A stretch of DNA of 64,000 bases, taken from IMG/VR virus record IMGVR_UViG_3300044630_004720; one strand, given 5' to 3'. Made by a program: the position numbers and the translations under genes. The notes under the pieces were generated by a model. It was given only the letters and a program-made list of their open reading frames with translations. It did no database searches and had not been told where the DNA came from. The stretch comes from a virus (Duplodnaviria > Caudoviricetes). Within the stretch, counting starts at the first letter, position 1, and each line of letters starts with the position of its first letter. Of the stretch, positions 1 to 64,000 are shown one piece after another.

Positions 1-9713: not shown

Positions 9714-9719
9714 TAATTA

Positions 9720-11096
9720 ATGAACAATTGGTTTAGTAAAAATTACAAAACATTAATTATCGCCGCGTTTTTGATTCCAATCATCACCGTGGCGATAGTT
9801 TCTATTTCACACGTTACCAAATGGTACGGAATATCAAATCCCGTTACTTGGTCCGTGTATCTATCCATTGGTGTTGAGATTGCGGCATTATCGGCACTTG
9901 CAGCAATATCGGCTAATATGGGTAAAAAAGTATATTTCCCATTTGCAATTGTAACACTTGTACAATTCATTGGTAACATATTTTTTGCATATTCATTTAT
10001 TGATATTAATTCACAATCATTTAAAGATTGGGTTGGTTTGGTTTCACCATTGGTGGAGTTTATGGGGGTAGAACCAACAGATTTTGTTGGTCATAAAAGA
10101 TTTTTAGCATTTTTTGCTGGTGGTATGTTACCAATCATCTCACTTTCATTCCTCCATATGTTAGTTAAGTTTACAGAAGAAGATAGATTAAAACAATCAA
10201 CTCAAGATAAACCAAAAGAAGAACCTATTGTAGACCCAAGTGAATTTGCAAGAGTTCATTTATCAGAGAATGATTTAAAAGTGTTGGAGGAAGCATTATT
10301 AAATCCACCACCCCCAAATGAAGCCTTAATTAAAGCTGCCGAAAAATATAAAGAAATGACCGATGAGGAAATTTTGAAAAAGGCGGAACAAATCAAATTA
10401 CAAAGAACTTGGGATATTGTTACAAAAGTAACCAGAGATAGAGAAGAGAAATTCGGACCAATGAATCCTGAAGATGAACCGTTTGGGCCTTTGGCAAATT
10501 CCGAACATCGAGAAAAACAAGAGTCTATCTTTCCAGAAGAGGTTGAATATTCTGACGAATATTTTAAGCCGTCATATACATTTACTGAGAACCCAACACA
10601 AGAAGAACGTAAACAAATTCTCATCGATATGATGCAACAAGACCAAGAGTTGGGATTGTATGATGAACCGTTTGATAATCCAATGGTTACGGAACCTGAT
10701 GAAGTTATTCCTGCATTATCTGATGAAGAAGTAAGAGAAATGTTTATGGATGAGTGGGAAAATAAGTACGATTTAGTTGAAGAAGATGAAGAAGAACCTA
10801 ATTATGTTCCGTCATTTGAAGAACAAAACCAAAACTTTAACTCATTCGTCGTTCCTGTTGTGAATGATGAACCCGAAACAACGCCTGAACCAATTGTCAC
10901 CCCTCAAGAAGTACAACGTATTAACTTGGATGTGGAGTTAATAAATCAAACATTGGAACAAGCCAATCAAATTATAGATACACCCGAAATAGAGGTTGAA
11001 GTGTCTAACAATTGGAACGAACCACAAGTGGAAGAGCAAGTTCAATCCCCTCAAGAAACCGAGGAGGAGTTAAAAAAAAAAGTTCAGAACAGTTAG
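9720..11096 (+). CDS. Multi-pass membrane protein with long acidic tail
   Basis: About 4 TM segments in the first 150 aa, then E/D/P-rich disordered tail ending at an A10 run. Confidence 0.75.
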   Translation: MNNWFSKNYKTLIIAAFLIPIITVAIVSISHVTKWYGISNPVTWSVYLSIGVEIAALSALAAISANMGKKVYFPFAIVTLVQFIGNIFFAYSFIDINSQSFKDWVGLVSPLVEFMGVEPTDFVGHKRFLAFFAGGMLPIISLSFLHMLVKFTEEDRLKQSTQDKPKEEPIVDPSEFARVHLSENDLKVLEEALLNPPPPNEALIKAAEKYKEMTDEEILKKAEQIKLQRTWDIVTKVTRDREEKFGPMNPEDEPFGPLANSEHREKQESIFPEEVEYSDEYFKPSYTFTENPTQEERKQILIDMMQQDQELGLYDEPFDNPMVTEPDEVIPALSDEEVREMFMDEWENKYDLVEEDEEEPNYVPSFEEQNQNFNSFVVPVVNDEPETTPEPIVTPQEVQRINLDVELINQTLEQANQIIDTPEIEVEVSNNWNEPQVEEQVQSPQETEEELKKKVQNS

Positions 11097-11338
11097 TAGA
11101 AGAAGAATCGGAAACTACTTTTTTGTCGACACAAACCCCTTCTGAAATTGACGAACTTTATTTAGAATCAGATGAAGAGAACCCTCTTCAGATAATTTAT
11201 GACTTAGACAACGATAGGGTTATTGTACCCACTTCCGAGGAAGATAGTTCAATTTTGGACGAACAATCACCGTCTGAACCAATAAGAAAAACCTTCAAGA
11301 GAAATGTTGGAAATTCAAGACGTAGGAATTCTCGATGA
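11012..11338 (+). CDS. Acidic ORF, probably the frameshift extension of 9720..11096
   Basis: Only a TTG start; sequence is acidic and protein-like only downstream of the A10 run. Confidence 0.5.
   Translation: MERTTSGRASSIPSRNRGGVKKKSSEQLVEEESETTFLSTQTPSEIDELYLESDEENPLQIIYDLDNDRVIVPTSEEDSSILDEQSPSEPIRKTFKRNVGNSRRRNSR
11072..11081 (+). other. A10 slippery site, candidate -1 frameshift joining 9720..11096 to 11012..11338
   Basis: TTA AAA AAA AAA GTT in frame 0; the -1 frame stays open to 11338 with the same acidic composition. Confidence 0.55.
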
Positions 11339-11918
11339 GAATGAGTTAAACGTAGTTAAAAGAACAAGTAAAAAGACTCAAATTTTATTATACGATACTC
11401 AAAGAAGAACCGATAATTTCGTTGCGAAGTTAAAAAACAGGAAGAACGGTAAGTACGAAGACATCCCACATTACATTATAACGAAGTTAGGAGTCATTTA
11501 CAGGGTCTTTGATACCAAGTACAGTTCCAACACCTTTAACGACCCTAAAGTCGATAAAAAACAGATTAAAATTGCTTTGGAGAACCTTGGTTGGTTAAAT
11601 AAAAACACCATATCGGGGTTCTTGGTCAATTGGATTGGAGACCCATATAGGTCTGAACCGCACATTCGTAATTGGAGAGGCCATTATTTTTGGGATAAGT
11701 ACACTGATGAGCAGAAAACCTCATTGGTGAGACTTTGTACTTTTTTGTGTATGAAACACGATATCCCCTATCAAACAGTACCATCGCAGGGTTTTATAGA
11801 AAACCTATCTAAATTCAAGGGGATTGTATGCAAATCAAACTTTCTGAATATTTATACAGATATAAACCCATCATTCGATTTTAGAATATTTTATAACGAT
11901 GCAAAAGACAAAAAATAG
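11304..11918 (+). CDS. N-acetylmuramoyl-L-alanine amidase (Amidase_2)-like, catalytic residues degenerate
   Basis: HYIITKLGVIY, IKIALENLG, YTDEQ..SL..L, D.NP motifs; first Zn His site reads LLYDT. Confidence 0.65.
   Translation: MLEIQDVGILDENELNVVKRTSKKTQILLYDTQRRTDNFVAKLKNRKNGKYEDIPHYIITKLGVIYRVFDTKYSSNTFNDPKVDKKQIKIALENLGWLNKNTISGFLVNWIGDPYRSEPHIRNWRGHYFWDKYTDEQKTSLVRLCTFLCMKHDIPYQTVPSQGFIENLSKFKGIVCKSNFLNIYTDINPSFDFRIFYNDAKDKK
11849..11856 (+). promoter_or_regulatory. TATTTATA promoter-like motif
   Basis: Inside the amidase 3' end, 42 nt upstream of ATG 11899. Confidence 0.35.
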
Positions 11919-12438
11919 TTACGATGAGATAAAAGGGATGTTGAAGACTATGAGAAGTTTCAACAGACCAAACTCATACGGTAGTCTCAAAGAGGAAATA
12001 CAGCCACAACAACCACAAAATCCGGTACCGGCAGGTAATGACCAACAACAATCAGGAGAGGAAAAGAAAGATTTTACCATTGTTAACAATGTTGAAGTTC
12101 GTTTTAATTCAACGGATAGTACCGATTTACAATTAAAAGACGATGAAAAAACAAAAATTTCAGGTCTAATTGACGCTTTTCGTACCGAAGTTTCTGAATT
12201 AACTGAGTTTGGTAAACTTAATGTCTATCCTGATAGTGTAAAATTAGAAGGTAGAGTTGGAAATCTAAATTTAGATTTTATGTTGTCAGCTGGTGATGAT
12301 AATGGAACTTATTTGTCAAACACATCACTTTTAAAATTGACTCCTGAAATTATGGATATGTTGAACAAACTCAAAAAATTTGAGACAAAGTTCACTGATG
12401 AGATGAATAACTTAATATTAACAAGAAGACAAAATTAA
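11899..12438 (+). CDS. Hypothetical protein, possible virion/head-internal
   Basis: SLKEE motif after a short N-terminal segment, PQ-rich linker. Confidence 0.65.
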   Translation: MQKTKNSYDEIKGMLKTMRSFNRPNSYGSLKEEIQPQQPQNPVPAGNDQQQSGEEKKDFTIVNNVEVRFNSTDSTDLQLKDDEKTKISGLIDAFRTEVSELTEFGKLNVYPDSVKLEGRVGNLNLDFMLSAGDDNGTYLSNTSLLKLTPEIMDMLNKLKKFETKFTDEMNNLILTRRQN

Positions 12439-12439
12439 T

Positions 12440-12679
12440 ATGCCATTAACATCTGCAGATAAAGCCGAAGTTGAAAAGATAGCCCGTAAAGAGATTAAAG
12501 ACTTTATGGATAGTACTCAAGCTCAAAATCTTGTCGTTAAAATAATTCAAAAAGAATTAGGAACTAAAAAAATAGACGATAAAATTGTGGACTTGTCTAC
12601 TAAGGTGGTTGTGGAGTTATTCAAAACTCTTTGGCAAAGAAAGTCATTTTGGGAAACATCATTAAAAAATGTTAGATAA
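12440..12679 (+). CDS. Hypothetical helical protein
   Basis: ATG, tightly packed in operon. Confidence 0.65.
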   Translation: MPLTSADKAEVEKIARKEIKDFMDSTQAQNLVVKIIQKELGTKKIDDKIVDLSTKVVVELFKTLWQRKSFWETSLKNVR

Positions 12680-13517
12680 TTTAAAATATAGAAAACCCAA
12701 CTTCAGCCGAGAATGGTTAGAAGCTAACAGATATCCTGAATTTCAAGATATAGGGAAATCAGGATGGTTAGAACTTGCACCAAATGGAAGTGTTGTAAGA
12801 TATTCAAACATTAAGGATGTTCTTGGGAATGTTAATTTAGATTTTGATTCATTAGAAAAAGATAAAAAACAGAGATTTATTGAGGACTATAAAACAGGTA
12901 TAATTGAAGTACCTATTGCCGTTAAATTTAATGATTTCGAATATGATTTATTGGGTGGTAACACCAGATTAGCGGGATTAGTTAGAATAGGTCACGACCC
13001 TAAGATTTGGGTAGTCCAAGCACCTGGTTGGGATTATGATGATTCTGAAGAATCTCTTGGTGGAGAAATGGAAACCAACGAAGTTACGGGAGCATTATCT
13101 TCAGGTGCATATGTTGGTGCGATGACTATGACAAAAGGTGATGTTGAAAAAATACACAACTCTAAATTGAATGAAGCAATTGATTCAGGAGTATCCGCGG
13201 GTGCCGCATATGATGTTCCTTTATTCGGTGCTAACCCAAGGGGAGGACGTAAGGACCCACTTAAAATAGATGGACCTGAGAGTATTGGTAAGGGAAGAGC
13301 GGTTAAAGATAAAAACTTTCCGAAATGGGGAGGACCCGGTGGTGTATTCATTAAAATCAAAGAAAAGTGTAAAAAATTCCCTTATTGTAATCAGGGAGAC
13401 ATAAATAACATTGAGATTCTTCGTGAATCAATAAATGAACTATCCAAAAAACACGGATTATCTACTCAACAAGTGGAAAATATCGTATTAAAAGGAATTA
13501 AAGATATATTTATTTAG
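12669..13517 (+). CDS. ParB/Srx-like N-terminal domain fused to a Glu-motif region
   Basis: PIAVK...DLLGGNTRLAGL ParB-like motif; LNEA, LRES motifs in C-terminal half. Confidence 0.6.
   Translation: MLDNLKYRKPNFSREWLEANRYPEFQDIGKSGWLELAPNGSVVRYSNIKDVLGNVNLDFDSLEKDKKQRFIEDYKTGIIEVPIAVKFNDFEYDLLGGNTRLAGLVRIGHDPKIWVVQAPGWDYDDSEESLGGEMETNEVTGALSSGAYVGAMTMTKGDVEKIHNSKLNEAIDSGVSAGAAYDVPLFGANPRGGRKDPLKIDGPESIGKGRAVKDKNFPKWGGPGGVFIKIKEKCKKFPYCNQGDINNIEILRESINELSKKHGLSTQQVENIVLKGIKDIFI
13507..13513 (+). promoter_or_regulatory. TATTTAT promoter-like motif
   Basis: Overlaps the previous stop region, 5 nt upstream of ATG 13519. Confidence 0.4.
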
Positions 13518-13518
13518 T

Positions 13519-15057
13519 ATGAAATCTAATGAATTAAATGACATCATATCAAGAGTTCTTGAAGAAGAAGTAAAGAACGCAATACTTTCCGAATCTAAAA
13601 AAGATAAAAAGGTTGTTTATCACGTTACTTGTGAAGGTGAACCGTTAGCAACATTTAATACTTTAGATGAAGCTAAACAATGGTGTGAGGAAAACAAACA
13701 CAGTAAAGAGCTTAAGGGAAAGAAGAAGTTATTGATAGATAAGAAAACATATAACTCTTATGAAGATATGATTGAGACATTAGATGAAATGGGTAAACAA
13801 TTAGAAGAAAAAGAAAATACAGATATGAAAAACCAAGACACAAACGAAAACTTTGGATACGCAGCAATGATGGGGTGTAAAGGAGGTGAAGATGAATTTG
13901 AATTCCCTAAAGGTAGCGGTAAAAAACACAAATGCACCACAACAATGAAAGAATTAGAAGAGGAAGAAGGAATGTGCGAAGGTGCAGGTTGTTCTGGCGA
14001 TGTAATGGAAACCCAAGAAGTTTGTGAAACTTGTGGATGTAAAGAGTGTGAGTGTGGTAAAAAAGAAACCAAAGAAGGATTAAAAGGAAAACAAAAAAAC
14101 TTAGATGTTGATGGTGATGGAGATATTGAGGGTGACGATTTAGAGGATTTAAGAAAAGGTAAGAAAACTAAAAAGATAAACGAGAATTTCAGACCAGGGG
14201 TTGATTTAGGTAAATCATTTGAAAAATTCAAATTACAAATGAAAGATGATGATATGTCTGAACCACTTGATGATTTTGATACTCAAATACAACCAGAAGA
14301 AATGCCGGGTAGTTCAACACACGACGACCACGAAGATTTCTTTAATCAGGCTAAACAAGAGATTGAAGAAGGTGATAAAGGTTTGTGTGAAGAATGTGGC
14401 ACAATGTTGAATGAAGAAGGTATGTGTTTGGAATGTGGTGGAGGAAAGATGTATGAGTCTAAGAAATCTGTAAAAGTTAGACTTACAGAAGCCGAATTAA
14501 TGGAAATGATTACTAAAATTGTTAAAGAATCAGTACCCGGTTTAGAAGCAGTAAAAAGAGCTCATAGTCAAGCGGACGATAAAGATTTAAAAGATTCTGG
14601 AGAGAAAATAATAAATTATTTAAAGTTCTCAGGAAATACCAACCCTGAATTCCCACAACAAGTTGGTGAAGATAAAGAAAAGGAAGCGTATAGAAATACG
14701 AAAGATGAGAATGAATATGTAGACACTTACAGAGGTAAAGGTTTACAAGATTTAGATTACGATAACAAACCTTCAAAAGAGTTTATCGAAAGATTGAGAA
14801 TGGCTTTAGAAGGTGACCCTAAAATGGGTAATGGACAAAAAGACACCGCAAATACTATTCCAAGTAATGTTGGAAAGGATTTGTATAATTCAATAGATAA
14901 GGAAAAAGAAAAAAGGGAAGAAGAATTAGTTTCATATGTAAAGGACCCAGCACCTACCACAGATGTAAACGAATCTGAAAAGAAGTCAAAAGAAGTAGTT
15001 CTTGAAGAAATTAAGAGAATGAAAGATATGGCATCTTATAATAAGAAAACTCAGTAA
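13519..15057 (+). CDS. Large acidic protein with [LIV]xE motifs, CxxC clusters and an EF-hand-like loop; possible internal head/scaffold protein
   Basis: LSES, INEN, LTEAEL..I.KIVKES, VNES; CEECG..CLECG; DVDGDGDIEGDD. Confidence 0.65.
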   Translation: MKSNELNDIISRVLEEEVKNAILSESKKDKKVVYHVTCEGEPLATFNTLDEAKQWCEENKHSKELKGKKKLLIDKKTYNSYEDMIETLDEMGKQLEEKENTDMKNQDTNENFGYAAMMGCKGGEDEFEFPKGSGKKHKCTTTMKELEEEEGMCEGAGCSGDVMETQEVCETCGCKECECGKKETKEGLKGKQKNLDVDGDGDIEGDDLEDLRKGKKTKKINENFRPGVDLGKSFEKFKLQMKDDDMSEPLDDFDTQIQPEEMPGSSTHDDHEDFFNQAKQEIEEGDKGLCEECGTMLNEEGMCLECGGGKMYESKKSVKVRLTEAELMEMITKIVKESVPGLEAVKRAHSQADDKDLKDSGEKIINYLKFSGNTNPEFPQQVGEDKEKEAYRNTKDENEYVDTYRGKGLQDLDYDNKPSKEFIERLRMALEGDPKMGNGQKDTANTIPSNVGKDLYNSIDKEKEKREEELVSYVKDPAPTTDVNESEKKSKEVVLEEIKRMKDMASYNKKTQ

Positions 15058-15084
15058 TCGTCTTCTTTTTGTTTTCTTTTATTC

Positions 15085-15092
15085 TTATATTT
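15085..15092 (+). promoter_or_regulatory. TTATATTT promoter-like motif
   Basis: After a T-rich tract, 16 nt upstream of ATG 15109. Confidence 0.45.
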
Positions 15093-15108
15093 TAGTTATA
15101 GGATTTAT

Positions 15109-15564
15109 ATGGAAAACAGAGAAGGATATATTGAGTTTTTAACTTCGGAAAGTAATAAAAATCAAATCGACATTTGGTATAAGGCTTATAATATAACTCT
15201 TGAAAAAACAGAGTTATATTATGATTTTTTAATTGGTCTATTAGATTTAATCGAAACTACCTACTTAGGTGGAGACGTTCTTAATACACAAGAAAACATA
15301 AAGAATCATTTCGATTGGTGTTTTCAAAAAATCATCACAAATTTTACAAAAGAAGGTATTGAGTTCAAAGAAAGAGGACCTCACTATGAATATTTGTGGT
15401 TATTCTTTTATGAGGCGTTCTACATAAATGATTTAGAAGGTAATATAAATAGAATACGTGAATACTTTTATAAATTATTTACCTTTAATTATAAGAAGAC
15501 TCGCTCCGAGTTAGATATGCTGACAGAACTTTATAAATTGTTAGACCAAAACTTGAAAAAGTAA
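15109..15564 (+). CDS. Hypothetical protein
   Basis: 151 aa ORF, ATG, upstream promoter motif. Confidence 0.7.
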   Translation: MENREGYIEFLTSESNKNQIDIWYKAYNITLEKTELYYDFLIGLLDLIETTYLGGDVLNTQENIKNHFDWCFQKIITNFTKEGIEFKERGPHYEYLWLFFYEAFYINDLEGNINRIREYFYKLFTFNYKKTRSELDMLTELYKLLDQNLKK

Positions 15565-15606
15565 AATTTATTCCATATATTGGTATTAAAAACCAAATAA
15601 AATGAT

Positions 15607-15795
15607 ATGGAAACTTTAAAAAAAATCAAGGACTTGGTTGAAAAAATGTCTGTCGATACCCATAAAGTTTATGAGAAAGGAAATCGTAGTGCATCTATAC
15701 GTGCCAGAAAGTACGCTCAAGAAATAAAACAATTAATTGGAGTATATAGACGAGAAGTCTTGGAGGAAATTAAAAAATATGATACAGAAAGTTGA
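15607..15795 (+). CDS. Histone H1-like Hc1 family protein (Bacteroidota type)
   Basis: EKGNRSASIRARKYAQEIK matches the recalled KGNKAAGTRARK Hc1 pattern. Confidence 0.7.
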   Translation: METLKKIKDLVEKMSVDTHKVYEKGNRSASIRARKYAQEIKQLIGVYRREVLEEIKKYDTES

Positions 15796-15970
15796 GTTGT
15801 TCCTTCTTGTTTTAAGTTTTGTTTATTGTTTCAAATTTATATTTGAATTCATAACAGCTTTAAAAGAAGATAACCCCGAACCGATTACAGTGTCGAATAC
15901 TGAACGTGTGTTTTTATACTTAGCGGTTGCGTATATAATAACATCACTAATAAACTTATTTATAAATTAA
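15779..15970 (+). CDS. Small two-TM membrane protein
   Basis: ATG 15779 in the frame of track ORF 15737; two hydrophobic helices. Confidence 0.6.
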   Translation: MIQKVELFLLVLSFVYCFKFIFEFITALKEDNPEPITVSNTERVFLYLAVAYIITSLINLFIN

Positions 15971-15976
15971 GAAATA

Positions 15977-16408
15977 GTGTACGAAAACATAAAAGGATTA
16001 AGACCTTACTTTTTTTCACTTCGTGAAATTGATAACAATGTCAGTCTTGACATTAAATTTCCATTGACTTGGAAATATGAGAGCATCATTTCACAATATA
16101 AATTAGTTAAGGCCAAAGTTCAAGATAAGAATGATAAGTTTCATTTGGTGTCCTTAGTATCAACAGCAACACAAGAGGGATATGATGTAGTTTTTGCTTG
16201 TGCTGGAGAAGTGATAGTAGTAAACAAAGAAGAGGAAGAAAAACAAAGACTATTTCACGCAAAAGTTAAGGAGTTACAGGCATTATTTCAAAATCAGTCA
16301 TTAGACAAATTAAAAGAAATTAGTTTTATTGATACTTATGGACAAGAAGATTCAACAGGGTCTGGAGTGGTTGGAGAAGGAGAGGACGAAGGACAAGAAA
16401 GAGATTAA
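15977..16408 (+). CDS. Hypothetical protein
   Basis: GTG start, 143 aa, operonic packing. Confidence 0.65.
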   Translation: MYENIKGLRPYFFSLREIDNNVSLDIKFPLTWKYESIISQYKLVKAKVQDKNDKFHLVSLVSTATQEGYDVVFACAGEVIVVNKEEEEKQRLFHAKVKELQALFQNQSLDKLKEISFIDTYGQEDSTGSGVVGEGEDEGQERD

Positions 16409-16541
16409 CAACCACAAAGAAAAAATGATTAAAGAAATTAAATCATTAGATAAAACAAAGATGTTTGAAAAACCCGAAAAACCAAAAATATCTTTGTTTA
16501 AAAAAATTCTACTAATATTGGGTTATGGAAAAAAAGGGTGA
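16338..16541 (+). CDS. Hypothetical Lys-rich protein
   Basis: ATG 16338, overlaps neighbours. Confidence 0.55.
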   Translation: MDKKIQQGLEWLEKERTKDKKEINNHKEKMIKEIKSLDKTKMFEKPEKPKISLFKKILLILGYGKKG

Positions 16542-16758
16542 TTTTTTAAATCAGATTGCAATCATATCCGACTTATTAGAAAAAATTAATACAGAATCCG
16601 AATCAAAAACTATTATATTCGAACTAAACGATTCTGAGTTTAGTAGAATTCATAAATTGATAAACGAAAAAACAAAAGGAAATATTACAACCGTTAAAAA
16701 TAAATTTTCAATAGTGGTTGGTGAGGTCAATATTATTTTTAGTAAGAGTAGTGTCTAA
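16525..16758 (+). CDS. Hypothetical protein
   Basis: 77 aa ORF converging on a minus-strand gene. Confidence 0.6.
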   Translation: MEKKGDFLNQIAIISDLLEKINTESESKTIIFELNDSEFSRIHKLINEKTKGNITTVKNKFSIVVGEVNIIFSKSSV

Positions 16759-17377
16759 ACAATTCAGTTCTTTTATATCCCTTTTCCACCAGTAAATTAT
16801 ACAATAACTTTCTTTGATGTGTGGTTATGTCTTTCACAAAGATAAAGTTACTTTTCTTCCTTTTTAATAAATCATCACGGATAATTGCAAATAATCTATC
16901 CGAATCATCCAAGTTCTTGTTACCGAACATTTTCACATTATTATCAACTTGTAAAAATATTTTATTATTTAAAGTGAAAACTTGTGCAATGTCTTTTACT
17001 GAAATAAATTGTTCAATTAGTTCGTGATATCTAATTCTTTTTTTTGCATCAAAGTCATAAACTAATTCTTCAACCCAATAAGGTATCAGTTCTTTAATTC
17101 TTTGTTTGTCATTATCAATTGTAGCCTCTAAATTTCTCCCCATATCATCTTTAATGAAGGTTTTAGTTGACCATCTAGTGTTAGGAAAAATTAATGCTAA
17201 TTCGTAATTGGTGGATTCTCTTTTTCGACCTGAATTTGTTTTGACGTATGGTGGTTTTTTCTCTGTTTTTAGTTCACGCCAAATTTCTAAAATGGTAGAC
17301 CTCTTAGCTGATTTGTGAATGATTTTTTGTTTCTTTCGGTTACAATATAGATATATAAAATATTTGTAATTAATCAT
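16739..17377 (-). CDS. Hypothetical basic protein (track labels it +, but it is on the minus strand)
   Basis: MINYKYF reads from cat at 17375-17377 on the reverse complement; stop tta at 16739-16741. Confidence 0.75.
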   Translation of the reverse strand: MINYKYFIYLYCNRKKQKIIHKSAKRSTILEIWRELKTEKKPPYVKTNSGRKRESTNYELALIFPNTRWSTKTFIKDDMGRNLEATIDNDKQRIKELIPYWVEELVYDFDAKKRIRYHELIEQFISVKDIAQVFTLNNKIFLQVDNNVKMFGNKNLDDSDRLFAIIRDDLLKRKKSNFIFVKDITTHQRKLLYNLLVEKGYKRTELFRHYSY

Positions 17378-17526
17378 AGAAACTTACCTATTAATGTAAC
17401 CAAACCATAAATTGCCAACGTACCACCAACTAAAATACCCAACAAAACCATCTTTGTGATTCTGTCGGTTTTTTCGATGAATCTTTCTTGCTCATCTCTC
17501 GCTTTTTTACATTCTGAACACGCCAT
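17374..17526 (-). CDS. 50 aa membrane protein with N-terminal CxxC (not in track)
   Basis: MACSECKKARDEQERFIEKTDRITKMVLLGILVGGTLAIYGLVTLIGKFL; ATGA overlap with the next gene; TTATATTT motif upstream. Confidence 0.65.
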   Translation of the reverse strand: MACSECKKARDEQERFIEKTDRITKMVLLGILVGGTLAIYGLVTLIGKFL

Positions 17527-17530
17527 AATA

Positions 17531-17538
17531 AAATATAA
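17531..17538 (-). promoter_or_regulatory. TTATATTT promoter-like motif with TTTG 20 nt upstream
   Basis: Minus strand tttg-N20-tatattt, 4 nt before ATG 17526; Bacteroidota -33/-7-like spacing. Confidence 0.5.
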
Positions 17539-17588
17539 CTATATTTCAATTAAAAATCAAACCAATTTCTTTTTCCAATTTTTTTTGT

Positions 17589-17596
17589 TTATATTT
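17589..17596 (+). promoter_or_regulatory. TTATATTT promoter-like motif
   Basis: 19 nt upstream of ATG 17616, divergent from the 17531 site. Confidence 0.45.
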
Positions 17597-17615
17597 TTTT
17601 TATAAGCGAAAAAAT

Positions 17616-18452
17616 ATGATTTCATACATTGGAGGAAAAGCCAGAATTGGTAAGTGGATAAAAGAATATATTCCGCAGGACATCGAAACGTATGTGGAGG
17701 GATTTTCAGGTATGTTTTGGGTCTTTTTTAATATGGACTTAAAGAAATACCCAAACCTTAAGACTGTTGTATATAACGACTATAATAGGTTAAATCATAA
17801 CCTAATGAAATGGGCTAAAGACTATGATGTTTTGTGGGAAGGGTTGTCACATTACCCCTGTCAACAATTGGGTGTTGTTGATACCCCACCTCAGTATGGA
17901 CAAATGTTCAATCAATATCAACAAGAGATATTTGATGAGAACTTAGTTATTACTGATGAGAATAGTTTAGAGATTGCGTGTAAATACGTTTATGTATTAG
18001 GTCAGGTGTTTTCCGGTTCTAAACCTGAAACCGCGTCCTATATGGATTACAAGGGAAAGTACAGATGTAAGGTTTTAGTTTTTATGGATAAATTAAAAAA
18101 TCCAAAGTATCGTGAACACTTTGACAAAATAACATTTGTTGAAAATAAGGACTTTCAAGAAGTGGTTGAAAAATATGATTCACCTACAACTTACTTCTAT
18201 ATGGACCCACCATATTGGAAGACTGAAAACTATTATTCAAATCACGATTTTGATGTGAATGACCACACAAGACTTGCGGAATGTATCAAAGGTATTCAAG
18301 GTAAATTCAGTCTATCATATTATGATTTTCCACAATTATCACAATGGTTCCCTAAAGACCAATATAGATGGGAACAGAAAGATTTTAGTAAAGCCGCGTC
18401 AACTAAAAAGGAAAAGAATATGGGAACAGAACTTCTAATTATGAACTACTAA
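17616..18452 (+). CDS. D12-class (Dam-family) N6-adenine DNA methyltransferase
   Basis: SYIGGK, EGFSG motif I, VYND, YMDPPY motif IV. Confidence 0.9.
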   Translation: MISYIGGKARIGKWIKEYIPQDIETYVEGFSGMFWVFFNMDLKKYPNLKTVVYNDYNRLNHNLMKWAKDYDVLWEGLSHYPCQQLGVVDTPPQYGQMFNQYQQEIFDENLVITDENSLEIACKYVYVLGQVFSGSKPETASYMDYKGKYRCKVLVFMDKLKNPKYREHFDKITFVENKDFQEVVEKYDSPTTYFYMDPPYWKTENYYSNHDFDVNDHTRLAECIKGIQGKFSLSYYDFPQLSQWFPKDQYRWEQKDFSKAASTKKEKNMGTELLIMNY

Positions 18453-18457
18453 GTTCA

Positions 18458-18464
18458 TATTTAT
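18458..18464 (+). promoter_or_regulatory. TATTTAT promoter-like motif
   Basis: Intergenic, 15 nt upstream of nusG. Confidence 0.45.
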
Positions 18465-18479
18465 TAAAATATACAGTTT

Positions 18480-19004
18480 ATGCAGAACAATTGGTATTTG
18501 GTAAAAGTTTTACCGGGAAAAGAAAGACAACTTACAGAACAATACAATAAAGAGATATCTTTGGGTAAAATCCCTAATATTTTAAGATTTGTATGTCCAC
18601 TTGAAAAAAACCTAGTTGTGGTTAAAAATAAAAAAGTAATTAGAGAAAAAGTTTTATACAGTGGATATTTGTATTTTGAAACATCACAAAAATTAAGTGA
18701 TGACGAATTGAAAACAGTTGCATCGCAACAATCGATTATGGGTATTTTGGGAGATAGAGTACCAGTACTTTTGAGAGAGTCTGATGTAATGAGAATTTTA
18801 AAAGACGAGATGTTGGAAGAACACCAACACTCAATGAAAGGTAATTTCACGACAGGTGATAACGTTAAAATTACAGAAGGTCCATTCGTTGATTTTAATG
18901 GTGTTGTATCTGCAAACAAAGGAGACAAAATAGAAGTTGAGGTTAAAATATTTGGTAGGGGTACCATTGTAACAGTATCTCCACTACATATTGAACGAAT
19001 ATGA
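18480..19004 (+). CDS. nusG: Transcription termination/antitermination factor NusG family
   Basis: NGN domain (WYLVKV.PGKE, LYSGYLYFE) and KOW domain (GDNVKITEGPF.DFNG, VKIFGR). Confidence 0.9.
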   Translation: MQNNWYLVKVLPGKERQLTEQYNKEISLGKIPNILRFVCPLEKNLVVVKNKKVIREKVLYSGYLYFETSQKLSDDELKTVASQQSIMGILGDRVPVLLRESDVMRILKDEMLEEHQHSMKGNFTTGDNVKITEGPFVDFNGVVSANKGDKIEVEVKIFGRGTIVTVSPLHIERI

Positions 19005-19270
19005 AAAAATTTGAAACTGAAGTATTAGTTTATTTAAATCAAGTCAAATCATTTTTAGAAAAAAATGAACAGGCTCGAGATTACTTCATCCAAGGAGTAA
19101 GTGTTGATGAGTTCTACGAAAAAGTAAAACTATTTTCTCAAGAAAATTTAGAAAAGAATGGTCAACCCGAATTAAGTGTTGAACAATTTGAGGAAATACG
19201 AAAGCCAAAAATCAAAAAAGAACCTCAAACTTTTATTTATACAGAATTTGGTGGATATTCACTGAATTAA
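19001..19270 (+). CDS. Hypothetical protein
   Basis: ATGA overlap with nusG. Confidence 0.65.
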   Translation: MKKFETEVLVYLNQVKSFLEKNEQARDYFIQGVSVDEFYEKVKLFSQENLEKNGQPELSVEQFEEIRKPKIKKEPQTFIYTEFGGYSLN

Positions 19271-19293
19271 CTTTTTTTTACCCTATATTTTTC

Positions 19294-19301
19294 TTATATT
19301 T
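19294..19301 (+). promoter_or_regulatory. TTATATTT promoter-like motif
   Basis: 5 nt upstream of ATG 19307, second copy ctatattt just upstream. Confidence 0.45.
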
Positions 19302-19306
19302 CTTTT

Positions 19307-20377
19307 ATGAAAAGAATTATTCCCGCAGAGTTAAAACTATTCGATAGTGTTTACTCAAACGATTTTCCAGATAATCAATATTACATTATATTATTTGGAG
19401 ATATGCCGTCAAAGCTATCAACAAGAACAACATACAATACTGAAATATTGGAACACTTAAAAAAAATAGGGTTTGAAGAATCTTTCAGGATTGAAAACAC
19501 TAAAAAAAACTATGACATAGCGGTAGAATCACTCTATATCAACAAAGAAAAAGAAATCATAATTCGTGCCGACCTTTCAACCGAAAGAAAGACACAATTA
19601 ATTTATTTGGAGTTTTATTATAACCTAAATAATGGAGAAATAAACCAACAAATTGATTTTAACACTTTCAATGATTACGTTAAGGAAAAGAAAAAATCAA
19701 ATATTCAATTAGTTAAAAGTGATATGGGTCATTTGGATACTGAAGAATATGATTTAGCAGTTCCTGATATGGATTTAGAAATAAACTATGGTGCGGAATT
19801 TAAAAAGATTCACGACATCATAATTAAACGTCTAAACAAAGACCAAGATAAGGGTATTATTTTATTACACGGAGAACCTGGTACAGGTAAAACATCATAT
19901 TTAAAATACTTAACTAAACAAGTTAAGGATAAGGATATTTTATTCATCCCACCATCAATGGCAGAAATGTTATCTGAACCTGCAATCATTCCATTCTTAA
20001 TGGAGAAGAGAAACAGTATTTTAATTATTGAGGATGCGGAACGAGTAATTTCAGATAGAGAAGGTAATGGTTCACCTGCTGGAGTTTCAAACATTTTGAA
20101 CTTAACTGACGGTATTTTGGGAGATTGTTTGAATATCCAAATCGTGGCAACATTTAATATGAAAAGGGAAAGAATCGACCAAGCTTTACTTAGAAAGGGT
20201 AGATTAATTGCTGAACATAAATTTGAAAAATTAAGTTTAGACGAAACCAATAACCTTCTTAAATTCTTAAAAAAAGACTTTGTTTCGGATAAACCTTTAA
20301 CATTAGCAGATATATATAATATAGACTCAGACGAGGTAAGAATAACAAAAGAAAAAAAACAGATAGGATTCCAATGA
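19307..20377 (+). CDS. AAA+ ATPase
   Basis: Walker A GEPGTGKT, Walker B IIEDAE, sensor TFN, ALLRKGR arginine finger. Confidence 0.88.
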   Translation: MKRIIPAELKLFDSVYSNDFPDNQYYIILFGDMPSKLSTRTTYNTEILEHLKKIGFEESFRIENTKKNYDIAVESLYINKEKEIIIRADLSTERKTQLIYLEFYYNLNNGEINQQIDFNTFNDYVKEKKKSNIQLVKSDMGHLDTEEYDLAVPDMDLEINYGAEFKKIHDIIIKRLNKDQDKGIILLHGEPGTGKTSYLKYLTKQVKDKDILFIPPSMAEMLSEPAIIPFLMEKRNSILIIEDAERVISDREGNGSPAGVSNILNLTDGILGDCLNIQIVATFNMKRERIDQALLRKGRLIAEHKFEKLSLDETNNLLKFLKKDFVSDKPLTLADIYNIDSDEVRITKEKKQIGFQ

Positions 20378-20688
20378 GAGAAATTACAACAAATGAATTG
20401 ACACAAAAATTAAATGAAAATAAAAAAGTATTAGTTGACTTTTTTGCAACTTGGTGTGGACCTTGTAAAACATTAGTACCCATTTTAGAATCGATTCAAG
20501 ACGATTATGATGGTGTGGAATTCGTAAAAGTAGATGTGGACCAAAATATGGACTTAGCTCTTAGTATGGGAGTTAGAGGTGTACCGACCGTAATTCTATT
20601 TAACGGAAAAGATGAGGTGTTTAGAACATCAGGAGCAAACGGTAAGGCTTTTTATAATAAAGTTATTACAGAATCATTTAATTTATAA
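20374..20688 (+). CDS. trxA: Thioredoxin
   Basis: DFFATWCGPCK, GVPT. Confidence 0.92.
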   Translation: MREITTNELTQKLNENKKVLVDFFATWCGPCKTLVPILESIQDDYDGVEFVKVDVDQNMDLALSMGVRGVPTVILFNGKDEVFRTSGANGKAFYNKVITESFNL

Positions 20689-20975
20689 TGGCAGACACAA
20701 TAATAGTTTTTACTTTAAATGGATGTGGACATTGTAGTAGTCTAAAAAAAAGATTAGGTGAAATCTCCATTCCATTTCAGGAAGTGGAAATAAATCAGAA
20801 TAGACAGATATGGGACCAAGTCGTTAGTCAAACAGGGCATAATCTTTTACCCACAGTCTTTATAAGAACCGACGGAACCGATGTCGGACCGATTTATATT
20901 CCAAGTAGAGACTACGAAACTGAAGATGAAATAGTAGAAATTTTAAAAAAACACACTGAAGAAGGGGGATTGTAA
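20688..20975 (+). CDS. Glutaredoxin-like protein
   Basis: FTLNGCGHC, LPTVFI. Confidence 0.8.
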   Translation: MADTIIVFTLNGCGHCSSLKKRLGEISIPFQEVEINQNRQIWDQVVSQTGHNLLPTVFIRTDGTDVGPIYIPSRDYETEDEIVEILKKHTEEGGL

Positions 20976-20992
20976 AAAAATCCCCTTTTTTT
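20962..20992 (+). terminator. Intrinsic terminator
   Basis: ggggatt/aatcccc stem followed by T7. Confidence 0.75.
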
Positions 20993-21015
20993 ATGCTGGT
21001 ATCTTAAATAAAAAG

Positions 21016-21022
21016 TATTTAT
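21016..21022 (+). promoter_or_regulatory. TATTTAT promoter-like motif
   Basis: After the terminator, 21 nt upstream of the first fibre-type gene. Confidence 0.5.
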
Positions 21023-21043
21023 GTAAAAGACTTTACTTTCTAA

Positions 21044-21826
21044 ATGGCATTACAACAAATCAACTGGTTACAAATTGACACGACTAACGTCCCATCTGGC
21101 TCACAGATAGATTTGGGTGCGATTTCAGGTGCTCTTCACGCAGTTTATGCTGAAAATTTATATGTATCAGGACAAGACATTTTAAATTTTTTATCACTTG
21201 ATGAATTAAATGCATTTACATCGTCGGTAAATGAATCGTTAGAGTTTACGGGGTCAAATTTAACAGTTAAGGGTAATTTATTAGTAAAAGGTACAACAAC
21301 GGCTGTAGAGTCCAACGTTGTATCTATAGGTGACAATATTGTCGAACTGAATGGAACCGCAGCGGCTTACGGTGGTCTCTTAATTAAAGACCCCACAGCT
21401 CCAAATACCATATCAGGCTCACTACTTTGGGACACATTGAATGACAAATGGATTGGTGGTCCTTTGGGTGATGAAGAACCGTTTATTCAAGAAACGGAGT
21501 TTACAAACTTTTCAAGTTCAGTTTCAACAACTATTGATGAAATTGGAATTTGGAGAGAGACTGGTTCATTTTATGCAACCACACACGATTTACAGGTTAC
21601 GGGTTCAGTTTTAATCAAAGGAGATTTACTTGTTGAGGGTAAAACAACCTTAGTACAGAAATTAGACCCAAATGTGGAATCTTTGGTTGTGTCAGGTGCA
21701 ATGAATATCGTGAGAAATCAAATAAACACACAAATAGTATCAGCATCACTCAAAATACAAGGTTTAGGTGAACTTGCAGATGTTAACAAATCGGCGGTAC
21801 TTGATTGTGGAGACGGGTTTTTCTAA
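21044..21826 (+). CDS. Virion fibre-associated protein
   Basis: GNLxVxG beta-repeats and a module shared with the two downstream fibre genes; ends DCGDGFF. Confidence 0.6.
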   Translation: MALQQINWLQIDTTNVPSGSQIDLGAISGALHAVYAENLYVSGQDILNFLSLDELNAFTSSVNESLEFTGSNLTVKGNLLVKGTTTAVESNVVSIGDNIVELNGTAAAYGGLLIKDPTAPNTISGSLLWDTLNDKWIGGPLGDEEPFIQETEFTNFSSSVSTTIDEIGIWRETGSFYATTHDLQVTGSVLIKGDLLVEGKTTLVQKLDPNVESLVVSGAMNIVRNQINTQIVSASLKIQGLGELADVNKSAVLDCGDGFF

Positions 21827-21838
21827 TTAAAAATAAAG

Positions 21839-21846
21839 TATTTATA
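21839..21846 (+). promoter_or_regulatory. TATTTATA promoter-like motif
   Basis: Intergenic, 22 nt upstream of ATG 21869. Confidence 0.5.
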
Positions 21847-21868
21847 TAAAAAGAATTAAAATTAGAAT

Positions 21869-24250
21869 ATGGCGCAAATAATCAAACACAGAAGGGGTAG
21901 TGTCACCCAATTAAAAGACGTTACCGCAAGAGTCGGTGAATTGGTGATGGCAACCGGTTCTATCTCAGATATGAACGGTCCATTCCTATTTGTTGGTGAG
22001 ACTGAAGGAGTTGCGGGGGCATATAGACCCGTTTCAAAAATCTATCAGGGTTCATCAGCACCAACAATTTCATTAGGTTCACACGGTTCAGTAATTGACG
22101 GTACTCCTTTCTATGCGACAGGAAATAAATCCTTATACGTCTTAAGTAAAGACGGTAACAATAGACTCGATTTAACAGGTAACATTGAAGGAAATTTAAT
22201 CTCTGGTGTAACAATCAACAGTTTAACAGGTAGTAGAGCCACGTTTAACACATTTGTTAGTTCATCAGCATTAAATGTGTCTGGTAATACTCAAATGGGT
22301 GGAACATTGTTTGTTGATGGAGATACATCAATAAACGCCGACCTTTATATTACTGGTAACACAATTCAAACAGGTTCTATTGATTTAACGGGAAATGTAA
22401 CTTTAGGTGGTAACATCGTCATCGGTAATCAAACAACCGACTTGGTTGTTTTCCAAGGTGAGGTTAGTTCATCTATTTTACCCGAATTAAATAATGAATT
22501 CGATTTAGGTAGTGGAACACAAGCTTGGAGAAATCTACACGTTAGTGGTACTGCATATGTAGGAATTCTACAAGCGGAGTCCATTTCACTTAGTGGAATT
22601 ACCGTTTTTGAAGACCTTATTGTAAATGGTGATACATTTTTAGGAAACGATTCAGGAGACAATGTTTATATTAGCGGTTCAACATATGTTGGAACATTAA
22701 CAGAAAAAAGATTAACTGTTGCAGGTGCCGATGGATTGTTGACAGACTATAGTGGACTAACATTTGATAATGGTAATTTAAATTTATCAGGAGCACTTGA
22801 GGTTACAAATATCCAAGGAACGGGTTCATTATATTTGAAACCTGATTTAAATGATGGTAGAGATTTTAGAATATATAATACAGCACCTTCAGATATTCAT
22901 ATTAAAGGTAATGCGGCATATAGTTTCTTTGGTGATGATACCAATTACTTAAAAATAGATGACAATGCAGGAAAAACAACAATCGTTGGGGTAAACGGTG
23001 TAATTGTTAGTTCTTCATTAGATGTAACGGGTTCCGCACAATTCTCAACAACAATTAATGTTGATGGTGAAGCAACTTTATCATCTGCAACAATTGAAGA
23101 TTTAACACAAAATAGAATCGTAACAGTTGGTTCAGGAGGTTCTTTAATTGATAGTTCAGGATTTACATATAATGGTACCGTTTTCAAAATCGGTAATGGT
23201 CAATTTGAAGTTGATACTAACAATGGTAGTGTTAGAACATCAGGTTCGTTAGATGTTCATAATGTTTTAGAAGCTCATAGTACAACAGAATTAATGGGTG
23301 CTGTGGGAATGAATTCAACATTAGATGTTACAGGTTCCGCAACCTTTAAATCAACTATTGATGTTGTTGGTACTGCTAGTATGGGTCACGCAGTTGTAGA
23401 TGACTTAGTACAAGACGGAATAGTAACCGCAGGTGCTTTAGGTGAATTACAAAATAATTCAGGTTTCACATTTAACGGTTCCATCTTTAAAGTTGGTTCA
23501 GGTAATTTTGAAGTAGATACTGATGGAGACGTTAGAACATCCGGTTCATTGACGATTGGTAATGACTTAACAATAGTAGACGCTCTTAATGTCGGTGGAG
23601 TTTTAACAGTAACAGGTCAAACATTATTACAAAGTGATTTATATGTTTCAGGTAACTTACAAGTTTTAGGAAATGCAACTAGTGTAACAATTCAATCAAC
23701 AACAGTTGAATTGGATGATAATATAATCAGATTAAATGCATATTCACCATTTGAAAGATATGCGGGATTTGAAGTTATTGATTCAGGTTCAACTGGTGTT
23801 TCAGCATCATTTCTGTGGGACGGATTGAATGATTATTGGATGTTTGTTTCAAGTTCGGGTCAGTCAAGTAAATTACTTGGTACTACCGCTGGAACATATG
23901 GTTCAGAAAATAGTTTGACCGACACATATTTCCCAATCGCAACAGGACCAAACACAATTGGTGATAGTTTATTGAGATATAGCGGAACAACATTGTCTTT
24001 TAACACAAATAAATTTACAATTGATTCTGGAACCGGTGACACATTAGTAAGTGGTAACTTTACATTAAGTTATTCAGGTGGAACGGATAATGGTACTAAA
24101 ACGTCAGCAATTATGTTTAGAAATTCGAGTAATGTTGTTGGATTTGTTTCGACAACAGAAACAACAGATGTTCTTGATGGAGTTTTAGGTTATAAAAATT
24201 CAAATGGAGCGTTAGTATTCTCAACCGTAATTGACGGAGGAACATATTAA
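21869..24250 (+). CDS. Tail fibre/whisker protein with Mtd_N-like head and beta-helix repeats
   Basis: MAQIIKHRRG...GEL N-terminus, many LxVxG repeats, C-terminal IDGGTY. Confidence 0.7.
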   Translation: MAQIIKHRRGSVTQLKDVTARVGELVMATGSISDMNGPFLFVGETEGVAGAYRPVSKIYQGSSAPTISLGSHGSVIDGTPFYATGNKSLYVLSKDGNNRLDLTGNIEGNLISGVTINSLTGSRATFNTFVSSSALNVSGNTQMGGTLFVDGDTSINADLYITGNTIQTGSIDLTGNVTLGGNIVIGNQTTDLVVFQGEVSSSILPELNNEFDLGSGTQAWRNLHVSGTAYVGILQAESISLSGITVFEDLIVNGDTFLGNDSGDNVYISGSTYVGTLTEKRLTVAGADGLLTDYSGLTFDNGNLNLSGALEVTNIQGTGSLYLKPDLNDGRDFRIYNTAPSDIHIKGNAAYSFFGDDTNYLKIDDNAGKTTIVGVNGVIVSSSLDVTGSAQFSTTINVDGEATLSSATIEDLTQNRIVTVGSGGSLIDSSGFTYNGTVFKIGNGQFEVDTNNGSVRTSGSLDVHNVLEAHSTTELMGAVGMNSTLDVTGSATFKSTIDVVGTASMGHAVVDDLVQDGIVTAGALGELQNNSGFTFNGSIFKVGSGNFEVDTDGDVRTSGSLTIGNDLTIVDALNVGGVLTVTGQTLLQSDLYVSGNLQVLGNATSVTIQSTTVELDDNIIRLNAYSPFERYAGFEVIDSGSTGVSASFLWDGLNDYWMFVSSSGQSSKLLGTTAGTYGSENSLTDTYFPIATGPNTIGDSLLRYSGTTLSFNTNKFTIDSGTGDTLVSGNFTLSYSGGTDNGTKTSAIMFRNSSNVVGFVSTTETTDVLDGVLGYKNSNGALVFSTVIDGGTY

Positions 24251-24270
24251 TACTAATTCAAACACAATAT

Positions 24271-24301
24271 AAAAGGGGGGACGTAAATCCTCCCTTTTTT
24301 T
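24271..24301 (+). terminator. Intrinsic terminator
   Basis: gggggga/tcctccc stem (one G-U pair) followed by T7. Confidence 0.65.
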
Positions 24302-24325
24302 ATTATTCTAATTGGAACTTTTATG

Positions 24326-24333
24326 TATTTATA
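24326..24333 (+). promoter_or_regulatory. TATTTATA promoter-like motif
   Basis: Between the terminator and the 2509 aa gene. Confidence 0.5.
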
Positions 24334-24338
24334 ATAAG

Positions 24339-24375
24339 ACCTAAATAGGTTATATTAAACCGTGGTATATACCAC
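24339..24375. promoter_or_regulatory. Two dyads in the 5' leader of the giant fibre gene
   Basis: acct-aaat-aggt (24339-24350) and perfect palindrome GTGGTATATACCAC (24362-24375). Confidence 0.45.
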
Positions 24376-24399
24376 AAATACATTGAGGAAACCATATAT

Positions 24400-27300
24400 A
24401 TGGCACAGATAGTAAAACTGCGTAGAAGTAGTGTATCAGGTCAAAAACCAACGAACACTAACTTACAATTAGGAGAATTAGCTCAGAACACCACGGACGG
24501 TAAGATTTTCTTAGCGAAGTCAGGTTCGAGTGGACCTTCAATCGAGGAAATAATTGTTACAAACACATCCAACACAGGTTCGATAAATCTGTTGGGTAGT
24601 GTAACTGCGTCAAATTTCACCGGTAGTTTTATTGGTGATGGTGCTTTACTATATAATGTGCCGGTATCTGGTGTTACAAATCTAACAACAATCTCAGGTT
24701 CATTAGACTCAAGATTAGATGCTTTAGAGGCTTATAGTGGTTCACAACAAGTACCAACGGCATCATATGCGTTTAGAACCACACAGGTAGATGTGTATTG
24801 TAAAAATATGTCAGGCACCCAAATAAATAAGGGTACTGTTGTTAGAATTACAGGTGCGGTGGGTGACAATCCTTTAATTAGTGTTGCTTCTCTTTTAACT
24901 GAAGGACAGTCTGCCAATACATTAGGTATCACAACTGAAAATATTCCAAATGATGGTTTTGGTTTAGTAATAACTGAAGGTATTTTAACAGGAGTTAATA
25001 CCAATGGTATGACTGCGGGTCAATTACTATTTTTAGGTGAGAATGGAACATTTACAACATCATATCCTGTTGCTCCAAATCACGGAGTTAGACTGGGTGA
25101 AGTATTAAGAGTTCAACAACAACAAGGTTCAATTTATGTTCGTATAGATAACGGTTCGGAATTAGGTGAATCACACGACGTTCTTGATTCAACAACAAGC
25201 TCATCATATGGTGACTTATTAGTTAAAAGTGGTAGTGTGTGGGTTAATAGTAGAAGTTTAAATGGTAATTATGCCGTTACAGGTAGTTTAACAATTACAC
25301 AGAACTTAACAGTTTTAGGTTCATCTTCACTTGTATATGTTACCTCGTCACAACTTGCGGTAAGTGCATCTTTTATAAGTGTAAACGTTTTTGAACCAGC
25401 CGAAAGATTTGGTGGGTTAAAAGTTTATGATAGTGGCAGTTCAAATGCCACAGCATCTTTAGCTTGGGATAGTTTACATAATCATTGGGTATATCAAAAC
25501 TCAACTGACGACACATACTCTGGTGGTATGTTACTATCTGGACCAAGAAACACCGGTTCTTTGGGCGACGAGCCTGGTTTAATAAGTGGTAGAATTGTAA
25601 AGTCAATTGGTGGTGACCATATTGATGTGTCTATCATATCTGAAACCGGAACAACTATTACAGTTGGTGGTGATTTGGTTGCTAATTCAATAACAGGTGC
25701 TTTTGATTTTTATGGTTTGGTAAACAGACCTACTTTAGTATCAGGTTCATCACAAATTGAAATTACAGGGACAACCGGATATTCAGATTTTAGTTCTTCT
25801 ATAAAAGATAGAATAGATGTTGTCACTGGTTCAATTACTGACCTATCATCTTCTGTTAAAGATAGAATTGACATCGTTACAGGGTCAATAACAGATTTAA
25901 GTTCGTCAGTTAAGGACCGAATTGATATTGTCACCGGTTCAATTACAGATTTAAGTTCATCAGTTAAAGATAGAATTGATGTAGTTACAGGCTCAATTAC
26001 TGACCTGTCATCTTCCGTTAAAGATAGGATTGATGTTGTTACCGGTTCAATCACTGACCTATCATCTTCTGTTAAAGATAGAATAGATACTGTCACTGGT
26101 TCAATCACCGATTTAAGCTCTTCTGTTAAAGATAGAATAGATGTTGTCACCGGTTCTGTTGATTCTTTAAATTTATTTACGAGTTCATATACCACAAATT
26201 CATTCACAGGTTCATTTATTGGTGATGGTTCAGGTTTATACAATATTCCGGCAAGTGGTGTTACAGGATTACAATTAGATAAAATTATTAATGGTAATGC
26301 AAGTGCTTCAATTAATAATAGTGGATTTTATGTAAACAGAGATGTTTTTGTTGACGGTACAATTACCGCAAAAGAAATTCATATTGATTATGTAACATCT
26401 TCAGTTCTATATCAATCAGGTTCCACAAAATTTGGTGATTCAAATGACGACACACACCAATTCACAGGTTCCGTTAAAATTTCAGGTTCATTACAATCCG
26501 ATTCTATTACAGGTTCATTCACGGGTTCATTTGCCGGAAACGCTTCAGGGTTAGTAAATGTTCCTTTTCATATTTCAGGTTCCGATGTTGATGGTGGAAC
26601 ATATGATAAACAATTTTCAAAATTACAATTTGACGATAGTACAGGATTAAATGTTAGTGAATCAGTCGCAGGAACAGCATTCATATCGATTGGGTCACAC
26701 TTTAGAGATATTTTTGTTTCAGGTTCGGATATGTTAAGAGCAACTGGTTCAGATGCTTTTGAAATTATACCTGAAGGAGGTATTGAAGTTACAACTTCAA
26801 TCACCGACACCAATTCAAATGGTTATGTAAAAGAATTAAGATTAAGTACAACAACGTTATCATCATCTCTTGATACAAGAATTGATAACTTATCAAGTAG
26901 TGTAGTTTACCAATCAGAAACATCGTCAATGACGGTGTTGAGCTCATCATACGCATTAACTGCATCATTTGCATTAAACGCAGGTGGAGGAAGTGAAGGT
27001 AGAACTTATATACATACACAATCATCAGCATCAACAACTTGGACGGTTACACATAACTTAGGTGAACAATATCCGGCAATTGTGGTATTTGATTCGTCAG
27101 ATAACGTAATTGTTCCGGGTACAATAACAGCAGTAAACGATACTAGCTTCACAGTAACTTTCCCAAGTGCACAAACAGGTAAAGTGAGTGCAACTGTTGG
27201 TGGTGGATTACCATTTGTTAGTGCAAGTTTTGTTGATTATGTTTTAGCTGTTAATAATGATATTCCATATTGGAAAGGAGGTGTTATATCAGGTTCGGCT

Positions 27301-30300
27301 CAAATCATATTAACAGGAACAACGGGATATTCTACGTTTAGTTCTTCAGTTGCAACAACAACATTAAATATAAAAAATAGGGTAGATTCTATTGAAGTAA
27401 AAACAGGTAGTTATGCAACAACAGGTTCTAATTTATTTATTGGTACACAAACACTTAGTGGTTCTATATTACCATCTGTTGATAATTTATATGATTTAGG
27501 TAGTTCAACACATCAATGGAGAGATGTTTACATTTCTTCTGGGTCTCTTTATATCGATGGAACAAAAGTTATTAGTAGCACAACGCAAGAACTACAAATC
27601 ACAACTGATTCAGGTCAATCAATTAAAATATTAGAAAACGGAACAGATTCAATTATTTTACAAACCGCTGATGGTGATGTTGAATTAAAGTCTAGCGGCG
27701 ATGGTGATATATTATTAGACCCAACTAATGGTAAGATAATGTTAAAAGGTCCTGTTGAAATATTAAACGGACAAAAAATACAATCATCAGTTGGAGGTAC
27801 ACCTGTTGTTTTTGCAAACGATATTGTAGTTTCTGGTTCTATAGAATTAACGGGTACAATTGATGGAATTGATTTAACATCATTTAGTTCATCGGCTAAT
27901 ACAAGATTAACAAATTTAGAAAGTAGCGGAGGTAGTTTAAATTCATTTACGGCGTCAGCAAACACAAGATTAGGTGCGTTAGAAACACAAAGCGGTAGTA
28001 TAAATTCATTTACCGCTTCTGCAAATACGAGATTAGGGGACTTAGAAACAGAAAGCGGTAGCGTAAGATTTGATTTAAATTCTCATATCTCAAGTGCAAA
28101 CGGAAGATTAACCTCAATTGAAACATCGACAGGTTCATTAAATTCATTTAGTTCTTCGACCTCGACAAGATTATCATCAATTGAAATATCGACTGGCTCG
28201 TTAAACTCATTTACTTCCTCAACTGCCGGAAGTTTAATTGCAATTCAAACAAGTACATCGAGTTTGAATTCATTTACTTCCTCAACTGCCGAAAGTTTAA
28301 TTGCAATTCAAACAAGTACATCAAGTTTAAATAGCTTTACTGCATCAACAAATACAAGATTGGGAGCGTTAGAAACTTCTACATCGAGCCTTAATACATT
28401 TAGTTCTTCTACAAATGGTAGATTAACATCAATTGAAACATCTACAGCTTCATTAAATTCATTTACATCTTCTACTGAGGGAAGTTTAATCGCAATTCAA
28501 ACAAGCACAGCAAGTTTAAATAGTTTTAGTTCTTCTACTAATACAAGATTAGGGGCATTAGAAACAGAAAGCGGTTCTATTAGAACGGCATTCAATAGCT
28601 ACACCTCATCTAACGATAGTACAAATACAACTCAGAATAATAGATTAACGGCGTTAGAAACTTCTACATCAAGCCTTAATACATTTAGTTCATCTACTAA
28701 TACAAGATTAGGGTCGTTAGAAACAGAAAGCGGTTCTATTAGGACTGCATTTAATAGTTATACATCATCCAATGATGGAACAAATACAACTCAGAATAAT
28801 AGGCTAACGGCATTAGAAACTTCCACATCAAGTTTAAATAGTTTTAGTTCTTCTACAAATAGTAAACTAACATCTATTGAGACAAGTACAGGTAGTTTAA
28901 ACACATTTAGTTCTTCTACTAATACAAGAGTAGGAGCATTAGAAACTGAAAGTGGAAGCATTAGAACAGCATTTAATAATTATACATCATCCAATGATGG
29001 AACAAATACAACACAAAATAGTAGATTAACATCATTAGAAGGGAAGACAGGTAGTTATGCTACAACAGGTTCCAACGTGTTCATTGGTGACCAAACAATA
29101 ACAGGGTCTTTGTATATTTCACAAAACCTTATAATTGCGGGTTCATCTTCAATACAACACATCACATCTTCTCAACTTAATATTGGTGATAACATTATCA
29201 CGGTAAATGCTCAAAACCCAAGTATTAGATTTGGTGGTCTTGCGGTTATTGATAGTGGTTCTTCACCACAAGTATCCGGTTCAATTTTATTTGATTCAAC
29301 AAATGACCAATGGATATTTGTTCATCAAAATCAAAGTACCATTACCTCTTCTGTTTTATTAATGGGTCCTGAGACCTATAACAATTTAGGTGGAGAATCT
29401 TACTTAACACAAAATAGAATTCCAAAAGGAAGTGGTATTGAACATTTAAATGATAGTAATATTAGTGACACCGGAACAAAGGTTTCAATCAATTCAAATA
29501 CAGAAATCACCGGTACATTTGTTGCAACAGGAACGGCATTAGTTTCGGGTTCTGCTCAGATTTCATTCAATGGTATAACTGATAAACCAACATTAGTTTC
29601 AGGTTCGTCTCAAATTACTTTCTTAAGTATTAGTAACATACCATCAGGACTTGTTTCAGGTTCTTCACAAGTATTAAACGGAAGTGGAGTATGGTCGGGT
29701 TCAGCACAATTACCATCAGGAACCGTGTCAGGTTCTTCACAAGTATTAAACGGAAGTGGAGTATGGTCGGGTTCAGCACAATTACCTGCGGGTGTTGTGT
29801 CTGGCTCAAGTCAAGTTTTAAATGGTAGTGGAGTATGGTCAGGCTCAGCACAATTACCATCAGGTGTTGTGTCAGGTTCAAGTCAAATTACGTATTCATC
29901 TATTAGTGGTATTCCTACAGGTATTGTTTCAGGCTCATCACAAGTATCTTTCGGTGGTATTAGTGGAGTACCTTCAGGATTAGTTTCAGGTTCATCACAA
30001 GTGGCATTTGGTTCGTTAAGTGGTTTACCTTCAGGTATCATATCAGGTTCATCACAAATATCATTTGGTAGTATTAGTGGAGTACCTTCAGGTTTAGTGT
30101 CAGGTAGTTCACAAGTGGCGTTTGGTTCATTAAGTGGATTACCGTCTGGTTTAGTATCTGGTTCTTCACAAATATCATTTGGTTCAATATCGAACATTCC
30201 TTCGGGGTTGGTATCAGGTTCATCACAAATATCATTTGGTAGTATATCAGGACTACCACCAGGATTAGTGTCAGGCTCTTCACAAATTTCAATCGCATCG

Positions 30301-31929
30301 ACAAGTGGATTCGGTACCTATATAAATCAAGCGCTTTTAACAACATCTACACCCACATTCTCAACAGTATCTGCAACAACATTTACGGGAGCATTAAGTG
30401 GTAATGCAACAACCGCAAGTTCAACTCAACGTCTTGATGATGTGAACAACTATACTTGGTCACAATCTTCACTACCACAAAGTTATTCAGAAGGGATGCA
30501 GTTAAGCTTTGTTGGACCAAGTGCAGGTGAGGGGAGTTGGCAGAATTATGGTACGGTAATAAATGCAAGAACATATTCTGGTGGAGGTGGTAGTTTGCAA
30601 ATGTATGTACCATATGGGCCAAGTAACGGCGGAGCAGCACTACAGGTTCGTTTTGGTGATTATAGTGCTCCATCTTACGGTAATCAATGGACAGCTTGGA
30701 AGACGTTGTTACAATCTGACAACTACAACTCTTACGCTCCCACCCTAACAGGTGGTGGTGCAAGTGGAACTTGGGGTATTAATATCACTGGTAATGCGGC
30801 AACGGCCACTTCGGCCACCGATTCAACAAAACTTCCACTAGCAGGTGGAACGTTAACAGGTGATTTAAGATTTAATAATGCGGGATATGGTAGAATTGCG
30901 TTTACCGATAACTATCACGGTTTAATTCTTAGAGGAAATCCAAATAACGCCGCAGGTGACATAACAGCAGGTGATGTAACTTCATTAGTACAACATAGTG
31001 GTGATTTTAGGTTTTACAGAACAAACGGAAGTATAAATGAAGTTTATTTCCAAGTTAATGCAACAGCACCATATTGGAGAGGAAATGTAATATATCACGC
31101 GGGTAACATCCCAACTTGGAATCAAAATACTAGTGGTACCGCCGGTTCAATATCGGGATTTAATAACCCCACAACATCGGCAACAGCTAACACAATCGCC
31201 TATAGAGATAGTGGTGGTGATTTATATGCGAGATATATGTTTGCCGTTCATTTTAATCAGTCTGGAGGAAATAGTGAAAATCCAACAATTGGACAAATTT
31301 GGACACAAAACACCACGGATAACTATTGTAGAAAATCAACACCTGCACACTTTATTAGTCAATTGGGATTAATAACAACATCCAATATTGGTTCACAATC
31401 TGTTAGTTACGCAAATAGTGCGGGTAGTGCACCTAACGGAACTAATCAAAATTCGGTCTACAATGTAACACCTGGTGAAGGTAATGGATTGAAATTTTGG
31501 TCTGAGGACAGTTATAAAATTAGTATGGGTGTTAGTAGTGTGTACCAATATGGGACCGTTACGGATTATTCAATTAAAACCCAAATGAATTCGGGAGACG
31601 CCGGAAGAGGATTTACTTGGGGAAGAATTGGTGTGGTTCCAATTGCATCATTAAACGCAACGTCAGGTAATATGCAACTTGCGGGGTCATTAACAACAGG
31701 TGGAAGTATATTACCATTAAGTAATAACTCTGTTAATTTAGGTTCAGCATCTTTAGGTTGGGCAAACGTTTATACAAACGACTTACATTTAAGTAATATG
31801 AATAAACCTGAAGGTAATGATATTGATGGTACAAATGGTAACTGGACAATTCAAGAAGGAGCAGAAAATCTGTATATTATCAATAATAATAACGGAAAGA
31901 AATATAAAATATCGTTAGAAGAAATATAA
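24400..31929 (+). CDS. Giant (2509 aa) Ser/Thr/Gly-rich tail fibre protein
   Basis: Mtd_N-like start (I.KLRRS...P....L..GELA.N..DGK), three repeat arrays, TWTVTHNLG domain, C-terminal YTNDLHLSN..DGTNGNWTIQEG..GKKYK domain typical of phage fibres. Confidence 0.8.
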   Translation: MAQIVKLRRSSVSGQKPTNTNLQLGELAQNTTDGKIFLAKSGSSGPSIEEIIVTNTSNTGSINLLGSVTASNFTGSFIGDGALLYNVPVSGVTNLTTISGSLDSRLDALEAYSGSQQVPTASYAFRTTQVDVYCKNMSGTQINKGTVVRITGAVGDNPLISVASLLTEGQSANTLGITTENIPNDGFGLVITEGILTGVNTNGMTAGQLLFLGENGTFTTSYPVAPNHGVRLGEVLRVQQQQGSIYVRIDNGSELGESHDVLDSTTSSSYGDLLVKSGSVWVNSRSLNGNYAVTGSLTITQNLTVLGSSSLVYVTSSQLAVSASFISVNVFEPAERFGGLKVYDSGSSNATASLAWDSLHNHWVYQNSTDDTYSGGMLLSGPRNTGSLGDEPGLISGRIVKSIGGDHIDVSIISETGTTITVGGDLVANSITGAFDFYGLVNRPTLVSGSSQIEITGTTGYSDFSSSIKDRIDVVTGSITDLSSSVKDRIDIVTGSITDLSSSVKDRIDIVTGSITDLSSSVKDRIDVVTGSITDLSSSVKDRIDVVTGSITDLSSSVKDRIDTVTGSITDLSSSVKDRIDVVTGSVDSLNLFTSSYTTNSFTGSFIGDGSGLYNIPASGVTGLQLDKIINGNASASINNSGFYVNRDVFVDGTITAKEIHIDYVTSSVLYQSGSTKFGDSNDDTHQFTGSVKISGSLQSDSITGSFTGSFAGNASGLVNVPFHISGSDVDGGTYDKQFSKLQFDDSTGLNVSESVAGTAFISIGSHFRDIFVSGSDMLRATGSDAFEIIPEGGIEVTTSITDTNSNGYVKELRLSTTTLSSSLDTRIDNLSSSVVYQSETSSMTVLSSSYALTASFALNAGGGSEGRTYIHTQSSASTTWTVTHNLGEQYPAIVVFDSSDNVIVPGTITAVNDTSFTVTFPSAQTGKVSATVGGGLPFVSASFVDYVLAVNNDIPYWKGGVISGSAQIILTGTTGYSTFSSSVATTTLNIKNRVDSIEVKTGSYATTGSNLFIGTQTLSGSILPSVDNLYDLGSSTHQWRDVYISSGSLYIDGTKVISSTTQELQITTDSGQSIKILENGTDSIILQTADGDVELKSSGDGDILLDPTNGKIMLKGPVEILNGQKIQSSVGGTPVVFANDIVVSGSIELTGTIDGIDLTSFSSSANTRLTNLESSGGSLNSFTASANTRLGALETQSGSINSFTASANTRLGDLETESGSVRFDLNSHISSANGRLTSIETSTGSLNSFSSSTSTRLSSIEISTGSLNSFTSSTAGSLIAIQTSTSSLNSFTSSTAESLIAIQTSTSSLNSFTASTNTRLGALETSTSSLNTFSSSTNGRLTSIETSTASLNSFTSSTEGSLIAIQTSTASLNSFSSSTNTRLGALETESGSIRTAFNSYTSSNDSTNTTQNNRLTALETSTSSLNTFSSSTNTRLGSLETESGSIRTAFNSYTSSNDGTNTTQNNRLTALETSTSSLNSFSSSTNSKLTSIETSTGSLNTFSSSTNTRVGALETESGSIRTAFNNYTSSNDGTNTTQNSRLTSLEGKTGSYATTGSNVFIGDQTITGSLYISQNLIIAGSSSIQHITSSQLNIGDNIITVNAQNPSIRFGGLAVIDSGSSPQVSGSILFDSTNDQWIFVHQNQSTITSSVLLMGPETYNNLGGESYLTQNRIPKGSGIEHLNDSNISDTGTKVSINSNTEITGTFVATGTALVSGSAQISFNGITDKPTLVSGSSQITFLSISNIPSGLVSGSSQVLNGSGVWSGSAQLPSGTVSGSSQVLNGSGVWSGSAQLPAGVVSGSSQVLNGSGVWSGSAQLPSGVVSGSSQITYSSISGIPTGIVSGSSQVSFGGISGVPSGLVSGSSQVAFGSLSGLPSGIISGSSQISFGSISGVPSGLVSGSSQVAFGSLSGLPSGLVSGSSQISFGSISNIPSGLVSGSSQISFGSISGLPPGLVSGSSQISIASTSGFGTYINQALLTTSTPTFSTVSATTFTGALSGNATTASSTQRLDDVNNYTWSQSSLPQSYSEGMQLSFVGPSAGEGSWQNYGTVINARTYSGGGGSLQMYVPYGPSNGGAALQVRFGDYSAPSYGNQWTAWKTLLQSDNYNSYAPTLTGGGASGTWGINITGNAATATSATDSTKLPLAGGTLTGDLRFNNAGYGRIAFTDNYHGLILRGNPNNAAGDITAGDVTSLVQHSGDFRFYRTNGSINEVYFQVNATAPYWRGNVIYHAGNIPTWNQNTSGTAGSISGFNNPTTSATANTIAYRDSGGDLYARYMFAVHFNQSGGNSENPTIGQIWTQNTTDNYCRKSTPAHFISQLGLITTSNIGSQSVSYANSAGSAPNGTNQNSVYNVTPGEGNGLKFWSEDSYKISMGVSSVYQYGTVTDYSIKTQMNSGDAGRGFTWGRIGVVPIASLNATSGNMQLAGSLTTGGSILPLSNNSVNLGSASLGWANVYTNDLHLSNMNKPEGNDIDGTNGNWTIQEGAENLYIINNNNGKKYKISLEEI
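25780..26157 (+). repeat. 7 x 54 bp (18 aa ITDLSSSVKDRIDVVTGS) coding tandem repeat
   Basis: Nearly identical peptides with varied synonymous codons. Confidence 0.9.
27871..29052 (+). repeat. Array of ~21 aa SLNSFSSSTNTRLGALETSTS coiled-coil repeats, with a 53 aa higher-order unit x3
   Basis: Read from the translation. Confidence 0.85.
29539..30303 (+). repeat. Array of 19 aa GLVSGSSQISFGSISGLPS repeats plus 3 x 24 aa VSGSSQVLNGSGVWSGSAQLP repeats
   Basis: Translation; includes a 59 bp exact DNA duplication at 29656-29714 and 29728-29786. Confidence 0.85.
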
Positions 31930-31930
31930 G

Positions 31931-32653
31931 ATGCCATTAAATGTTAAAAATAATGTAATAAGTTCAAATGACATTACGAGTGCCGGCATTTTTGATACTA
32001 AAGTTGTTAAAGATGGTTTGATATTACACTTGGATGCTGCCGATGTGGATTCGTATCCGGGTAGTGGTTCTGTGTGGTATGATAAAAGTGGTCTTGGACA
32101 TAACTTAACAATTAGCGGACCTACTTGGACAACAGTTGGAAGTAGAACTGCATTTAATTTTACATCCAATGTTAATGTGGTTTCTGGTAGTATTAGTTCA
32201 TTCCCAACAACAGAATTAACTTATGAGGTTTGGTTATATCCCGCTTCAAGTGAAATAACTGCAGACGATAGAGGATGTGTCATATTGTGTAATGGTGGTG
32301 CAGGTGCATATATGAGTTGGAATAAATCAAATCAATATATGTCAAATTATTGGTATTCACATTCACCAGAAGGATATCACGAATCGAATGGCCCATCATC
32401 AAGAAATGCGTGGCATCATTGGTGTGCAGTGTGGGATAATAGAGGTCTTAATCAATGGGTTGATGGTAACTATTCTGTGGTAAGAAATATTATGGGTCCG
32501 TCTTCTGCAAATACTGCTATACAAATCGGAAATGAAGGAGGAGGTAGACAATTTAGTGGTGGTATTGCGGTTGTTAGAATTTATAATAGAGCATTAAATA
32601 ATTACGAGGTATACGAAAACTTCCAAGCTCAAAGAGGAAGATTTGGTATATAA
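31931..32653 (+). CDS. LamG/concanavalin A-like lectin domain protein
   Basis: GLILHLDAAD..SY.GSG..W.D.SG, WHHWCAV, IA.VRIYNRAL. Confidence 0.8.
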   Translation: MPLNVKNNVISSNDITSAGIFDTKVVKDGLILHLDAADVDSYPGSGSVWYDKSGLGHNLTISGPTWTTVGSRTAFNFTSNVNVVSGSISSFPTTELTYEVWLYPASSEITADDRGCVILCNGGAGAYMSWNKSNQYMSNYWYSHSPEGYHESNGPSSRNAWHHWCAVWDNRGLNQWVDGNYSVVRNIMGPSSANTAIQIGNEGGGRQFSGGIAVVRIYNRALNNYEVYENFQAQRGRFGI

Positions 32654-32664
32654 ATGAATATAGT

Positions 32665-33444
32665 ATGGGAGTAATATTAGGAGGAAAAAATTTAGCAGCA
32701 ATCAACTTTAATACTTTAGGACAAATACCAACAACACCTAAAGTAATTACTGATGGATTGGTTCTACATTTAGATGCTGGTGATTCTAACTCATTCATAA
32801 ACACGGCAACAAATTACTATGATTGTGGATATGGATATCAATATTATGCATCAAATCCTGGATGTACCGCCGCACAATCTAAATGGGTTGATATAAGTGG
32901 TTACGGACACGATTGGACTCCCGCTGGAACTTATAACGGAAACTTTTTTACATTTAATAGTCAATCAACATCGAAAGCCGCCCCTGCTGATTGGGCAACA
33001 ACATCAGAAAGAACAATAGATACTTGGTTTTATCCTGTGTCTGGTGGTATCAATACCGGTTGTTGTGAGACTATATTTGGTTCATACTGGTTTAGATTTT
33101 TTATGATTGGACAGAGTATCTATACTATGATTGGTTTTGCAAATGGTGACGGTTCGTATAACACTTACCAACACCCCGCATTTACAATATCGTACGATGC
33201 TTGGCATCACATAGTTGGAATGAGAAGAGGTAATAACTATATAATTTGGGTTGATGGTGTTGAAATGTATAATACAACATTTGGCAGTGGATTAATTTTA
33301 TATGACCCATATGGTACATATTACATTAGTAATAACTCACATACTAATGTTAGAATTGCTAGTGTTAAAATATACAATAGAGGATTAACTGATGCGGAAC
33401 TTTTAGAAAATTTTAACGCAGGAAGACAAAGATTTGGAATATGA
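32665..33444 (+). CDS. LamG/concanavalin A-like lectin domain protein (paralogue of upstream gene)
   Basis: GLVLHLDAGD, WHHIVG, IASVKIYNRGL, shared ENF.A.R.RFGI end. Confidence 0.8.
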   Translation: MGVILGGKNLAAINFNTLGQIPTTPKVITDGLVLHLDAGDSNSFINTATNYYDCGYGYQYYASNPGCTAAQSKWVDISGYGHDWTPAGTYNGNFFTFNSQSTSKAAPADWATTSERTIDTWFYPVSGGINTGCCETIFGSYWFRFFMIGQSIYTMIGFANGDGSYNTYQHPAFTISYDAWHHIVGMRRGNNYIIWVDGVEMYNTTFGSGLILYDPYGTYYISNNSHTNVRIASVKIYNRGLTDAELLENFNAGRQRFGI

Positions 33445-33620
33445 TAAATTTAAAAATTGTTGAAATACCGGATAATGAAATAAATGCAGATGACCCATCT
33501 TGTATTTTAAACGCTTTCCCATTTATGGTGGAAGATGAAAATGGTGCAAGATGGTTTGGTGCAAACACATTAGAAGAATGTGAAGAATATTTAATAAAAC
33601 ATACAACAACTGAAGAATAA
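33441..33620 (+). CDS. 59 aa acidic protein (not in track)
   Basis: MINLKIVEIPDNEINADDPSCILNAFPFMVEDENGARWFGANTLEECEEYLIKHTTTEE; ATGA overlap upstream and TAATG overlap downstream. Confidence 0.7.
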   Translation: MINLKIVEIPDNEINADDPSCILNAFPFMVEDENGARWFGANTLEECEEYLIKHTTTEE

Positions 33621-35278
33621 TGCCAGTAATTTTTAGAAGGTCAAATATTTTAGACCCATATTCTTGGACAACTGGTTCGGGAGGAATCGGTAGTTTTAGT
33701 CAAAACGGAAGTACTGATGAAAATGAAAGAGTAATTGGTACAGACCCTTTTGGTAATAGTTCTGTTTTATGGGAAACAAGGGCAAACGGTTCTGCTGCCG
33801 ATGATGGTGGTTGGAATCATAGTTCCTTTTCTGTTGATAATACTAAATTATATAGAATGTCTGTTTGGGTTAGAAGGACATCAAGTTCCGCCGGCGGAAC
33901 ATTTTATCTTGGAACAAATGGTGGAGGACAATGTGTACTTAGACTATCTGATTTTGGCGAAGAATGTAATCCATATTGGGATTGTGTAGGCACTGGTGCA
34001 TTTACACAAAACGTATGGTATTTAGTTGTTGGTCACGTTTTTCCTGTCTCTTATCCAAATTCTAATCAACACGCAGACACAGGTAGATGGGTTATAGGTA
34101 GTGGTAAGGTTTCAGGTATTAATGGTTGTAATGTGGGTAATGATATGAAATTCGGTCCGAGTACAACATCATTAAATCACAGAACATATCACTATTATTG
34201 TGGTGATAACACTACAAGATTACAATTTTTTGAACCAAGAGTAGATTTATGTGATGGTTCAGAACCAAGAATAACAGATTTACTTAATAATACACAAAGT
34301 AGAATTCAATCAAGTACCGTTACTGTTGAAGGAGCATCAAACGAGAATCAAAAAATAATGGCAACAGGTGGTGTCATAACGGAACACGGAGAATGGAGAA
34401 TACATCGTTTTAATAGTTCAGGCACTTTTACATTATCATCACTAATAGGTACATCACTACACGTTGAATACTTAATCGTTGGTGGTGGCGGTGGAGGTGG
34501 TATGGATATGGGTGGAGGTGGAGGAGGCGGTGGTGTCCTTTCAGGAAAACACGTTTTAACACCGGGTTCATATACTATTACGGTTGGTGCTGGAGGTACT
34601 GGTGCACCCGCGGCGGGTACTAACGGACAGCCAGGAGGCCACCAATACACTATACCTGCAACCGCAGGAGGTAATTCATCATTCAATGGACTAACATCGA
34701 TTGGTGGTGGATTTGGTGGTAGTTCCTATAGAGGATATTCACCAGGTATCGCAGGTGGTAACGGAGGTTCAGGTGGAGGTGCTAGCGGATATAACGACAA
34801 TGCCGGTACATTCAATGGTGGTTCAGGAACATCAGGACAAGGATTTAGAGGAGGAAACTCAACCGCAGCTTATTATTCTGGTGGTGGTGGAGGTGCAGAT
34901 GCGCAAGGTACCGATTCAACATCAATTGCTAATGGTGGGTCAGGAAGACTAAATAGAATTTTAGGAAGACCATTCTATTGGGGTGGTGGAGGTGGTGGAG
35001 CAGGTTATTCCACATTTGGTGGTGCAGGTGGAAGAGGTGGTGGAGGAGCAGGTGCACCTAATAGTTTCGCAAACAATTATGGACAAGGTGGAAGAGACTC
35101 CATTGAATGGGGTAGAGATACTCTAAATGGATGTACAGGTTGTTGGACCAATCTTCCGGGTGGAGATGGGGGAACCAACACTGGTGGAGGTGGTGGTGGA
35201 GGAGCTCACTACAATTCAAATAATAAAGGAGGTAACGGTGGTTCAGGTATCGTTATCATTAGATATAAAAAGAAATAA
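33620..35278 (+). CDS. Virion protein: beta-sandwich N-terminal domain + glycine-rich domain
   Basis: ATGG.IT..G...IH.F.SSGTF, YLIVGGGGGG, ends GGNGGSGIVIIRY. Confidence 0.75.
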   Translation: MPVIFRRSNILDPYSWTTGSGGIGSFSQNGSTDENERVIGTDPFGNSSVLWETRANGSAADDGGWNHSSFSVDNTKLYRMSVWVRRTSSSAGGTFYLGTNGGGQCVLRLSDFGEECNPYWDCVGTGAFTQNVWYLVVGHVFPVSYPNSNQHADTGRWVIGSGKVSGINGCNVGNDMKFGPSTTSLNHRTYHYYCGDNTTRLQFFEPRVDLCDGSEPRITDLLNNTQSRIQSSTVTVEGASNENQKIMATGGVITEHGEWRIHRFNSSGTFTLSSLIGTSLHVEYLIVGGGGGGGMDMGGGGGGGGVLSGKHVLTPGSYTITVGAGGTGAPAAGTNGQPGGHQYTIPATAGGNSSFNGLTSIGGGFGGSSYRGYSPGIAGGNGGSGGGASGYNDNAGTFNGGSGTSGQGFRGGNSTAAYYSGGGGGADAQGTDSTSIANGGSGRLNRILGRPFYWGGGGGGAGYSTFGGAGGRGGGGAGAPNSFANNYGQGGRDSIEWGRDTLNGCTGCWTNLPGGDGGTNTGGGGGGGAHYNSNNKGGNGGSGIVIIRYKKK

Positions 35279-35279
35279 G

Positions 35280-35642
35280 ATGGCACATTTCGCACGAATA
35301 GATAATAATAATATTGTACAAGAAGTTTTAGTTGTACCTGATGAACAACAACACAGAGGAGAAGAATTCCTATCAAGTGATTTAGGTCTCGGAGGTAGAT
35401 GGATTCAAACATCCTACAATAGTAATGTGAGAAAAATATATGCAGGAGTCGGATATTCATACAATGAAGAGTTAGATGTATTCTTAGCACCAAAACCATA
35501 TCCATCTTGGGTAATCAACCCCATTGAACAAGTATGGGTTTCCCCTATTGCGAGACCTGAAGTTGAAAACGATAAAGTTGCAATTTGGGACGAAGAGAAT
35601 CAAGAATGGAGAATTGAAGATTTACCACCAATTATTCAATAA
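35280..35642 (+). CDS. Conserved phage protein following Gly-rich virion genes
   Basis: MAHFARID..WIQTSYN..YAGVGY..PKPYPSW pattern; ATG 35280 preferred over track start 35127. Confidence 0.65.
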   Translation: MAHFARIDNNNIVQEVLVVPDEQQHRGEEFLSSDLGLGGRWIQTSYNSNVRKIYAGVGYSYNEELDVFLAPKPYPSWVINPIEQVWVSPIARPEVENDKVAIWDEENQEWRIEDLPPIIQ

Positions 35643-35656
35643 TCCGAATAATTTTT

Positions 35657-35664
35657 TTATATTT
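35657..35664 (+). promoter_or_regulatory. TTATATTT promoter-like motif
   Basis: 5 nt upstream of the first gene of the glycan cluster. Confidence 0.45.
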
Positions 35665-35669
35665 TACCT

Positions 35670-36413
35670 ATGAACAACATAGGTTTTGGAATATTTTGTT
35701 TTGGTGAAGAATATTATTTCAACGGAGCGTTTGAAAAAATAAACAATATTCTTAATGAGGGGTATCATTGTTATGTTCTAACAGATACCCCTGAAATTTT
35801 TACTGCAAAATATACCGATACTTTCGTTCACGTTATTCCATATTTTAGAACATTCAAATCATATTCAGATAAGATGTTACTACCCAAATACATCTTAAAG
35901 AAACACGACATTAGTATTCTAATTGATGCTGACACACACATCACAGATTATGGTTTCTTAAAAGAATTTAAAAACTATAATTTCAAATACGGAATCACAT
36001 ATATTAACACATTAAAAAATCACGCTTCTCATAGAGAATTTGTTAAAGATTTAATTACGATAGATAACCCTGAGTGGAATTCATATCACACATATGCAAG
36101 TAAATTATATCCTCCATATGGTGAATATGAAACTATATGGGAATACTTTTTAATAGTTAATAAGATTGGTTTTAATGTTGATGCGTTTTATAATTGGTAT
36201 GAAAAATTACAAATAGCAAAAGAGTTTTCTGATTTAAATCACAATAAAGAGGTGAACGGTGCGGGAGAAGGTGTATCAGTTAGAATAAGTGCTAGATTAT
36301 CGGCAACAATGATACAAAGAGATTTATATCTTTATGATTTACTAAAAGATAAAATGATAAGTGTCAGTAAAAGATACACACCAAAACATCTTTGGCCAGA
36401 TTGGATGAAATGA
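35670..36413 (+). CDS. Putative GT-A fold glycosyltransferase
   Basis: YVLTD, LIDAD (DxD), GAGEG; paralogue of 58831..59463. Confidence 0.55.
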   Translation: MNNIGFGIFCFGEEYYFNGAFEKINNILNEGYHCYVLTDTPEIFTAKYTDTFVHVIPYFRTFKSYSDKMLLPKYILKKHDISILIDADTHITDYGFLKEFKNYNFKYGITYINTLKNHASHREFVKDLITIDNPEWNSYHTYASKLYPPYGEYETIWEYFLIVNKIGFNVDAFYNWYEKLQIAKEFSDLNHNKEVNGAGEGVSVRISARLSATMIQRDLYLYDLLKDKMISVSKRYTPKHLWPDWMK

Positions 36414-37138
36414 TAAGTAACGAAGATTATATTAAGAAATTTATCACCAATAATGATGATGTTCCCGTTACATATAGATGGACACACGGAGCAACTGATT
36501 TACATATGGGTGATGGTATACTCGTGTATTCGATTATCCAACATATGAGAGCAAAGAATTGTGTTTGTATTGGTTCTGGTGGTGGGTTTATACCACGTAT
36601 TATGACACAAGCGAGAATAGATTTACATAAACAAAAAATATTTGATGGAAACAATGATTATAATTGGGGGGATATTGGGTGCACTTATCTTGTCGACGCT
36701 TGTAATGGTGTTGGTGGGCCTAACGACCTTGAAGACGAGTCCTCATTCTTCAGGAGCACGTTTTACCCGCGTCTTATTAAAGCGACTTCAGTCGATGCCT
36801 ACTATGACTTTTTTATTAGACAAGATATTAAAATAGATGTCCTTTTTATTGATGGAGACCATTCATATGAAGGGGTAAAAAAAGACTTTGAACTTTACTC
36901 ACAAATACTATCAGATAATGGTATTATTTTTATACACGACACAGATGCCGACTATGAAGAAACATTAATAGTTTCTGAAGATTCTAAAAAAGACCATTAT
37001 AGATTTGATGGTCCGGCAAAATTTATAAAAGAATTACAAGAAGACTCCGAGTGGAACTTGATTAATCTCTTTAATTTTCGTATATTATCAACAAAGCCAT
37101 CATCTAGTGGCATTACGTTGATAAACAGAAGAAAATGA
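36410..37138 (+). CDS. Class I SAM methyltransferase (Methyltransf_24-like)
   Basis: VCIGSGGG, LFIDGDHSYEGVKKDF, IFIHD; ATG 36410 gives ATGA coupling. Confidence 0.8.
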   Translation: MISNEDYIKKFITNNDDVPVTYRWTHGATDLHMGDGILVYSIIQHMRAKNCVCIGSGGGFIPRIMTQARIDLHKQKIFDGNNDYNWGDIGCTYLVDACNGVGGPNDLEDESSFFRSTFYPRLIKATSVDAYYDFFIRQDIKIDVLFIDGDHSYEGVKKDFELYSQILSDNGIIFIHDTDADYEETLIVSEDSKKDHYRFDGPAKFIKELQEDSEWNLINLFNFRILSTKPSSSGITLINRRK

Positions 37139-37986
37139 TAAGATTGTTATCAGTTATTGGACACGGAACGGAATTAATTCCACACTTTGTTAATCACTAC
37201 TCAAAATATGTAGATGAAATACAATTCGTGGTATATCAATCTGCCATTCATCCTTCATTAATCAATGATGTCAAAGAAAAAATAAAAGACTATAGTAATG
37301 TTAAAGTTGTAAAAACAGTTGAGGATAGAATTTTCGATTGGAATAAGGTAACCGCTTTATATAATTTAATTAAATCAAAGAAACCAAATGATTGGTGGGT
37401 TATTGCTGATATTGATGAGTTTCATTTATATCCAAATGATGATTTATATGATTTAATTCAAGATTGTGAAAAAAATGGGTGGGATATTGTTAGAGGTGGA
37501 TTTATTGATAGAATCGGACCCGATGGGGAGTTTTCTGAACTAAATGATGACGTGGAAATCTTTAAACAATTTCCAAATATGGGATTTTTCAGATATCCTA
37601 TGAGCCAAGCTTGTCCAAATAAAGTTTGCGTGATAAGAGGTGGGATTGAAATAACATCAGGACAACATTATGCAAAGATTAATGGACAAACAACTTGGAG
37701 ATGGCAAGGTTGGAATCATCCTTTAATTAACTCAGATTCATATGTTCAAGTGCACCATTTTAAATGGGATAGTACATCCATAGATAGAATCAAAGCAGTT
37801 GCATCTATTAAACAAGAATATGCATATTCTGATGAATATGGTAAAATGTACGATGCATTAAGAAAAACAAAATTTAAAATAGATTTAAATAATCCTGAAT
37901 TTATGGTTGAATCAAGTGAAGGTCAAGCAGAGTTTAGGAGATATAGAAAATGGAATAAACTAATAAAAAAAATAATATCAATATGA
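37135..37986 (+). CDS. GT2-like glycosyltransferase
   Basis: HFVNHY, WWVIADIDEF, GQH, VHHFKW. Confidence 0.7.
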   Translation: MIRLLSVIGHGTELIPHFVNHYSKYVDEIQFVVYQSAIHPSLINDVKEKIKDYSNVKVVKTVEDRIFDWNKVTALYNLIKSKKPNDWWVIADIDEFHLYPNDDLYDLIQDCEKNGWDIVRGGFIDRIGPDGEFSELNDDVEIFKQFPNMGFFRYPMSQACPNKVCVIRGGIEITSGQHYAKINGQTTWRWQGWNHPLINSDSYVQVHHFKWDSTSIDRIKAVASIKQEYAYSDEYGKMYDALRKTKFKIDLNNPEFMVESSEGQAEFRRYRKWNKLIKKIISI

Positions 37987-38204
37987 GTGAAAAAACAAAA
38001 GACCCTCAAGTAGAATTGTTAGAACTTGAGAAAAGAAAAGTAAAAGCAATTGAGAAAATTGCAAATTCCTTGGACGCACTTACAGTATGGTTTGAAGAAA
38101 TCGACAAACAAGAATGGAGTGACAGAATCCAATATTATTTAGCGGAATGGCATAGTTCAACACAAGACCCTAATAGTCCCACTAATAAAAAATTAAAGGG
38201 TTAA
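37983..38204 (+). CDS. Hypothetical small helical protein
   Basis: ATGA overlap, 73 aa. Confidence 0.6.
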   Translation: MSEKTKDPQVELLELEKRKVKAIEKIANSLDALTVWFEEIDKQEWSDRIQYYLAEWHSSTQDPNSPTNKKLKG

Positions 38205-38211
38205 GTATTGA

Positions 38212-39627
38212 ATGGCAAAAAAGTTAGGATTAATAGTACCATATAGAAATAGACCTAAACATTTAGAACTATTTCAAAAAAGAGTTACAAGATATCTTGA
38301 TAGACATAAGATACCGTATGAGATTATCATTGTCGAACAAGATGAAGCTAAACTTTTTAATAGAGGTATGCTCCTTAACATTGGTTTTGCTTATGCTAAA
38401 AAAATGAATTGTGATTATGTGGTTTTTCACGATGTGGATATGGTTCCACTTCACGTGGATTACTCATATTCAAAATTTCCGGTACATTTAGCAACAGGGT
38501 TTAAACAAGAAGATTGGGAAACACCAAGAATGTTATTTGACACATATTTTGGAGGCGTTACAATGTTCACAGTTGATGACTTTGAAAAAATAGACGGATA
38601 CTCAAACAAATATTGGGGGTGGGGTTATGAAGATGATGATTTGTTATTGAGATGTGTTAAGAAAAAATTAAAGCTAGACACAAAAGTTGTTAAAAACGTT
38701 GGTATTGATGGGCAGAAGTTAAAATTTAACGGATATAACGCATATGTGATTGGTGAAAACAAATTAAACTATAGTAAAGAAAATACAATCTTTATTTCTT
38801 TTTTTCCAGATGAATTAACTTGTAATCACGAAAAACATAACGACGACTTTTCAATATTTTCAATACCTGGTTTTGATTTTGCAATTTCATATAACTCATT
38901 TTCAAGATATAACTTTTGTGCATTTGATTCAACTAAGAAACCTATCTATGTTAATTCATTAATCAAAACCAATTACCAAACAAACATAACGATTACAATT
39001 AATCCCGAGTATAAAAAAATTAGAGTGTTCCAAGATGGACAATTTATAGGAGAAACCGAAGATTTTGATACACTCTACTACTATAAGAAAGAAAAAAATT
39101 TTTATATCGGAGTTGGTAATCCTGAACGAGAAGAAAATCCAAATTATTTCAGAGGATACTTTGATAAATTCATCATATTCAACGATGTACTAACTGATGA
39201 TGAGATTGAACATTTATCAAATAATCACGATGAGGGCGTAATGAAAATGTTTGGTAAAGAAAAACACATTCAACTATACTATAATTCTAAGTTTGTTGAC
39301 AATTATCATTTAACAGACTTAACGGGTAATGGTAAACACGGAAAAATAGTTAATTGTGAAATTGTGAATTTGTCATTAGATAATAAAAGGAAAATTAATA
39401 TACCATTTAGAAGAGATTCTGTTTTTATTACCCAACATCACGAAGATAATGGTTTTAGTGGAAACAGATGGAAAACACAAGCAACAAGGTGGAATCAATT
39501 AAGATACTATAACGAGGTTTCTAAAAATGATGATTTGTTAGATAATGACGGACTATCTACTTTAGAATTTGTGGAGCACGGAAAAACAAAAAATAATAAT
39601 ATAACACATATTAATGTAGGAATATGA
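38212..39627 (+). CDS. GT7 (beta-1,4-galactosyltransferase-like) with inserted LamG-like domain
   Basis: IVPYRNR, FNRG.LLNIG, FHDVD, YFGGV, GYSN.YWGWG.EDDDL; ~220 aa beta-sandwich insert before the C-terminal His segment. Confidence 0.8.
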   Translation: MAKKLGLIVPYRNRPKHLELFQKRVTRYLDRHKIPYEIIIVEQDEAKLFNRGMLLNIGFAYAKKMNCDYVVFHDVDMVPLHVDYSYSKFPVHLATGFKQEDWETPRMLFDTYFGGVTMFTVDDFEKIDGYSNKYWGWGYEDDDLLLRCVKKKLKLDTKVVKNVGIDGQKLKFNGYNAYVIGENKLNYSKENTIFISFFPDELTCNHEKHNDDFSIFSIPGFDFAISYNSFSRYNFCAFDSTKKPIYVNSLIKTNYQTNITITINPEYKKIRVFQDGQFIGETEDFDTLYYYKKEKNFYIGVGNPEREENPNYFRGYFDKFIIFNDVLTDDEIEHLSNNHDEGVMKMFGKEKHIQLYYNSKFVDNYHLTDLTGNGKHGKIVNCEIVNLSLDNKRKINIPFRRDSVFITQHHEDNGFSGNRWKTQATRWNQLRYYNEVSKNDDLLDNDGLSTLEFVEHGKTKNNNITHINVGI

Positions 39628-41033
39628 GTCACAAATTAGGAATCTGTATACCTTATAGAAATAGGAAACATCATATAGATAAATTAATACCGAACCTATC
39701 AAAATATTTAACAAAACATAAAATTGACCATAAATTTTATGTTGGACATCAAGTTGATGACAAATTATTTAATAGAGGTGCAATGAAAAACATCGCAGCT
39801 CATTATGCATTTCAAGAGGGTTGCGACTACATAGCTTGGCACGATGTTGATATGTTACCATATGATGAACAAGGTGTGATTCCTGATTATACATATCCTG
39901 CCGAACATCCGAGACACATTGCAACAAGACTTTCCAAATACAATTACGGAATATTATATGACCAATACTTCGGAGGAGTGGTTCTTTTCACAAAAGAACA
40001 AGCACTTCAAACAAATGGGTATTCAAATGATTATTGGGATTGGGGTCAAGAAGACGATGATTTATTTTGGAGAGCACATTTTGAAGGGATGACAACTGGA
40101 AGAGTTATCAAAACTTACCAAAATAAAAAAGTAGCAAACTTTAATGGTGATGATTCTTATTTAGTAATTCCCACAAATAGAGAGTTAAGTTCTTGTTTAC
40201 ATAATGACCACACAATTACAATAACCTTCAATGCGGAACAACAGGACCACAAAGTTCCAATTTGGTTGGTGGGAGATACTCAAAAGAGATTTGTAGAATA
40301 TCCATTACTAAGAAAAGATGGTTCATTTACTTGGGGGATTTCATTCAATAATTCAAGAGCGGTAACAATGTCTCTTTTAGATAGAGAATCAAGAAATCAC
40401 TACAATTGGGCAAAACGTTTTGAGGGGATGTGGACACAAGTAACTTTATCATATAATAGTGAGGAAAAGAATGCGTATTTTTACGTAAATGATGAATTGA
40501 TTTCACAGATGAACGGAATAAAACAAGGTATACCGTTCCCTATAGGTAGAGACCTTAAAACACACGATGGTATAAAACCATTTTTATTAGGTTTTTGTAA
40601 TCATATGAAAACTTTTTACAAAGGAAAAATTTCTGATGTAAAAATATATGACACATATTTTAGCGACATCAATGAAATGGAATCTAACACTGAAAATTTA
40701 GTAATGGATTTCAATGATGTTAATGAAAAACTGATTAATAACAATGTTACATTCACAAATGAAGACATTGAAATTATAGAGAACATCGTTCCTTATAGAA
40801 AACAAGGAATGTTTTATTGTTTACCACACCAAGACGAAGGTTTTATCAATGGTAAGTGGGCGAAGGGTGAAACAACCGCAAGAAATGAAAAACGTTTCGT
40901 AACTGAAATGCAACAAAAGAAAATAAATTATAAAGAGGAAGGTTTAAATAAAATTACTGAAGTAACTGAAATTGTTGAACTAGATGAAAAATTGTATCCA
41001 AATACAATGTTCATAAATTGTAAAATGAAATGA
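39624..41033 (+). CDS. GT7-like glycosyltransferase with inserted LamG-like domain (paralogue 2)
   Basis: IPYRNR, FNRG.MKN, WHDVD, YFGGV, GYSNDYWDWGQEDDDL; same insert position. Confidence 0.8.
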   Translation: MSHKLGICIPYRNRKHHIDKLIPNLSKYLTKHKIDHKFYVGHQVDDKLFNRGAMKNIAAHYAFQEGCDYIAWHDVDMLPYDEQGVIPDYTYPAEHPRHIATRLSKYNYGILYDQYFGGVVLFTKEQALQTNGYSNDYWDWGQEDDDLFWRAHFEGMTTGRVIKTYQNKKVANFNGDDSYLVIPTNRELSSCLHNDHTITITFNAEQQDHKVPIWLVGDTQKRFVEYPLLRKDGSFTWGISFNNSRAVTMSLLDRESRNHYNWAKRFEGMWTQVTLSYNSEEKNAYFYVNDELISQMNGIKQGIPFPIGRDLKTHDGIKPFLLGFCNHMKTFYKGKISDVKIYDTYFSDINEMESNTENLVMDFNDVNEKLINNNVTFTNEDIEIIENIVPYRKQGMFYCLPHQDEGFINGKWAKGETTARNEKRFVTEMQQKKINYKEEGLNKITEVTEIVELDEKLYPNTMFINCKMK

Positions 41034-42448
41034 TAGATTTTAATATAACTAAAGATAAACTTAATGGTGTTGGTTGTGGATTTTGCCTCGCAAAGTGGAC
41101 ACAAGTAACAATGCATTTACACAATGGGACAACCCATTCTTGTCACCACCCGTCACCACATAAGGTACCTTTAGACGAAATCGAGAGGAACTACACTGCA
41201 CTTCACAATAGCAATACAAAAAAGTATGCTCGTAAAGAAATGTTAACGGGTAAGAGACCGAAAGAATGTGGATATTGTTGGAATGTTGAAGATAATTCTA
41301 ATTCATTTTCAGATAGAATATTTAAAAGTGCGGAACCTTGGAGTGAACCATATTTCGATGAAGTATCCAATTTACATTGGAGAGCAGATTACAATCCAAA
41401 ATATGTTGAGGTAAACTTTTCAAATACGTGTAATTTTAAATGTGCCTATTGCGGACCTGAGTACTCTACAAAATGGATGGAGGAAATAAATGAGTTTGGT
41501 GAATATAAATTGGGTTTCGACTATAATGGTATGAAACAAATGGATGACAATAAAACCAGACCATATAAACAAACTGAGTTTAATCCTTATGTTGAAGCAT
41601 TTTGGAAATGGTGGCCTGAGTTATATCAGACATTAGATACTTTCAGAATTACAGGTGGAGAACCTTTATTGTCTAAAGATACTTGGAAGGTGTTAGATAA
41701 GATAATTGAAACCGAGGAACCTAATAGAGAATTAAAATTATCGATTAACAGTAATTTAGGAGTTAATGATGAATTGATAGATAGATTAATCTTAAAATTG
41801 GATAAGATAATTAGTGAGGACCGAGTTAAGGAAGTTGTCATCTTTACATCTTGTGATGCGTACGGCAAGCAATCCGAATATGTTAGATACGGATTAAACT
41901 TTGAACAACTTTTTAGTAACATAGATAAAATTCTAACAGTACTCCCTAAAGTAACTGTCGTCATAATGTCGACGTTTAACATCTTTAGTATATTCTCATA
42001 CGAAATGTTGATAAAGAAGGTGTTAGACCTAAAACTTAAACATTTCAACACCGAAAGATATTGGAATTCGGCACTCATTTTAGACACTTCTTATCTTAGG
42101 TTCCCTGAGTTCCTAAGTTTCAGAATACTAAAAGGTTTCTTAGATGTTGAGTATTTCAATAGGTGGGAGAAGTTTATGAAATTCAATTCAACCTACAGAA
42201 GTTTAAATTTCTACGAGCAACAAACAATCGATGATGTTGGATTTTCAACCAAAGAGATAGAAAAAATAACGAGAATAAAAGACCTATTCATTAGTGACTC
42301 TAAATCGGATATTTCATTTGATGACAATAAAAGAGATTTTGTGATGTTTATCGATGAATATGAAAAAAGAAGAGGATTGAATTGCCAAGAATATTATCCT
42401 GAATTAACTGACTTTATAAAAAATATAAGAAATGAGAATAAGATTTAA
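41030..42448 (+). CDS. Radical SAM enzyme with N-terminal twitch/SPASM-like Cys cluster
   Basis: FCLAKW..HSCHHP, CGYCW, CNFKCAYC, ITGGEP. Confidence 0.88.
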   Translation: MIDFNITKDKLNGVGCGFCLAKWTQVTMHLHNGTTHSCHHPSPHKVPLDEIERNYTALHNSNTKKYARKEMLTGKRPKECGYCWNVEDNSNSFSDRIFKSAEPWSEPYFDEVSNLHWRADYNPKYVEVNFSNTCNFKCAYCGPEYSTKWMEEINEFGEYKLGFDYNGMKQMDDNKTRPYKQTEFNPYVEAFWKWWPELYQTLDTFRITGGEPLLSKDTWKVLDKIIETEEPNRELKLSINSNLGVNDELIDRLILKLDKIISEDRVKEVVIFTSCDAYGKQSEYVRYGLNFEQLFSNIDKILTVLPKVTVVIMSTFNIFSIFSYEMLIKKVLDLKLKHFNTERYWNSALILDTSYLRFPEFLSFRILKGFLDVEYFNRWEKFMKFNSTYRSLNFYEQQTIDDVGFSTKEIEKITRIKDLFISDSKSDISFDDNKRDFVMFIDEYEKRRGLNCQEYYPELTDFIKNIRNENKI

Positions 42449-43175
42449 AGAACCGTATTGGGTAAAATATAAATGGGATTTAGATACTCACCACGAGAAT
42501 CAATATGTTACAAAATTTAATAAAACAGATATTGAAGAAATAAAGACATTATTTCACCAAGAAAAATTTGTTGTAACCATAGAGGCAAGAGTTTTAGATG
42601 TCTATAGTCGAGACAGTGTTTTCGCGTTGTATGGAAAACCTGGAAAGAATATGGGGTTAACATATAATAATGAAAGTAAGATAATGGCATTTGAATTTTG
42701 GACAAAGTCGGATACCGAAGAATGGGATGATTTTAACTTTGTTTCTTTTGATAATGTTAGACCTGAAGATATTAAAAATGGTGTTACATTATCTGTTGCA
42801 AGAAACAAGGATTCATTCACTCTATATAAAAATTTCGAACCTGTAAATAAAATTAGATTTAAGAATAATCTAATTGATGATTACAAATACACTGGTTTGT
42901 TTTTAGGTTGCGGTAATCCCGGTTCTCCCGTTCCTGAACATCGACAACACGGAGAATATGATATCCATCATTTCTCTATTTTACAAAATACTTCTGACAT
43001 AAAATATGCAAGAGAAATATACGAATCAAAACCGGAGGTTTTACTAAAGAAACCATTTTATTCTGATATTTTATGTCTTTATAATTTTAAAACAATCAAC
43101 AACATCGGAATCATATTCGATGAATCTAAAAACAATAATTTTTTAGAAAGAGTACCTAACGATTTCGTATTGTAA
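42432..43175 (+). CDS. Stand-alone LamG-like beta-sandwich protein
   Basis: LFLGCGNP and terminal L.LYNF pattern resembling the GT7 inserts. Confidence 0.5.
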   Translation: MRIRFKEPYWVKYKWDLDTHHENQYVTKFNKTDIEEIKTLFHQEKFVVTIEARVLDVYSRDSVFALYGKPGKNMGLTYNNESKIMAFEFWTKSDTEEWDDFNFVSFDNVRPEDIKNGVTLSVARNKDSFTLYKNFEPVNKIRFKNNLIDDYKYTGLFLGCGNPGSPVPEHRQHGEYDIHHFSILQNTSDIKYAREIYESKPEVLLKKPFYSDILCLYNFKTINNIGIIFDESKNNNFLERVPNDFVL

Positions 43176-43185
43176 GTATTTTTTT

Positions 43186-43193
43186 TTATATTT
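43186..43193 (+). promoter_or_regulatory. TTATATTT promoter-like motif
   Basis: 19 nt upstream of ATG 43213. Confidence 0.4.
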
Positions 43194-43212
43194 TAATTAA
43201 ATTGAAAATATT

Positions 43213-44667
43213 ATGTCTAATGAACTAAGAGAATGGCGAAATAAAAACCTTAATTGTGTAAGTAAAAGTTTCTGTGCTGCTAAATGGTATAATGCAAGTT
43301 TACATTTGGGACACGGATACACCAATTCTTGCCATTTACCACTCCCACACCCAATTGATTTGGAGGAGATTAAAACAAATCCATCAGCATTACATAACAC
43401 CAAACATAAGAAAGAAGCACGAAGAATGATGTTGACAGGTATTAGACCTGCTGAATGTTCTTATTGTTGGAAAATTGAAGATATTGGTAGAGACAACATA
43501 TCTGACCGAGTTTATAAGAGTCAGATTTATAGTGAAGAGGACATTGCACTATTGAAAGATATTCCATATGATGAAGATATACTACTTAAAACCGTAGAGG
43601 TAAGCTTTGACAGAATTTGTAATTTTGCTTGTAGTTATTGTAACTCTGGTTATAGTACTACTTGGGCAAAAGACATTAAGAATAACGGAGCATATCAAAA
43701 GTTTCAAACAAGTAGTGCAGGTGCTTATTATGCTGACGGGTCTTGGTCTGAAAAGTGGGGTAAATTTAATGAAAAGAACCCATATGTACAGGCATTTTTA
43801 GAATGGTGGCCTGAACTTTCAAAGACACTACAGGAGATTAGAATTACGGGTGGAGAACCATCACAGAGTCACAATTTTTGGGAGTTTATTGAAGTAATGA
43901 AACAATACCCATCTGAAAATTTAAGACTCGCAGTGAACTCTAATTTGGGTTTAAACGAAGCGACACTTTTCAAACTAGTTAGTATCTCTCACGAGTTACA
44001 AATTAAAGAGTTTGACCTATATACAAGTAATGAATCATTCGGAGCTCACGCTGAATATATCAGAGATGGTTTGAAATATGATGTTTGGAGAAGTAATATG
44101 ATTAAGTTCATTGAGAACGCTAAATTCCGTTCATTAACCATTATGATGACGATTAATAGTTTATGTTTATTCAGTATCACTGAGTTCTTGGATGATATGA
44201 TTATACTGAAAGAGAAATATGGACCTAACAGACCTAATGTTGATTTTAACATATTGAGATGGCCATCATTTATGTCTCCATTATCACTACCCGATAATGT
44301 TAAATCAAAATTACATCTTAAATTAAAAACTTGGTACGATAAACATAAAGATAGTCCACTTTTTAGCATTCACGAGAAAGCTCAAATCGAAAGATTAATT
44401 GATTATATCGAAGTTGTTAGAAGAGGTCATAACCAAACTGAGTTGGATTTTGATAAACAGGCTCACGACTTCAAAAGTTTTTATGAACAATATGATGTTA
44501 GAAGAAATAAAGATTTCAGGGCAACATTTACAGACCCTGAATTACTTGAGTGGTATGATAGTATCAAAGTAGATTATTCAATCCCTGATGTTGAAGTAAC
44601 AAACGGAGCAATAACACATTATGAACCTGGTGAGTATGTGTCAGATGTTAAAACAAATATCATTTAA
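43213..44667 (+). CDS. Radical SAM enzyme with N-terminal twitch/SPASM-like cluster (paralogue 2)
   Basis: FCAAKW..NSCHLP, CSYCW, CNFACSYC, ITGGEP. Confidence 0.88.
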   Translation: MSNELREWRNKNLNCVSKSFCAAKWYNASLHLGHGYTNSCHLPLPHPIDLEEIKTNPSALHNTKHKKEARRMMLTGIRPAECSYCWKIEDIGRDNISDRVYKSQIYSEEDIALLKDIPYDEDILLKTVEVSFDRICNFACSYCNSGYSTTWAKDIKNNGAYQKFQTSSAGAYYADGSWSEKWGKFNEKNPYVQAFLEWWPELSKTLQEIRITGGEPSQSHNFWEFIEVMKQYPSENLRLAVNSNLGLNEATLFKLVSISHELQIKEFDLYTSNESFGAHAEYIRDGLKYDVWRSNMIKFIENAKFRSLTIMMTINSLCLFSITEFLDDMIILKEKYGPNRPNVDFNILRWPSFMSPLSLPDNVKSKLHLKLKTWYDKHKDSPLFSIHEKAQIERLIDYIEVVRRGHNQTELDFDKQAHDFKSFYEQYDVRRNKDFRATFTDPELLEWYDSIKVDYSIPDVEVTNGAITHYEPGEYVSDVKTNII

Positions 44668-45953
44668 TGAAATTAGTATTCGAAGATATTGGAAATCTAC
44701 ATAACTTTAAAAGTTGTCCTGATGTAAACCCATCAGGAATTAAAAGATTTACATATGCTCCTTTAATCAATGCGACTAATATGTTCTTCAGTTTCAGTAG
44801 AACTGAATCTTTTTTAAAGTTCATTGAATTTAATCCCGAAGTTGAAAACTATATTATACCGGCAGCAGTAAATCATAGTCCTGATGATTGGACAGGGTAC
44901 AATGATAAAGTTAAAAGTTTATTTGAATACCTAAATCCGAAGTACATCAAAGACTTAAGAAATAAGAAAGCTTTGTTATTATTGGACCAAAGTTTTGAAG
45001 GATATCAGACAAGTTGGTTATGGGACTTTTTCCACACACACTGCAAACAATACGATGTGCCACCATCAAGTATCATTTATGTGACAGGTAATATGATTGC
45101 AGATGAGACATATGAAAAGTTTTGTTATGAAAATGATATCCAAGATAAAATGAAAGTCATTCCATATGCTCATTTTGAATTGGACGTTGGAATGACTTGT
45201 TATCATATGGACCAAACGGGATTGTTACCTAATTTCAACACACATTTAAATTACAAGAAAAAAAATAAAAAAAATATAAAAACGTTTTCTTGTTTAAATA
45301 AGAGAATTAGACCTCATAGGGTATGGTTCTATAAGTATATGTTTGAAAATGACATTATTAAAGATGGGTTAGTGAGTATGAACGAATTCTCAAAACACCA
45401 ATACCCATTTGAAAATAATCTTATTGACTTAGATGTGATTGATAAGATAAGTGAAAACTTACCGTTATTGATTTATGATAAACGCAACAATGAACTTGAC
45501 GATAACTATTACATTAGAAGATTAAACGAACAGATTTGTTTAGATAGTTTTATTAGTGTTGTTAGTGAAGCACATTGTGGAGATAGTGATGAGACAATGT
45601 TTTTAAGTGAAAAACTTTTTAAACCGATTGCGTGTCGTCACCCTTGGATGGTTATGGGTAATAAGGATAGTTTATCGATGATGAAGAAAATGGGATATAA
45701 AACATTTTCCAATTTTGTTAACGAAGACTACGATAGTTTACCAACACACGAAAGAATGTTATCGATTATTGAAAGTATAAAAAAAGTAATCGATGTTAAA
45801 GATAAAATTGAGTGGTACGAATCAACAAGAGAAATTGTTGAACATAACCACAAAAACTTAATTGATAAATTATATAAACTTCCTGAATCATTTGTTGAGG
45901 TATTGAAATATTACAATGAATATTTTACAGGAGAAAAAAACAAACTAATATGA
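44667..45953 (+). CDS. Putative glycosyltransferase, GT10-like C-terminal motif
   Basis: FSCLNKRIRPHR, ISVVSE..FLSEKLFKP..HPW..G..GYKTF. Confidence 0.5.
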   Translation: MKLVFEDIGNLHNFKSCPDVNPSGIKRFTYAPLINATNMFFSFSRTESFLKFIEFNPEVENYIIPAAVNHSPDDWTGYNDKVKSLFEYLNPKYIKDLRNKKALLLLDQSFEGYQTSWLWDFFHTHCKQYDVPPSSIIYVTGNMIADETYEKFCYENDIQDKMKVIPYAHFELDVGMTCYHMDQTGLLPNFNTHLNYKKKNKKNIKTFSCLNKRIRPHRVWFYKYMFENDIIKDGLVSMNEFSKHQYPFENNLIDLDVIDKISENLPLLIYDKRNNELDDNYYIRRLNEQICLDSFISVVSEAHCGDSDETMFLSEKLFKPIACRHPWMVMGNKDSLSMMKKMGYKTFSNFVNEDYDSLPTHERMLSIIESIKKVIDVKDKIEWYESTREIVEHNHKNLIDKLYKLPESFVEVLKYYNEYFTGEKNKLI

Positions 45954-46354
45954 GCGAAAGAAAATATTTACCAACACTATCGGAGTTAATAGATAGATTG
46001 AGCATTGTACAATTAAAAGAAGTTTTTATTTCAGAACACAAAGATGAATATAGTCAAGAAATTGGAGACATATTACACGACATTCAATTACTCCTTAATC
46101 AAAATGATGACAAAATTACCTCCGAGACTATTAGAGCTATTGTTGTTTTATCTCAGATGAATCTTCATATTTGGCACAACGAGTCAAATTATAGGAAAGG
46201 AATTAGAGATGGTAATAACTTAGAACTAACTCACGGTTTGAATGGTATTAGAAACACTGCTAAGAATAAAATACAAGAGATTGTGGGTGGAAGAAAGGAT
46301 TATAAAATTGACTGTTTAGCCGCAGAGTTTAAAGACTGGGAAATAAGTTGGTAG
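45950..46354 (+). CDS. DUF6165-like helical protein
   Basis: TLSELIDRLSIVQLK, NLHIWH.E, NG.RN..K..I. Confidence 0.5.
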   Translation: MSERKYLPTLSELIDRLSIVQLKEVFISEHKDEYSQEIGDILHDIQLLLNQNDDKITSETIRAIVVLSQMNLHIWHNESNYRKGIRDGNNLELTHGLNGIRNTAKNKIQEIVGGRKDYKIDCLAAEFKDWEISW

Positions 46355-46401
46355 GATTTACTTAACCAACAAAAATTAATAAATTTATTAAAAAGAAAAT
46401 T

Positions 46402-47178
46402 ATGTTTAAACACTTATCAGATTTGGAAATCCAGCAAATGACATTTGATTGGAGATACAGAGGTTTCACAGTATTAGAATTGTTAACAGAAGACGAATGT
46501 GACGCAATTAATGAAGAGTTAGACCGTTTAAGAATGGAAAGAAAGAACACACCTACTGAAGACGGTAAAGAGTGGGGTGATTGGGACCCTTTTGCATACC
46601 CACATAAATTATCACCAATGATTGAGAAGATGTTCTGTCACCCTAAAGTGATTGAGGCTTGTGAATTTTTGATGGGTGGTGATATTGTAGGAATGCAAAC
46701 TTGGTGTTACTTTAAACCACCCGGACAATTAGGTAGAGATATGCACCAAAATGCATTTTATACCGGTTGTAAACACAATGAAATCATCAACACTGCATTG
46801 GCATTGGATAATCACGACCCTGAGAATGGTGCGGTATGGAACTACGAAGGTTCTCACAGATTACCAACGTTGGAAATTGAAGTAGATGAAGAAAGAACAA
46901 AAACCAATCCATCATTTTGGAGAAATGAAAGAGGTAAACCTTGTGTAATGCCGGAAGGTCACGACTTCAAAAAAGTAGAAGGTTATTTGAGAAAAGGTCA
47001 AATTGTTCTTTTACACTCACACGTTGTTCACGGTTCAGAACCTAACAATTCAAACCGTATGAGAAGAAACTTATTAGGTGGATATCTCAAGAAGGGAGCC
47101 CACTTTAATCAAGGTGGTCATATGAAAAGAGAACCAATTGATGTTCACGAATTGAGAGTACAACATTGGGGTAAATAA
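46402..47178 (+). CDS. Phytanoyl-CoA dioxygenase (PhyH)-family Fe(II)/2OG enzyme, HxN variant
   Basis: YFKPPG..MHQN, ALD..D.ENGA..GSH, G.IVLLHSHVVHGS.PN.S.R.RR. Confidence 0.85.
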   Translation: MFKHLSDLEIQQMTFDWRYRGFTVLELLTEDECDAINEELDRLRMERKNTPTEDGKEWGDWDPFAYPHKLSPMIEKMFCHPKVIEACEFLMGGDIVGMQTWCYFKPPGQLGRDMHQNAFYTGCKHNEIINTALALDNHDPENGAVWNYEGSHRLPTLEIEVDEERTKTNPSFWRNERGKPCVMPEGHDFKKVEGYLRKGQIVLLHSHVVHGSEPNNSNRMRRNLLGGYLKKGAHFNQGGHMKREPIDVHELRVQHWGK

Positions 47179-47182
47179 AAAT

Positions 47183-47210
47183 AAAAAGGGACTTAATAGT
47201 CCCTTTTTTT
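47183..47210. terminator. Bidirectional intrinsic terminator
   Basis: aaaaagggact-taat-agtccctttttt between convergent genes. Confidence 0.85.
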
Positions 47211-47757
47211 ATGCCTCATAATATAACTCGGGGTATTCTACAATTACATTGATACCACCATTTTCATAACAGTATTCATAGAGGTCCTCAATCGAATCCC
47301 ATTTTTTTAAATCAAAGAACCCAATATTTGGACAAAGTTTTCTATATTCTTCTATGTAATTTCCTCTATGTTGATGACCCGGGTCCAAAGGTTTATCCGA
47401 ACCCTTACCTAATCTTATAATCATATTTGGTTTCCAATCACCCTTACTCATTAAACCTATTTTGTCTACGTGATTAACCAATTGGTTTGTTGCACAAATA
47501 ATAAAATCCCAACGAGGATAGAATGTAATTACAAATTTACCTGCCATTGCCATTCCTAAACTCATACCCATTTGAGATTCTTCCATAACAGGAAGTTCAA
47601 TCATTTTAGACTTAGGTACTTCTCCTAATGTTGTACTCATCGGATTACCCGGAAATAATATTTGTTGACCAATGAATATTGTATCGTCTTTTTTTCCTAA
47701 AACTGACATTGCATTTGTTAATGCGTCTTTATATCTTGTGTATTGTGGTGAACTCAT
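47209..47757 (-). CDS. TPP-dependent enzyme beta subunit (PDH E1-beta/transketolase pyrimidine-binding domain only)
   Basis: FIGQ, ELPVMEESQMGMSLGMA, NQLVNH, DPGHQH. Confidence 0.75.
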   Translation of the reverse strand: MSSPQYTRYKDALTNAMSVLGKKDDTIFIGQQILFPGNPMSTTLGEVPKSKMIELPVMEESQMGMSLGMAMAGKFVITFYPRWDFIICATNQLVNHVDKIGLMSKGDWKPNMIIRLGKGSDKPLDPGHQHRGNYIEEYRKLCPNIGFFDLKKWDSIEDLYEYCYENGGINVIVEYPELYYEA

Positions 47758-48563
47758 AATGACTCAATTTTTTTAATTATTGCATCTGCAATTAATTTAT
47801 GACACTCCTTAGATGGGTGAGAATCTACGGGTGGATTTGGACCTAAACCTTCAGTATCGTATCTAACCAATAAATGAGGATACAATCTTTGTATATAATC
47901 TAAATTTGTATATTGTTTTCCATCATAATCAAAGTATATCATTCTTTCGTGAAGATATGGGTCCTCAACTACATATTTCACATAATCATCTTGCCAATTC
48001 CATATTAAACATTTAATACCTAACGCTTCATATTTTTCAAACAATTGCTTGATGCGACTAACTTGTTGTTTACAATGTTCAACATACCATTCAGGAAATC
48101 CACCGATATTATTATCTTCCATCCATTCAAAAAATAATTTTTGTGTTCCTTTATCAGAACCAATCCAATTCATTTTGTGGTTGTAACCTTTGTGTGTAAA
48201 GTTAAATGAAGACCTACCTGGTTGAGTAGTTTGAAATATAATATATCCAATTTCTTCAGGTTGGAATGTCTCTTGAATTAAATGGGTATAATGATGGTTT
48301 TTATCAAAACATATATCAACGAACTTTAAAGATTCATCTTCACTACCACCATTCTCCTTTTTTACTAGTTCAAATGTTTCAAAGTGATTTGCAACTAACC
48401 TCGGATATCGAATTGTCGACATATATCTTCTATGTGCGTCATTCACTAAAGTATTATCAAATTGTTCAGGTGCAGGTTGTTTTAATGTACTCAGATTGGA
48501 GTAATAGTATAACCCTTGACCCCAAGTGAAAGAACAACCGGCAAATATCATTCCTTTTTTCAT
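47754..48563 (-). CDS. SGNH/GDSL hydrolase-like protein
   Basis: FAGCSFTWG block I, GGS, DSHPS block V. Confidence 0.55.
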   Translation of the reverse strand: MKKGMIFAGCSFTWGQGLYYYSNLSTLKQPAPEQFDNTLVNDAHRRYMSTIRYPRLVANHFETFELVKKENGGSEDESLKFVDICFDKNHHYTHLIQETFQPEEIGYIIFQTTQPGRSSFNFTHKGYNHKMNWIGSDKGTQKLFFEWMEDNNIGGFPEWYVEHCKQQVSRIKQLFEKYEALGIKCLIWNWQDDYVKYVVEDPYLHERMIYFDYDGKQYTNLDYIQRLYPHLLVRYDTEGLGPNPPVDSHPSKECHKLIADAIIKKIESL

Positions 48564-49534
48564 TTAAATTCTTCTTTGTTTTTTAGATACCAATCATAGG
48601 CCATTTTTAGACCTGATTCTAATGATGTTTTAGCTTCCCAACCCAATTGGTTTTTAATTTTATTTGAGTCAATTTTTCTTGTTGGAATCATTGATGGTTT
48701 ACCTGAAATAAATTCAGTAGGTGCGTCGTATTGTGCAACACGTTTCATAATATCTAACACTTCTAAAACTGAATACACTTTATTTGAACCAATGTTGTAT
48801 ACCTCAAACATAACTTCTTCTTTTTCCATCACAACTTGTAACGCCTCAACAAAGTCTTCTATGTATAGTAAATCTCTTAGTTCAGTGCCATCACCCCAAA
48901 CAGGTATCGGATTCATTTTATCTGCAACTTTACGAATTGTTGCAGGTGTTACGTGACACTTATTGAAATCGTACTTATCGTGAGGGCCAAACAAATTCGC
49001 TGGTCTAATAACTGTACACTTCATTGTTCGTGGTAAGTATTTTGCATAGAGTTCACATTGAACTTCAGCGTAACGTTTCATCCAACCAACTGGAAAATAA
49101 ACGGGATAAGGTTCATCAAATAAGAAATCCGTTTCAACAACCGGTTCATCACCTTTTGGTGGATACACAGTGTTTGATGATATAAATATGTAATGTTTCA
49201 CACCATTTCTCCAAGCAGTATCGATAAGGAAGTTATTCATTGCTACGTTAGGTGTAACGTGAGCTAATGGGTCAACAACAGTATCCACGGCATTTGAAGT
49301 TGACGCTGCGGCGTGAAAAACAACATCCACATCTTTTGTTGCCAACATACAACCTTCGTATGTTTGTAAATCACAATGAGTATATTCAACGTTATCGTAT
49401 GTTTGTCTAACACCTCTATTGTGTAGATTTACTCTTAAATTTGTGTAACCTTCTTTAATAAGTCTTGCGGTTAAATTCTGACCCACTAAACCAGAACCAC
49501 CCGTAATTAAAATTTTTGCGTTTTTATTTATCAT
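48560..49534 (-). CDS. NAD-dependent epimerase/dehydratase (GDP-fucose synthase-like)
   Basis: ITGGSGLVG, VFHAAA, ISSNTVY, RPANLFGP, WGDG...RDLLY. Confidence 0.85.
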   Translation of the reverse strand: MINKNAKILITGGSGLVGQNLTARLIKEGYTNLRVNLHNRGVRQTYDNVEYTHCDLQTYEGCMLATKDVDVVFHAAASTSNAVDTVVDPLAHVTPNVAMNNFLIDTAWRNGVKHYIFISSNTVYPPKGDEPVVETDFLFDEPYPVYFPVGWMKRYAEVQCELYAKYLPRTMKCTVIRPANLFGPHDKYDFNKCHVTPATIRKVADKMNPIPVWGDGTELRDLLYIEDFVEALQVVMEKEEVMFEVYNIGSNKVYSVLEVLDIMKRVAQYDAPTEFISGKPSMIPTRKIDSNKIKNQLGWEAKTSLESGLKMAYDWYLKNKEEFK

Positions 49535-51294
49535 ATAAATTTAGTTTTTCCATCGAAATTATTTTCCAATTCTTTACCATATGTCGTATCAACATCAGGT
49601 TCCCATACCATCTCAACTTTTTTATTTCCCACGTATCTTGGAATTATTTTAAAGGGTCCAACACTAATGAAATTTATGTATGTAAACCTTTTAAAATCAT
49701 TTTTAACAGCCTCAACTGCGTGATTCACATTATTTTTAGAAAAATCAAGAATCGCAAAATTCACGTCAACAGGAACAACTTCGTCATAGTTACCTTTATC
49801 TTGCAATATTAACTTTCCGCCACCATCAATATATTCTTTTTCAGGTGTTAAGTAAATCAATACCACACAATATCTTGTAGGATTTTGCCCATCGATGTGT
49901 GACTCAATAAAATCACCATTTTCATATATTGTGATACCATCATCATTGTGTGTGTTCCATTCTTTCAAATCAGGGTAAAGTTTATATAGGAATCTTTGAA
50001 TTTTTTCCCTAAAGTATTCTAAAAATTCCAACCACTCCCCACTTTTATAATTCAATTCCCACCAATGCTGTATAGTTTCCCAACCATTATCCGATATGAA
50101 TTGTCTTCTCTCCTCAATTTCTTCCTGAGTCTCTAAACTCCTTTTAAAGTTTAAAATTTCTTCATCTGTAACGGTATTAGGAACTCTATATTCATATCTG
50201 TATGAGTAATATTTTTTATCTTCAGATAATTTAAAAATTTTATCACAAATTTCTTTGTGTTTTTCCCATTCGTCTTTTCTTATGAACTCACTAACTTTTC
50301 CAACATAGTATCCCTTTTCAAAAAATTCATTCAAATCAACATTCAATGGGTTCTCACCATAATGTCTTGTATAAAATTCATAGGTTAACCTCAATCCCTC
50401 CTTAAAACTATGTTTTGGTAATAATGCATAACCAGTTTGTCTATGTACAGACATTTTTCTATGCATATCACCATTTGGTTTCGTCTTATCCCATTCGATT
50501 GATAATTTCTTACCACTCACCTCAATTATATTTTTAATCATTGATTCTATAGTAATAGACTCACCAGAACCAACGTTAACAACATCGGCGATTTGTCTTC
50601 TATAAGATTCTAACACCGCGGTTGCAACATCTTTAGCATACACAAAATCTCTTTGAGGTGTTCCATCACCCCAAGCAATTATAGTGTCACCATCTTTCGC
50701 CTCACATACCTTTTTTATGGTACTCGCAATTACAGTACCATTACCACTAAAATCATCGTACTCACCAAAAATATTAGCCGGTCTAATTATAGTGAATTTT
50801 CTATAATTGTATTGTTTTTTATATGCACCTAACAAAAGTTCACCCATTCTTTTCGACCAAGAAGGAAACCAATCGTTTTCAGATGGTAATGTTTTCCAAA
50901 CATCATCTTCGTAAAATGTTTCCGCAGGAGCATATACACCAACAGAACTTAGAAACACTAACCAAACATTATTTTTTGCGCACTGATGAATAATTTCTGT
51001 ATTAATTTTAAATGAAGGATATAAGAAATCAACAGGTTGTTGTTTTGCTTTAAGTGGTGAACCCTTTACACCAAAACAATTAAATACCGCATCTGGTCTC
51101 TCCTCCTCAAATATTTCTTTAATTAATGATTCAACCATTAAGTCTACATTTAAAAACTTAAAGTATTCAGATTCAGGTAAATCATCTGATTTTTTTATAT
51201 CTACGCCGATAACATAGTCGCCTCTTTCCAAAGTTTCTTTAACAAGATGTACTCCGACTAAACCTGAACATCCGGTAATTAATATTTTTTTCAT
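49531..51294 (-). CDS. NAD-dependent epimerase fused to a 2OG-Fe(II) oxygenase domain
   Basis: N-term ITGCSGLVG, RPANIFG, WGDG.PQRDF; C-term HID..VLIYL..GGKL..NHAV..KRF. Confidence 0.8.
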   Translation of the reverse strand: MKKILITGCSGLVGVHLVKETLERGDYVIGVDIKKSDDLPESEYFKFLNVDLMVESLIKEIFEEERPDAVFNCFGVKGSPLKAKQQPVDFLYPSFKINTEIIHQCAKNNVWLVFLSSVGVYAPAETFYEDDVWKTLPSENDWFPSWSKRMGELLLGAYKKQYNYRKFTIIRPANIFGEYDDFSGNGTVIASTIKKVCEAKDGDTIIAWGDGTPQRDFVYAKDVATAVLESYRRQIADVVNVGSGESITIESMIKNIIEVSGKKLSIEWDKTKPNGDMHRKMSVHRQTGYALLPKHSFKEGLRLTYEFYTRHYGENPLNVDLNEFFEKGYYVGKVSEFIRKDEWEKHKEICDKIFKLSEDKKYYSYRYEYRVPNTVTDEEILNFKRSLETQEEIEERRQFISDNGWETIQHWWELNYKSGEWLEFLEYFREKIQRFLYKLYPDLKEWNTHNDDGITIYENGDFIESHIDGQNPTRYCVVLIYLTPEKEYIDGGGKLILQDKGNYDEVVPVDVNFAILDFSKNNVNHAVEAVKNDFKRFTYINFISVGPFKIIPRYVGNKKVEMVWEPDVDTTYGKELENNFDGKTKFI

Positions 51295-51295
51295 T

Positions 51296-52570
51296 TTATC
51301 TTTTTATAAGTGATGCAAAGAACTGAGCATCGTCAGTGTTATTTAGTAAGCTAATTAATCTATTTTCATTCTCTAAAAATCTATCTTCTAATTCAGGATA
51401 GATTTTCATAATACTCTGTTTATTTTTATATAATCTTTTTATTTCTTCGAATAATTTAAAGAGTCTTTTTCTATCATCACTTTCACTATCATAAGAATGG
51501 TCAATGACATCTTCAAATAAATCAAAACCATATACGTCTTTGGTTATTTTTGCGTGATTTGCACTGGCAACATATAATGGAAATTGATGAAAAAAGAATG
51601 GTTTGAATGTCTTTTCACTCAAGTGGACAACATCTCTTCTACTAAAACAAGATTCGGTTGTTATGTTGATATAACTATTTTGATACGTCTGTTTATCATA
51701 AACCTGATTCCATTCAATGTGCATAGGTTCTTGATTCACGTGACACCTCCAATCCCTATCAAACCAATCTAACCATTCTTCATATCTACTTTTTTTAATG
51801 TCAATCTCCTCAAAAAAATCAATATCAGATTTCATTTTTTTAATTTCACTTTCAGTAAAAATGAACCTATAAAAATTATTAATGTTTGAATATTTCATCT
51901 CATCTTTATGGTTCCACCCCATAACCAAAGACCAATCAACCTCCTGAAGTAATTTATTTTTCCGTAATAAAACCAACAATGCGTACCGATGTAGTTTTGG
52001 TGTTCTATTATGACACATAAAGAAATTCGATTCCTTTTCTGGTTTGAAATCAATTGAATGTAAATCCAATTCTCTAGCAACTTTTATCGGTAAAAATTTT
52101 ACAGTATGGAAATTTAAAGATAATTTGTTTCTTTTCTTGTATTCAGATAAATTGTAATTGTTATTAATTACATAAAACCTGTCGGGTTCTAAACCTAAAG
52201 AAATTATTTTTTTATTTAATAATATTATAGTTTCTTCAGTTTCTATTTCGTGTTCATTAATGAATATAACAAATAGGTTTTTGTTATCTTTCATTGATTT
52301 AATTACAGTTTCAGGTAGAGGTATTTCGTTTCTCGCCTTTAATGCCCACCCTAATTCGTGAATATGTCCAATAACATAATAGAAATTCTCATCGGGGTGT
52401 TTACCAACGTCAGTAAGTCTAAACTTTTTGAAATTTTTAAAATTAAAAAATTGTAAAAGTCCATCAAACCTTCTAAATGAGTTTTGCCCAAATTGTTTTT
52501 CACAATTTATATTTGGCTCTAAATCTTTATCAGGCCAATTATCATAAACTAAATTTAAAAAATTACCCAT
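51296..52570 (-). CDS. Putative glycosyltransferase, GT10-like C-terminal motif (paralogue)
   Basis: FMCHNRTPKLHR, INITTE..HLSEKTFKP; start MGNFL at 52570 preferred. Confidence 0.5.
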   Translation of the reverse strand: MGNFLNLVYDNWPDKDLEPNINCEKQFGQNSFRRFDGLLQFFNFKNFKKFRLTDVGKHPDENFYYVIGHIHELGWALKARNEIPLPETVIKSMKDNKNLFVIFINEHEIETEETIILLNKKIISLGLEPDRFYVINNNYNLSEYKKRNKLSLNFHTVKFLPIKVARELDLHSIDFKPEKESNFFMCHNRTPKLHRYALLVLLRKNKLLQEVDWSLVMGWNHKDEMKYSNINNFYRFIFTESEIKKMKSDIDFFEEIDIKKSRYEEWLDWFDRDWRCHVNQEPMHIEWNQVYDKQTYQNSYINITTESCFSRRDVVHLSEKTFKPFFFHQFPLYVASANHAKITKDVYGFDLFEDVIDHSYDSESDDRKRLFKLFEEIKRLYKNKQSIMKIYPELEDRFLENENRLISLLNNTDDAQFFASLIKR

Positions 52571-53184
52571 TTCCCTGTTCCGTAGTGCGGCCACTGCTTA
52601 TTATAATTATACCAAATCACATCCTGAGGTGGTTCGGATTTTACTTCCCAAGTCTCAACTGTCGGTGTGTTTGTAGATACACCATTATCCTCAACAACAA
52701 ATACAATCGGCAAATCAAAATTCTTTGCATACTTATAATTTTCCATAAAAGTACCAGTCTCAAACGCCATATCACCAACAAAACACCACACCTTATCTTT
52801 ACTACCTTCTTGTTTTAACGCCATAGCAACTCCAACGGCAATTGGAATAGCACCACCAACTATTGCAGTTGAATAAAACTTTTCTTTTTTATTAACAATA
52901 GTGATTGACCTACCAGCTAAAATTTCATCTTCTAACCATTCAGACGGTACCCCTTTAAGTAATGCGTGATAGTGAGACCTCCAAGTGGAAAAAACCCAAT
53001 CACTCTTTTTAACTCGTTTAAAAATTTCTATTAGTTGTTCTTCATTTCCTCCACTTAAATGTATTGGACCCCTTACCCTTCCTGCTTCCCAATGGTCTGC
53101 CATTTTTCTCTCAAATCCAATTAATCCGTGTTTATCCCATAATGGTTTACTTATCACAGGATATTGTTCTAAATTTTTTATCAT
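52555..53184 (-). CDS. TPP-dependent enzyme alpha subunit (PDH E1-alpha-like, short)
   Basis: HLSGGNE, STWRSHYH, AIVGG, FVGD..ETG..E..N TPP motif, VVEDNG. Confidence 0.85.
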   Translation of the reverse strand: MIKNLEQYPVISKPLWDKHGLIGFERKMADHWEAGRVRGPIHLSGGNEEQLIEIFKRVKKSDWVFSTWRSHYHALLKGVPSEWLEDEILAGRSITIVNKKEKFYSTAIVGGAIPIAVGVAMALKQEGSKDKVWCFVGDMAFETGTFMENYKYAKNFDLPIVFVVEDNGVSTNTPTVETWEVKSEPPQDVIWYNYNKQWPHYGTGKWVIF

Positions 53185-53726
53185 TTATCTCTTTTTTGTA
53201 ATATTGGGTTATTTGTTGGCCATTCCATTTGATATTCTGGGTCATTCCATTTAACAACTCCTTGTTCATTTGCATCGACATAACCATCTTTATAAAATAA
53301 GTTATAATGGAATATACAATCAGTTAATGCGAAATGTCCATTTGCAAATCCTGGCGGAACCAACACTTGATTTCTATCTTTTTCAGTTATCATAAATGAT
53401 TCCCACTCACCAAATGTTGGTGATTTTTCTCTCATATCTAAAACAACTAAATAAATGTCACCAACGGCAGCTTGAACCAATTTCCAAGTTTTGTTATCAT
53501 AATGTAATCCTCTTAATACTCCCTTATATGATTTTGAAAATCTACCGTGAATACTAATTTCAGATTTTTCATAATGAATGTGCCTCATCACCGGATGTTC
53601 TTCACTATGAAAAGTTGTGAATATTTCACCCCTATATTCTCTATAAATTGAAGGTGTGAAAATAGGTACTTGATACCCGAATTTTTTTGATGGAGTTTCT
53701 TTGAACTCATCCCATTTATTACTCAT
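53181..53726 (-). CDS. rmlC: dTDP-4-dehydrorhamnose 3,5-epimerase family
   Basis: RGEIF, S.KGVLRGLHY, KLV..G.IY.V.LD.R..SPTFG.W, PPGFANG, WND. Confidence 0.88.
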   Translation of the reverse strand: MSNKWDEFKETPSKKFGYQVPIFTPSIYREYRGEIFTTFHSEEHPVMRHIHYEKSEISIHGRFSKSYKGVLRGLHYDNKTWKLVQAAVGDIYLVVLDMREKSPTFGEWESFMITEKDRNQVLVPPGFANGHFALTDCIFHYNLFYKDGYVDANEQGVVKWNDPEYQMEWPTNNPILQKRDK

Positions 53727-53727
53727 A

Positions 53728-54696
53728 CTATGTCTGATTTGCATAACCTAATGGAAAACCGTTTCTAAACTCTGAAGTCATTTTAGGTATCAACACCTGA
53801 TATGTTTTCATTAATTCTTTAATTCCATCATCTAATGACCAATTTGGTCTCCAACCCGTATTCTCAATCTTTTCGTTTGATACGATATAGTCTCGTTTAT
53901 CGGGGTCTTCATAATAATCAGAATATGTGATTGCAAAATCAGGTACATACAATTGTATTTTTTCTAACAATTCTTGTTTACTTAAATTTGCATCACTTAA
54001 TCCAACATTATATACATTCTCTTTCATTCTATCATAGTTATCCAACGCAAATGTGAATACATCACCAACATCTTGAATATGAATGAAATTTCTTTTAAAA
54101 TGTTTCTCAAATACAACAATGTATTTGTCCGTCATTGCTTTATAAACAAATTCATTAACTAATAAATCAGTTCTCATCCTCGGTGATGAACCAAATACCG
54201 TTGCCAATCTGAAGCAAATAGCGTTAGTATAATTAAGAAGTTTCTTTTCGGCTGCACACTTTGTTTCACCATATACCGATATCGGATTTAATGGTGATTC
54301 CTCGGTACAGAACTTATCATCCTTACCAATACCATAACCACTATTAGTGTTAGGGTATATAATGTATTGATTAGGACTAAGATAATCCATCAAGTTAGTT
54401 ATTTGAACATAGTTAATCTGATTTGCTAATTCAGGGTCTTTCTTACAAGCGGGAAACCCCACAATTGCCGCTAATGGAATTATCACATCGTGAGATTTCA
54501 CTTCCCTCTCTAATAATTTTGTGTTTCTAACATCACCATAGATGAAATTATAATTTGGGTTATAAGTAAATTGTAACGGGGATATTTGATTAAAAACCAA
54601 ATTATCAATGACAGTTACCTTATGACCTAAATCTAAAAATTTTTTGGTTATAACGGAACCTAAATAACCCGCACCACCTGTTATCAATATCTTCAT
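53728..54696 (-). CDS. NAD-dependent epimerase/dehydratase
   Basis: ITGGAGYLG, PLAAIVG, YGETK, FRLATVFG; ATG 54696. Confidence 0.88.
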   Translation of the reverse strand: MKILITGGAGYLGSVITKKFLDLGHKVTVIDNLVFNQISPLQFTYNPNYNFIYGDVRNTKLLEREVKSHDVIIPLAAIVGFPACKKDPELANQINYVQITNLMDYLSPNQYIIYPNTNSGYGIGKDDKFCTEESPLNPISVYGETKCAAEKKLLNYTNAICFRLATVFGSSPRMRTDLLVNEFVYKAMTDKYIVVFEKHFKRNFIHIQDVGDVFTFALDNYDRMKENVYNVGLSDANLSKQELLEKIQLYVPDFAITYSDYYEDPDKRDYIVSNEKIENTGWRPNWSLDDGIKELMKTYQVLIPKMTSEFRNGFPLGYANQT

Positions 54697-54749
54697 ATAA
54701 ACGTTGTAATTCACTTTAAATTTAAATAAAAATTTTCTATATTTAAACA

Positions 54750-56021
54750 GTGAACGAAAAAATTATTTGTAGTTTAGAAGATTGGGATAGTATTCTAAAT
54801 TATTGGAGACCAAACGGTTCTTCAAAGACTTGGTACATCAAAGAAATGAAAAAACTTTCCATACCACATATGTGGGGGGAATGGAATGTTTACACCGAAC
54901 AAGGAGAAATGTTCGAAGAGGGTCATTTGAGTAATGCAATAACCCCAATGCATAGTAGTTTAGTAAAATACACACCAAAAGACGAGATAGGGGATTCTAA
55001 ACACATATACATCATAAACGTTTATACTCACGATTTTTTCACACATAATTCACATATTGGATTAAAGTGTATATCTCCAGAATATGTCGAAGATATTAAA
55101 TGCGGTAAAGCAAAGATTTTAATGTTCTTTATATATGAAGGTTATTCAGGTATTTGGGGTAATAGTGATTTTGAGATGATTGAGAGATGGAGAAATGAAA
55201 TGGGATTTCCAGTTAACTCCATTTATTATGTTTGTGGTAATCTATTATCTGAAAAAATTGTAAAGGAGAGAGGTTTTGGATATAAGGCAAGAGGTATTCA
55301 CTATTTTGAACCTTGGAACCAATACAAAGGACCAATGGTGGGATTTACCCCACAACCCGAAAAGTATTTGTTCTTGTCATATAACAGACAACCAAGACAC
55401 CATAGAATTAGATTTATGATTGATTTGTATGAAAGAAATTTAATTAATGATGGTTTAATTAGTTTAAATAAAATTGATAGGATTCCATATAGAGTGGGTC
55501 CCAACACTGAACTTTTTTTCCAAGAGAACACACCGCTAATTATTGATAGTTTACCCGAATTGAGGTATAATTTAGCTTGTAACATTACCACAGAAGACTT
55601 TGAAAGGACATTTGTTTCCGTTGTAACTGAAACATTGGTTGATGACGGAACACTATTCTTTTCTGAAAAAATTTGGAAACCGATTATGGTTGGACATCCA
55701 TTTATGATATATGGTAATAAGGGTTCATTAAGTTATTTAAAATCAATTGGTTATAAAACATTTGATAGATGGTGGGATGAATCATATGATGATGAACCTG
55801 ACAAAGACAGAAGAAGTATTATGATTGCAAATGAGTTGTTGAAACTGAAAACAAAGTCAATTGATGAATTAAAAGTAATTAGAAATGAAATGTTGGAAGT
55901 TATAAATCACAATAAAGAAAACTATAACAAAGTCTACCAAGAAAAATATAGTGAAGGAGACCAGTCATCTACAATAAGGGAGGTATTGTTAGAAATGTGG
56001 CAGGAATTAAAGAACGATTAA
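54750..56021 (+). CDS. Putative glycosyltransferase, GT10-like C-terminal motif (paralogue 3)
   Basis: FLSYNRQPRHHR, VSVVTET..FFSEKIWKP..HPF..G..GYKTFDRWWDESYD. Confidence 0.5.
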   Translation: MNEKIICSLEDWDSILNYWRPNGSSKTWYIKEMKKLSIPHMWGEWNVYTEQGEMFEEGHLSNAITPMHSSLVKYTPKDEIGDSKHIYIINVYTHDFFTHNSHIGLKCISPEYVEDIKCGKAKILMFFIYEGYSGIWGNSDFEMIERWRNEMGFPVNSIYYVCGNLLSEKIVKERGFGYKARGIHYFEPWNQYKGPMVGFTPQPEKYLFLSYNRQPRHHRIRFMIDLYERNLINDGLISLNKIDRIPYRVGPNTELFFQENTPLIIDSLPELRYNLACNITTEDFERTFVSVVTETLVDDGTLFFSEKIWKPIMVGHPFMIYGNKGSLSYLKSIGYKTFDRWWDESYDDEPDKDRRSIMIANELLKLKTKSIDELKVIRNEMLEVINHNKENYNKVYQEKYSEGDQSSTIREVLLEMWQELKND

Positions 56022-56022
56022 T

Positions 56023-57060
56023 ATGAAGATTATACACACATATCAAAATACAGATAATGGTGGACCTTTAACAAGAAGTACTTTCTATTATATGACTCTT
56101 TCTGCGTTACTGGCAAAAAGACACTACGGATACGTTGTTCTTTATACCAATAATGAGATAGCTGAGATGGTTAGAAAAATAGGTATTCCGTATGATGAGA
56201 TTAACACTGATTTATTAAATGAAGTTAGGGTTAAAACATTTTCGATTCCTAAAATGATGGTGTATACGGTACAAGAAGAACCTTTCATCCATATTGATTT
56301 GGATTCCTTTATTTTTAAATCTATTGATTTTCCTAAGACAGATTTAATCTATTCAACATACGCTGAAGGGGATGGAGATGTTTTAAATTTTGACACAAGT
56401 AATTCCGCGTTTTATAACACATACATCAAACGAACTTTTGAAATTCAAAATAAACTACCAAAAGAGTTTTTAAAATTTGTTAAGTTTAACAAAATACCTA
56501 ATATGTCAATTTTTGGTGGTAGCAATTATAAATTGATTAAAGAAGCCACCGAATATTGTTTAAACATATATAAAGAAACTCCGAGTTTATTTGATAACAA
56601 TTATTATAATGCTTGTGTAATCGAACAGTTATTCATTCCGTCTGCTATTAGAATGATATTGAACAATGTGAATCACGAATCGTTTAGATTTCTATTTAAA
56701 GGAAATCCGTCATTTGTTGATTTTGTACCTGGCAATGATTGGGAATATCCATTTACCATAAGGTCCCAAAATGACAAGATTAAAATTGAGGACAATGAGA
56801 TTCTTTTTAAACACGTTATGTACGATTTTAATGGTTTTCTCCATTTGAATGGGTATAAAACGATGGAAGAACTTGTATTCTTGTTGAGACAAAGGATAAT
56901 TGAAGATTTTGATGGTACAAAATATATAAAAGTTATTGATGAATATTTCCCTAAAAAGACTAAAGCGGATAAACTAATGATACTTTATCAAAGAAGGTTA
57001 AAATACTTTTCGGATAACATAACAACATTGATAACTAATAACAAAAGCGACACTAACTAA
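56023..57060 (+). CDS. DUF6734-like nucleotide-diphospho-sugar transferase
   Basis: TLSALLA..HYG.V.LYT, PK..Y..Q.EPFIHIDLD, EQ. Confidence 0.6.
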   Translation: MKIIHTYQNTDNGGPLTRSTFYYMTLSALLAKRHYGYVVLYTNNEIAEMVRKIGIPYDEINTDLLNEVRVKTFSIPKMMVYTVQEEPFIHIDLDSFIFKSIDFPKTDLIYSTYAEGDGDVLNFDTSNSAFYNTYIKRTFEIQNKLPKEFLKFVKFNKIPNMSIFGGSNYKLIKEATEYCLNIYKETPSLFDNNYYNACVIEQLFIPSAIRMILNNVNHESFRFLFKGNPSFVDFVPGNDWEYPFTIRSQNDKIKIEDNEILFKHVMYDFNGFLHLNGYKTMEELVFLLRQRIIEDFDGTKYIKVIDEYFPKKTKADKLMILYQRRLKYFSDNITTLITNNKSDTN

Positions 57061-57072
57061 TACTTATTGTAG

Positions 57073-58719
57073 ATGTATACAATTGGAATTTCTGCATATT
57101 ATCACGATTCGTCCGCCTGTCTCTTCAAAGACGATAAATTACTTTTCGCCTGTGAAGAAGAGAAGTTCACTGGTATCAAACACGACAGCTCTTTTCCTAA
57201 AAAAACAATTGAATATATATTCAATCATTACAATTTAACTAAAGACGATATTGAGGCGGTTTGCTATTACGAGAACCCGAAACTTAGATTTAAACGAAAA
57301 AAATCTTTCCTCACCTCACTCCAAACAAATTTAAAAGTTTGGTGGAATCTAAGAAAAATATCAAATAATATTCATTATACACCACACCATATGTCACATA
57401 TGGCGTACTCATATCTGTCATCAAATTTTGATAAATCAGTTATAGTTTCAATTGATGGGGTAGGTGAAACCACCACGATTTCATTTGGTAAGGGTGTAGG
57501 AGGTTCGTATTTTAAGATTAAAGATATTGATTATCCACATTCATTAGGTTTATTTTATTCCGCAATGACTGCGTTTTTAGGATTTAAACCAAATGAAGGA
57601 GAGTATAAGGTTATGGGTTTAGCTGCATACGGTAACCCTGAAAAGTATAGACAAAAAGTAAAACAACTAATAAACTTCAACAACCTTACATTGACTTGTA
57701 ATTTAGAATGTTTCAATTGGAATCGTTCTAAAGATATGATGTTCACTCATAATCTGGTCGAACATTTGGGTATTGATAACAGACTACCTAACGAACCAAT
57801 TACCGAAGACCACAAAGACTTAGCAGCGTCGATACAAGAAAGATATGAGGAATTATTTTTTGAAATTATAAAAGACGCTCAAGCGTTTTTCTATTCTGAG
57901 AATTTAAGTTTAGGTGGAGGTTGTGCGTACAATGGTTGTGCAAATGGTAAAGTAATTGAAAAAGGATTATTTAAAAAATTATGGGTACCTCCCGCACCTT
58001 CAGATGCCGGTTCTTGTATTGGTAGTTGTCTTGATTATTTGGTTAATGTTAAAAAATTAAAAGTTAGAATACCACCAAATCCATTTTTGGGTCCATCATT
58101 TACCGATAATGAAATCCAATCTGTCCTAAACAAATATGGTAATAAAGTTTTTTATAGAAAACAGACCAAAGATAAATTAGTTAGCAGAACCGCACACTAC
58201 CTAAACTTAGGTTTGGTTGTAGGGTGGTTTCAAGATAATATTGAATTTGGTGCAAGAGCATTAGGTAATAGGTCAATACTTGCTAATCCGACCTTCCCTA
58301 AAATGCAAGAGAAAATTAACAAGGTGATAAAAAAACGAGAAGGGTTTAGACCATTTGCACCAATGGTTATTTTCGAACAACAAGATAAGTTTTTTGAGTC
58401 GAGAGAATTTATTCCATATATGAATCAGGTAGTTAAAGTTAGAGCTGAACATAGGGATAAATTACCTGCAGTTACTCACGTAGATGGAACTGCTAGGGTA
58501 CAGTCAGTACTTCCAAATAGTTTGATTTATCAGTTGTTAAAAGAATTTGAACAACGAAGTGGATACCCGATTTTATTAAACACTTCTTTTAATGTTAAAG
58601 ACAAAACAATGGTATTAACACCAGAGGATGCAATTCTTACATACTTAGATACCGCAATGGATATTTTAGTTATGGGAGATTATATAATTTATAAAAATGA
58701 TAAAAATAACACAAGATGA
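57073..58719 (+). CDS. O-carbamoyltransferase (NodU/CmcH family)
   Basis: YHDSSA, EEEKF..IKH, HH.SH, DG.GE, EGEYKVMGLAAYG, GGCAYN, EFGARALGNRS, RPFAP, LLNTSFN. Confidence 0.93.
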   Translation: MYTIGISAYYHDSSACLFKDDKLLFACEEEKFTGIKHDSSFPKKTIEYIFNHYNLTKDDIEAVCYYENPKLRFKRKKSFLTSLQTNLKVWWNLRKISNNIHYTPHHMSHMAYSYLSSNFDKSVIVSIDGVGETTTISFGKGVGGSYFKIKDIDYPHSLGLFYSAMTAFLGFKPNEGEYKVMGLAAYGNPEKYRQKVKQLINFNNLTLTCNLECFNWNRSKDMMFTHNLVEHLGIDNRLPNEPITEDHKDLAASIQERYEELFFEIIKDAQAFFYSENLSLGGGCAYNGCANGKVIEKGLFKKLWVPPAPSDAGSCIGSCLDYLVNVKKLKVRIPPNPFLGPSFTDNEIQSVLNKYGNKVFYRKQTKDKLVSRTAHYLNLGLVVGWFQDNIEFGARALGNRSILANPTFPKMQEKINKVIKKREGFRPFAPMVIFEQQDKFFESREFIPYMNQVVKVRAEHRDKLPAVTHVDGTARVQSVLPNSLIYQLLKEFEQRSGYPILLNTSFNVKDKTMVLTPEDAILTYLDTAMDILVMGDYIIYKNDKNNTR

Positions 58720-58829
58720 AAATTTTTAATTGGATAAAGAACAAGATAGTTCAATGGAAAAAGAAAAGGGAATTTAAAAAGAAATTAGCGGAATTGAAAA
58801 AAAGAGACCCATTTGTTTACAAGCATTAA
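58716..58829 (+). CDS. 37 aa basic peptide ending RDPFVYKH (not in track)
   Basis: MKIFNWIKNKIVQWKKKREFKKKLAELKKRDPFVYKH; ATGA overlap; fills the gap exactly. Confidence 0.65.
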   Translation: MKIFNWIKNKIVQWKKKREFKKKLAELKKRDPFVYKH

Positions 58830-58830
58830 T

Positions 58831-59463
58831 ATGGTTGATGATATCATAGCATTAGTCGCTGTTGGTGAATTTTATATCCAAGAAATTAAAGACTATTACT
58901 GGGATTTAAAAAAAGATGGTTTCACAATTAAAGTGCTAACCGACGATTCGTCACATTTTGATGTTAATGATGTTACCATATACAAAAGACCTGTTTTCAA
59001 TTACTTTGATAAATTACATTTTTCACTTAGTCTCGTTGAGAGGTATGGTAAAAATGTAATCTATATGGACGGTACGTCCGCACTACCAAAACACATTGTT
59101 GCGAACATATCATCTCGTTCAGATTCTGATTTCATATACACATCAAATTGGCCAAAAGGTAATTTTTATGGTTACGAAGATGACCCCTGTTTTAGATATT
59201 TGTTTGAATATTTCCATTATAAAAATATACCAATAATTGACTATCCAACAATATTAGAACAAGTTATGGTTTTTAAAAAAACCATCAATTACGAACTAAT
59301 TAATAAAGAACTTCAAATAATACAAACGGTATTTGATTACATATCTGTAATGAATAACAACACATACATAAGACCATTTGTATTGGGTTCGGCGGAAGGA
59401 TTAGCACTTTCTATAGTACTAACAAATAATAACATTCCATTTACTAAAATTAACATAGAATGA
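58831..59463 (+). CDS. Putative GT-A glycosyltransferase (paralogue of 35670..36413)
   Basis: IKVLTD, FNYFDK, IYMDG, GSAEG. Confidence 0.5.
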   Translation: MVDDIIALVAVGEFYIQEIKDYYWDLKKDGFTIKVLTDDSSHFDVNDVTIYKRPVFNYFDKLHFSLSLVERYGKNVIYMDGTSALPKHIVANISSRSDSDFIYTSNWPKGNFYGYEDDPCFRYLFEYFHYKNIPIIDYPTILEQVMVFKKTINYELINKELQIIQTVFDYISVMNNNTYIRPFVLGSAEGLALSIVLTNNNIPFTKINIE

Positions 59464-60404
59464 AGATAATTTTTGTAAATTGGACTAAACCCTTCTTTCA
59501 CAGGGATAAATTTGATGGGTATAAGAAAGATATAACAATTGTTGATGAAGGGGAAGAATATCAATTACAACCATATGAGTTGTATATGCAACTGGCTGCG
59601 ATAACTAGTGCGAAGAAATTTGGAGGAGTACCTATAAAGTTATATACCGATACTGTTGGTTATGACTACTATACAAAAATTGGATTTATTGATTTATTTG
59701 ATGAGATTGATATTGATGTATTAAATAAGTTAGATAGTACATTGGTGAATCCCGCACAGTTTTGGACTAGTGGTAAGATATTCTCAATATGTCACGAGAA
59801 GCCCCCATTTATATTTTTAGACTTAGATTTAATTATCAAATCACCATTACCTAAGTGGTTATTTAATTATGATGTAGTCCACACCCATTGGGAGATGTTA
59901 AGAGGTCATATGTTTATACACGACTATCAACTAAGGGAGGTTAAATTACATATGCCGGAGTTTGAAGAGAGAATGGCTATACCTAACACTTCATTTTTAT
60001 TTATTAACAACAATTTACTACTCAAGAAATATCGAGAGCTTCATATGAGGATTGTTAATAAAACTTATGAAAGAGTCTCGGATTGGTTATGGTTAATGTC
60101 GGACCAAAACATATTAGGGTACACCATTAGAAATTTAGATTTAAAGGTTGGAGACATTGAGAATCGTATCTTCATCCAATTCGCAGACCCATATGACAAA
60201 AGACATATGCAAGGTTATATTTCAGATTGGATGGAATATGATGGATGTGAAAAAAACATCCCAAAAATAGAATATGACCACATATGGTTGAAAAAATCAC
60301 ATATCGTTAATAATGAGGAATACAGAACAAAGAGAATTAACGATTTTAAACATATCACAATCGACAACGGATACGAAAGTTATTTAAGTAAGTTAAGTAG
60401 TTGA
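59460..60404 (+). CDS. DUF6734-like nucleotide-diphospho-sugar transferase (paralogue)
   Basis: IKLYTD, FWTSGK, PFIFLDLD, PNTSF, DQ. Confidence 0.6.
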   Translation: MKIIFVNWTKPFFHRDKFDGYKKDITIVDEGEEYQLQPYELYMQLAAITSAKKFGGVPIKLYTDTVGYDYYTKIGFIDLFDEIDIDVLNKLDSTLVNPAQFWTSGKIFSICHEKPPFIFLDLDLIIKSPLPKWLFNYDVVHTHWEMLRGHMFIHDYQLREVKLHMPEFEERMAIPNTSFLFINNNLLLKKYRELHMRIVNKTYERVSDWLWLMSDQNILGYTIRNLDLKVGDIENRIFIQFADPYDKRHMQGYISDWMEYDGCEKNIPKIEYDHIWLKKSHIVNNEEYRTKRINDFKHITIDNGYESYLSKLSS

Positions 60405-60436
60405 TTTTCTCTTAATTTTTATGTATATTATATCTT

Positions 60437-60874
60437 ATGATATACTGGTTCACAGGACAACCCGGCGCAGGTAAAACTACCCTATCAAAACATCTGATTT
60501 CGTATTTAGAAAATACCGAAAAAGTGATTCACATTGATGGGGATGACCTAAGATTAATTTTTGAAAACAAAGACTTTTCAGAAACAGGCAGAAGAAAAAA
60601 CATAGAAAGAGCACAAGACATTGCTCGTTTTATGAATGAAAAGGGATACACAGTTGTGGTGTCATTAGTTTCTCCATATAAAGATATGAGAGATAACTTT
60701 AAAACTCACAATTCGGTGATTGAATTTTATGTACACACAACTGAAACAAGAGGAAGAGAATCGTTTCACGTGTCAAATTACGAACCCCCAACAGAAAATT
60801 TTATTGATATTAATACCACTAACAAAGATGAAAGAGAATCTTTCATCGAATTAATTAAATTTATAGATTTATGA
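60437..60874 (+). CDS. cysC: Adenylyl-sulfate (APS) kinase
   Basis: WFTGQPGAGKTT, IDGDDLR, GR..NI, VSLVSPY, YEPP. Confidence 0.85.
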   Translation: MIYWFTGQPGAGKTTLSKHLISYLENTEKVIHIDGDDLRLIFENKDFSETGRRKNIERAQDIARFMNEKGYTVVVSLVSPYKDMRDNFKTHNSVIEFYVHTTETRGRESFHVSNYEPPTENFIDINTTNKDERESFIELIKFIDL

Positions 60875-61254
60875 AAAAGTATGCATTGTACATCGGAAGA
60901 TGGCAAAATTGGCACGCAGGACACGAATGGTTAATTAGCCAACAATTAGATAAAGGGAAAAATGTATGGGTGGCTATTAGGGATGTTGAAGTTGATGAGA
61001 ACAACCCTAAAACCGCACAAGAAGTATTCCAAGAACTAATCAAAGTACCATTTTTTAATGAGAATTTTGATAAAATACTTCTCTCAATTATACCTGATAT
61101 CGAATCCGTAAACTATGGTAGAGGTGTAGGTTATGAGGTGATTTATCATAATCCCCCATCGGATATTGAAAGTATCAGCGGAACCAAAATAAGACAAGGT
61201 TATATGGACAGCAACGGAGACGTTATTGTCTATTCAGTAGATGATGTGAAATGA
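60871..61254 (+). CDS. HxGH nucleotidyltransferase (cytidyltransferase-like)
   Basis: IGRWQNWHAGH, NP, ISGTKIR. Confidence 0.8.
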   Translation: MKKYALYIGRWQNWHAGHEWLISQQLDKGKNVWVAIRDVEVDENNPKTAQEVFQELIKVPFFNENFDKILLSIIPDIESVNYGRGVGYEVIYHNPPSDIESISGTKIRQGYMDSNGDVIVYSVDDVK

Positions 61255-61472
61255 TAGTAGAACGTAAAAGACACATAGCCAAAACAATATCATATAGAGT
61301 AGTATCAACCTTAATCGGGTTTGGTATAATGTGGTGGTTGAGTGGGGACCTTAAAGTAGGGGCGGCGTTCGGTGTCGCGGAACTTGTCTATAAACCAATC
61401 CAATATTACATACACGAAAGAGTTTGGTATAGGTGGATAAAATACGGTTTAAAAGATAAAAATAAGTTATAA
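61251..61472 (+). CDS. DUF2061 membrane protein
   Basis: R.IAKTISYRV..T, YY.HERVW. Confidence 0.75.
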   Translation: MIVERKRHIAKTISYRVVSTLIGFGIMWWLSGDLKVGAAFGVAELVYKPIQYYIHERVWYRWIKYGLKDKNKL

Positions 61473-62033
61473 ATGGATAAATTATATACGGTTGAAAATT
61501 TTCTTAGTGAAAATGAATGTTTGAGTATCTTAACAAAATACAAATCCGAATTAAAACTAAAACCCGCTGAAGTGGCGGTAAAGGAGGGCAATACATTTAG
61601 TGATAAAAGGAAATCATCCATTGCATTTATTGACGGTATAGAAACGATAGATGAGAGAATTAAGAACACATTAAAGAATCTTATACAAATCAAAGGATTT
61701 GAAGTAACAGGTTTAGGTCCATACCAATTTACGGAATATAAAGTCGGTGAGTATTATGATTGGCACACCGACTCATCATCAATTGGAGATGAATATAAGG
61801 ACAGATTTTGCTCTATTGTCATTCAGATTAATGATGAATATGATGGTGGATATCTTCAATTAAAAGATGAGAATGGAAATAATATTCAATTGGATAAGGG
61901 TATTGGTACAATGTATATATTTTATTCAAATATAGTACATAGAGTGGTTCCGGTCACTAATGGAGTTAGGTATTCTTTAGTTAATTGGGTATCTCTTAGA
62001 AAATTAGAAAATTTTAAAAAAACACTATTGTAA
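61473..62033 (+). CDS. 2OG-Fe(II) oxygenase, prolyl 4-hydroxylase-like
   Basis: QFTEY..G.YY.WHTD, S.V.Q.ND.Y.GG.L, H.V.PVT.G.RYSLV.W. Confidence 0.88.
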   Translation: MDKLYTVENFLSENECLSILTKYKSELKLKPAEVAVKEGNTFSDKRKSSIAFIDGIETIDERIKNTLKNLIQIKGFEVTGLGPYQFTEYKVGEYYDWHTDSSSIGDEYKDRFCSIVIQINDEYDGGYLQLKDENGNNIQLDKGIGTMYIFYSNIVHRVVPVTNGVRYSLVNWVSLRKLENFKKTLL

Positions 62034-62067
62034 CATACACCCATCCCATTGATAAAAAAAATACCCA

Positions 62068-62075
62068 TATTTATA
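62068..62075 (+). promoter_or_regulatory. TATTTATA promoter-like motif
   Basis: Intergenic, 26 nt upstream of ATG 62102. Confidence 0.5.
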
Positions 62076-62101
62076 ATAGAATAAAAAAATAATAAGACAA
62101 T

Positions 62102-63553
62102 ATGAAATCACTATTAATCGCGACGGACTTAATAAAAACAGTTTCAGGAGATGTAAAAGTACTGGAAACAAACACAAACGCTCTTGTAAATTATAAATTT
62201 GACGATAATATACATTATTTGGATAATCTTACTGCGTTTATCCAATCCAACCAATTCCAAACGGTACATTGTATATATCCAATTTACTCTTCTAATTTTA
62301 CCAAAAAGCTAAAAGAAATATGTGAATCATTAAACATATCTGTCGTTCAGCACCCTACGGATACCGGTTCAGTTACCGTTCCATACATTGAAGATTCAGA
62401 AGATATTTTGATTATTAGAATTTCATATGATACGACTGCGATAATTGATGAGGAGTACTGTAAAGACAAATTCAAATTACAGAGCATTATTAATAACAAA
62501 ACCTATGGTTCTAAAACATTTATACCAAACGAAATAGATAATTTTGCGTCAATATCAGATTTTCAATATTCAGACGATGTACCAAATTTCATAGTAAAAA
62601 AGAGATTTCCTAATTATGATAGAGAAATTTATCCCAAATTATATAAAGTACAAAACTTGGCAGAATTAAACGAATTAAAGACTACAATAGAATCCGATTG
62701 TTATTTACAAGAATTCCACCATTCAGAATTAGTACAGGGTAAAAGATGTGTTATAAGAAGTTTAGACCTTCTTTATGGTAGTAATTTAGATGTGTTAAAT
62801 ATTTGTAGTTTTTATAAGACAAACCAATTGGCTGAGAATCAATGGGAAAACACATATAATGAGGAGGGGTTGTTGGATAAAAAAGATAGACCAAAATATA
62901 TAACAAACACAAACGAAAATCATAATTCTTTTTGGCCTTACGTTTATGATGTTGACCAAGAATTGGTTATGGGTGATGGAGGTAGAAAACCATTTAATGA
63001 ATTACAAATTGGTAATAGTGTTAAAACTGTACATATTGATGGGTTAGATTTGGATGAAAGAGCATATAAAATGTTTGAGTGGGTCGGAAACTATAATGAT
63101 TTTGTATCTAATATTTATCTTAAAGAAACCCAGGTAACATCTATATTTACATCTCCCCCAACATCACAATTATTTTTAAGAGTTACTTTAGATGACGGAG
63201 TAACAGAATGGGATGATTTGAATGAAACACCCCTATTAGTTAAGGTTGGTGAAACAATAATTTTTAAGGAGTTTGGAGACCTTGAAATTGGAGATAGTAT
63301 TGTAACTTTTAACTTTGAAACTAATTTACCTGAAATTAAAAACGTACAATCTATTGATGTTGTCTTTAAAGATGAACAAGTGTTAGGTTCTATTGATGTT
63401 GAACCAGAAGATGTCTATATGCCGTTGGTTTCACAATATATTACGATTATTCAACACAACCAATGTAATAAAGGTTGTAAAGCAACAGGATGTGCGGATG
63501 CATATTATTGTGGAGATTGTACACCTGTTTTTTGTGGACCACCCCCAAAATAA
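62102..63553 (+). CDS. Circularly permuted ATP-grasp ligase + Hint domain + 30 aa six-Cys C-terminal peptide
   Basis: N-terminal D...KVLETNTN, later FIVKK, YLQEF, VIRS; Hint-like ELVMGDG.RK.FNELQIG..V ... L.IGD.I ... IDVE..D.Y..IIQHN; tail QCNKGCKATGCADAYYCGDCTPVFCGPPPK. Confidence 0.7.
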   Translation: MKSLLIATDLIKTVSGDVKVLETNTNALVNYKFDDNIHYLDNLTAFIQSNQFQTVHCIYPIYSSNFTKKLKEICESLNISVVQHPTDTGSVTVPYIEDSEDILIIRISYDTTAIIDEEYCKDKFKLQSIINNKTYGSKTFIPNEIDNFASISDFQYSDDVPNFIVKKRFPNYDREIYPKLYKVQNLAELNELKTTIESDCYLQEFHHSELVQGKRCVIRSLDLLYGSNLDVLNICSFYKTNQLAENQWENTYNEEGLLDKKDRPKYITNTNENHNSFWPYVYDVDQELVMGDGGRKPFNELQIGNSVKTVHIDGLDLDERAYKMFEWVGNYNDFVSNIYLKETQVTSIFTSPPTSQLFLRVTLDDGVTEWDDLNETPLLVKVGETIIFKEFGDLEIGDSIVTFNFETNLPEIKNVQSIDVVFKDEQVLGSIDVEPEDVYMPLVSQYITIIQHNQCNKGCKATGCADAYYCGDCTPVFCGPPPK

Positions 63554-63589
63554 ATTTAAAAATAAAAATAAAAATAAAAATTATATATT

Positions 63590-63700
63590 ATGTTAATACA
63601 AACTATATTTGCACCTACGGAACAAGGAACTAAAACAGGAGTTGAAACCACAATACAAGATATGGTTTTAACAATTTTATCCGATGTCCAATCTTCTTAA
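63590..63700 (+). CDS. 36 aa Thr-rich peptide (not in track)
   Basis: MLIQTIFAPTEQGTKTGVETTIQDMVLTILSDVQSS; ATG after an A-rich leader; fills the gap. Confidence 0.5.
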   Translation: MLIQTIFAPTEQGTKTGVETTIQDMVLTILSDVQSS

Positions 63701-63721
63701 TTAATTGTTTAATTCAAACCG

Positions 63722-64000
63722 ATGCCAATAGATATACGAGAAATTACGGTAGCTTGGTGGGATTCTTATTTTGCGGATGATAATCAAAAAAAATTAGCTA
63801 AAGAAAGGTTAAGTATTTGTGAAAGTTGTCCATCATTAGAACAAAAATTTAAAAAAATAAGAAAAATAACTATTAGTGTTTGCGGAGAATGTGGATGCCC
63901 AATTACCAAAAAAGTATTTTCAAATAAGTTTAATGCGTGTCCTTTGGGTAAATGGAAAGAAGTAGATGAATCACAACCAGAATTTTTTAAAATTAAAAAG
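63722..64000 (+). CDS. Cys-rich Zn-binding protein, DUF6171-like, 3' truncated (not in track)
   Basis: R..ICESC..CGECGCPI..K...CPLGKW; frame open to window end. Confidence 0.7.
   Translation, partial: MPIDIREITVAWWDSYFADDNQKKLAKERLSICESCPSLEQKFKKIRKITISVCGECGCPITKKVFSNKFNACPLGKWKEVDESQPEFFKIKK

Follow-up and report, generated by a model that had tools for sequence, protein, structure and literature searches.

An island of glycan synthesis and tailoring genes adjoining Ser/Thr-rich fibre genes in an uncultured T4-like jumbo phage

Directly behind the fibre genes of an uncultured T4-like jumbo phage from lake water or freshwater lies a dense array of genes for glycan synthesis and modification, which raises the questions of whether this array belongs to the phage and which molecule its products act on. 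In the window, that is, the whole stretch of 64,000 nucleotides analysed here, the glycan gene block occupies positions 35670-62033 (~26 kb) and holds 29 ORFs packed with nearly zero gaps, 27 of at least 80 aa and two of 73 aa (37983-38204 and 61251-61472), close to the ~30 genes originally predicted. A core encoding a methyltransferase, a GT2-like protein, two GT7-LamG proteins and a radical SAM (rSAM) enzyme is syntenic in ~80 IMG/VR contigs; these contigs are related phages, and their synteny is synteny among relatives, not independent evidence. The rSAM identity of the syntenic viral contigs is 52-87%, and the peripheral island genes differ strongly between relatives. Among the relatives bearing the core are two ~325 kb genomes, 97-100% complete, with a gp23-type (T4-type) capsid gene. 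In a close relative the block runs on beyond the position matching 62033, with a tryptophan halogenase and several P4H-like 2OG oxygenases immediately downstream. The G+C content shows no shift across the window.

The glycan island is phage DNA. Mis-assembly of host chromosome onto the contig, which the original prediction had considered, is ruled out by the synteny in ~80 viral contigs, the complete ~325 kb genomes and the flat G+C content. Our findings support its description as a phage-borne block for glycan biosynthesis and tailoring that adjoins Ser/Thr-rich fibre genes. Four freshwater metatranscriptome libraries contain short near-identical pieces of GT7, rSAM, GT-B, PhyH and SDR genes, a weak signal to which DNA carry-over may contribute.

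Family assignments were made by Pfam or NCBIfam profile searches. The first gene (35670..36413, + strand) encodes a 247-aa putative GT-A-like transferase, recognized at the motif level by an invariant D-A-D motif, with zero Pfam or PDB sequence matches. It is followed by the first core gene, for a class I SAM methyltransferase (36392..37138, +; Methyltransf_24), found in 75 related loci, and by a core gene found in 78 loci (37135..37986, +), whose product has a D-I-D motif and a weak GT2_4 match (23.8 bits, below the Pfam cut-off of 27.5). A tandem pair (38212..41033, +; genes 38212 and 39624) encodes beta4GalT-like GT7 proteins, each with GT7N, GT7C and Laminin_G_3 matches, in which the LamG-like domain is placed after the WGWGxEDDD loop; the HDVD and WGWGxEDD motifs are invariant in 30 homologues, and the GT7 proteins comprise 1652 clusters in metagenomes. 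A phage-only family with a GT-B fold is represented by three paralogues (44667..45953, +; 54750-56021, +; 51296-52594, -). In its AlphaFold model (pLDDT 91.5) the nearest structures include GtfC, from serine-rich repeat adhesin glycosylation, tied with a fucosyltransferase, and other fold matches include WaaG, the T4 alpha- and beta-glucosyltransferases (Z 10-11.4) and a chlorovirus glycosyltransferase (3oy2, Z 11.0). The ~10 glycosyltransferases first proposed are thus backed by profile or fold for six proteins (GT7 x2, GT-B x3 and the sub-cut-off GT2_4 match), the remaining four (DUF6734 x2, 35670 and 58813) being called from motifs.

Two rSAM enzymes, encoded at 41030..42448 (+) and 43213..44667 (+), are paralogues of the N-terminal-twitch type with 34% identity and score above the NCBIfam NF033640 cut-off; the first has four invariant Cys N-terminal to CxxxCxxC. 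Relatives carry 5-7 such paralogues in arrays. VIA-align Z scores of 12-14 were obtained to SkfB (13.9), DesII (13.7), BlsE (13.6), MoaA, SuiB and anSME. Between the two genes, a stand-alone LamG-like protein (42432..43175, +) is homologous to the GT7 insert (hhalign probability 97.3) and to residues 1-223 of a 698-aa rSAM of relatives (probability 99.9), in which the domain is fused to the enzyme. That the GT7 insert, the 42432 protein and the rSAM fusions have this domain in common suggests that they share a polymeric substrate, not free nucleotide sugars.

Genes for a 134-aa protein and a PhyH-type Fe/2OG dioxygenase (46402) follow at 45950..47178 (+), and beyond a terminator at 47183-47208 lies an inverted sugar-nucleotide cassette of eight genes (47209..54714, -). 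By position, it encodes a 182-aa TPP Pyr-domain subunit (47209; Transket_pyr), a 269-aa SGNH-like protein (47754), an Fcl-like SDR of the epimerase/dehydratase type (48560), a second Fcl-like SDR fused to a 2OG-Fe(II) oxygenase domain (49531), the GT-B paralogue at 51296-52594, a 209-aa TPP PP-domain subunit (52555; E1_dh), RmlC (53181) and a GalE/dehydratase-like SDR (53728). The TPP E1 alpha/beta pair is truncated. The next run (54750..60404, +) encodes, in order, a GT-B paralogue, a DUF6734 protein with an H-I-D-L-D motif, a NodU/CmcH-type O-carbamoyltransferase (57073; Carbamoyltransferase N and C), a 216-aa protein and a second, weak DUF6734 protein, both DUF6734 proteins being candidate glycosyltransferases at the motif level. 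The end block (60437..62033, +) consists of genes for a 145-aa APS-kinase-like P-loop kinase (60437; APS_kinase), a 127-aa HIGH nucleotidyltransferase (60871; weak match), a 73-aa ORF and a gene for a 2OG-Fe(II) oxygenase (61473; 2OG-FeII_Oxy_3). A remote gene at 1114..2355 (+) for an NDP-sugar 6-dehydrogenase (TIGR03026, 208 bits; cut-off 189.8) may supply precursors.

This inventory bears out most of the original prediction: the three SDRs, RmlC, the TPP pair, the methyltransferase and the carbamoyltransferase each have profile matches, as do the two rSAM and three Fe/2OG enzymes (one 2OG domain being fused to an SDR) and the sugar dehydrogenase at 1114. As predicted, paralogues occur in pairs (GT7 and rSAM) and in threes (the SDRs and 44667/54750/51296). 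The SGNH call stays uncertain and motif-based, Pfam scans of 20 family members giving no match, and of the proposed APS kinase and nucleotidyltransferase the former holds while the match of the latter is weak.

Upstream of the island, as predicted, a 2509-aa Ser/Thr/Gly-rich repeat fibre protein is encoded (24400..31929, +), with 29% Ser+Thr versus ~10% in the cluster proteins; it is the candidate acceptor. The intervening fibre-associated genes (31931..35642, +) encode two small proteins (240 and 259 aa) that resemble PHROG virion structural proteins in their C-terminal part and seem LamG-like on visual inspection. The other two are a gene for a 552-aa protein, which includes a glycine-rich domain, and a small conserved ORF. 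This group is kept upstream of the core in relatives. Among the 47 loci with enough upstream DNA, 43 have an ORF of at least 200 aa with at least 20% Ser+Thr ending no more than 3.5 kb upstream of the core, and not one of the 501 ORFs in the core and beyond it reaches the same Ser+Thr threshold. A TATTTATA promoter-like motif lies at 24326, right behind a strong terminator (24271-24298), and the motif is found immediately upstream of fibre genes 21869 and 24400; the only other strong terminator is the bidirectional one at 47183-47208. One co-directional, terminator-free block thus extends from the fibre genes through the island's first half. However, co-transcription of fibre and island genes remains putative, since the fibre-type promoter motif is found directly before few, if any, island genes and a different T-rich motif lies upstream of 35670 and 43213.

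The reading that we favour, though tentatively, is a cytoplasmic glycosylation system that would equip Ser/Thr-rich fibre or virion proteins of the phage itself with a tailored oligosaccharide; what we infer here is which molecule accepts the glycan, which sugars are made and when the genes are expressed. The inverted cassette, with its GalE/dehydratase-like SDR, RmlC, two GDP-fucose-synthase-like SDRs, 2OG hydroxylase domain and minimal TPP alpha/beta enzyme, could convert host NDP-hexoses to unusual 6-deoxy, possibly two-carbon-branched sugars. The two GT7s, the three GT-B paralogues and the GT-A-like proteins would add these sugars one by one. Tailoring of the product would fall to the methyl- and O-carbamoyltransferases, the Fe/2OG oxygenases, the kinase together with the nucleotidyltransferase, and the twitch rSAM enzymes. 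The LamG-like jelly-roll module may dock the enzymes of the conserved core on a macromolecular substrate that they share. No credible membrane segment was found in the 27 cluster proteins of at least 80 aa, and the Bac_transf, Glycos_transf_4, Wzx and Wzy families are absent from the two relatives that are 97-100% complete. Virion glycosylation is indirectly supported by the conserved fibre link, the co-directional, terminator-free stretch from the fibre promoter motif to 47183, the soluble-looking enzymes, the lack of lipid-carrier and export genes in complete relatives and the LamG-like modules, and also by the presence of GtfC among the nearest GT-B structures.

Soluble transferases can also work on lipid-linked host intermediates at the inner membrane face, with host initiation and export, which counts against the virion reading. 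Tailored sugars would then be placed on host LPS core, O-antigen, capsule or teichoic-type intermediates with the host's initiating transferase, flippase and ligase, an explanation that we consider unlikely but worth serious weight. An altered host surface could block superinfection, keep progeny off debris or evade grazers. The combination of SDRs, RmlC, NDP-sugar dehydrogenase, glycosyltransferases and carbamoyl- and methyltransferases does resemble bacterial surface-polysaccharide loci, the variable island periphery is what an arms-race trait would show, and soluble or peripheral LPS-core GT-B enzymes such as WaaG are among the fold matches. Host-surface modification is also the usual reading of the islands of the T4-like cyanophages P-SSM2, S-SCSM1 and S-SCSM2R (PMC12801897). 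However, the scanned cluster proteins include no membrane protein, PGT, WecA-type, Wzx and Wzy genes are missing in the complete relatives, and the core is persistently and tightly linked to fibre genes, not to early genes. The 'bacterial-O-antigen-scale pathway' of the original prediction therefore holds for size but not for the initiating transferase, flippase and polymerase, which are missing. To our knowledge, LamG-like docking on glycosyltransferases or rSAMs is not a feature of LPS or CPS enzymes, which also counts against an envelope target.

For both the GT-B family and the rSAM enzymes, fold neighbours that act on proteins, glycans, nucleotide sugars and DNA are tied, a spread that likewise speaks against the virion reading. 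Next in likelihood, and doubtful, is that rSAM chemistry is central: twitch rSAMs would introduce epimerisations, cross-links or Ser/Cys oxidation into fibre or other phage proteins, with glycosylation secondary, or the island would make a soluble glycosylated peptide or small molecule, much as natural-product pathways do. Among the closest structures are SkfB (Z 13.9), SuiB and anSME, which modify peptides and proteins, but the sugar-acting DesII (Z 13.7) and BlsE (Z 13.6) score on a par with SkfB. The arrays of 5-7 rSAM paralogues and the downstream halogenase and P4H-like oxygenases of the close relative would fit such maturation, and TPP E1 pairs, carbamoyltransferases and halogenases are typical of antibiotic sugar pathways. 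Yet the island showed no gene for a precursor peptide, an NRPS/PKS, an exporter or immunity, and at least six transferases argue for a glycan as the main product. Glycosylation of modified phage DNA bases as an evasion of restriction is very improbable, even with T4 alpha- and beta-glucosyltransferases among the GT-B fold neighbours (Z 10-11.4) and with DNA modification being frequent in large phages (Pyle et al. 2024, as cited in PMC12619734). Each of three relatives has a single thymidylate-synthase homologue with strong Pfam scores, and that of the close relative G003 lies above the NCBIfam equivalog cut-off for canonical ThyA. The genome contains zero CATG sites versus ~234 expected and encodes an NlaIII/IceA-like nuclease, which suggests that it is protected from this nuclease of its own by site loss and not by base modification. 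The linkage is to fibre and not to replication genes, and deoxy- or branched-sugar and carbamoylation chemistry goes far beyond known DNA glycans.

Virion glycosylation by a virus-encoded apparatus has precedents. Mimivirus fibril clusters and chlorovirus capsid glycosylation combine virus-encoded rare-sugar pathways with soluble glycosyltransferases, independent of host ER and lipid carriers. The likeness to our island lies in these own sugar pathways and transferases, with the chlorovirus enzyme 3oy2 among the fold matches, but the hosts are eukaryotic and the gene families unrelated, and we know of no rSAM or LamG-sharing core in giant-virus machineries. In mycobacteriophages, according to the work of Freeman et al. 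(2023, Cell Host Microbe) as cited in PMC12619734 and PMC12801897, phage glycosyltransferases adjoin structural genes, as here, and glycans are put on virion proteins in the cytoplasm, proven there and only proposed for our phage; those systems are described with 2-4 glycosyltransferase genes and host sugar nucleotides, whereas this island has ~29 genes, its own sugar-nucleotide tailoring and rSAM and Fe/2OG enzymes.

The three cyanophages are likewise large T4-type myoviruses with a hyperplastic cell-wall/LPS gene island. This too is rich in glycosyltransferases, of which S-SCSM2R has 13, and includes NDP-sugar epimerases and RmlC; a radical SAM 'maturase' and a TagD-like cytidylyltransferase are placed among the glycosyltransferases, and the targets are predictions only (PMC12801897). 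The capsid protein of our lineage has only ~30% identity to those of the cyanophages, and a tblastn search of 50,697 deposited phage genomes found no match to the GT7-LamG and GT-B families, so the gene families differ from those of the cyanophage islands. PMC12801897 describes no LamG-sharing core or fixed post-fibre place for those islands. Large T4-like cyanophages and giant viruses thus already provide islands of a comparable sort; what is new here is the conserved LamG-sharing core, fixed after the fibre genes.

The phage GT7s resemble animal beta-1,4-galactosyltransferases in GT7N and GT7C, both over the cut-off, and in FNRxxLLNxG, HDVD and WGWGxEDDD, invariant in 30 phage homologues, but differ by the ~200-aa LamG-like domain after the WGWG loop, the lack of a membrane anchor and the tandem arrangement of their genes. 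The rSAMs share the CxxxCxxC + GGEP core and an extra invariant four-Cys set with the twitch/SPASM enzymes SkfB, anSME, SuiB, BtrN, DesII and BlsE; their auxiliary Cys are N-terminal to the core (NF033640), not C-terminal, and many copies carry an N-terminal LamG-like domain. Among deposited phages, an rSAM homologue (42% identity) is present only in the Ralstonia jumbo phage RsoM2USA (MG752970). Its rSAM gene is likewise situated among structural genes and is preceded by genes for a 2540-aa protein, a sheath-like protein and an SDR epimerase; the genes there are all annotated as hypothetical, and GT7-LamG, methyltransferase and GT-B genes are missing from this phage.

Our results show that the glycan gene block at 35670-62033, hereafter the island, is phage DNA and belongs to a widespread lineage. 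In IMG/VR, 191 stretches encode a relative of the island's radical SAM protein and 88 encode a relative of the fibre-side gene 33620 (bare numbers are window start coordinates). Two relatives are genomes of 324-326 kb, 97-100% complete according to CheckV, that encode a gp23-type major capsid protein, and the segment 38212-46354 was found nearly whole in lake-water metagenomes from more than 12 studies. The original prediction had named a mis-assembled piece of host chromosome as grounds for rejection; since the block recurs in viral contigs, in these near-complete phage genomes, and in lake metagenomes, the island is not mis-assembled host DNA. Deposited phages are distant: when the island and the 24 kb before it were compared by megablast with 50,697 deposited phage genomes, no match was obtained, and the nearest deposited capsid proteins, from an uncultured 484 kb phage, Microcystis phage Mel-JY01, and Flavobacterium 'immuto' phages, are 42-45% identical over 57%. 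The capsid protein of the lineage (G001:C1:136400-138500 in a related phage genome; locus L167) has 596 aa, and deposited capsids match it in two pieces that together cover this 57%, pointing to a large insertion in its middle. A search of genome contigs for the radical SAM protein yielded three contigs and added no bacterial context. Two of them, PBPT01000016.1 (L164, 335 kb) and PBPT01000082.1 (L165, 153 kb), encode the protein at 42% identity and are filed under a Neomarinimicrobiota MAG; they look like phage and may come from jumbo phages whose contigs were binned into a bacterial genome.

The island contains 27 ORFs of at least 80 aa and two ORFs of 73 aa, most of which overlap their neighbours or lie only a few bases from them. 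Its G+C content (0.30-0.34) lies within the range of the window (0.29-0.39), with no compositional break. Pfam and NCBIfam profile searches upheld most entries of the predicted gene list: a Methyltransf_24 protein (36392), two proteins with Glyco_transf_7N, Glyco_transf_7C, and Laminin_G_3 domains (GT7-LamG; 38212 and 39624), two radical SAM proteins (41030 and 43213; NF033640), a PhyH protein (46402), a NodU/CmcH-type carbamoyltransferase (57073), an APS-kinase-like P-loop protein (60437), a HIGH-type nucleotidyltransferase of 127 aa (60871), and a 2OG-FeII oxygenase (61473). The protein encoded at 37135 matched GT2_4 weakly (23.8 bits, cut-off 27.5). On the minus strand lie a Transket_pyr protein (182 aa), an E1_dh protein (209 aa), three SDR epimerase/dehydratases, and an RmlC protein (114.5 bits in Pfam). 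Outside the island, an NDP-sugar dehydrogenase over its subfamily cut-off is encoded at 1114. The paralogy noted originally was confirmed, in the GT7 pair (26% identity), the radical SAM pair (34%), the SDR trio, and the triplet 44667/54750/51296. Six of the approximately ten glycosyltransferases originally proposed are supported by profile or fold, and the other four stay putative. Nine unassigned proteins had no match in PHROGs and NCBIfam.

Synteny across related jumbo phages, which had been proposed as a check together with profile searches, separates a core with conserved gene order from a variable remainder. The methyltransferase, the GT2-like protein, the two GT7-LamG proteins, and the radical SAM protein occur in the same order in about 75-84 of the fetched loci searched by tblastn, down to 52% identity of the radical SAM protein, and the sugar-nucleotide cassette, the carbamoyltransferase, and later genes were found by tblastn in closer relatives only. 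G003, the closest related genome, is syntenic up to the window end and beyond the equivalent point encodes a tryptophan halogenase, three more 2OG oxygenases, an SGNH-like protein, and another DUF6734 protein. The halogenase, which is flavin-dependent (L161:10741-11985, Pfam E 9.8e-87), lies just past the equivalent of 62033, and L161:14381-15865 is homologous to the 483-aa gene 62102-63553, which lacks a Pfam match (30% identity, 511 aa). Between the fibre genes and the island, 34 loci keep the ORF 35127-35642 (171 aa), which as listed overlaps the 3' end of 33620-35278; an internal methionine at residue 52 (MAHFARID...) would place its start just past the stop of that gene.

The two GT7 proteins score well over the Pfam cut-offs of 27 and 23 for the 7N and 7C domains (75.8 and 70.1 bits for 38212, 62.4 and 69.6 bits for 39624). 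In 30 homologues, the signatures FNRxxLLNxG, HDVD, and WGWGxEDDD are invariant, as are residues H73, D74, D76, W135, W137, G138, E140, and D141. The Laminin_G_3-like domain follows the WGWG loop at about residues 175-346, so the catalytic domain is not module-free; this insert is a variant architecture and gives no ground to exclude the proteins from the GT7 catalytic family. Both radical SAM proteins (316.8 and 284.1 bits) exceed the cut-off of 170 for NF033640, 'twitch domain-containing radical SAM protein'. Cysteines C134, C138, and C141 of the CxxxCxxC motif are invariant in 34 sequences together with C19, C38, C80, and C83, an auxiliary four-cysteine set N-terminal to that motif. In core fold, peptide modifiers (SkfB, Z 13.9; SuiB; anSME) tie with sugar modifiers (DesII, Z 13.7; BlsE, Z 13.6). 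In the IMG/VR loci L066, L045, and L059, the GT7 pair is followed by tandem arrays of 5-7 twitch radical SAM paralogues that have diverged to 18-57% identity.

A LamG-like module connects the two enzyme classes. In hhalign, the family of the stand-alone gene 42432 aligned over 168 columns with the LamG-like portion of the GT7 proteins' family (probability 97.3, E 2.5e-11). Many metagenomic orthologues of the first radical SAM protein have about 698 aa, compared with 472 here, and in one of these longer proteins residues 1-223 correspond to the 42432 family (probability 99.9). By these alignments one module is common to all: it is built into both GT7 proteins, free between the two radical SAM genes, and fused to the radical SAM protein elsewhere. 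The simplest reading is that it would serve as a common substrate-binding module, in which case the core enzymes would act on one macromolecule and not on free nucleotide sugars. The hhalign relation of the enzymes' LamG-like domain to the fibre-side protein 31931 is weak or absent (E 0.0085 and 0.22) and gives no ground for deriving the enzyme module from a fibre module.

Among the proteins without a named family, the triplet 44667/54750/51296 belongs to a family confined to phages. A structural model built with an alignment of 30 homologues (pLDDT 91.5) has two Rossmann-like domains, and its top Foldseek matches are GT-B enzymes without exception. The three best structural matches in VIA-align are tied, lying within about one Z unit of each other: Helicobacter pylori alpha1,3-fucosyltransferase (Z 12.5, rmsd 4.9, 273 aligned), Limosilactobacillus reuteri GtfC (Z 11.8), and T4 beta-glucosyltransferase (Z 11.4). 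The model thus identifies the three as predicted GT-B fold glycosyltransferases; for a GT10 fucosyltransferase assignment there is no Pfam match and an atlas lead of 0.79 only, with the top Z scores tied. An invariant D-A-D motif in the 35670 family and an H-I-D-L-D motif in the DUF6734 protein make both putative transferases, which at motif level are guesses; hhalign gave no credible relation of the 35670 family to 58813 or to the DUF6734 protein. The minus-strand 47754 family conserves GDSL-like GCSFTWGQG and NGGS blocks, with D-H-H in place of DxxH in the final block, and its putative SGNH identity finds no match in Pfam or among PDB sequences. When every member of the 47754 and 35670 families was scanned with Pfam, only chance matches came up, and PDB sequence and profile searches of the GT-B, radical SAM, 42432, 35670, and 47754 families returned nothing useful.

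What is known of these enzyme families suggests that the GalE/dehydratase-like SDR, RmlC, and the two Fcl-like SDRs may supply 6-deoxyhexoses. GDP-L-fucose synthase is the best match for two of the three SDRs, although both score far under its equivalog cut-off; one of the two carries a fused 2OG-Fe(II) domain. For a dTDP-L-rhamnose pathway (RmlABCD), RmlC falls below its equivalog cut-off (108.4 bits, cut-off 155.75), the SDRs score far under the RmlB and RmlD equivalogs, and no RmlA was seen within the 64-kb window. The truncated E1 alpha/beta pair, with PP and Pyr domains only, resembles enzymes that introduce two-carbon branches in antibiotic deoxysugar pathways. Hydroxyl, methyl, and carbamoyl decorations could be added by the 2OG domains, the Methyltransf_24 protein, and the NodU-like carbamoyltransferase, and phosphate- or sulfate-type decorations by the kinase and the small nucleotidyltransferase.

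Virion glycosylation is the best-supported reading of the island's target and a serious possibility, held tentatively. The glycosyltransferase genes adjoin virion structural genes in the same orientation. In 43 of the 47 loci with at least 3.5 kb of upstream DNA, which are akin to one another and thus not independent samples, an ORF of at least 200 aa in which Ser and Thr make up at least 20% of the residues ends no more than 3.5 kb upstream of the core; from the core onward, none of 501 ORFs reaches 20%. The only strong terminators in 24000-64000 lie at 24271-24298 and 47183-47208, so the gene for the 2509-aa fibre (24400-31929), the fibre-side genes, and the leading twelve ORFs of the island (35670-47178) all run in one direction as a single block without a terminator, and we infer that the fibre genes and the first island half may be co-transcribed. 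The motif TATTTATA stands just 5' of start codons at eight plus-strand places, including those of both large fibre genes; occurrences at 6770, 9418, 15957, 19234, 21839, 24326, and 62068 precede start codons, that of the 62102 gene among them, by about 10-70 nt and probably represent a phage promoter class. Another T-rich motif, TTTTTTTATATTTTA, precedes 35670 and 43213. Four freshwater metatranscriptome libraries contain short fragments nearly identical to several island genes, a hint that these genes are expressed; the RNA contigs on 29000-48999 are short, and none bridges the fibre-to-island junction.

The same transferases could instead remodel the host surface or, much less probably, glycosylate DNA. 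Sugar-nucleotide tailoring genes and several glycosyltransferases are what the island shares with Wzx/Wzy- or ABC-dependent O-antigen and capsule clusters, but the initiating transferase, flippase, and polymerase families of such clusters were not found in the island or the complete relatives. The genomes G001-G003, which stand in for the window's own genome, lack matches to Bac_transf and Glycos_transf_4 (initiating phosphoglycosyl transferases), and the complete relatives lack Polysacc_synt (Wzx) and Wzy_C, families that were all matched in control genomes; the search covered these four families. None of the 27 island proteins of at least 80 aa shows a credible membrane segment. These results argue against a classical host-surface pathway, and one relying on the host's own machinery would be compatible with them. 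Against DNA glycosylation, each of G001-G003 has a single thymidylate-synthase homologue with a strong Pfam score, the G003 copy (343.8 bits) exceeds the ThyA equivalog cut-off of 325, and no additional homologue of the T4 type that forms hydroxymethyl-pyrimidines was found in the three relatives. Also against it, CATG is absent from the 64 kb (234 +/- 14 expected), and an IceA/NlaIII-like nuclease gene lies at 2726-3682 (Pfam ICEA, E 2.5e-32) with no adjoining methyltransferase. This suggests self-protection via site loss and not via bulky base modification; only 4 of 80 related loci are CATG-free, so the avoidance is recent and confined to this lineage.

A bolder form of the virion reading, possible but rather doubtful, is that a widespread, uncultured lineage of lake jumbo phages would aim GT7 enzymes and N-terminal-twitch radical SAM enzymes at its own Ser/Thr-rich fibres via a portable LamG-like docking domain, which would yield a radical-tailored, methylated, and carbamoylated virion glycocalyx. 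If true, this virus-encoded machinery for glycosylating and maturing proteins would have no described counterpart in bacteriophages. If the virion is the target, lake phage particles would bear complex self-made glycans, with effects on host recognition, protease and grazer resistance, and particle stickiness in the water column. To our knowledge, glycan gene islands of big phages have been noticed for twenty years with their target not known. This lineage offers a sharper handle, with a conserved five-to-seven-gene core behind fibre genes (the 43 of 47 loci), two enzyme classes with one docking domain in common, and export machinery families that were not found. Metagenomes hold 1652 clusters of GT7-LamG relatives at 90% identity and more than 6000 of radical SAM relatives, with no names or generic ones, so one biochemical result would give thousands of genes an annotation.

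Virion glycans made by the virus are known from mycobacteriophages and giant viruses, and as in the mycobacteriophage type the glycosyltransferase genes here stand beside structural genes and are co-oriented with them, a likeness of gene arrangement. Islands rich in glycosyltransferases and NDP-sugar enzymes are also known from large T4-like cyanophages, among them S-SCSM2R with 13 glycosyltransferases and 22 'cell-wall' genes, and have been read as host-surface or DNA modification (PMC12801897). The present island is of the same kind as both, but differs from known islands in its core of GT7 and radical SAM enzymes sharing LamG, its fixed position after fibre genes, its abundance in lake metagenomes, and its GT7-LamG and GT-B families, which had no tblastn match in the 50,697 deposited phage genomes. 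Among deposited phages, only the Ralstonia jumbo phage RsoM2USA encodes the radical SAM protein; its gene is likewise located in the structural region, preceded by a 2540-aa protein, a sheath-like gene, and an SDR.

Follow-up and report, generated by a model that had tools for sequence, protein, structure and literature searches.

The ATP-grasp ligases GspS and YgiC/YjfC and the eukaryotic glutathione synthetase share a permuted motif order, in which a D...E-x-N motif comes first and the Lys, the hinge and the Arg follow later. A modifying enzyme that is fused or dedicated to a ribosomal peptide is known from the OphMA borosins and, by way of general analogy, from the graspetides; graspetide RiPPs use ATP-grasp ligases. 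Peptidase_S74 modules occur in endosialidases, tail fibres and neck appendages. Hint domains are found in inteins, BIL domains and Hedgehog, and inteins are known to undergo off-pathway C-terminal cleavage through Asn cyclisation when the N-terminal steps do not take place (PMC4031507). In polymorphic toxins, Hint autopeptidases are situated just before variable C-terminal modules, which they are thought to release (PMC3482391).

We analysed a window of 64,000 nucleotides (IMG/VR record IMGVR_UViG_3300044630_004720; Duplodnaviria, Caudoviricetes), the carrier of which is a large freshwater phage. It contains a gene that joins a ligase domain, a Hint domain and a Cys-rich peptide:

62102-63553, plus strand: the family gene, an open reading frame of 483 aa in three parts (ligase aa 1-272, Hint aa 281-453, tail aa 454-483).
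62102-62917, plus strand: predicted ATP-grasp carboxylate-amine ligase domain of the permuted GspS/YgiC type, aa 1-272 (model, Foldseek, VIA).
62942-63460, plus strand: degenerate Hint domain, aa 281-453, without Cys1 (V281) and block-B His (T376) and ending in H452-N453 (Foldseek, hhalign).
63461-63550, plus strand: hypervariable six-Cys tail with a Lys at its end, aa 454-483 (Cys spacing 3-4-5-2-4; calculated mass 3098.6 Da, reduced).

A division of this frame into three parts had been proposed in an earlier note, made from the sequence alone, and both the folds and the profile comparison bear it out. The three-part protein is real, and we place high confidence in its architecture and folds. 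Met1 of the frame is invariant in the homologue alignment. The combination of ligase, Hint and Cys peptide appears to be previously undescribed.

Homologues form about 230 clusters (50% identity) and occupy 280 loci in IMG/VR; the carriers are all uncultured tailed phages and every cluster is annotated as hypothetical. The stretch itself occurs in at least 16 freshwater or lake metagenome runs, each from a different study. A tblastn search of 50,697 GenBank phage records yielded no match to the fusion protein, and no cultured phage carries the gene. The family is likewise without a relative among 185,579 bacterial and archaeal species, represented by one genome each. Searches of Pfam, PHROGs and PDB sequences with the whole protein and with its pieces gave nothing usable. 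Near-identical short contigs from RNA libraries cover 62436-62735 in the interior of the frame, 61990-62123 (from the end of the upstream gene through the putative promoter to nt 22 of the frame) and 63516-63774 (the last bases of the frame and the downstream genes), but as such libraries can hold DNA these contigs do not prove transcription and map no start.

The model of the ligase domain has a pLDDT of 89.5, and its top fold matches are only GspS/YgiC/YjfC, eukaryotic glutathione synthetase, Cp1B and 3n6x. Foldseek matches it to YgiC, GspS and the eukaryotic glutathione synthetases with an E-value of 3e-7. VIA aligns 199 residues to YgiC (Z 10.1, rmsd 3.9), and its ten best matches (Z 8-10) are all of the permuted GspS/GSH-synthetase type and aligned from residue 1. 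The classical ATP-grasps RimK, LysX and TTLL can only be aligned from about residue 52 of the domain, which fits a permuted order. Matches in AFDB and the Atlas belong to the GSP_synth family. The motifs from which the earlier note had read a permuted ATP-grasp (D..K.LE.N, VKK, LQEF and VIRS) are present, with LETNTN at 21-26, VKK at 165-167, LQEF at 202-205 and VIRS at 217-220. They lie on columns that are invariant or nearly so (D9, E22, N24, K166, R168, Q203, E204 and R219), and the permuted type is supported by the fold.

At the sequence level the likeness is faint. The D-x12-E-x-N motif D9-N24 aligns weakly to D102-N117 of YgiC (E 0.02, 2% probability), a Pfam search including the GSP_synth and CP_ATPgrasp HMMs gave no match to the ligase domain even at E 10, and the family profile of the N-domain found chance matches only in PDB sequences. 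The ATP-grasp assignment rests on the predicted fold (Z ~10, TM ~0.45-0.58) together with the weak motif alignment. Judged from the model, aa 1-272 folds like the ATP-dependent carboxylate-amine ligases of the GspS/YgiC type, with its putative Mg/ATP residues invariant. At about 270 aa the phage domain falls well short of GspS/YgiC in size, lacks the pre-ATP-grasp and lid elaborations, has no detectable sequence-family membership and is fused to a Hint. The proteins closest to it in structure, YgiC and YjfC, act as peptide-spermidine ligases (also by their RefSeq product name); the graspetide ligase 7mgv is a distant fold match (Z 4.7).

Residues ~276-453 match Hint folds in Foldseek with a probability of 1.0 and a TMt of 0.80-0.81 to 6tyy, 1at0 and 2in0, and these matches include the Hedgehog autoprocessing domain and the RecA mini-intein. 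An hhalign comparison with canonical Hints taken from longer relatives (97.7%, E 2e-12) pairs His-Asn with His-Asn, Cys1 with V281, the block-B His with T376 of NETP and the F:13 His with D437; the block-B Thr of the canonical Hints aligns with L373. The phage domain thus resembles inteins, BIL domains and the Hedgehog Hint in fold, in its last-strand His-Asn and in profile homology, whereas it lacks the Cys/Ser/Thr at position 1, the block-B TxxH and the +1 nucleophile. The earlier note had described a Hint without N-terminal nucleophile and block-B His that keeps its terminal His-Asn, and this description stands.

Across the family alignment the column of V281 holds no conserved nucleophile. 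The block-F Cys of class 3 inteins (WCT motif) is absent, as is any conserved Cys within 276-453. The +1 Cys/Ser/Thr of class 1 inteins is missing too: this position is Gln here and varies in the family (A in 64 members, L in 26, Y in 20, P in 19, V in 17 and Q in 8, among others), with a Cys at +2 in 127 members. The N-terminal Gln, given earlier as a feature of the peptide, is therefore not conserved and incidental. N453 is invariant in the family alignment, 225 of 236 relatives spanning 25-90% identity retain the His-Asn, and E434 and D437, in block F, vary little or not at all. Without an N-terminal nucleophile and a block-B His the N-terminal thioester cannot form, so that of the Hint chemistry there remains just the cyclisation of the terminal Asn, aided by the penultimate His. 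Splicing by the internal Hint is ruled out since Cys1, block-B His and +1 nucleophile are all missing, and with splicing and N-terminal cleavage excluded at most C-terminal cleavage remains.

The 30-residue tail with its six Cys is as quoted in the earlier note. Outside the Cys, the identity of tails is 0.21 against 0.56 for the ligase and 0.59 for the Hint, and Cys content is 18.3% against 0.5% in the body. Of 167 short tails, 166 have an even number of Cys, as do all 20 pre-S74 segments, with counts of 6, 8, 10 and 12. The comparison of homologues that had been proposed thus finds a hypervariable peptide after the His-Asn, in which the Cys pattern is kept. The last residue is a Lys in 101 of 163 short tails. 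Asp and Glu are both absent from 53 of 160 tails, which leaves the C-terminal carboxylate as the sole carboxyl that is always available; cross-linking of the graspetide type, in which Asp or Glu side chains form macrolactones or lactams with Ser, Thr or Lys, is thereby ruled out. An Atlas feature search with the tail alone gave no usable match, and a predicted complex of aa 1-453, ATP and Mg with the 30-residue tail scored 0.00, which weighs neither way.

What follows the Hint differs between relatives. About 20 of those examined end in an S74 chaperone module, whose conserved Ser-Asp start follows the tail; in 14 of the 20 a Lys immediately precedes it. The Pfam matches of this extension to Peptidase_S74 are weak and its best PDB match is 3gud, the released GA-1 chaperone, which also starts at Ser-Asp (E 0.2). 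The protein of the window lacks the module (Ser-Asp...Lys...Asn-Ile) and stops at K483. Some relatives have intein-like Hints inside or before the tail; such tails read ...GGSQ, then the Hint, then KKQF, and resemble Hint-less tails ending in ...GGGGQK. In some others the Cys tail is replaced by 1-3 extra Hints or by unrelated domains of 150-540 aa, and ten non-Cys payloads gave no family in Pfam. Finally, three lineages have merely 5-7 residues after the His-Asn and nonetheless keep the ligase, the His-Asn and the gene neighbourhood, so the main role of the ligase may not concern the Cys peptide. Given these relatives, the Cys peptide is the commonest payload but not a universal one. For the earlier proposal the outcome is mixed: the Hint and ATP-grasp folds on which it depended are present, but homologues without any C-terminal peptide, which it had named as counting against it, are in part represented by the lineages with 5-7 residues.

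The following features adjoin the gene:

61473-62033, plus strand: P4H-like 2OG-Fe(II) oxygenase, upstream (Pfam 2OG-FeII_Oxy_3, E 1e-14).
62049-62077, plus strand: candidate promoter, sigma70-like TTGATA-17-TATAAT (11/12 in a consensus scan), overlapping TATTTATA at 62068-62075.
63590-63700, plus strand: small open reading frame of 36 aa, directly downstream, with positional counterparts in seven distant loci.
63722-64000, plus strand: start of a zinc-ribbon-like Cys protein of ~92-98 aa (weak DUF6171), which leaves the window.

The earlier note had regarded TATTTATA as a promoter shared with the virion genes. It is found 12-66 nt upstream of several plus-strand frames, for example those starting at 6791, 15977, 21869 and 24400, and overlaps the sigma70-like candidate. 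However, as an enriched motif it was rejected on its overall count (10 observed against 12.5 expected in the window). Its placement upstream of reading frames is suggestive.

A homologue of the upstream oxygenase is present at 80 of 91 loci, in 61 of these within 1.5 kb. The seven positional counterparts of the 36-aa frame measure 33-49 aa and share a weak common motif. At 76 of 91 loci a zinc-ribbon-like gene and the family gene are no more than 1.5 kb apart (the former upstream at 63, downstream at 13), which comprises 76 of 85 loci with a Cys tail against none of the six without. APS kinase, 2OG oxygenase and sulfotransferase-like genes recur around the family gene. Among recurrent downstream genes of 190-245 aa, two give sub-threshold sulfotransferase matches at the PAPS-loop (E 0.03 and 0.08); their identity as sulfotransferases is a lead, not a finding. 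The surroundings form a modification island with PAPS supply, sulfotransferase-like genes, P4H-like oxygenases, SET and glycan genes.

As a whole, these data are best explained by a fusion of enzyme and peptide, encoded by large tailed phages, that processes itself, a reading to which we give slightly less than even confidence. Cyclisation of N453 would cut the chain between N453 and Q454, and such cleavage after the His-Asn seems to us marginally on the probable side. It would free a peptide of ~3.1 kDa, the six Cys of which would pair as three disulfides. This pairing we hold to be reasonably probable, although CxxC occurs in 141 of 160 tails, so that metal binding would fit as well, and disulfide formation is unlikely inside the bacterial cytoplasm. 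The relatives suggest that the exact C-terminus of the peptide matters: short forms stop at a Lys, and at the same point longer forms would carry either an S74 chaperone that removes itself or an intein-like Hint. In contrast to borosins and graspetides, release would be autocatalytic instead of being carried out by a separate protease.

More speculatively, the ligase might act on the C-terminal alpha-carboxylate of the peptide and join it to an amine, be it of a polyamine, of the peptide's own N-terminus or of a target protein, and the zinc-ribbon-like protein might help to fold, oxidise or bind the Cys-rich tail. We consider it unlikely that the ligase acts on the tail. The full scheme, in which a cleavage-only Hint exposes the N-terminus of a disulfide-knotted peptide and the GspS-like ligase then activates the exactly trimmed C-terminal carboxylate, so as to close a cyclotide-like backbone ring or to couple the peptide covalently to a polyamine or to a virion or host protein, strikes us as a long shot. 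Several observations count against a self-processing fusion: the replacement of the Cys tail in some relatives by extra Hints or unrelated domains, an AF2 model in which the tail is undocked and not confidently modelled (pLDDT ~32), and the S74 chaperones, which are otherwise known from trimeric virion fibres.

A different interpretation is a virion fibre or decoration protein with a variable trimeric host-binding tip, S74-assisted where the module is present, and an N-terminal part that serves as anchor or as virion-borne enzyme. The His-Asn cleavage would then be absent, or would hand the tip over to the ligase for attachment to a virion protein. Receptor-binding proteins show just this pairing of a constant N-terminus and a hypervariable C-terminus, tailspikes, fibres and neck appendages are known to have S74 intramolecular chaperones (compare the 3gud match), and BFVD contains phage Hint proteins fused to adhesion-type domains (FN3 or PASTA). 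In addition, at one locus (L004) the tail sheath gene follows the family gene at a distance of ~1 kb, and the frames at 21869 and 24400 that follow TATTTATA are putative structural genes. Nevertheless, an invariant, catalytic-looking ATP-grasp would be unusual for a fibre anchor, a tip of 27-35 residues is very small for a receptor-binding domain, the chaperone is missing from most members, that of the window included, and none of the PHROG structural families is similar to the fusion protein. We regard a fibre as unlikely, without dismissing it.

It is also conceivable, though unlikely, that the substrate of the ligase is a small molecule or another protein of the modification island, with the Hint as a silent scaffold and the Cys tail remaining attached in a metal-binding (Zn or Fe-S) or regulatory role. 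The nearest folds are indeed small-molecule or peptide-polyamine ligases, the neighbourhood is unchanged in tail-less members, and both the recurrent modification genes and the frequency of CxxC would agree with it. A silent Hint, however, is hard to reconcile with the retention of His-Asn at the exact end of a domain that is otherwise catalytically stripped, unless Asn cyclisation takes place; moreover, the Cys counts suit pairing more than Cys4 metal sites, and variability between the Cys is atypical of a cofactor site. The order of constant N-terminus, Hint and variable C-terminus is further shared with polymorphic toxins (PMC3482391), and conserved small genes adjoin the family gene. This raises the possibility of an effector in which the Hint frees a toxic or antimicrobial peptide against competitors or the host, with the small neighbours as immunity proteins or helpers. 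Like a pre-toxin Hint, the phage Hint sits immediately before a highly variable module, but the context is a phage, an enzyme replaces the trafficking domain (Pfam finds no secretion or trafficking domain), the payloads are tiny and Cys-rich, and there is no variable immunity gene. Conservation of the zinc-ribbon-like neighbour alongside hypervariable tails is the opposite of what cognate immunity proteins show, no tail matches a toxin family, and the family is absent from the bacterial and archaeal genomes searched. An effector of this kind is very improbable in our view.

Should the chemistry of the self-processing fusion hold true, this would be a natural Hint stripped down to dedicated C-terminal self-cleavage and coupled to an amide ligase. 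If the ligase also activated the freed peptide, as in the full scheme, the maturation would follow a logic without precedent among ribosomal peptides; the fusion itself would add a new way to make, and possibly ligate or cyclise, such peptides. It would also offer compact parts for protein engineering, combining traceless C-terminal release with ATP-driven ligation. For the phages, it would mean a large and fast-evolving family of encoded disulfide-rich mini-peptides, and would provide a handle on the targets of the modification islands (PAPS supply, P4H-like oxygenases, SET and sulfotransferase-like genes) in large aquatic phages. Even without cleavage, a phage-restricted, invariant and uncharacterised family of GspS-like ligases is of interest.

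The family gene closes a long co-directional block of the window as its last complete gene:

62102-63553, + strand: family gene, intact ORF of 483 aa

The block is rich in enzymes for sugar and other modifications (UDP-glucose dehydrogenase, SDR epimerases, carbamoyltransferase, APS kinase, 2OG oxygenases and a radical SAM enzyme), and PHROG matches to an SbcC-like nuclease, a structural protein and a DNA methyltransferase indicate a tailed phage. The stretch was found in at least 16 lake and freshwater metagenome runs, one study each (a count that omits two possible source samples). The gene is absent from the cultured phages in INPHARED and was not found in 185,579 bacterial and archaeal species, represented by one genome each; Atlas clusters of the ligase-Hint family are 96-100% Uroviricota, and in one relative a tail sheath gene lies about 1 kb downstream. 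A word-indexed search yielded 137 homologues and an exhaustive HMMER search 230 clusters at 50% identity, every homologue being annotated as 'hypothetical protein'. Because the whole protein has no match in any profile library searched, we used relatives and structure.

The AF2 model of the whole protein, with 38 diverse relatives as input, reaches a pLDDT of 84 (around 32 for residues 456-483), and the N-terminal 272 residues modelled alone reach 89.5. The top structural matches of the latter (Foldseek E 3e-7; VIA-align Z 10.1 to 8.1) are exclusively YgiC, YjfC, glutathionylspermidine and trypanothione synthetases, eukaryotic (homo)glutathione synthetases, the amide ligase Cp1B and 3n6x; AFDB and Atlas also give the GSP_synth family. 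Alignments to classical ATP-grasps (RimK, LysX/ArgX, TTLL) begin only near residue 52, as predicted by a permuted order. This agrees with the permuted ATP-grasp ligase proposed in the earlier note, whose quoted motifs fall on invariant columns (D9, E22, N24, K166, R168, Q203 and R219). The best local profile alignment with E. coli YgiC places D9...E22-x-N24 on D102...E115-x-N117; it is weak (E 0.02), yet agrees with the ranges that structural comparison gives independently. YgiC and YjfC act as peptide-spermidine ligases (Pederick et al. 2023, cited in PMC12568646), as the RefSeq product name also states. The closest structural match outside the family is the C-terminal half (residues 205-491, TM 0.70 by query) of AFDB A0A7C5WAC9, a 537-aa protein auto-named 'Piwi domain-containing protein', which may be a cellular relative of the compact ligase in a different fusion.

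The structural matches of residues ~276-453 are Hedgehog autoprocessing domains, mini-inteins and BIL domains (TM by target 0.8). Canonical Hints occur farther along the chain in some longer relatives (Pfam E 2e-13 in P0095), and the internal region aligns to them with 97.7% profile-profile probability (E 2e-12). Here the terminal His-Asn pairs with the canonical His-Asn, V281 takes the Cys1 position, L373...T376 (NETP) that of the block-B Thr-x-x-His and the near-invariant D437 that of the block-F His. Fold and alignment thus bear out a Hint that lacks the N-terminal nucleophile and block-B His but retains His-Asn, a pair kept in 225 of the 236 members of at least 380 aa. An intein relies on position 1, block B and a nucleophile at +1 for its N-terminal acyl shift and transesterification (PMC4031507); all three are missing from the internal Hint, which rules out splicing and N-terminal cleavage. 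Inteins are known to undergo C-terminal cleavage off-pathway, when Asn cyclises although the preceding steps have not taken place (PMC4031507). As His-Asn is retained, we infer a cut between N453 and Q454: cyclisation of Asn453 would free the tail, which we consider slightly favoured.

In most members 21-70 residues follow His-Asn, of which 18.3% are Cys (against 0.5% of the remaining protein). Six cysteines occur in 117 members, eight in 38, ten in 7 and twelve in 3, with a single tail of five; the number is also even in 20/20 segments preceding an S74 domain. The commonest spacings are 3-4-5-2-4, that of the window protein, and 4-6-5-2-4. By sequence comparison the residues between the cysteines diverge much faster than the body: their identity is 0.21 at a ligase/Hint identity of 0.56/0.59, and 0.63 at 0.84/0.86. 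The anticipated hypervariable peptide with a conserved Cys pattern is thus recovered among homologues, while the N-terminal Gln assigned to the released peptide is peculiar to some, the residue after Asn being variable. The even Cys numbers argue for pairing in disulfides, though related sequences are not independent counts; such disulfides probably form, presumably once the cell has lysed or with the aid of a helper. CxxC is present in 141 of 160 tails, and metal binding may thus be possible.

Lys is the last residue in 101 of 163 short tails and lies within the last four in 31 more. Beyond the tail, about 20 relatives bear a module of ~73 residues with a Peptidase_S74 intramolecular chaperone signature (Pfam E 1e-3 to 6e-3); in 14 it starts right after Lys. 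Its best PDB match, at an E of only 0.2, is 3gud, the released GA-1 neck-appendage chaperone, with which it shares a Ser-Asp start. If the module removed itself, the chain would end at the Lys that short forms encode directly. In 24 other relatives one to three canonical Hints follow the degenerate one, and in P0254 a Hint lies exactly between His-Asn and a six-Cys tail. Where a Hint lies near the end of a Cys tail, its flanks (for example ...GGSQ before, KKQF after) read as an uninterrupted tail (...GGGGQK in Hint-less forms), which suggests BIL- or intein-like insertion. An unusual pile-up of self-processing modules is seen in P0247, P0212, P0245, P0251, P0263, P0264, P0267 and P0268: two or three tandem canonical Hints directly follow the degenerate Hint, and a short Lys-containing stub without Cys peptide forms the end.

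Three lineages have just 5-7 residues past His-Asn (KPKQPKK, AKQLW, RCAYK), yet their ligase, His-Asn and gene neighbourhood are retained; other relatives have C-terminal regions of 150-540 residues without a Pfam match. Judged from these sequences, the constant part is therefore the ligase plus cleavage-only Hint and the payload varies, Cys-rich peptides being by far the commonest. The idea of an enzyme-precursor fusion may hold for this commonest payload, but does not extend to the short-ended lineages or the unrelated regions.

Neighbourhoods were compared in 91 loci (11 exact look-ups and 80 of 280 IMG/VR loci). The genes and small ORFs concerned are:

60437-61472, window: APS kinase and ~120-aa cytidylyltransferase-like region; also upstream in L001, L006 and L010
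63590-63700, + strand, window: small ORF
63722-64000, + strand, window: zinc-ribbon-like gene running off the window end (weak DUF6171, CP-x2-KW)
9466-9579, L001: small ORF
9937-10086, L002: small ORF
2838-2975, L003: small ORF
5405-5530, L006: small ORF
4918-5019, L008: small ORF
5390-5497, L010: small ORF

A zinc-ribbon-like gene of ~92 aa (C-x2-C...C-x2-C-G-C-P...C-P-x2-K-W, five conserved Cys, weak DUF6171 match) lies within 1.5 kb of the family gene in 76/91 loci, upstream in 63 and downstream in 13; in the window it is downstream. It is present in 76 of 85 loci with Cys-bearing tails and in none of six tail-less loci, which represent only three lineages; L003, where only Hints follow His-Asn, also lacks it. 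That the two genes stay adjacent although their order changes, and that the zinc-ribbon-like gene accompanies Cys tails, suggests that it is functionally linked to the tail, albeit with few independent tail-less lineages. A P4H-like 2OG oxygenase occurs in 80/91 loci. APS kinase, the small nucleotidyltransferase and also DUF2061 recur upstream in 27-38 loci, and a 190-245 aa gene with a PAPS-loop-like N-terminus (sulfotransferase similarity only sub-threshold) downstream in 63; the kinase, nucleotidyltransferase and 190-245 aa genes suggest a conserved sulfation module. In seven distant loci a small ORF of 33-49 aa, missing from the gene calls of some records, comes after the family gene. These ORFs are weakly similar, sharing a ..I-T-x-x-E-K-T.. 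stretch and an amphipathic end and often terminating in His-Ser/Thr. In the window, four tandem AAAAAT units (63557-63580) separate the small ORF from the family-gene stop codon, and L008 has a similar A-rich spacer.

Candidate expression signals are:

62049-62077: sigma70-like TTGATA-17-TATAAT overlapping TATTTATA, candidate promoter of the family gene
6770, 15957, 19234, 21839, 24326 and 62068, + strand: TATTTATA before ORFs
24400-31929, + strand: single ORF of 2509 aa preceded by TATTTATA

The family gene was said to have its own promoter motif, TATTTATA, as found before virion genes. The motif indeed lies 12-66 nt upstream of several ORF starts, including putative structural genes at 21869 and 24400, a position like that of the T4 late promoter TATAAATA, but it is not enriched across the window. 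Near-identical contigs from three metatranscriptome libraries of two studies cover 61990-62123 (the end of the upstream gene, the putative promoter and the first 22 nt of the ORF), 62436-62735 within the ORF and 63516-63774 (the last bases of the ORF and downstream genes); these contigs are no proof of transcription.

What the ligase acts on is a more tentative matter. A third of the tails have no carboxyl group besides the C-terminal carboxylate, and the nearest structural relatives of the ligase couple peptide C-termini to polyamines (PMC12568646); both point to the tail carboxylate as a conceivable, if rather doubtful, substrate, and complex prediction of the ligase-Hint part with the tail gave no verdict. 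Alternatively, the ligase may serve the surrounding modification island, with the tail as a metal-binding appendix. The S74 modules of relatives and the variable C-termini would also fit a virion fibre tip. A polymorphic-toxin-like system is a further alternative; Hint-mediated release of variable C-termini is already known there (PMC3482391).

Each module is a member of a known superfamily. The fusion of a GspS-like ligase, a cleavage-only Hint and a Cys-rich peptide, which the earlier note believed new, is indeed undescribed in our full-text literature search (which took in comparative surveys of jumbo phages and of ATP-grasp families), and the family is without annotation in all databases searched. 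A link between ligase and peptide, if true, would make the system more than a variant combination of known kinds, with real potential.
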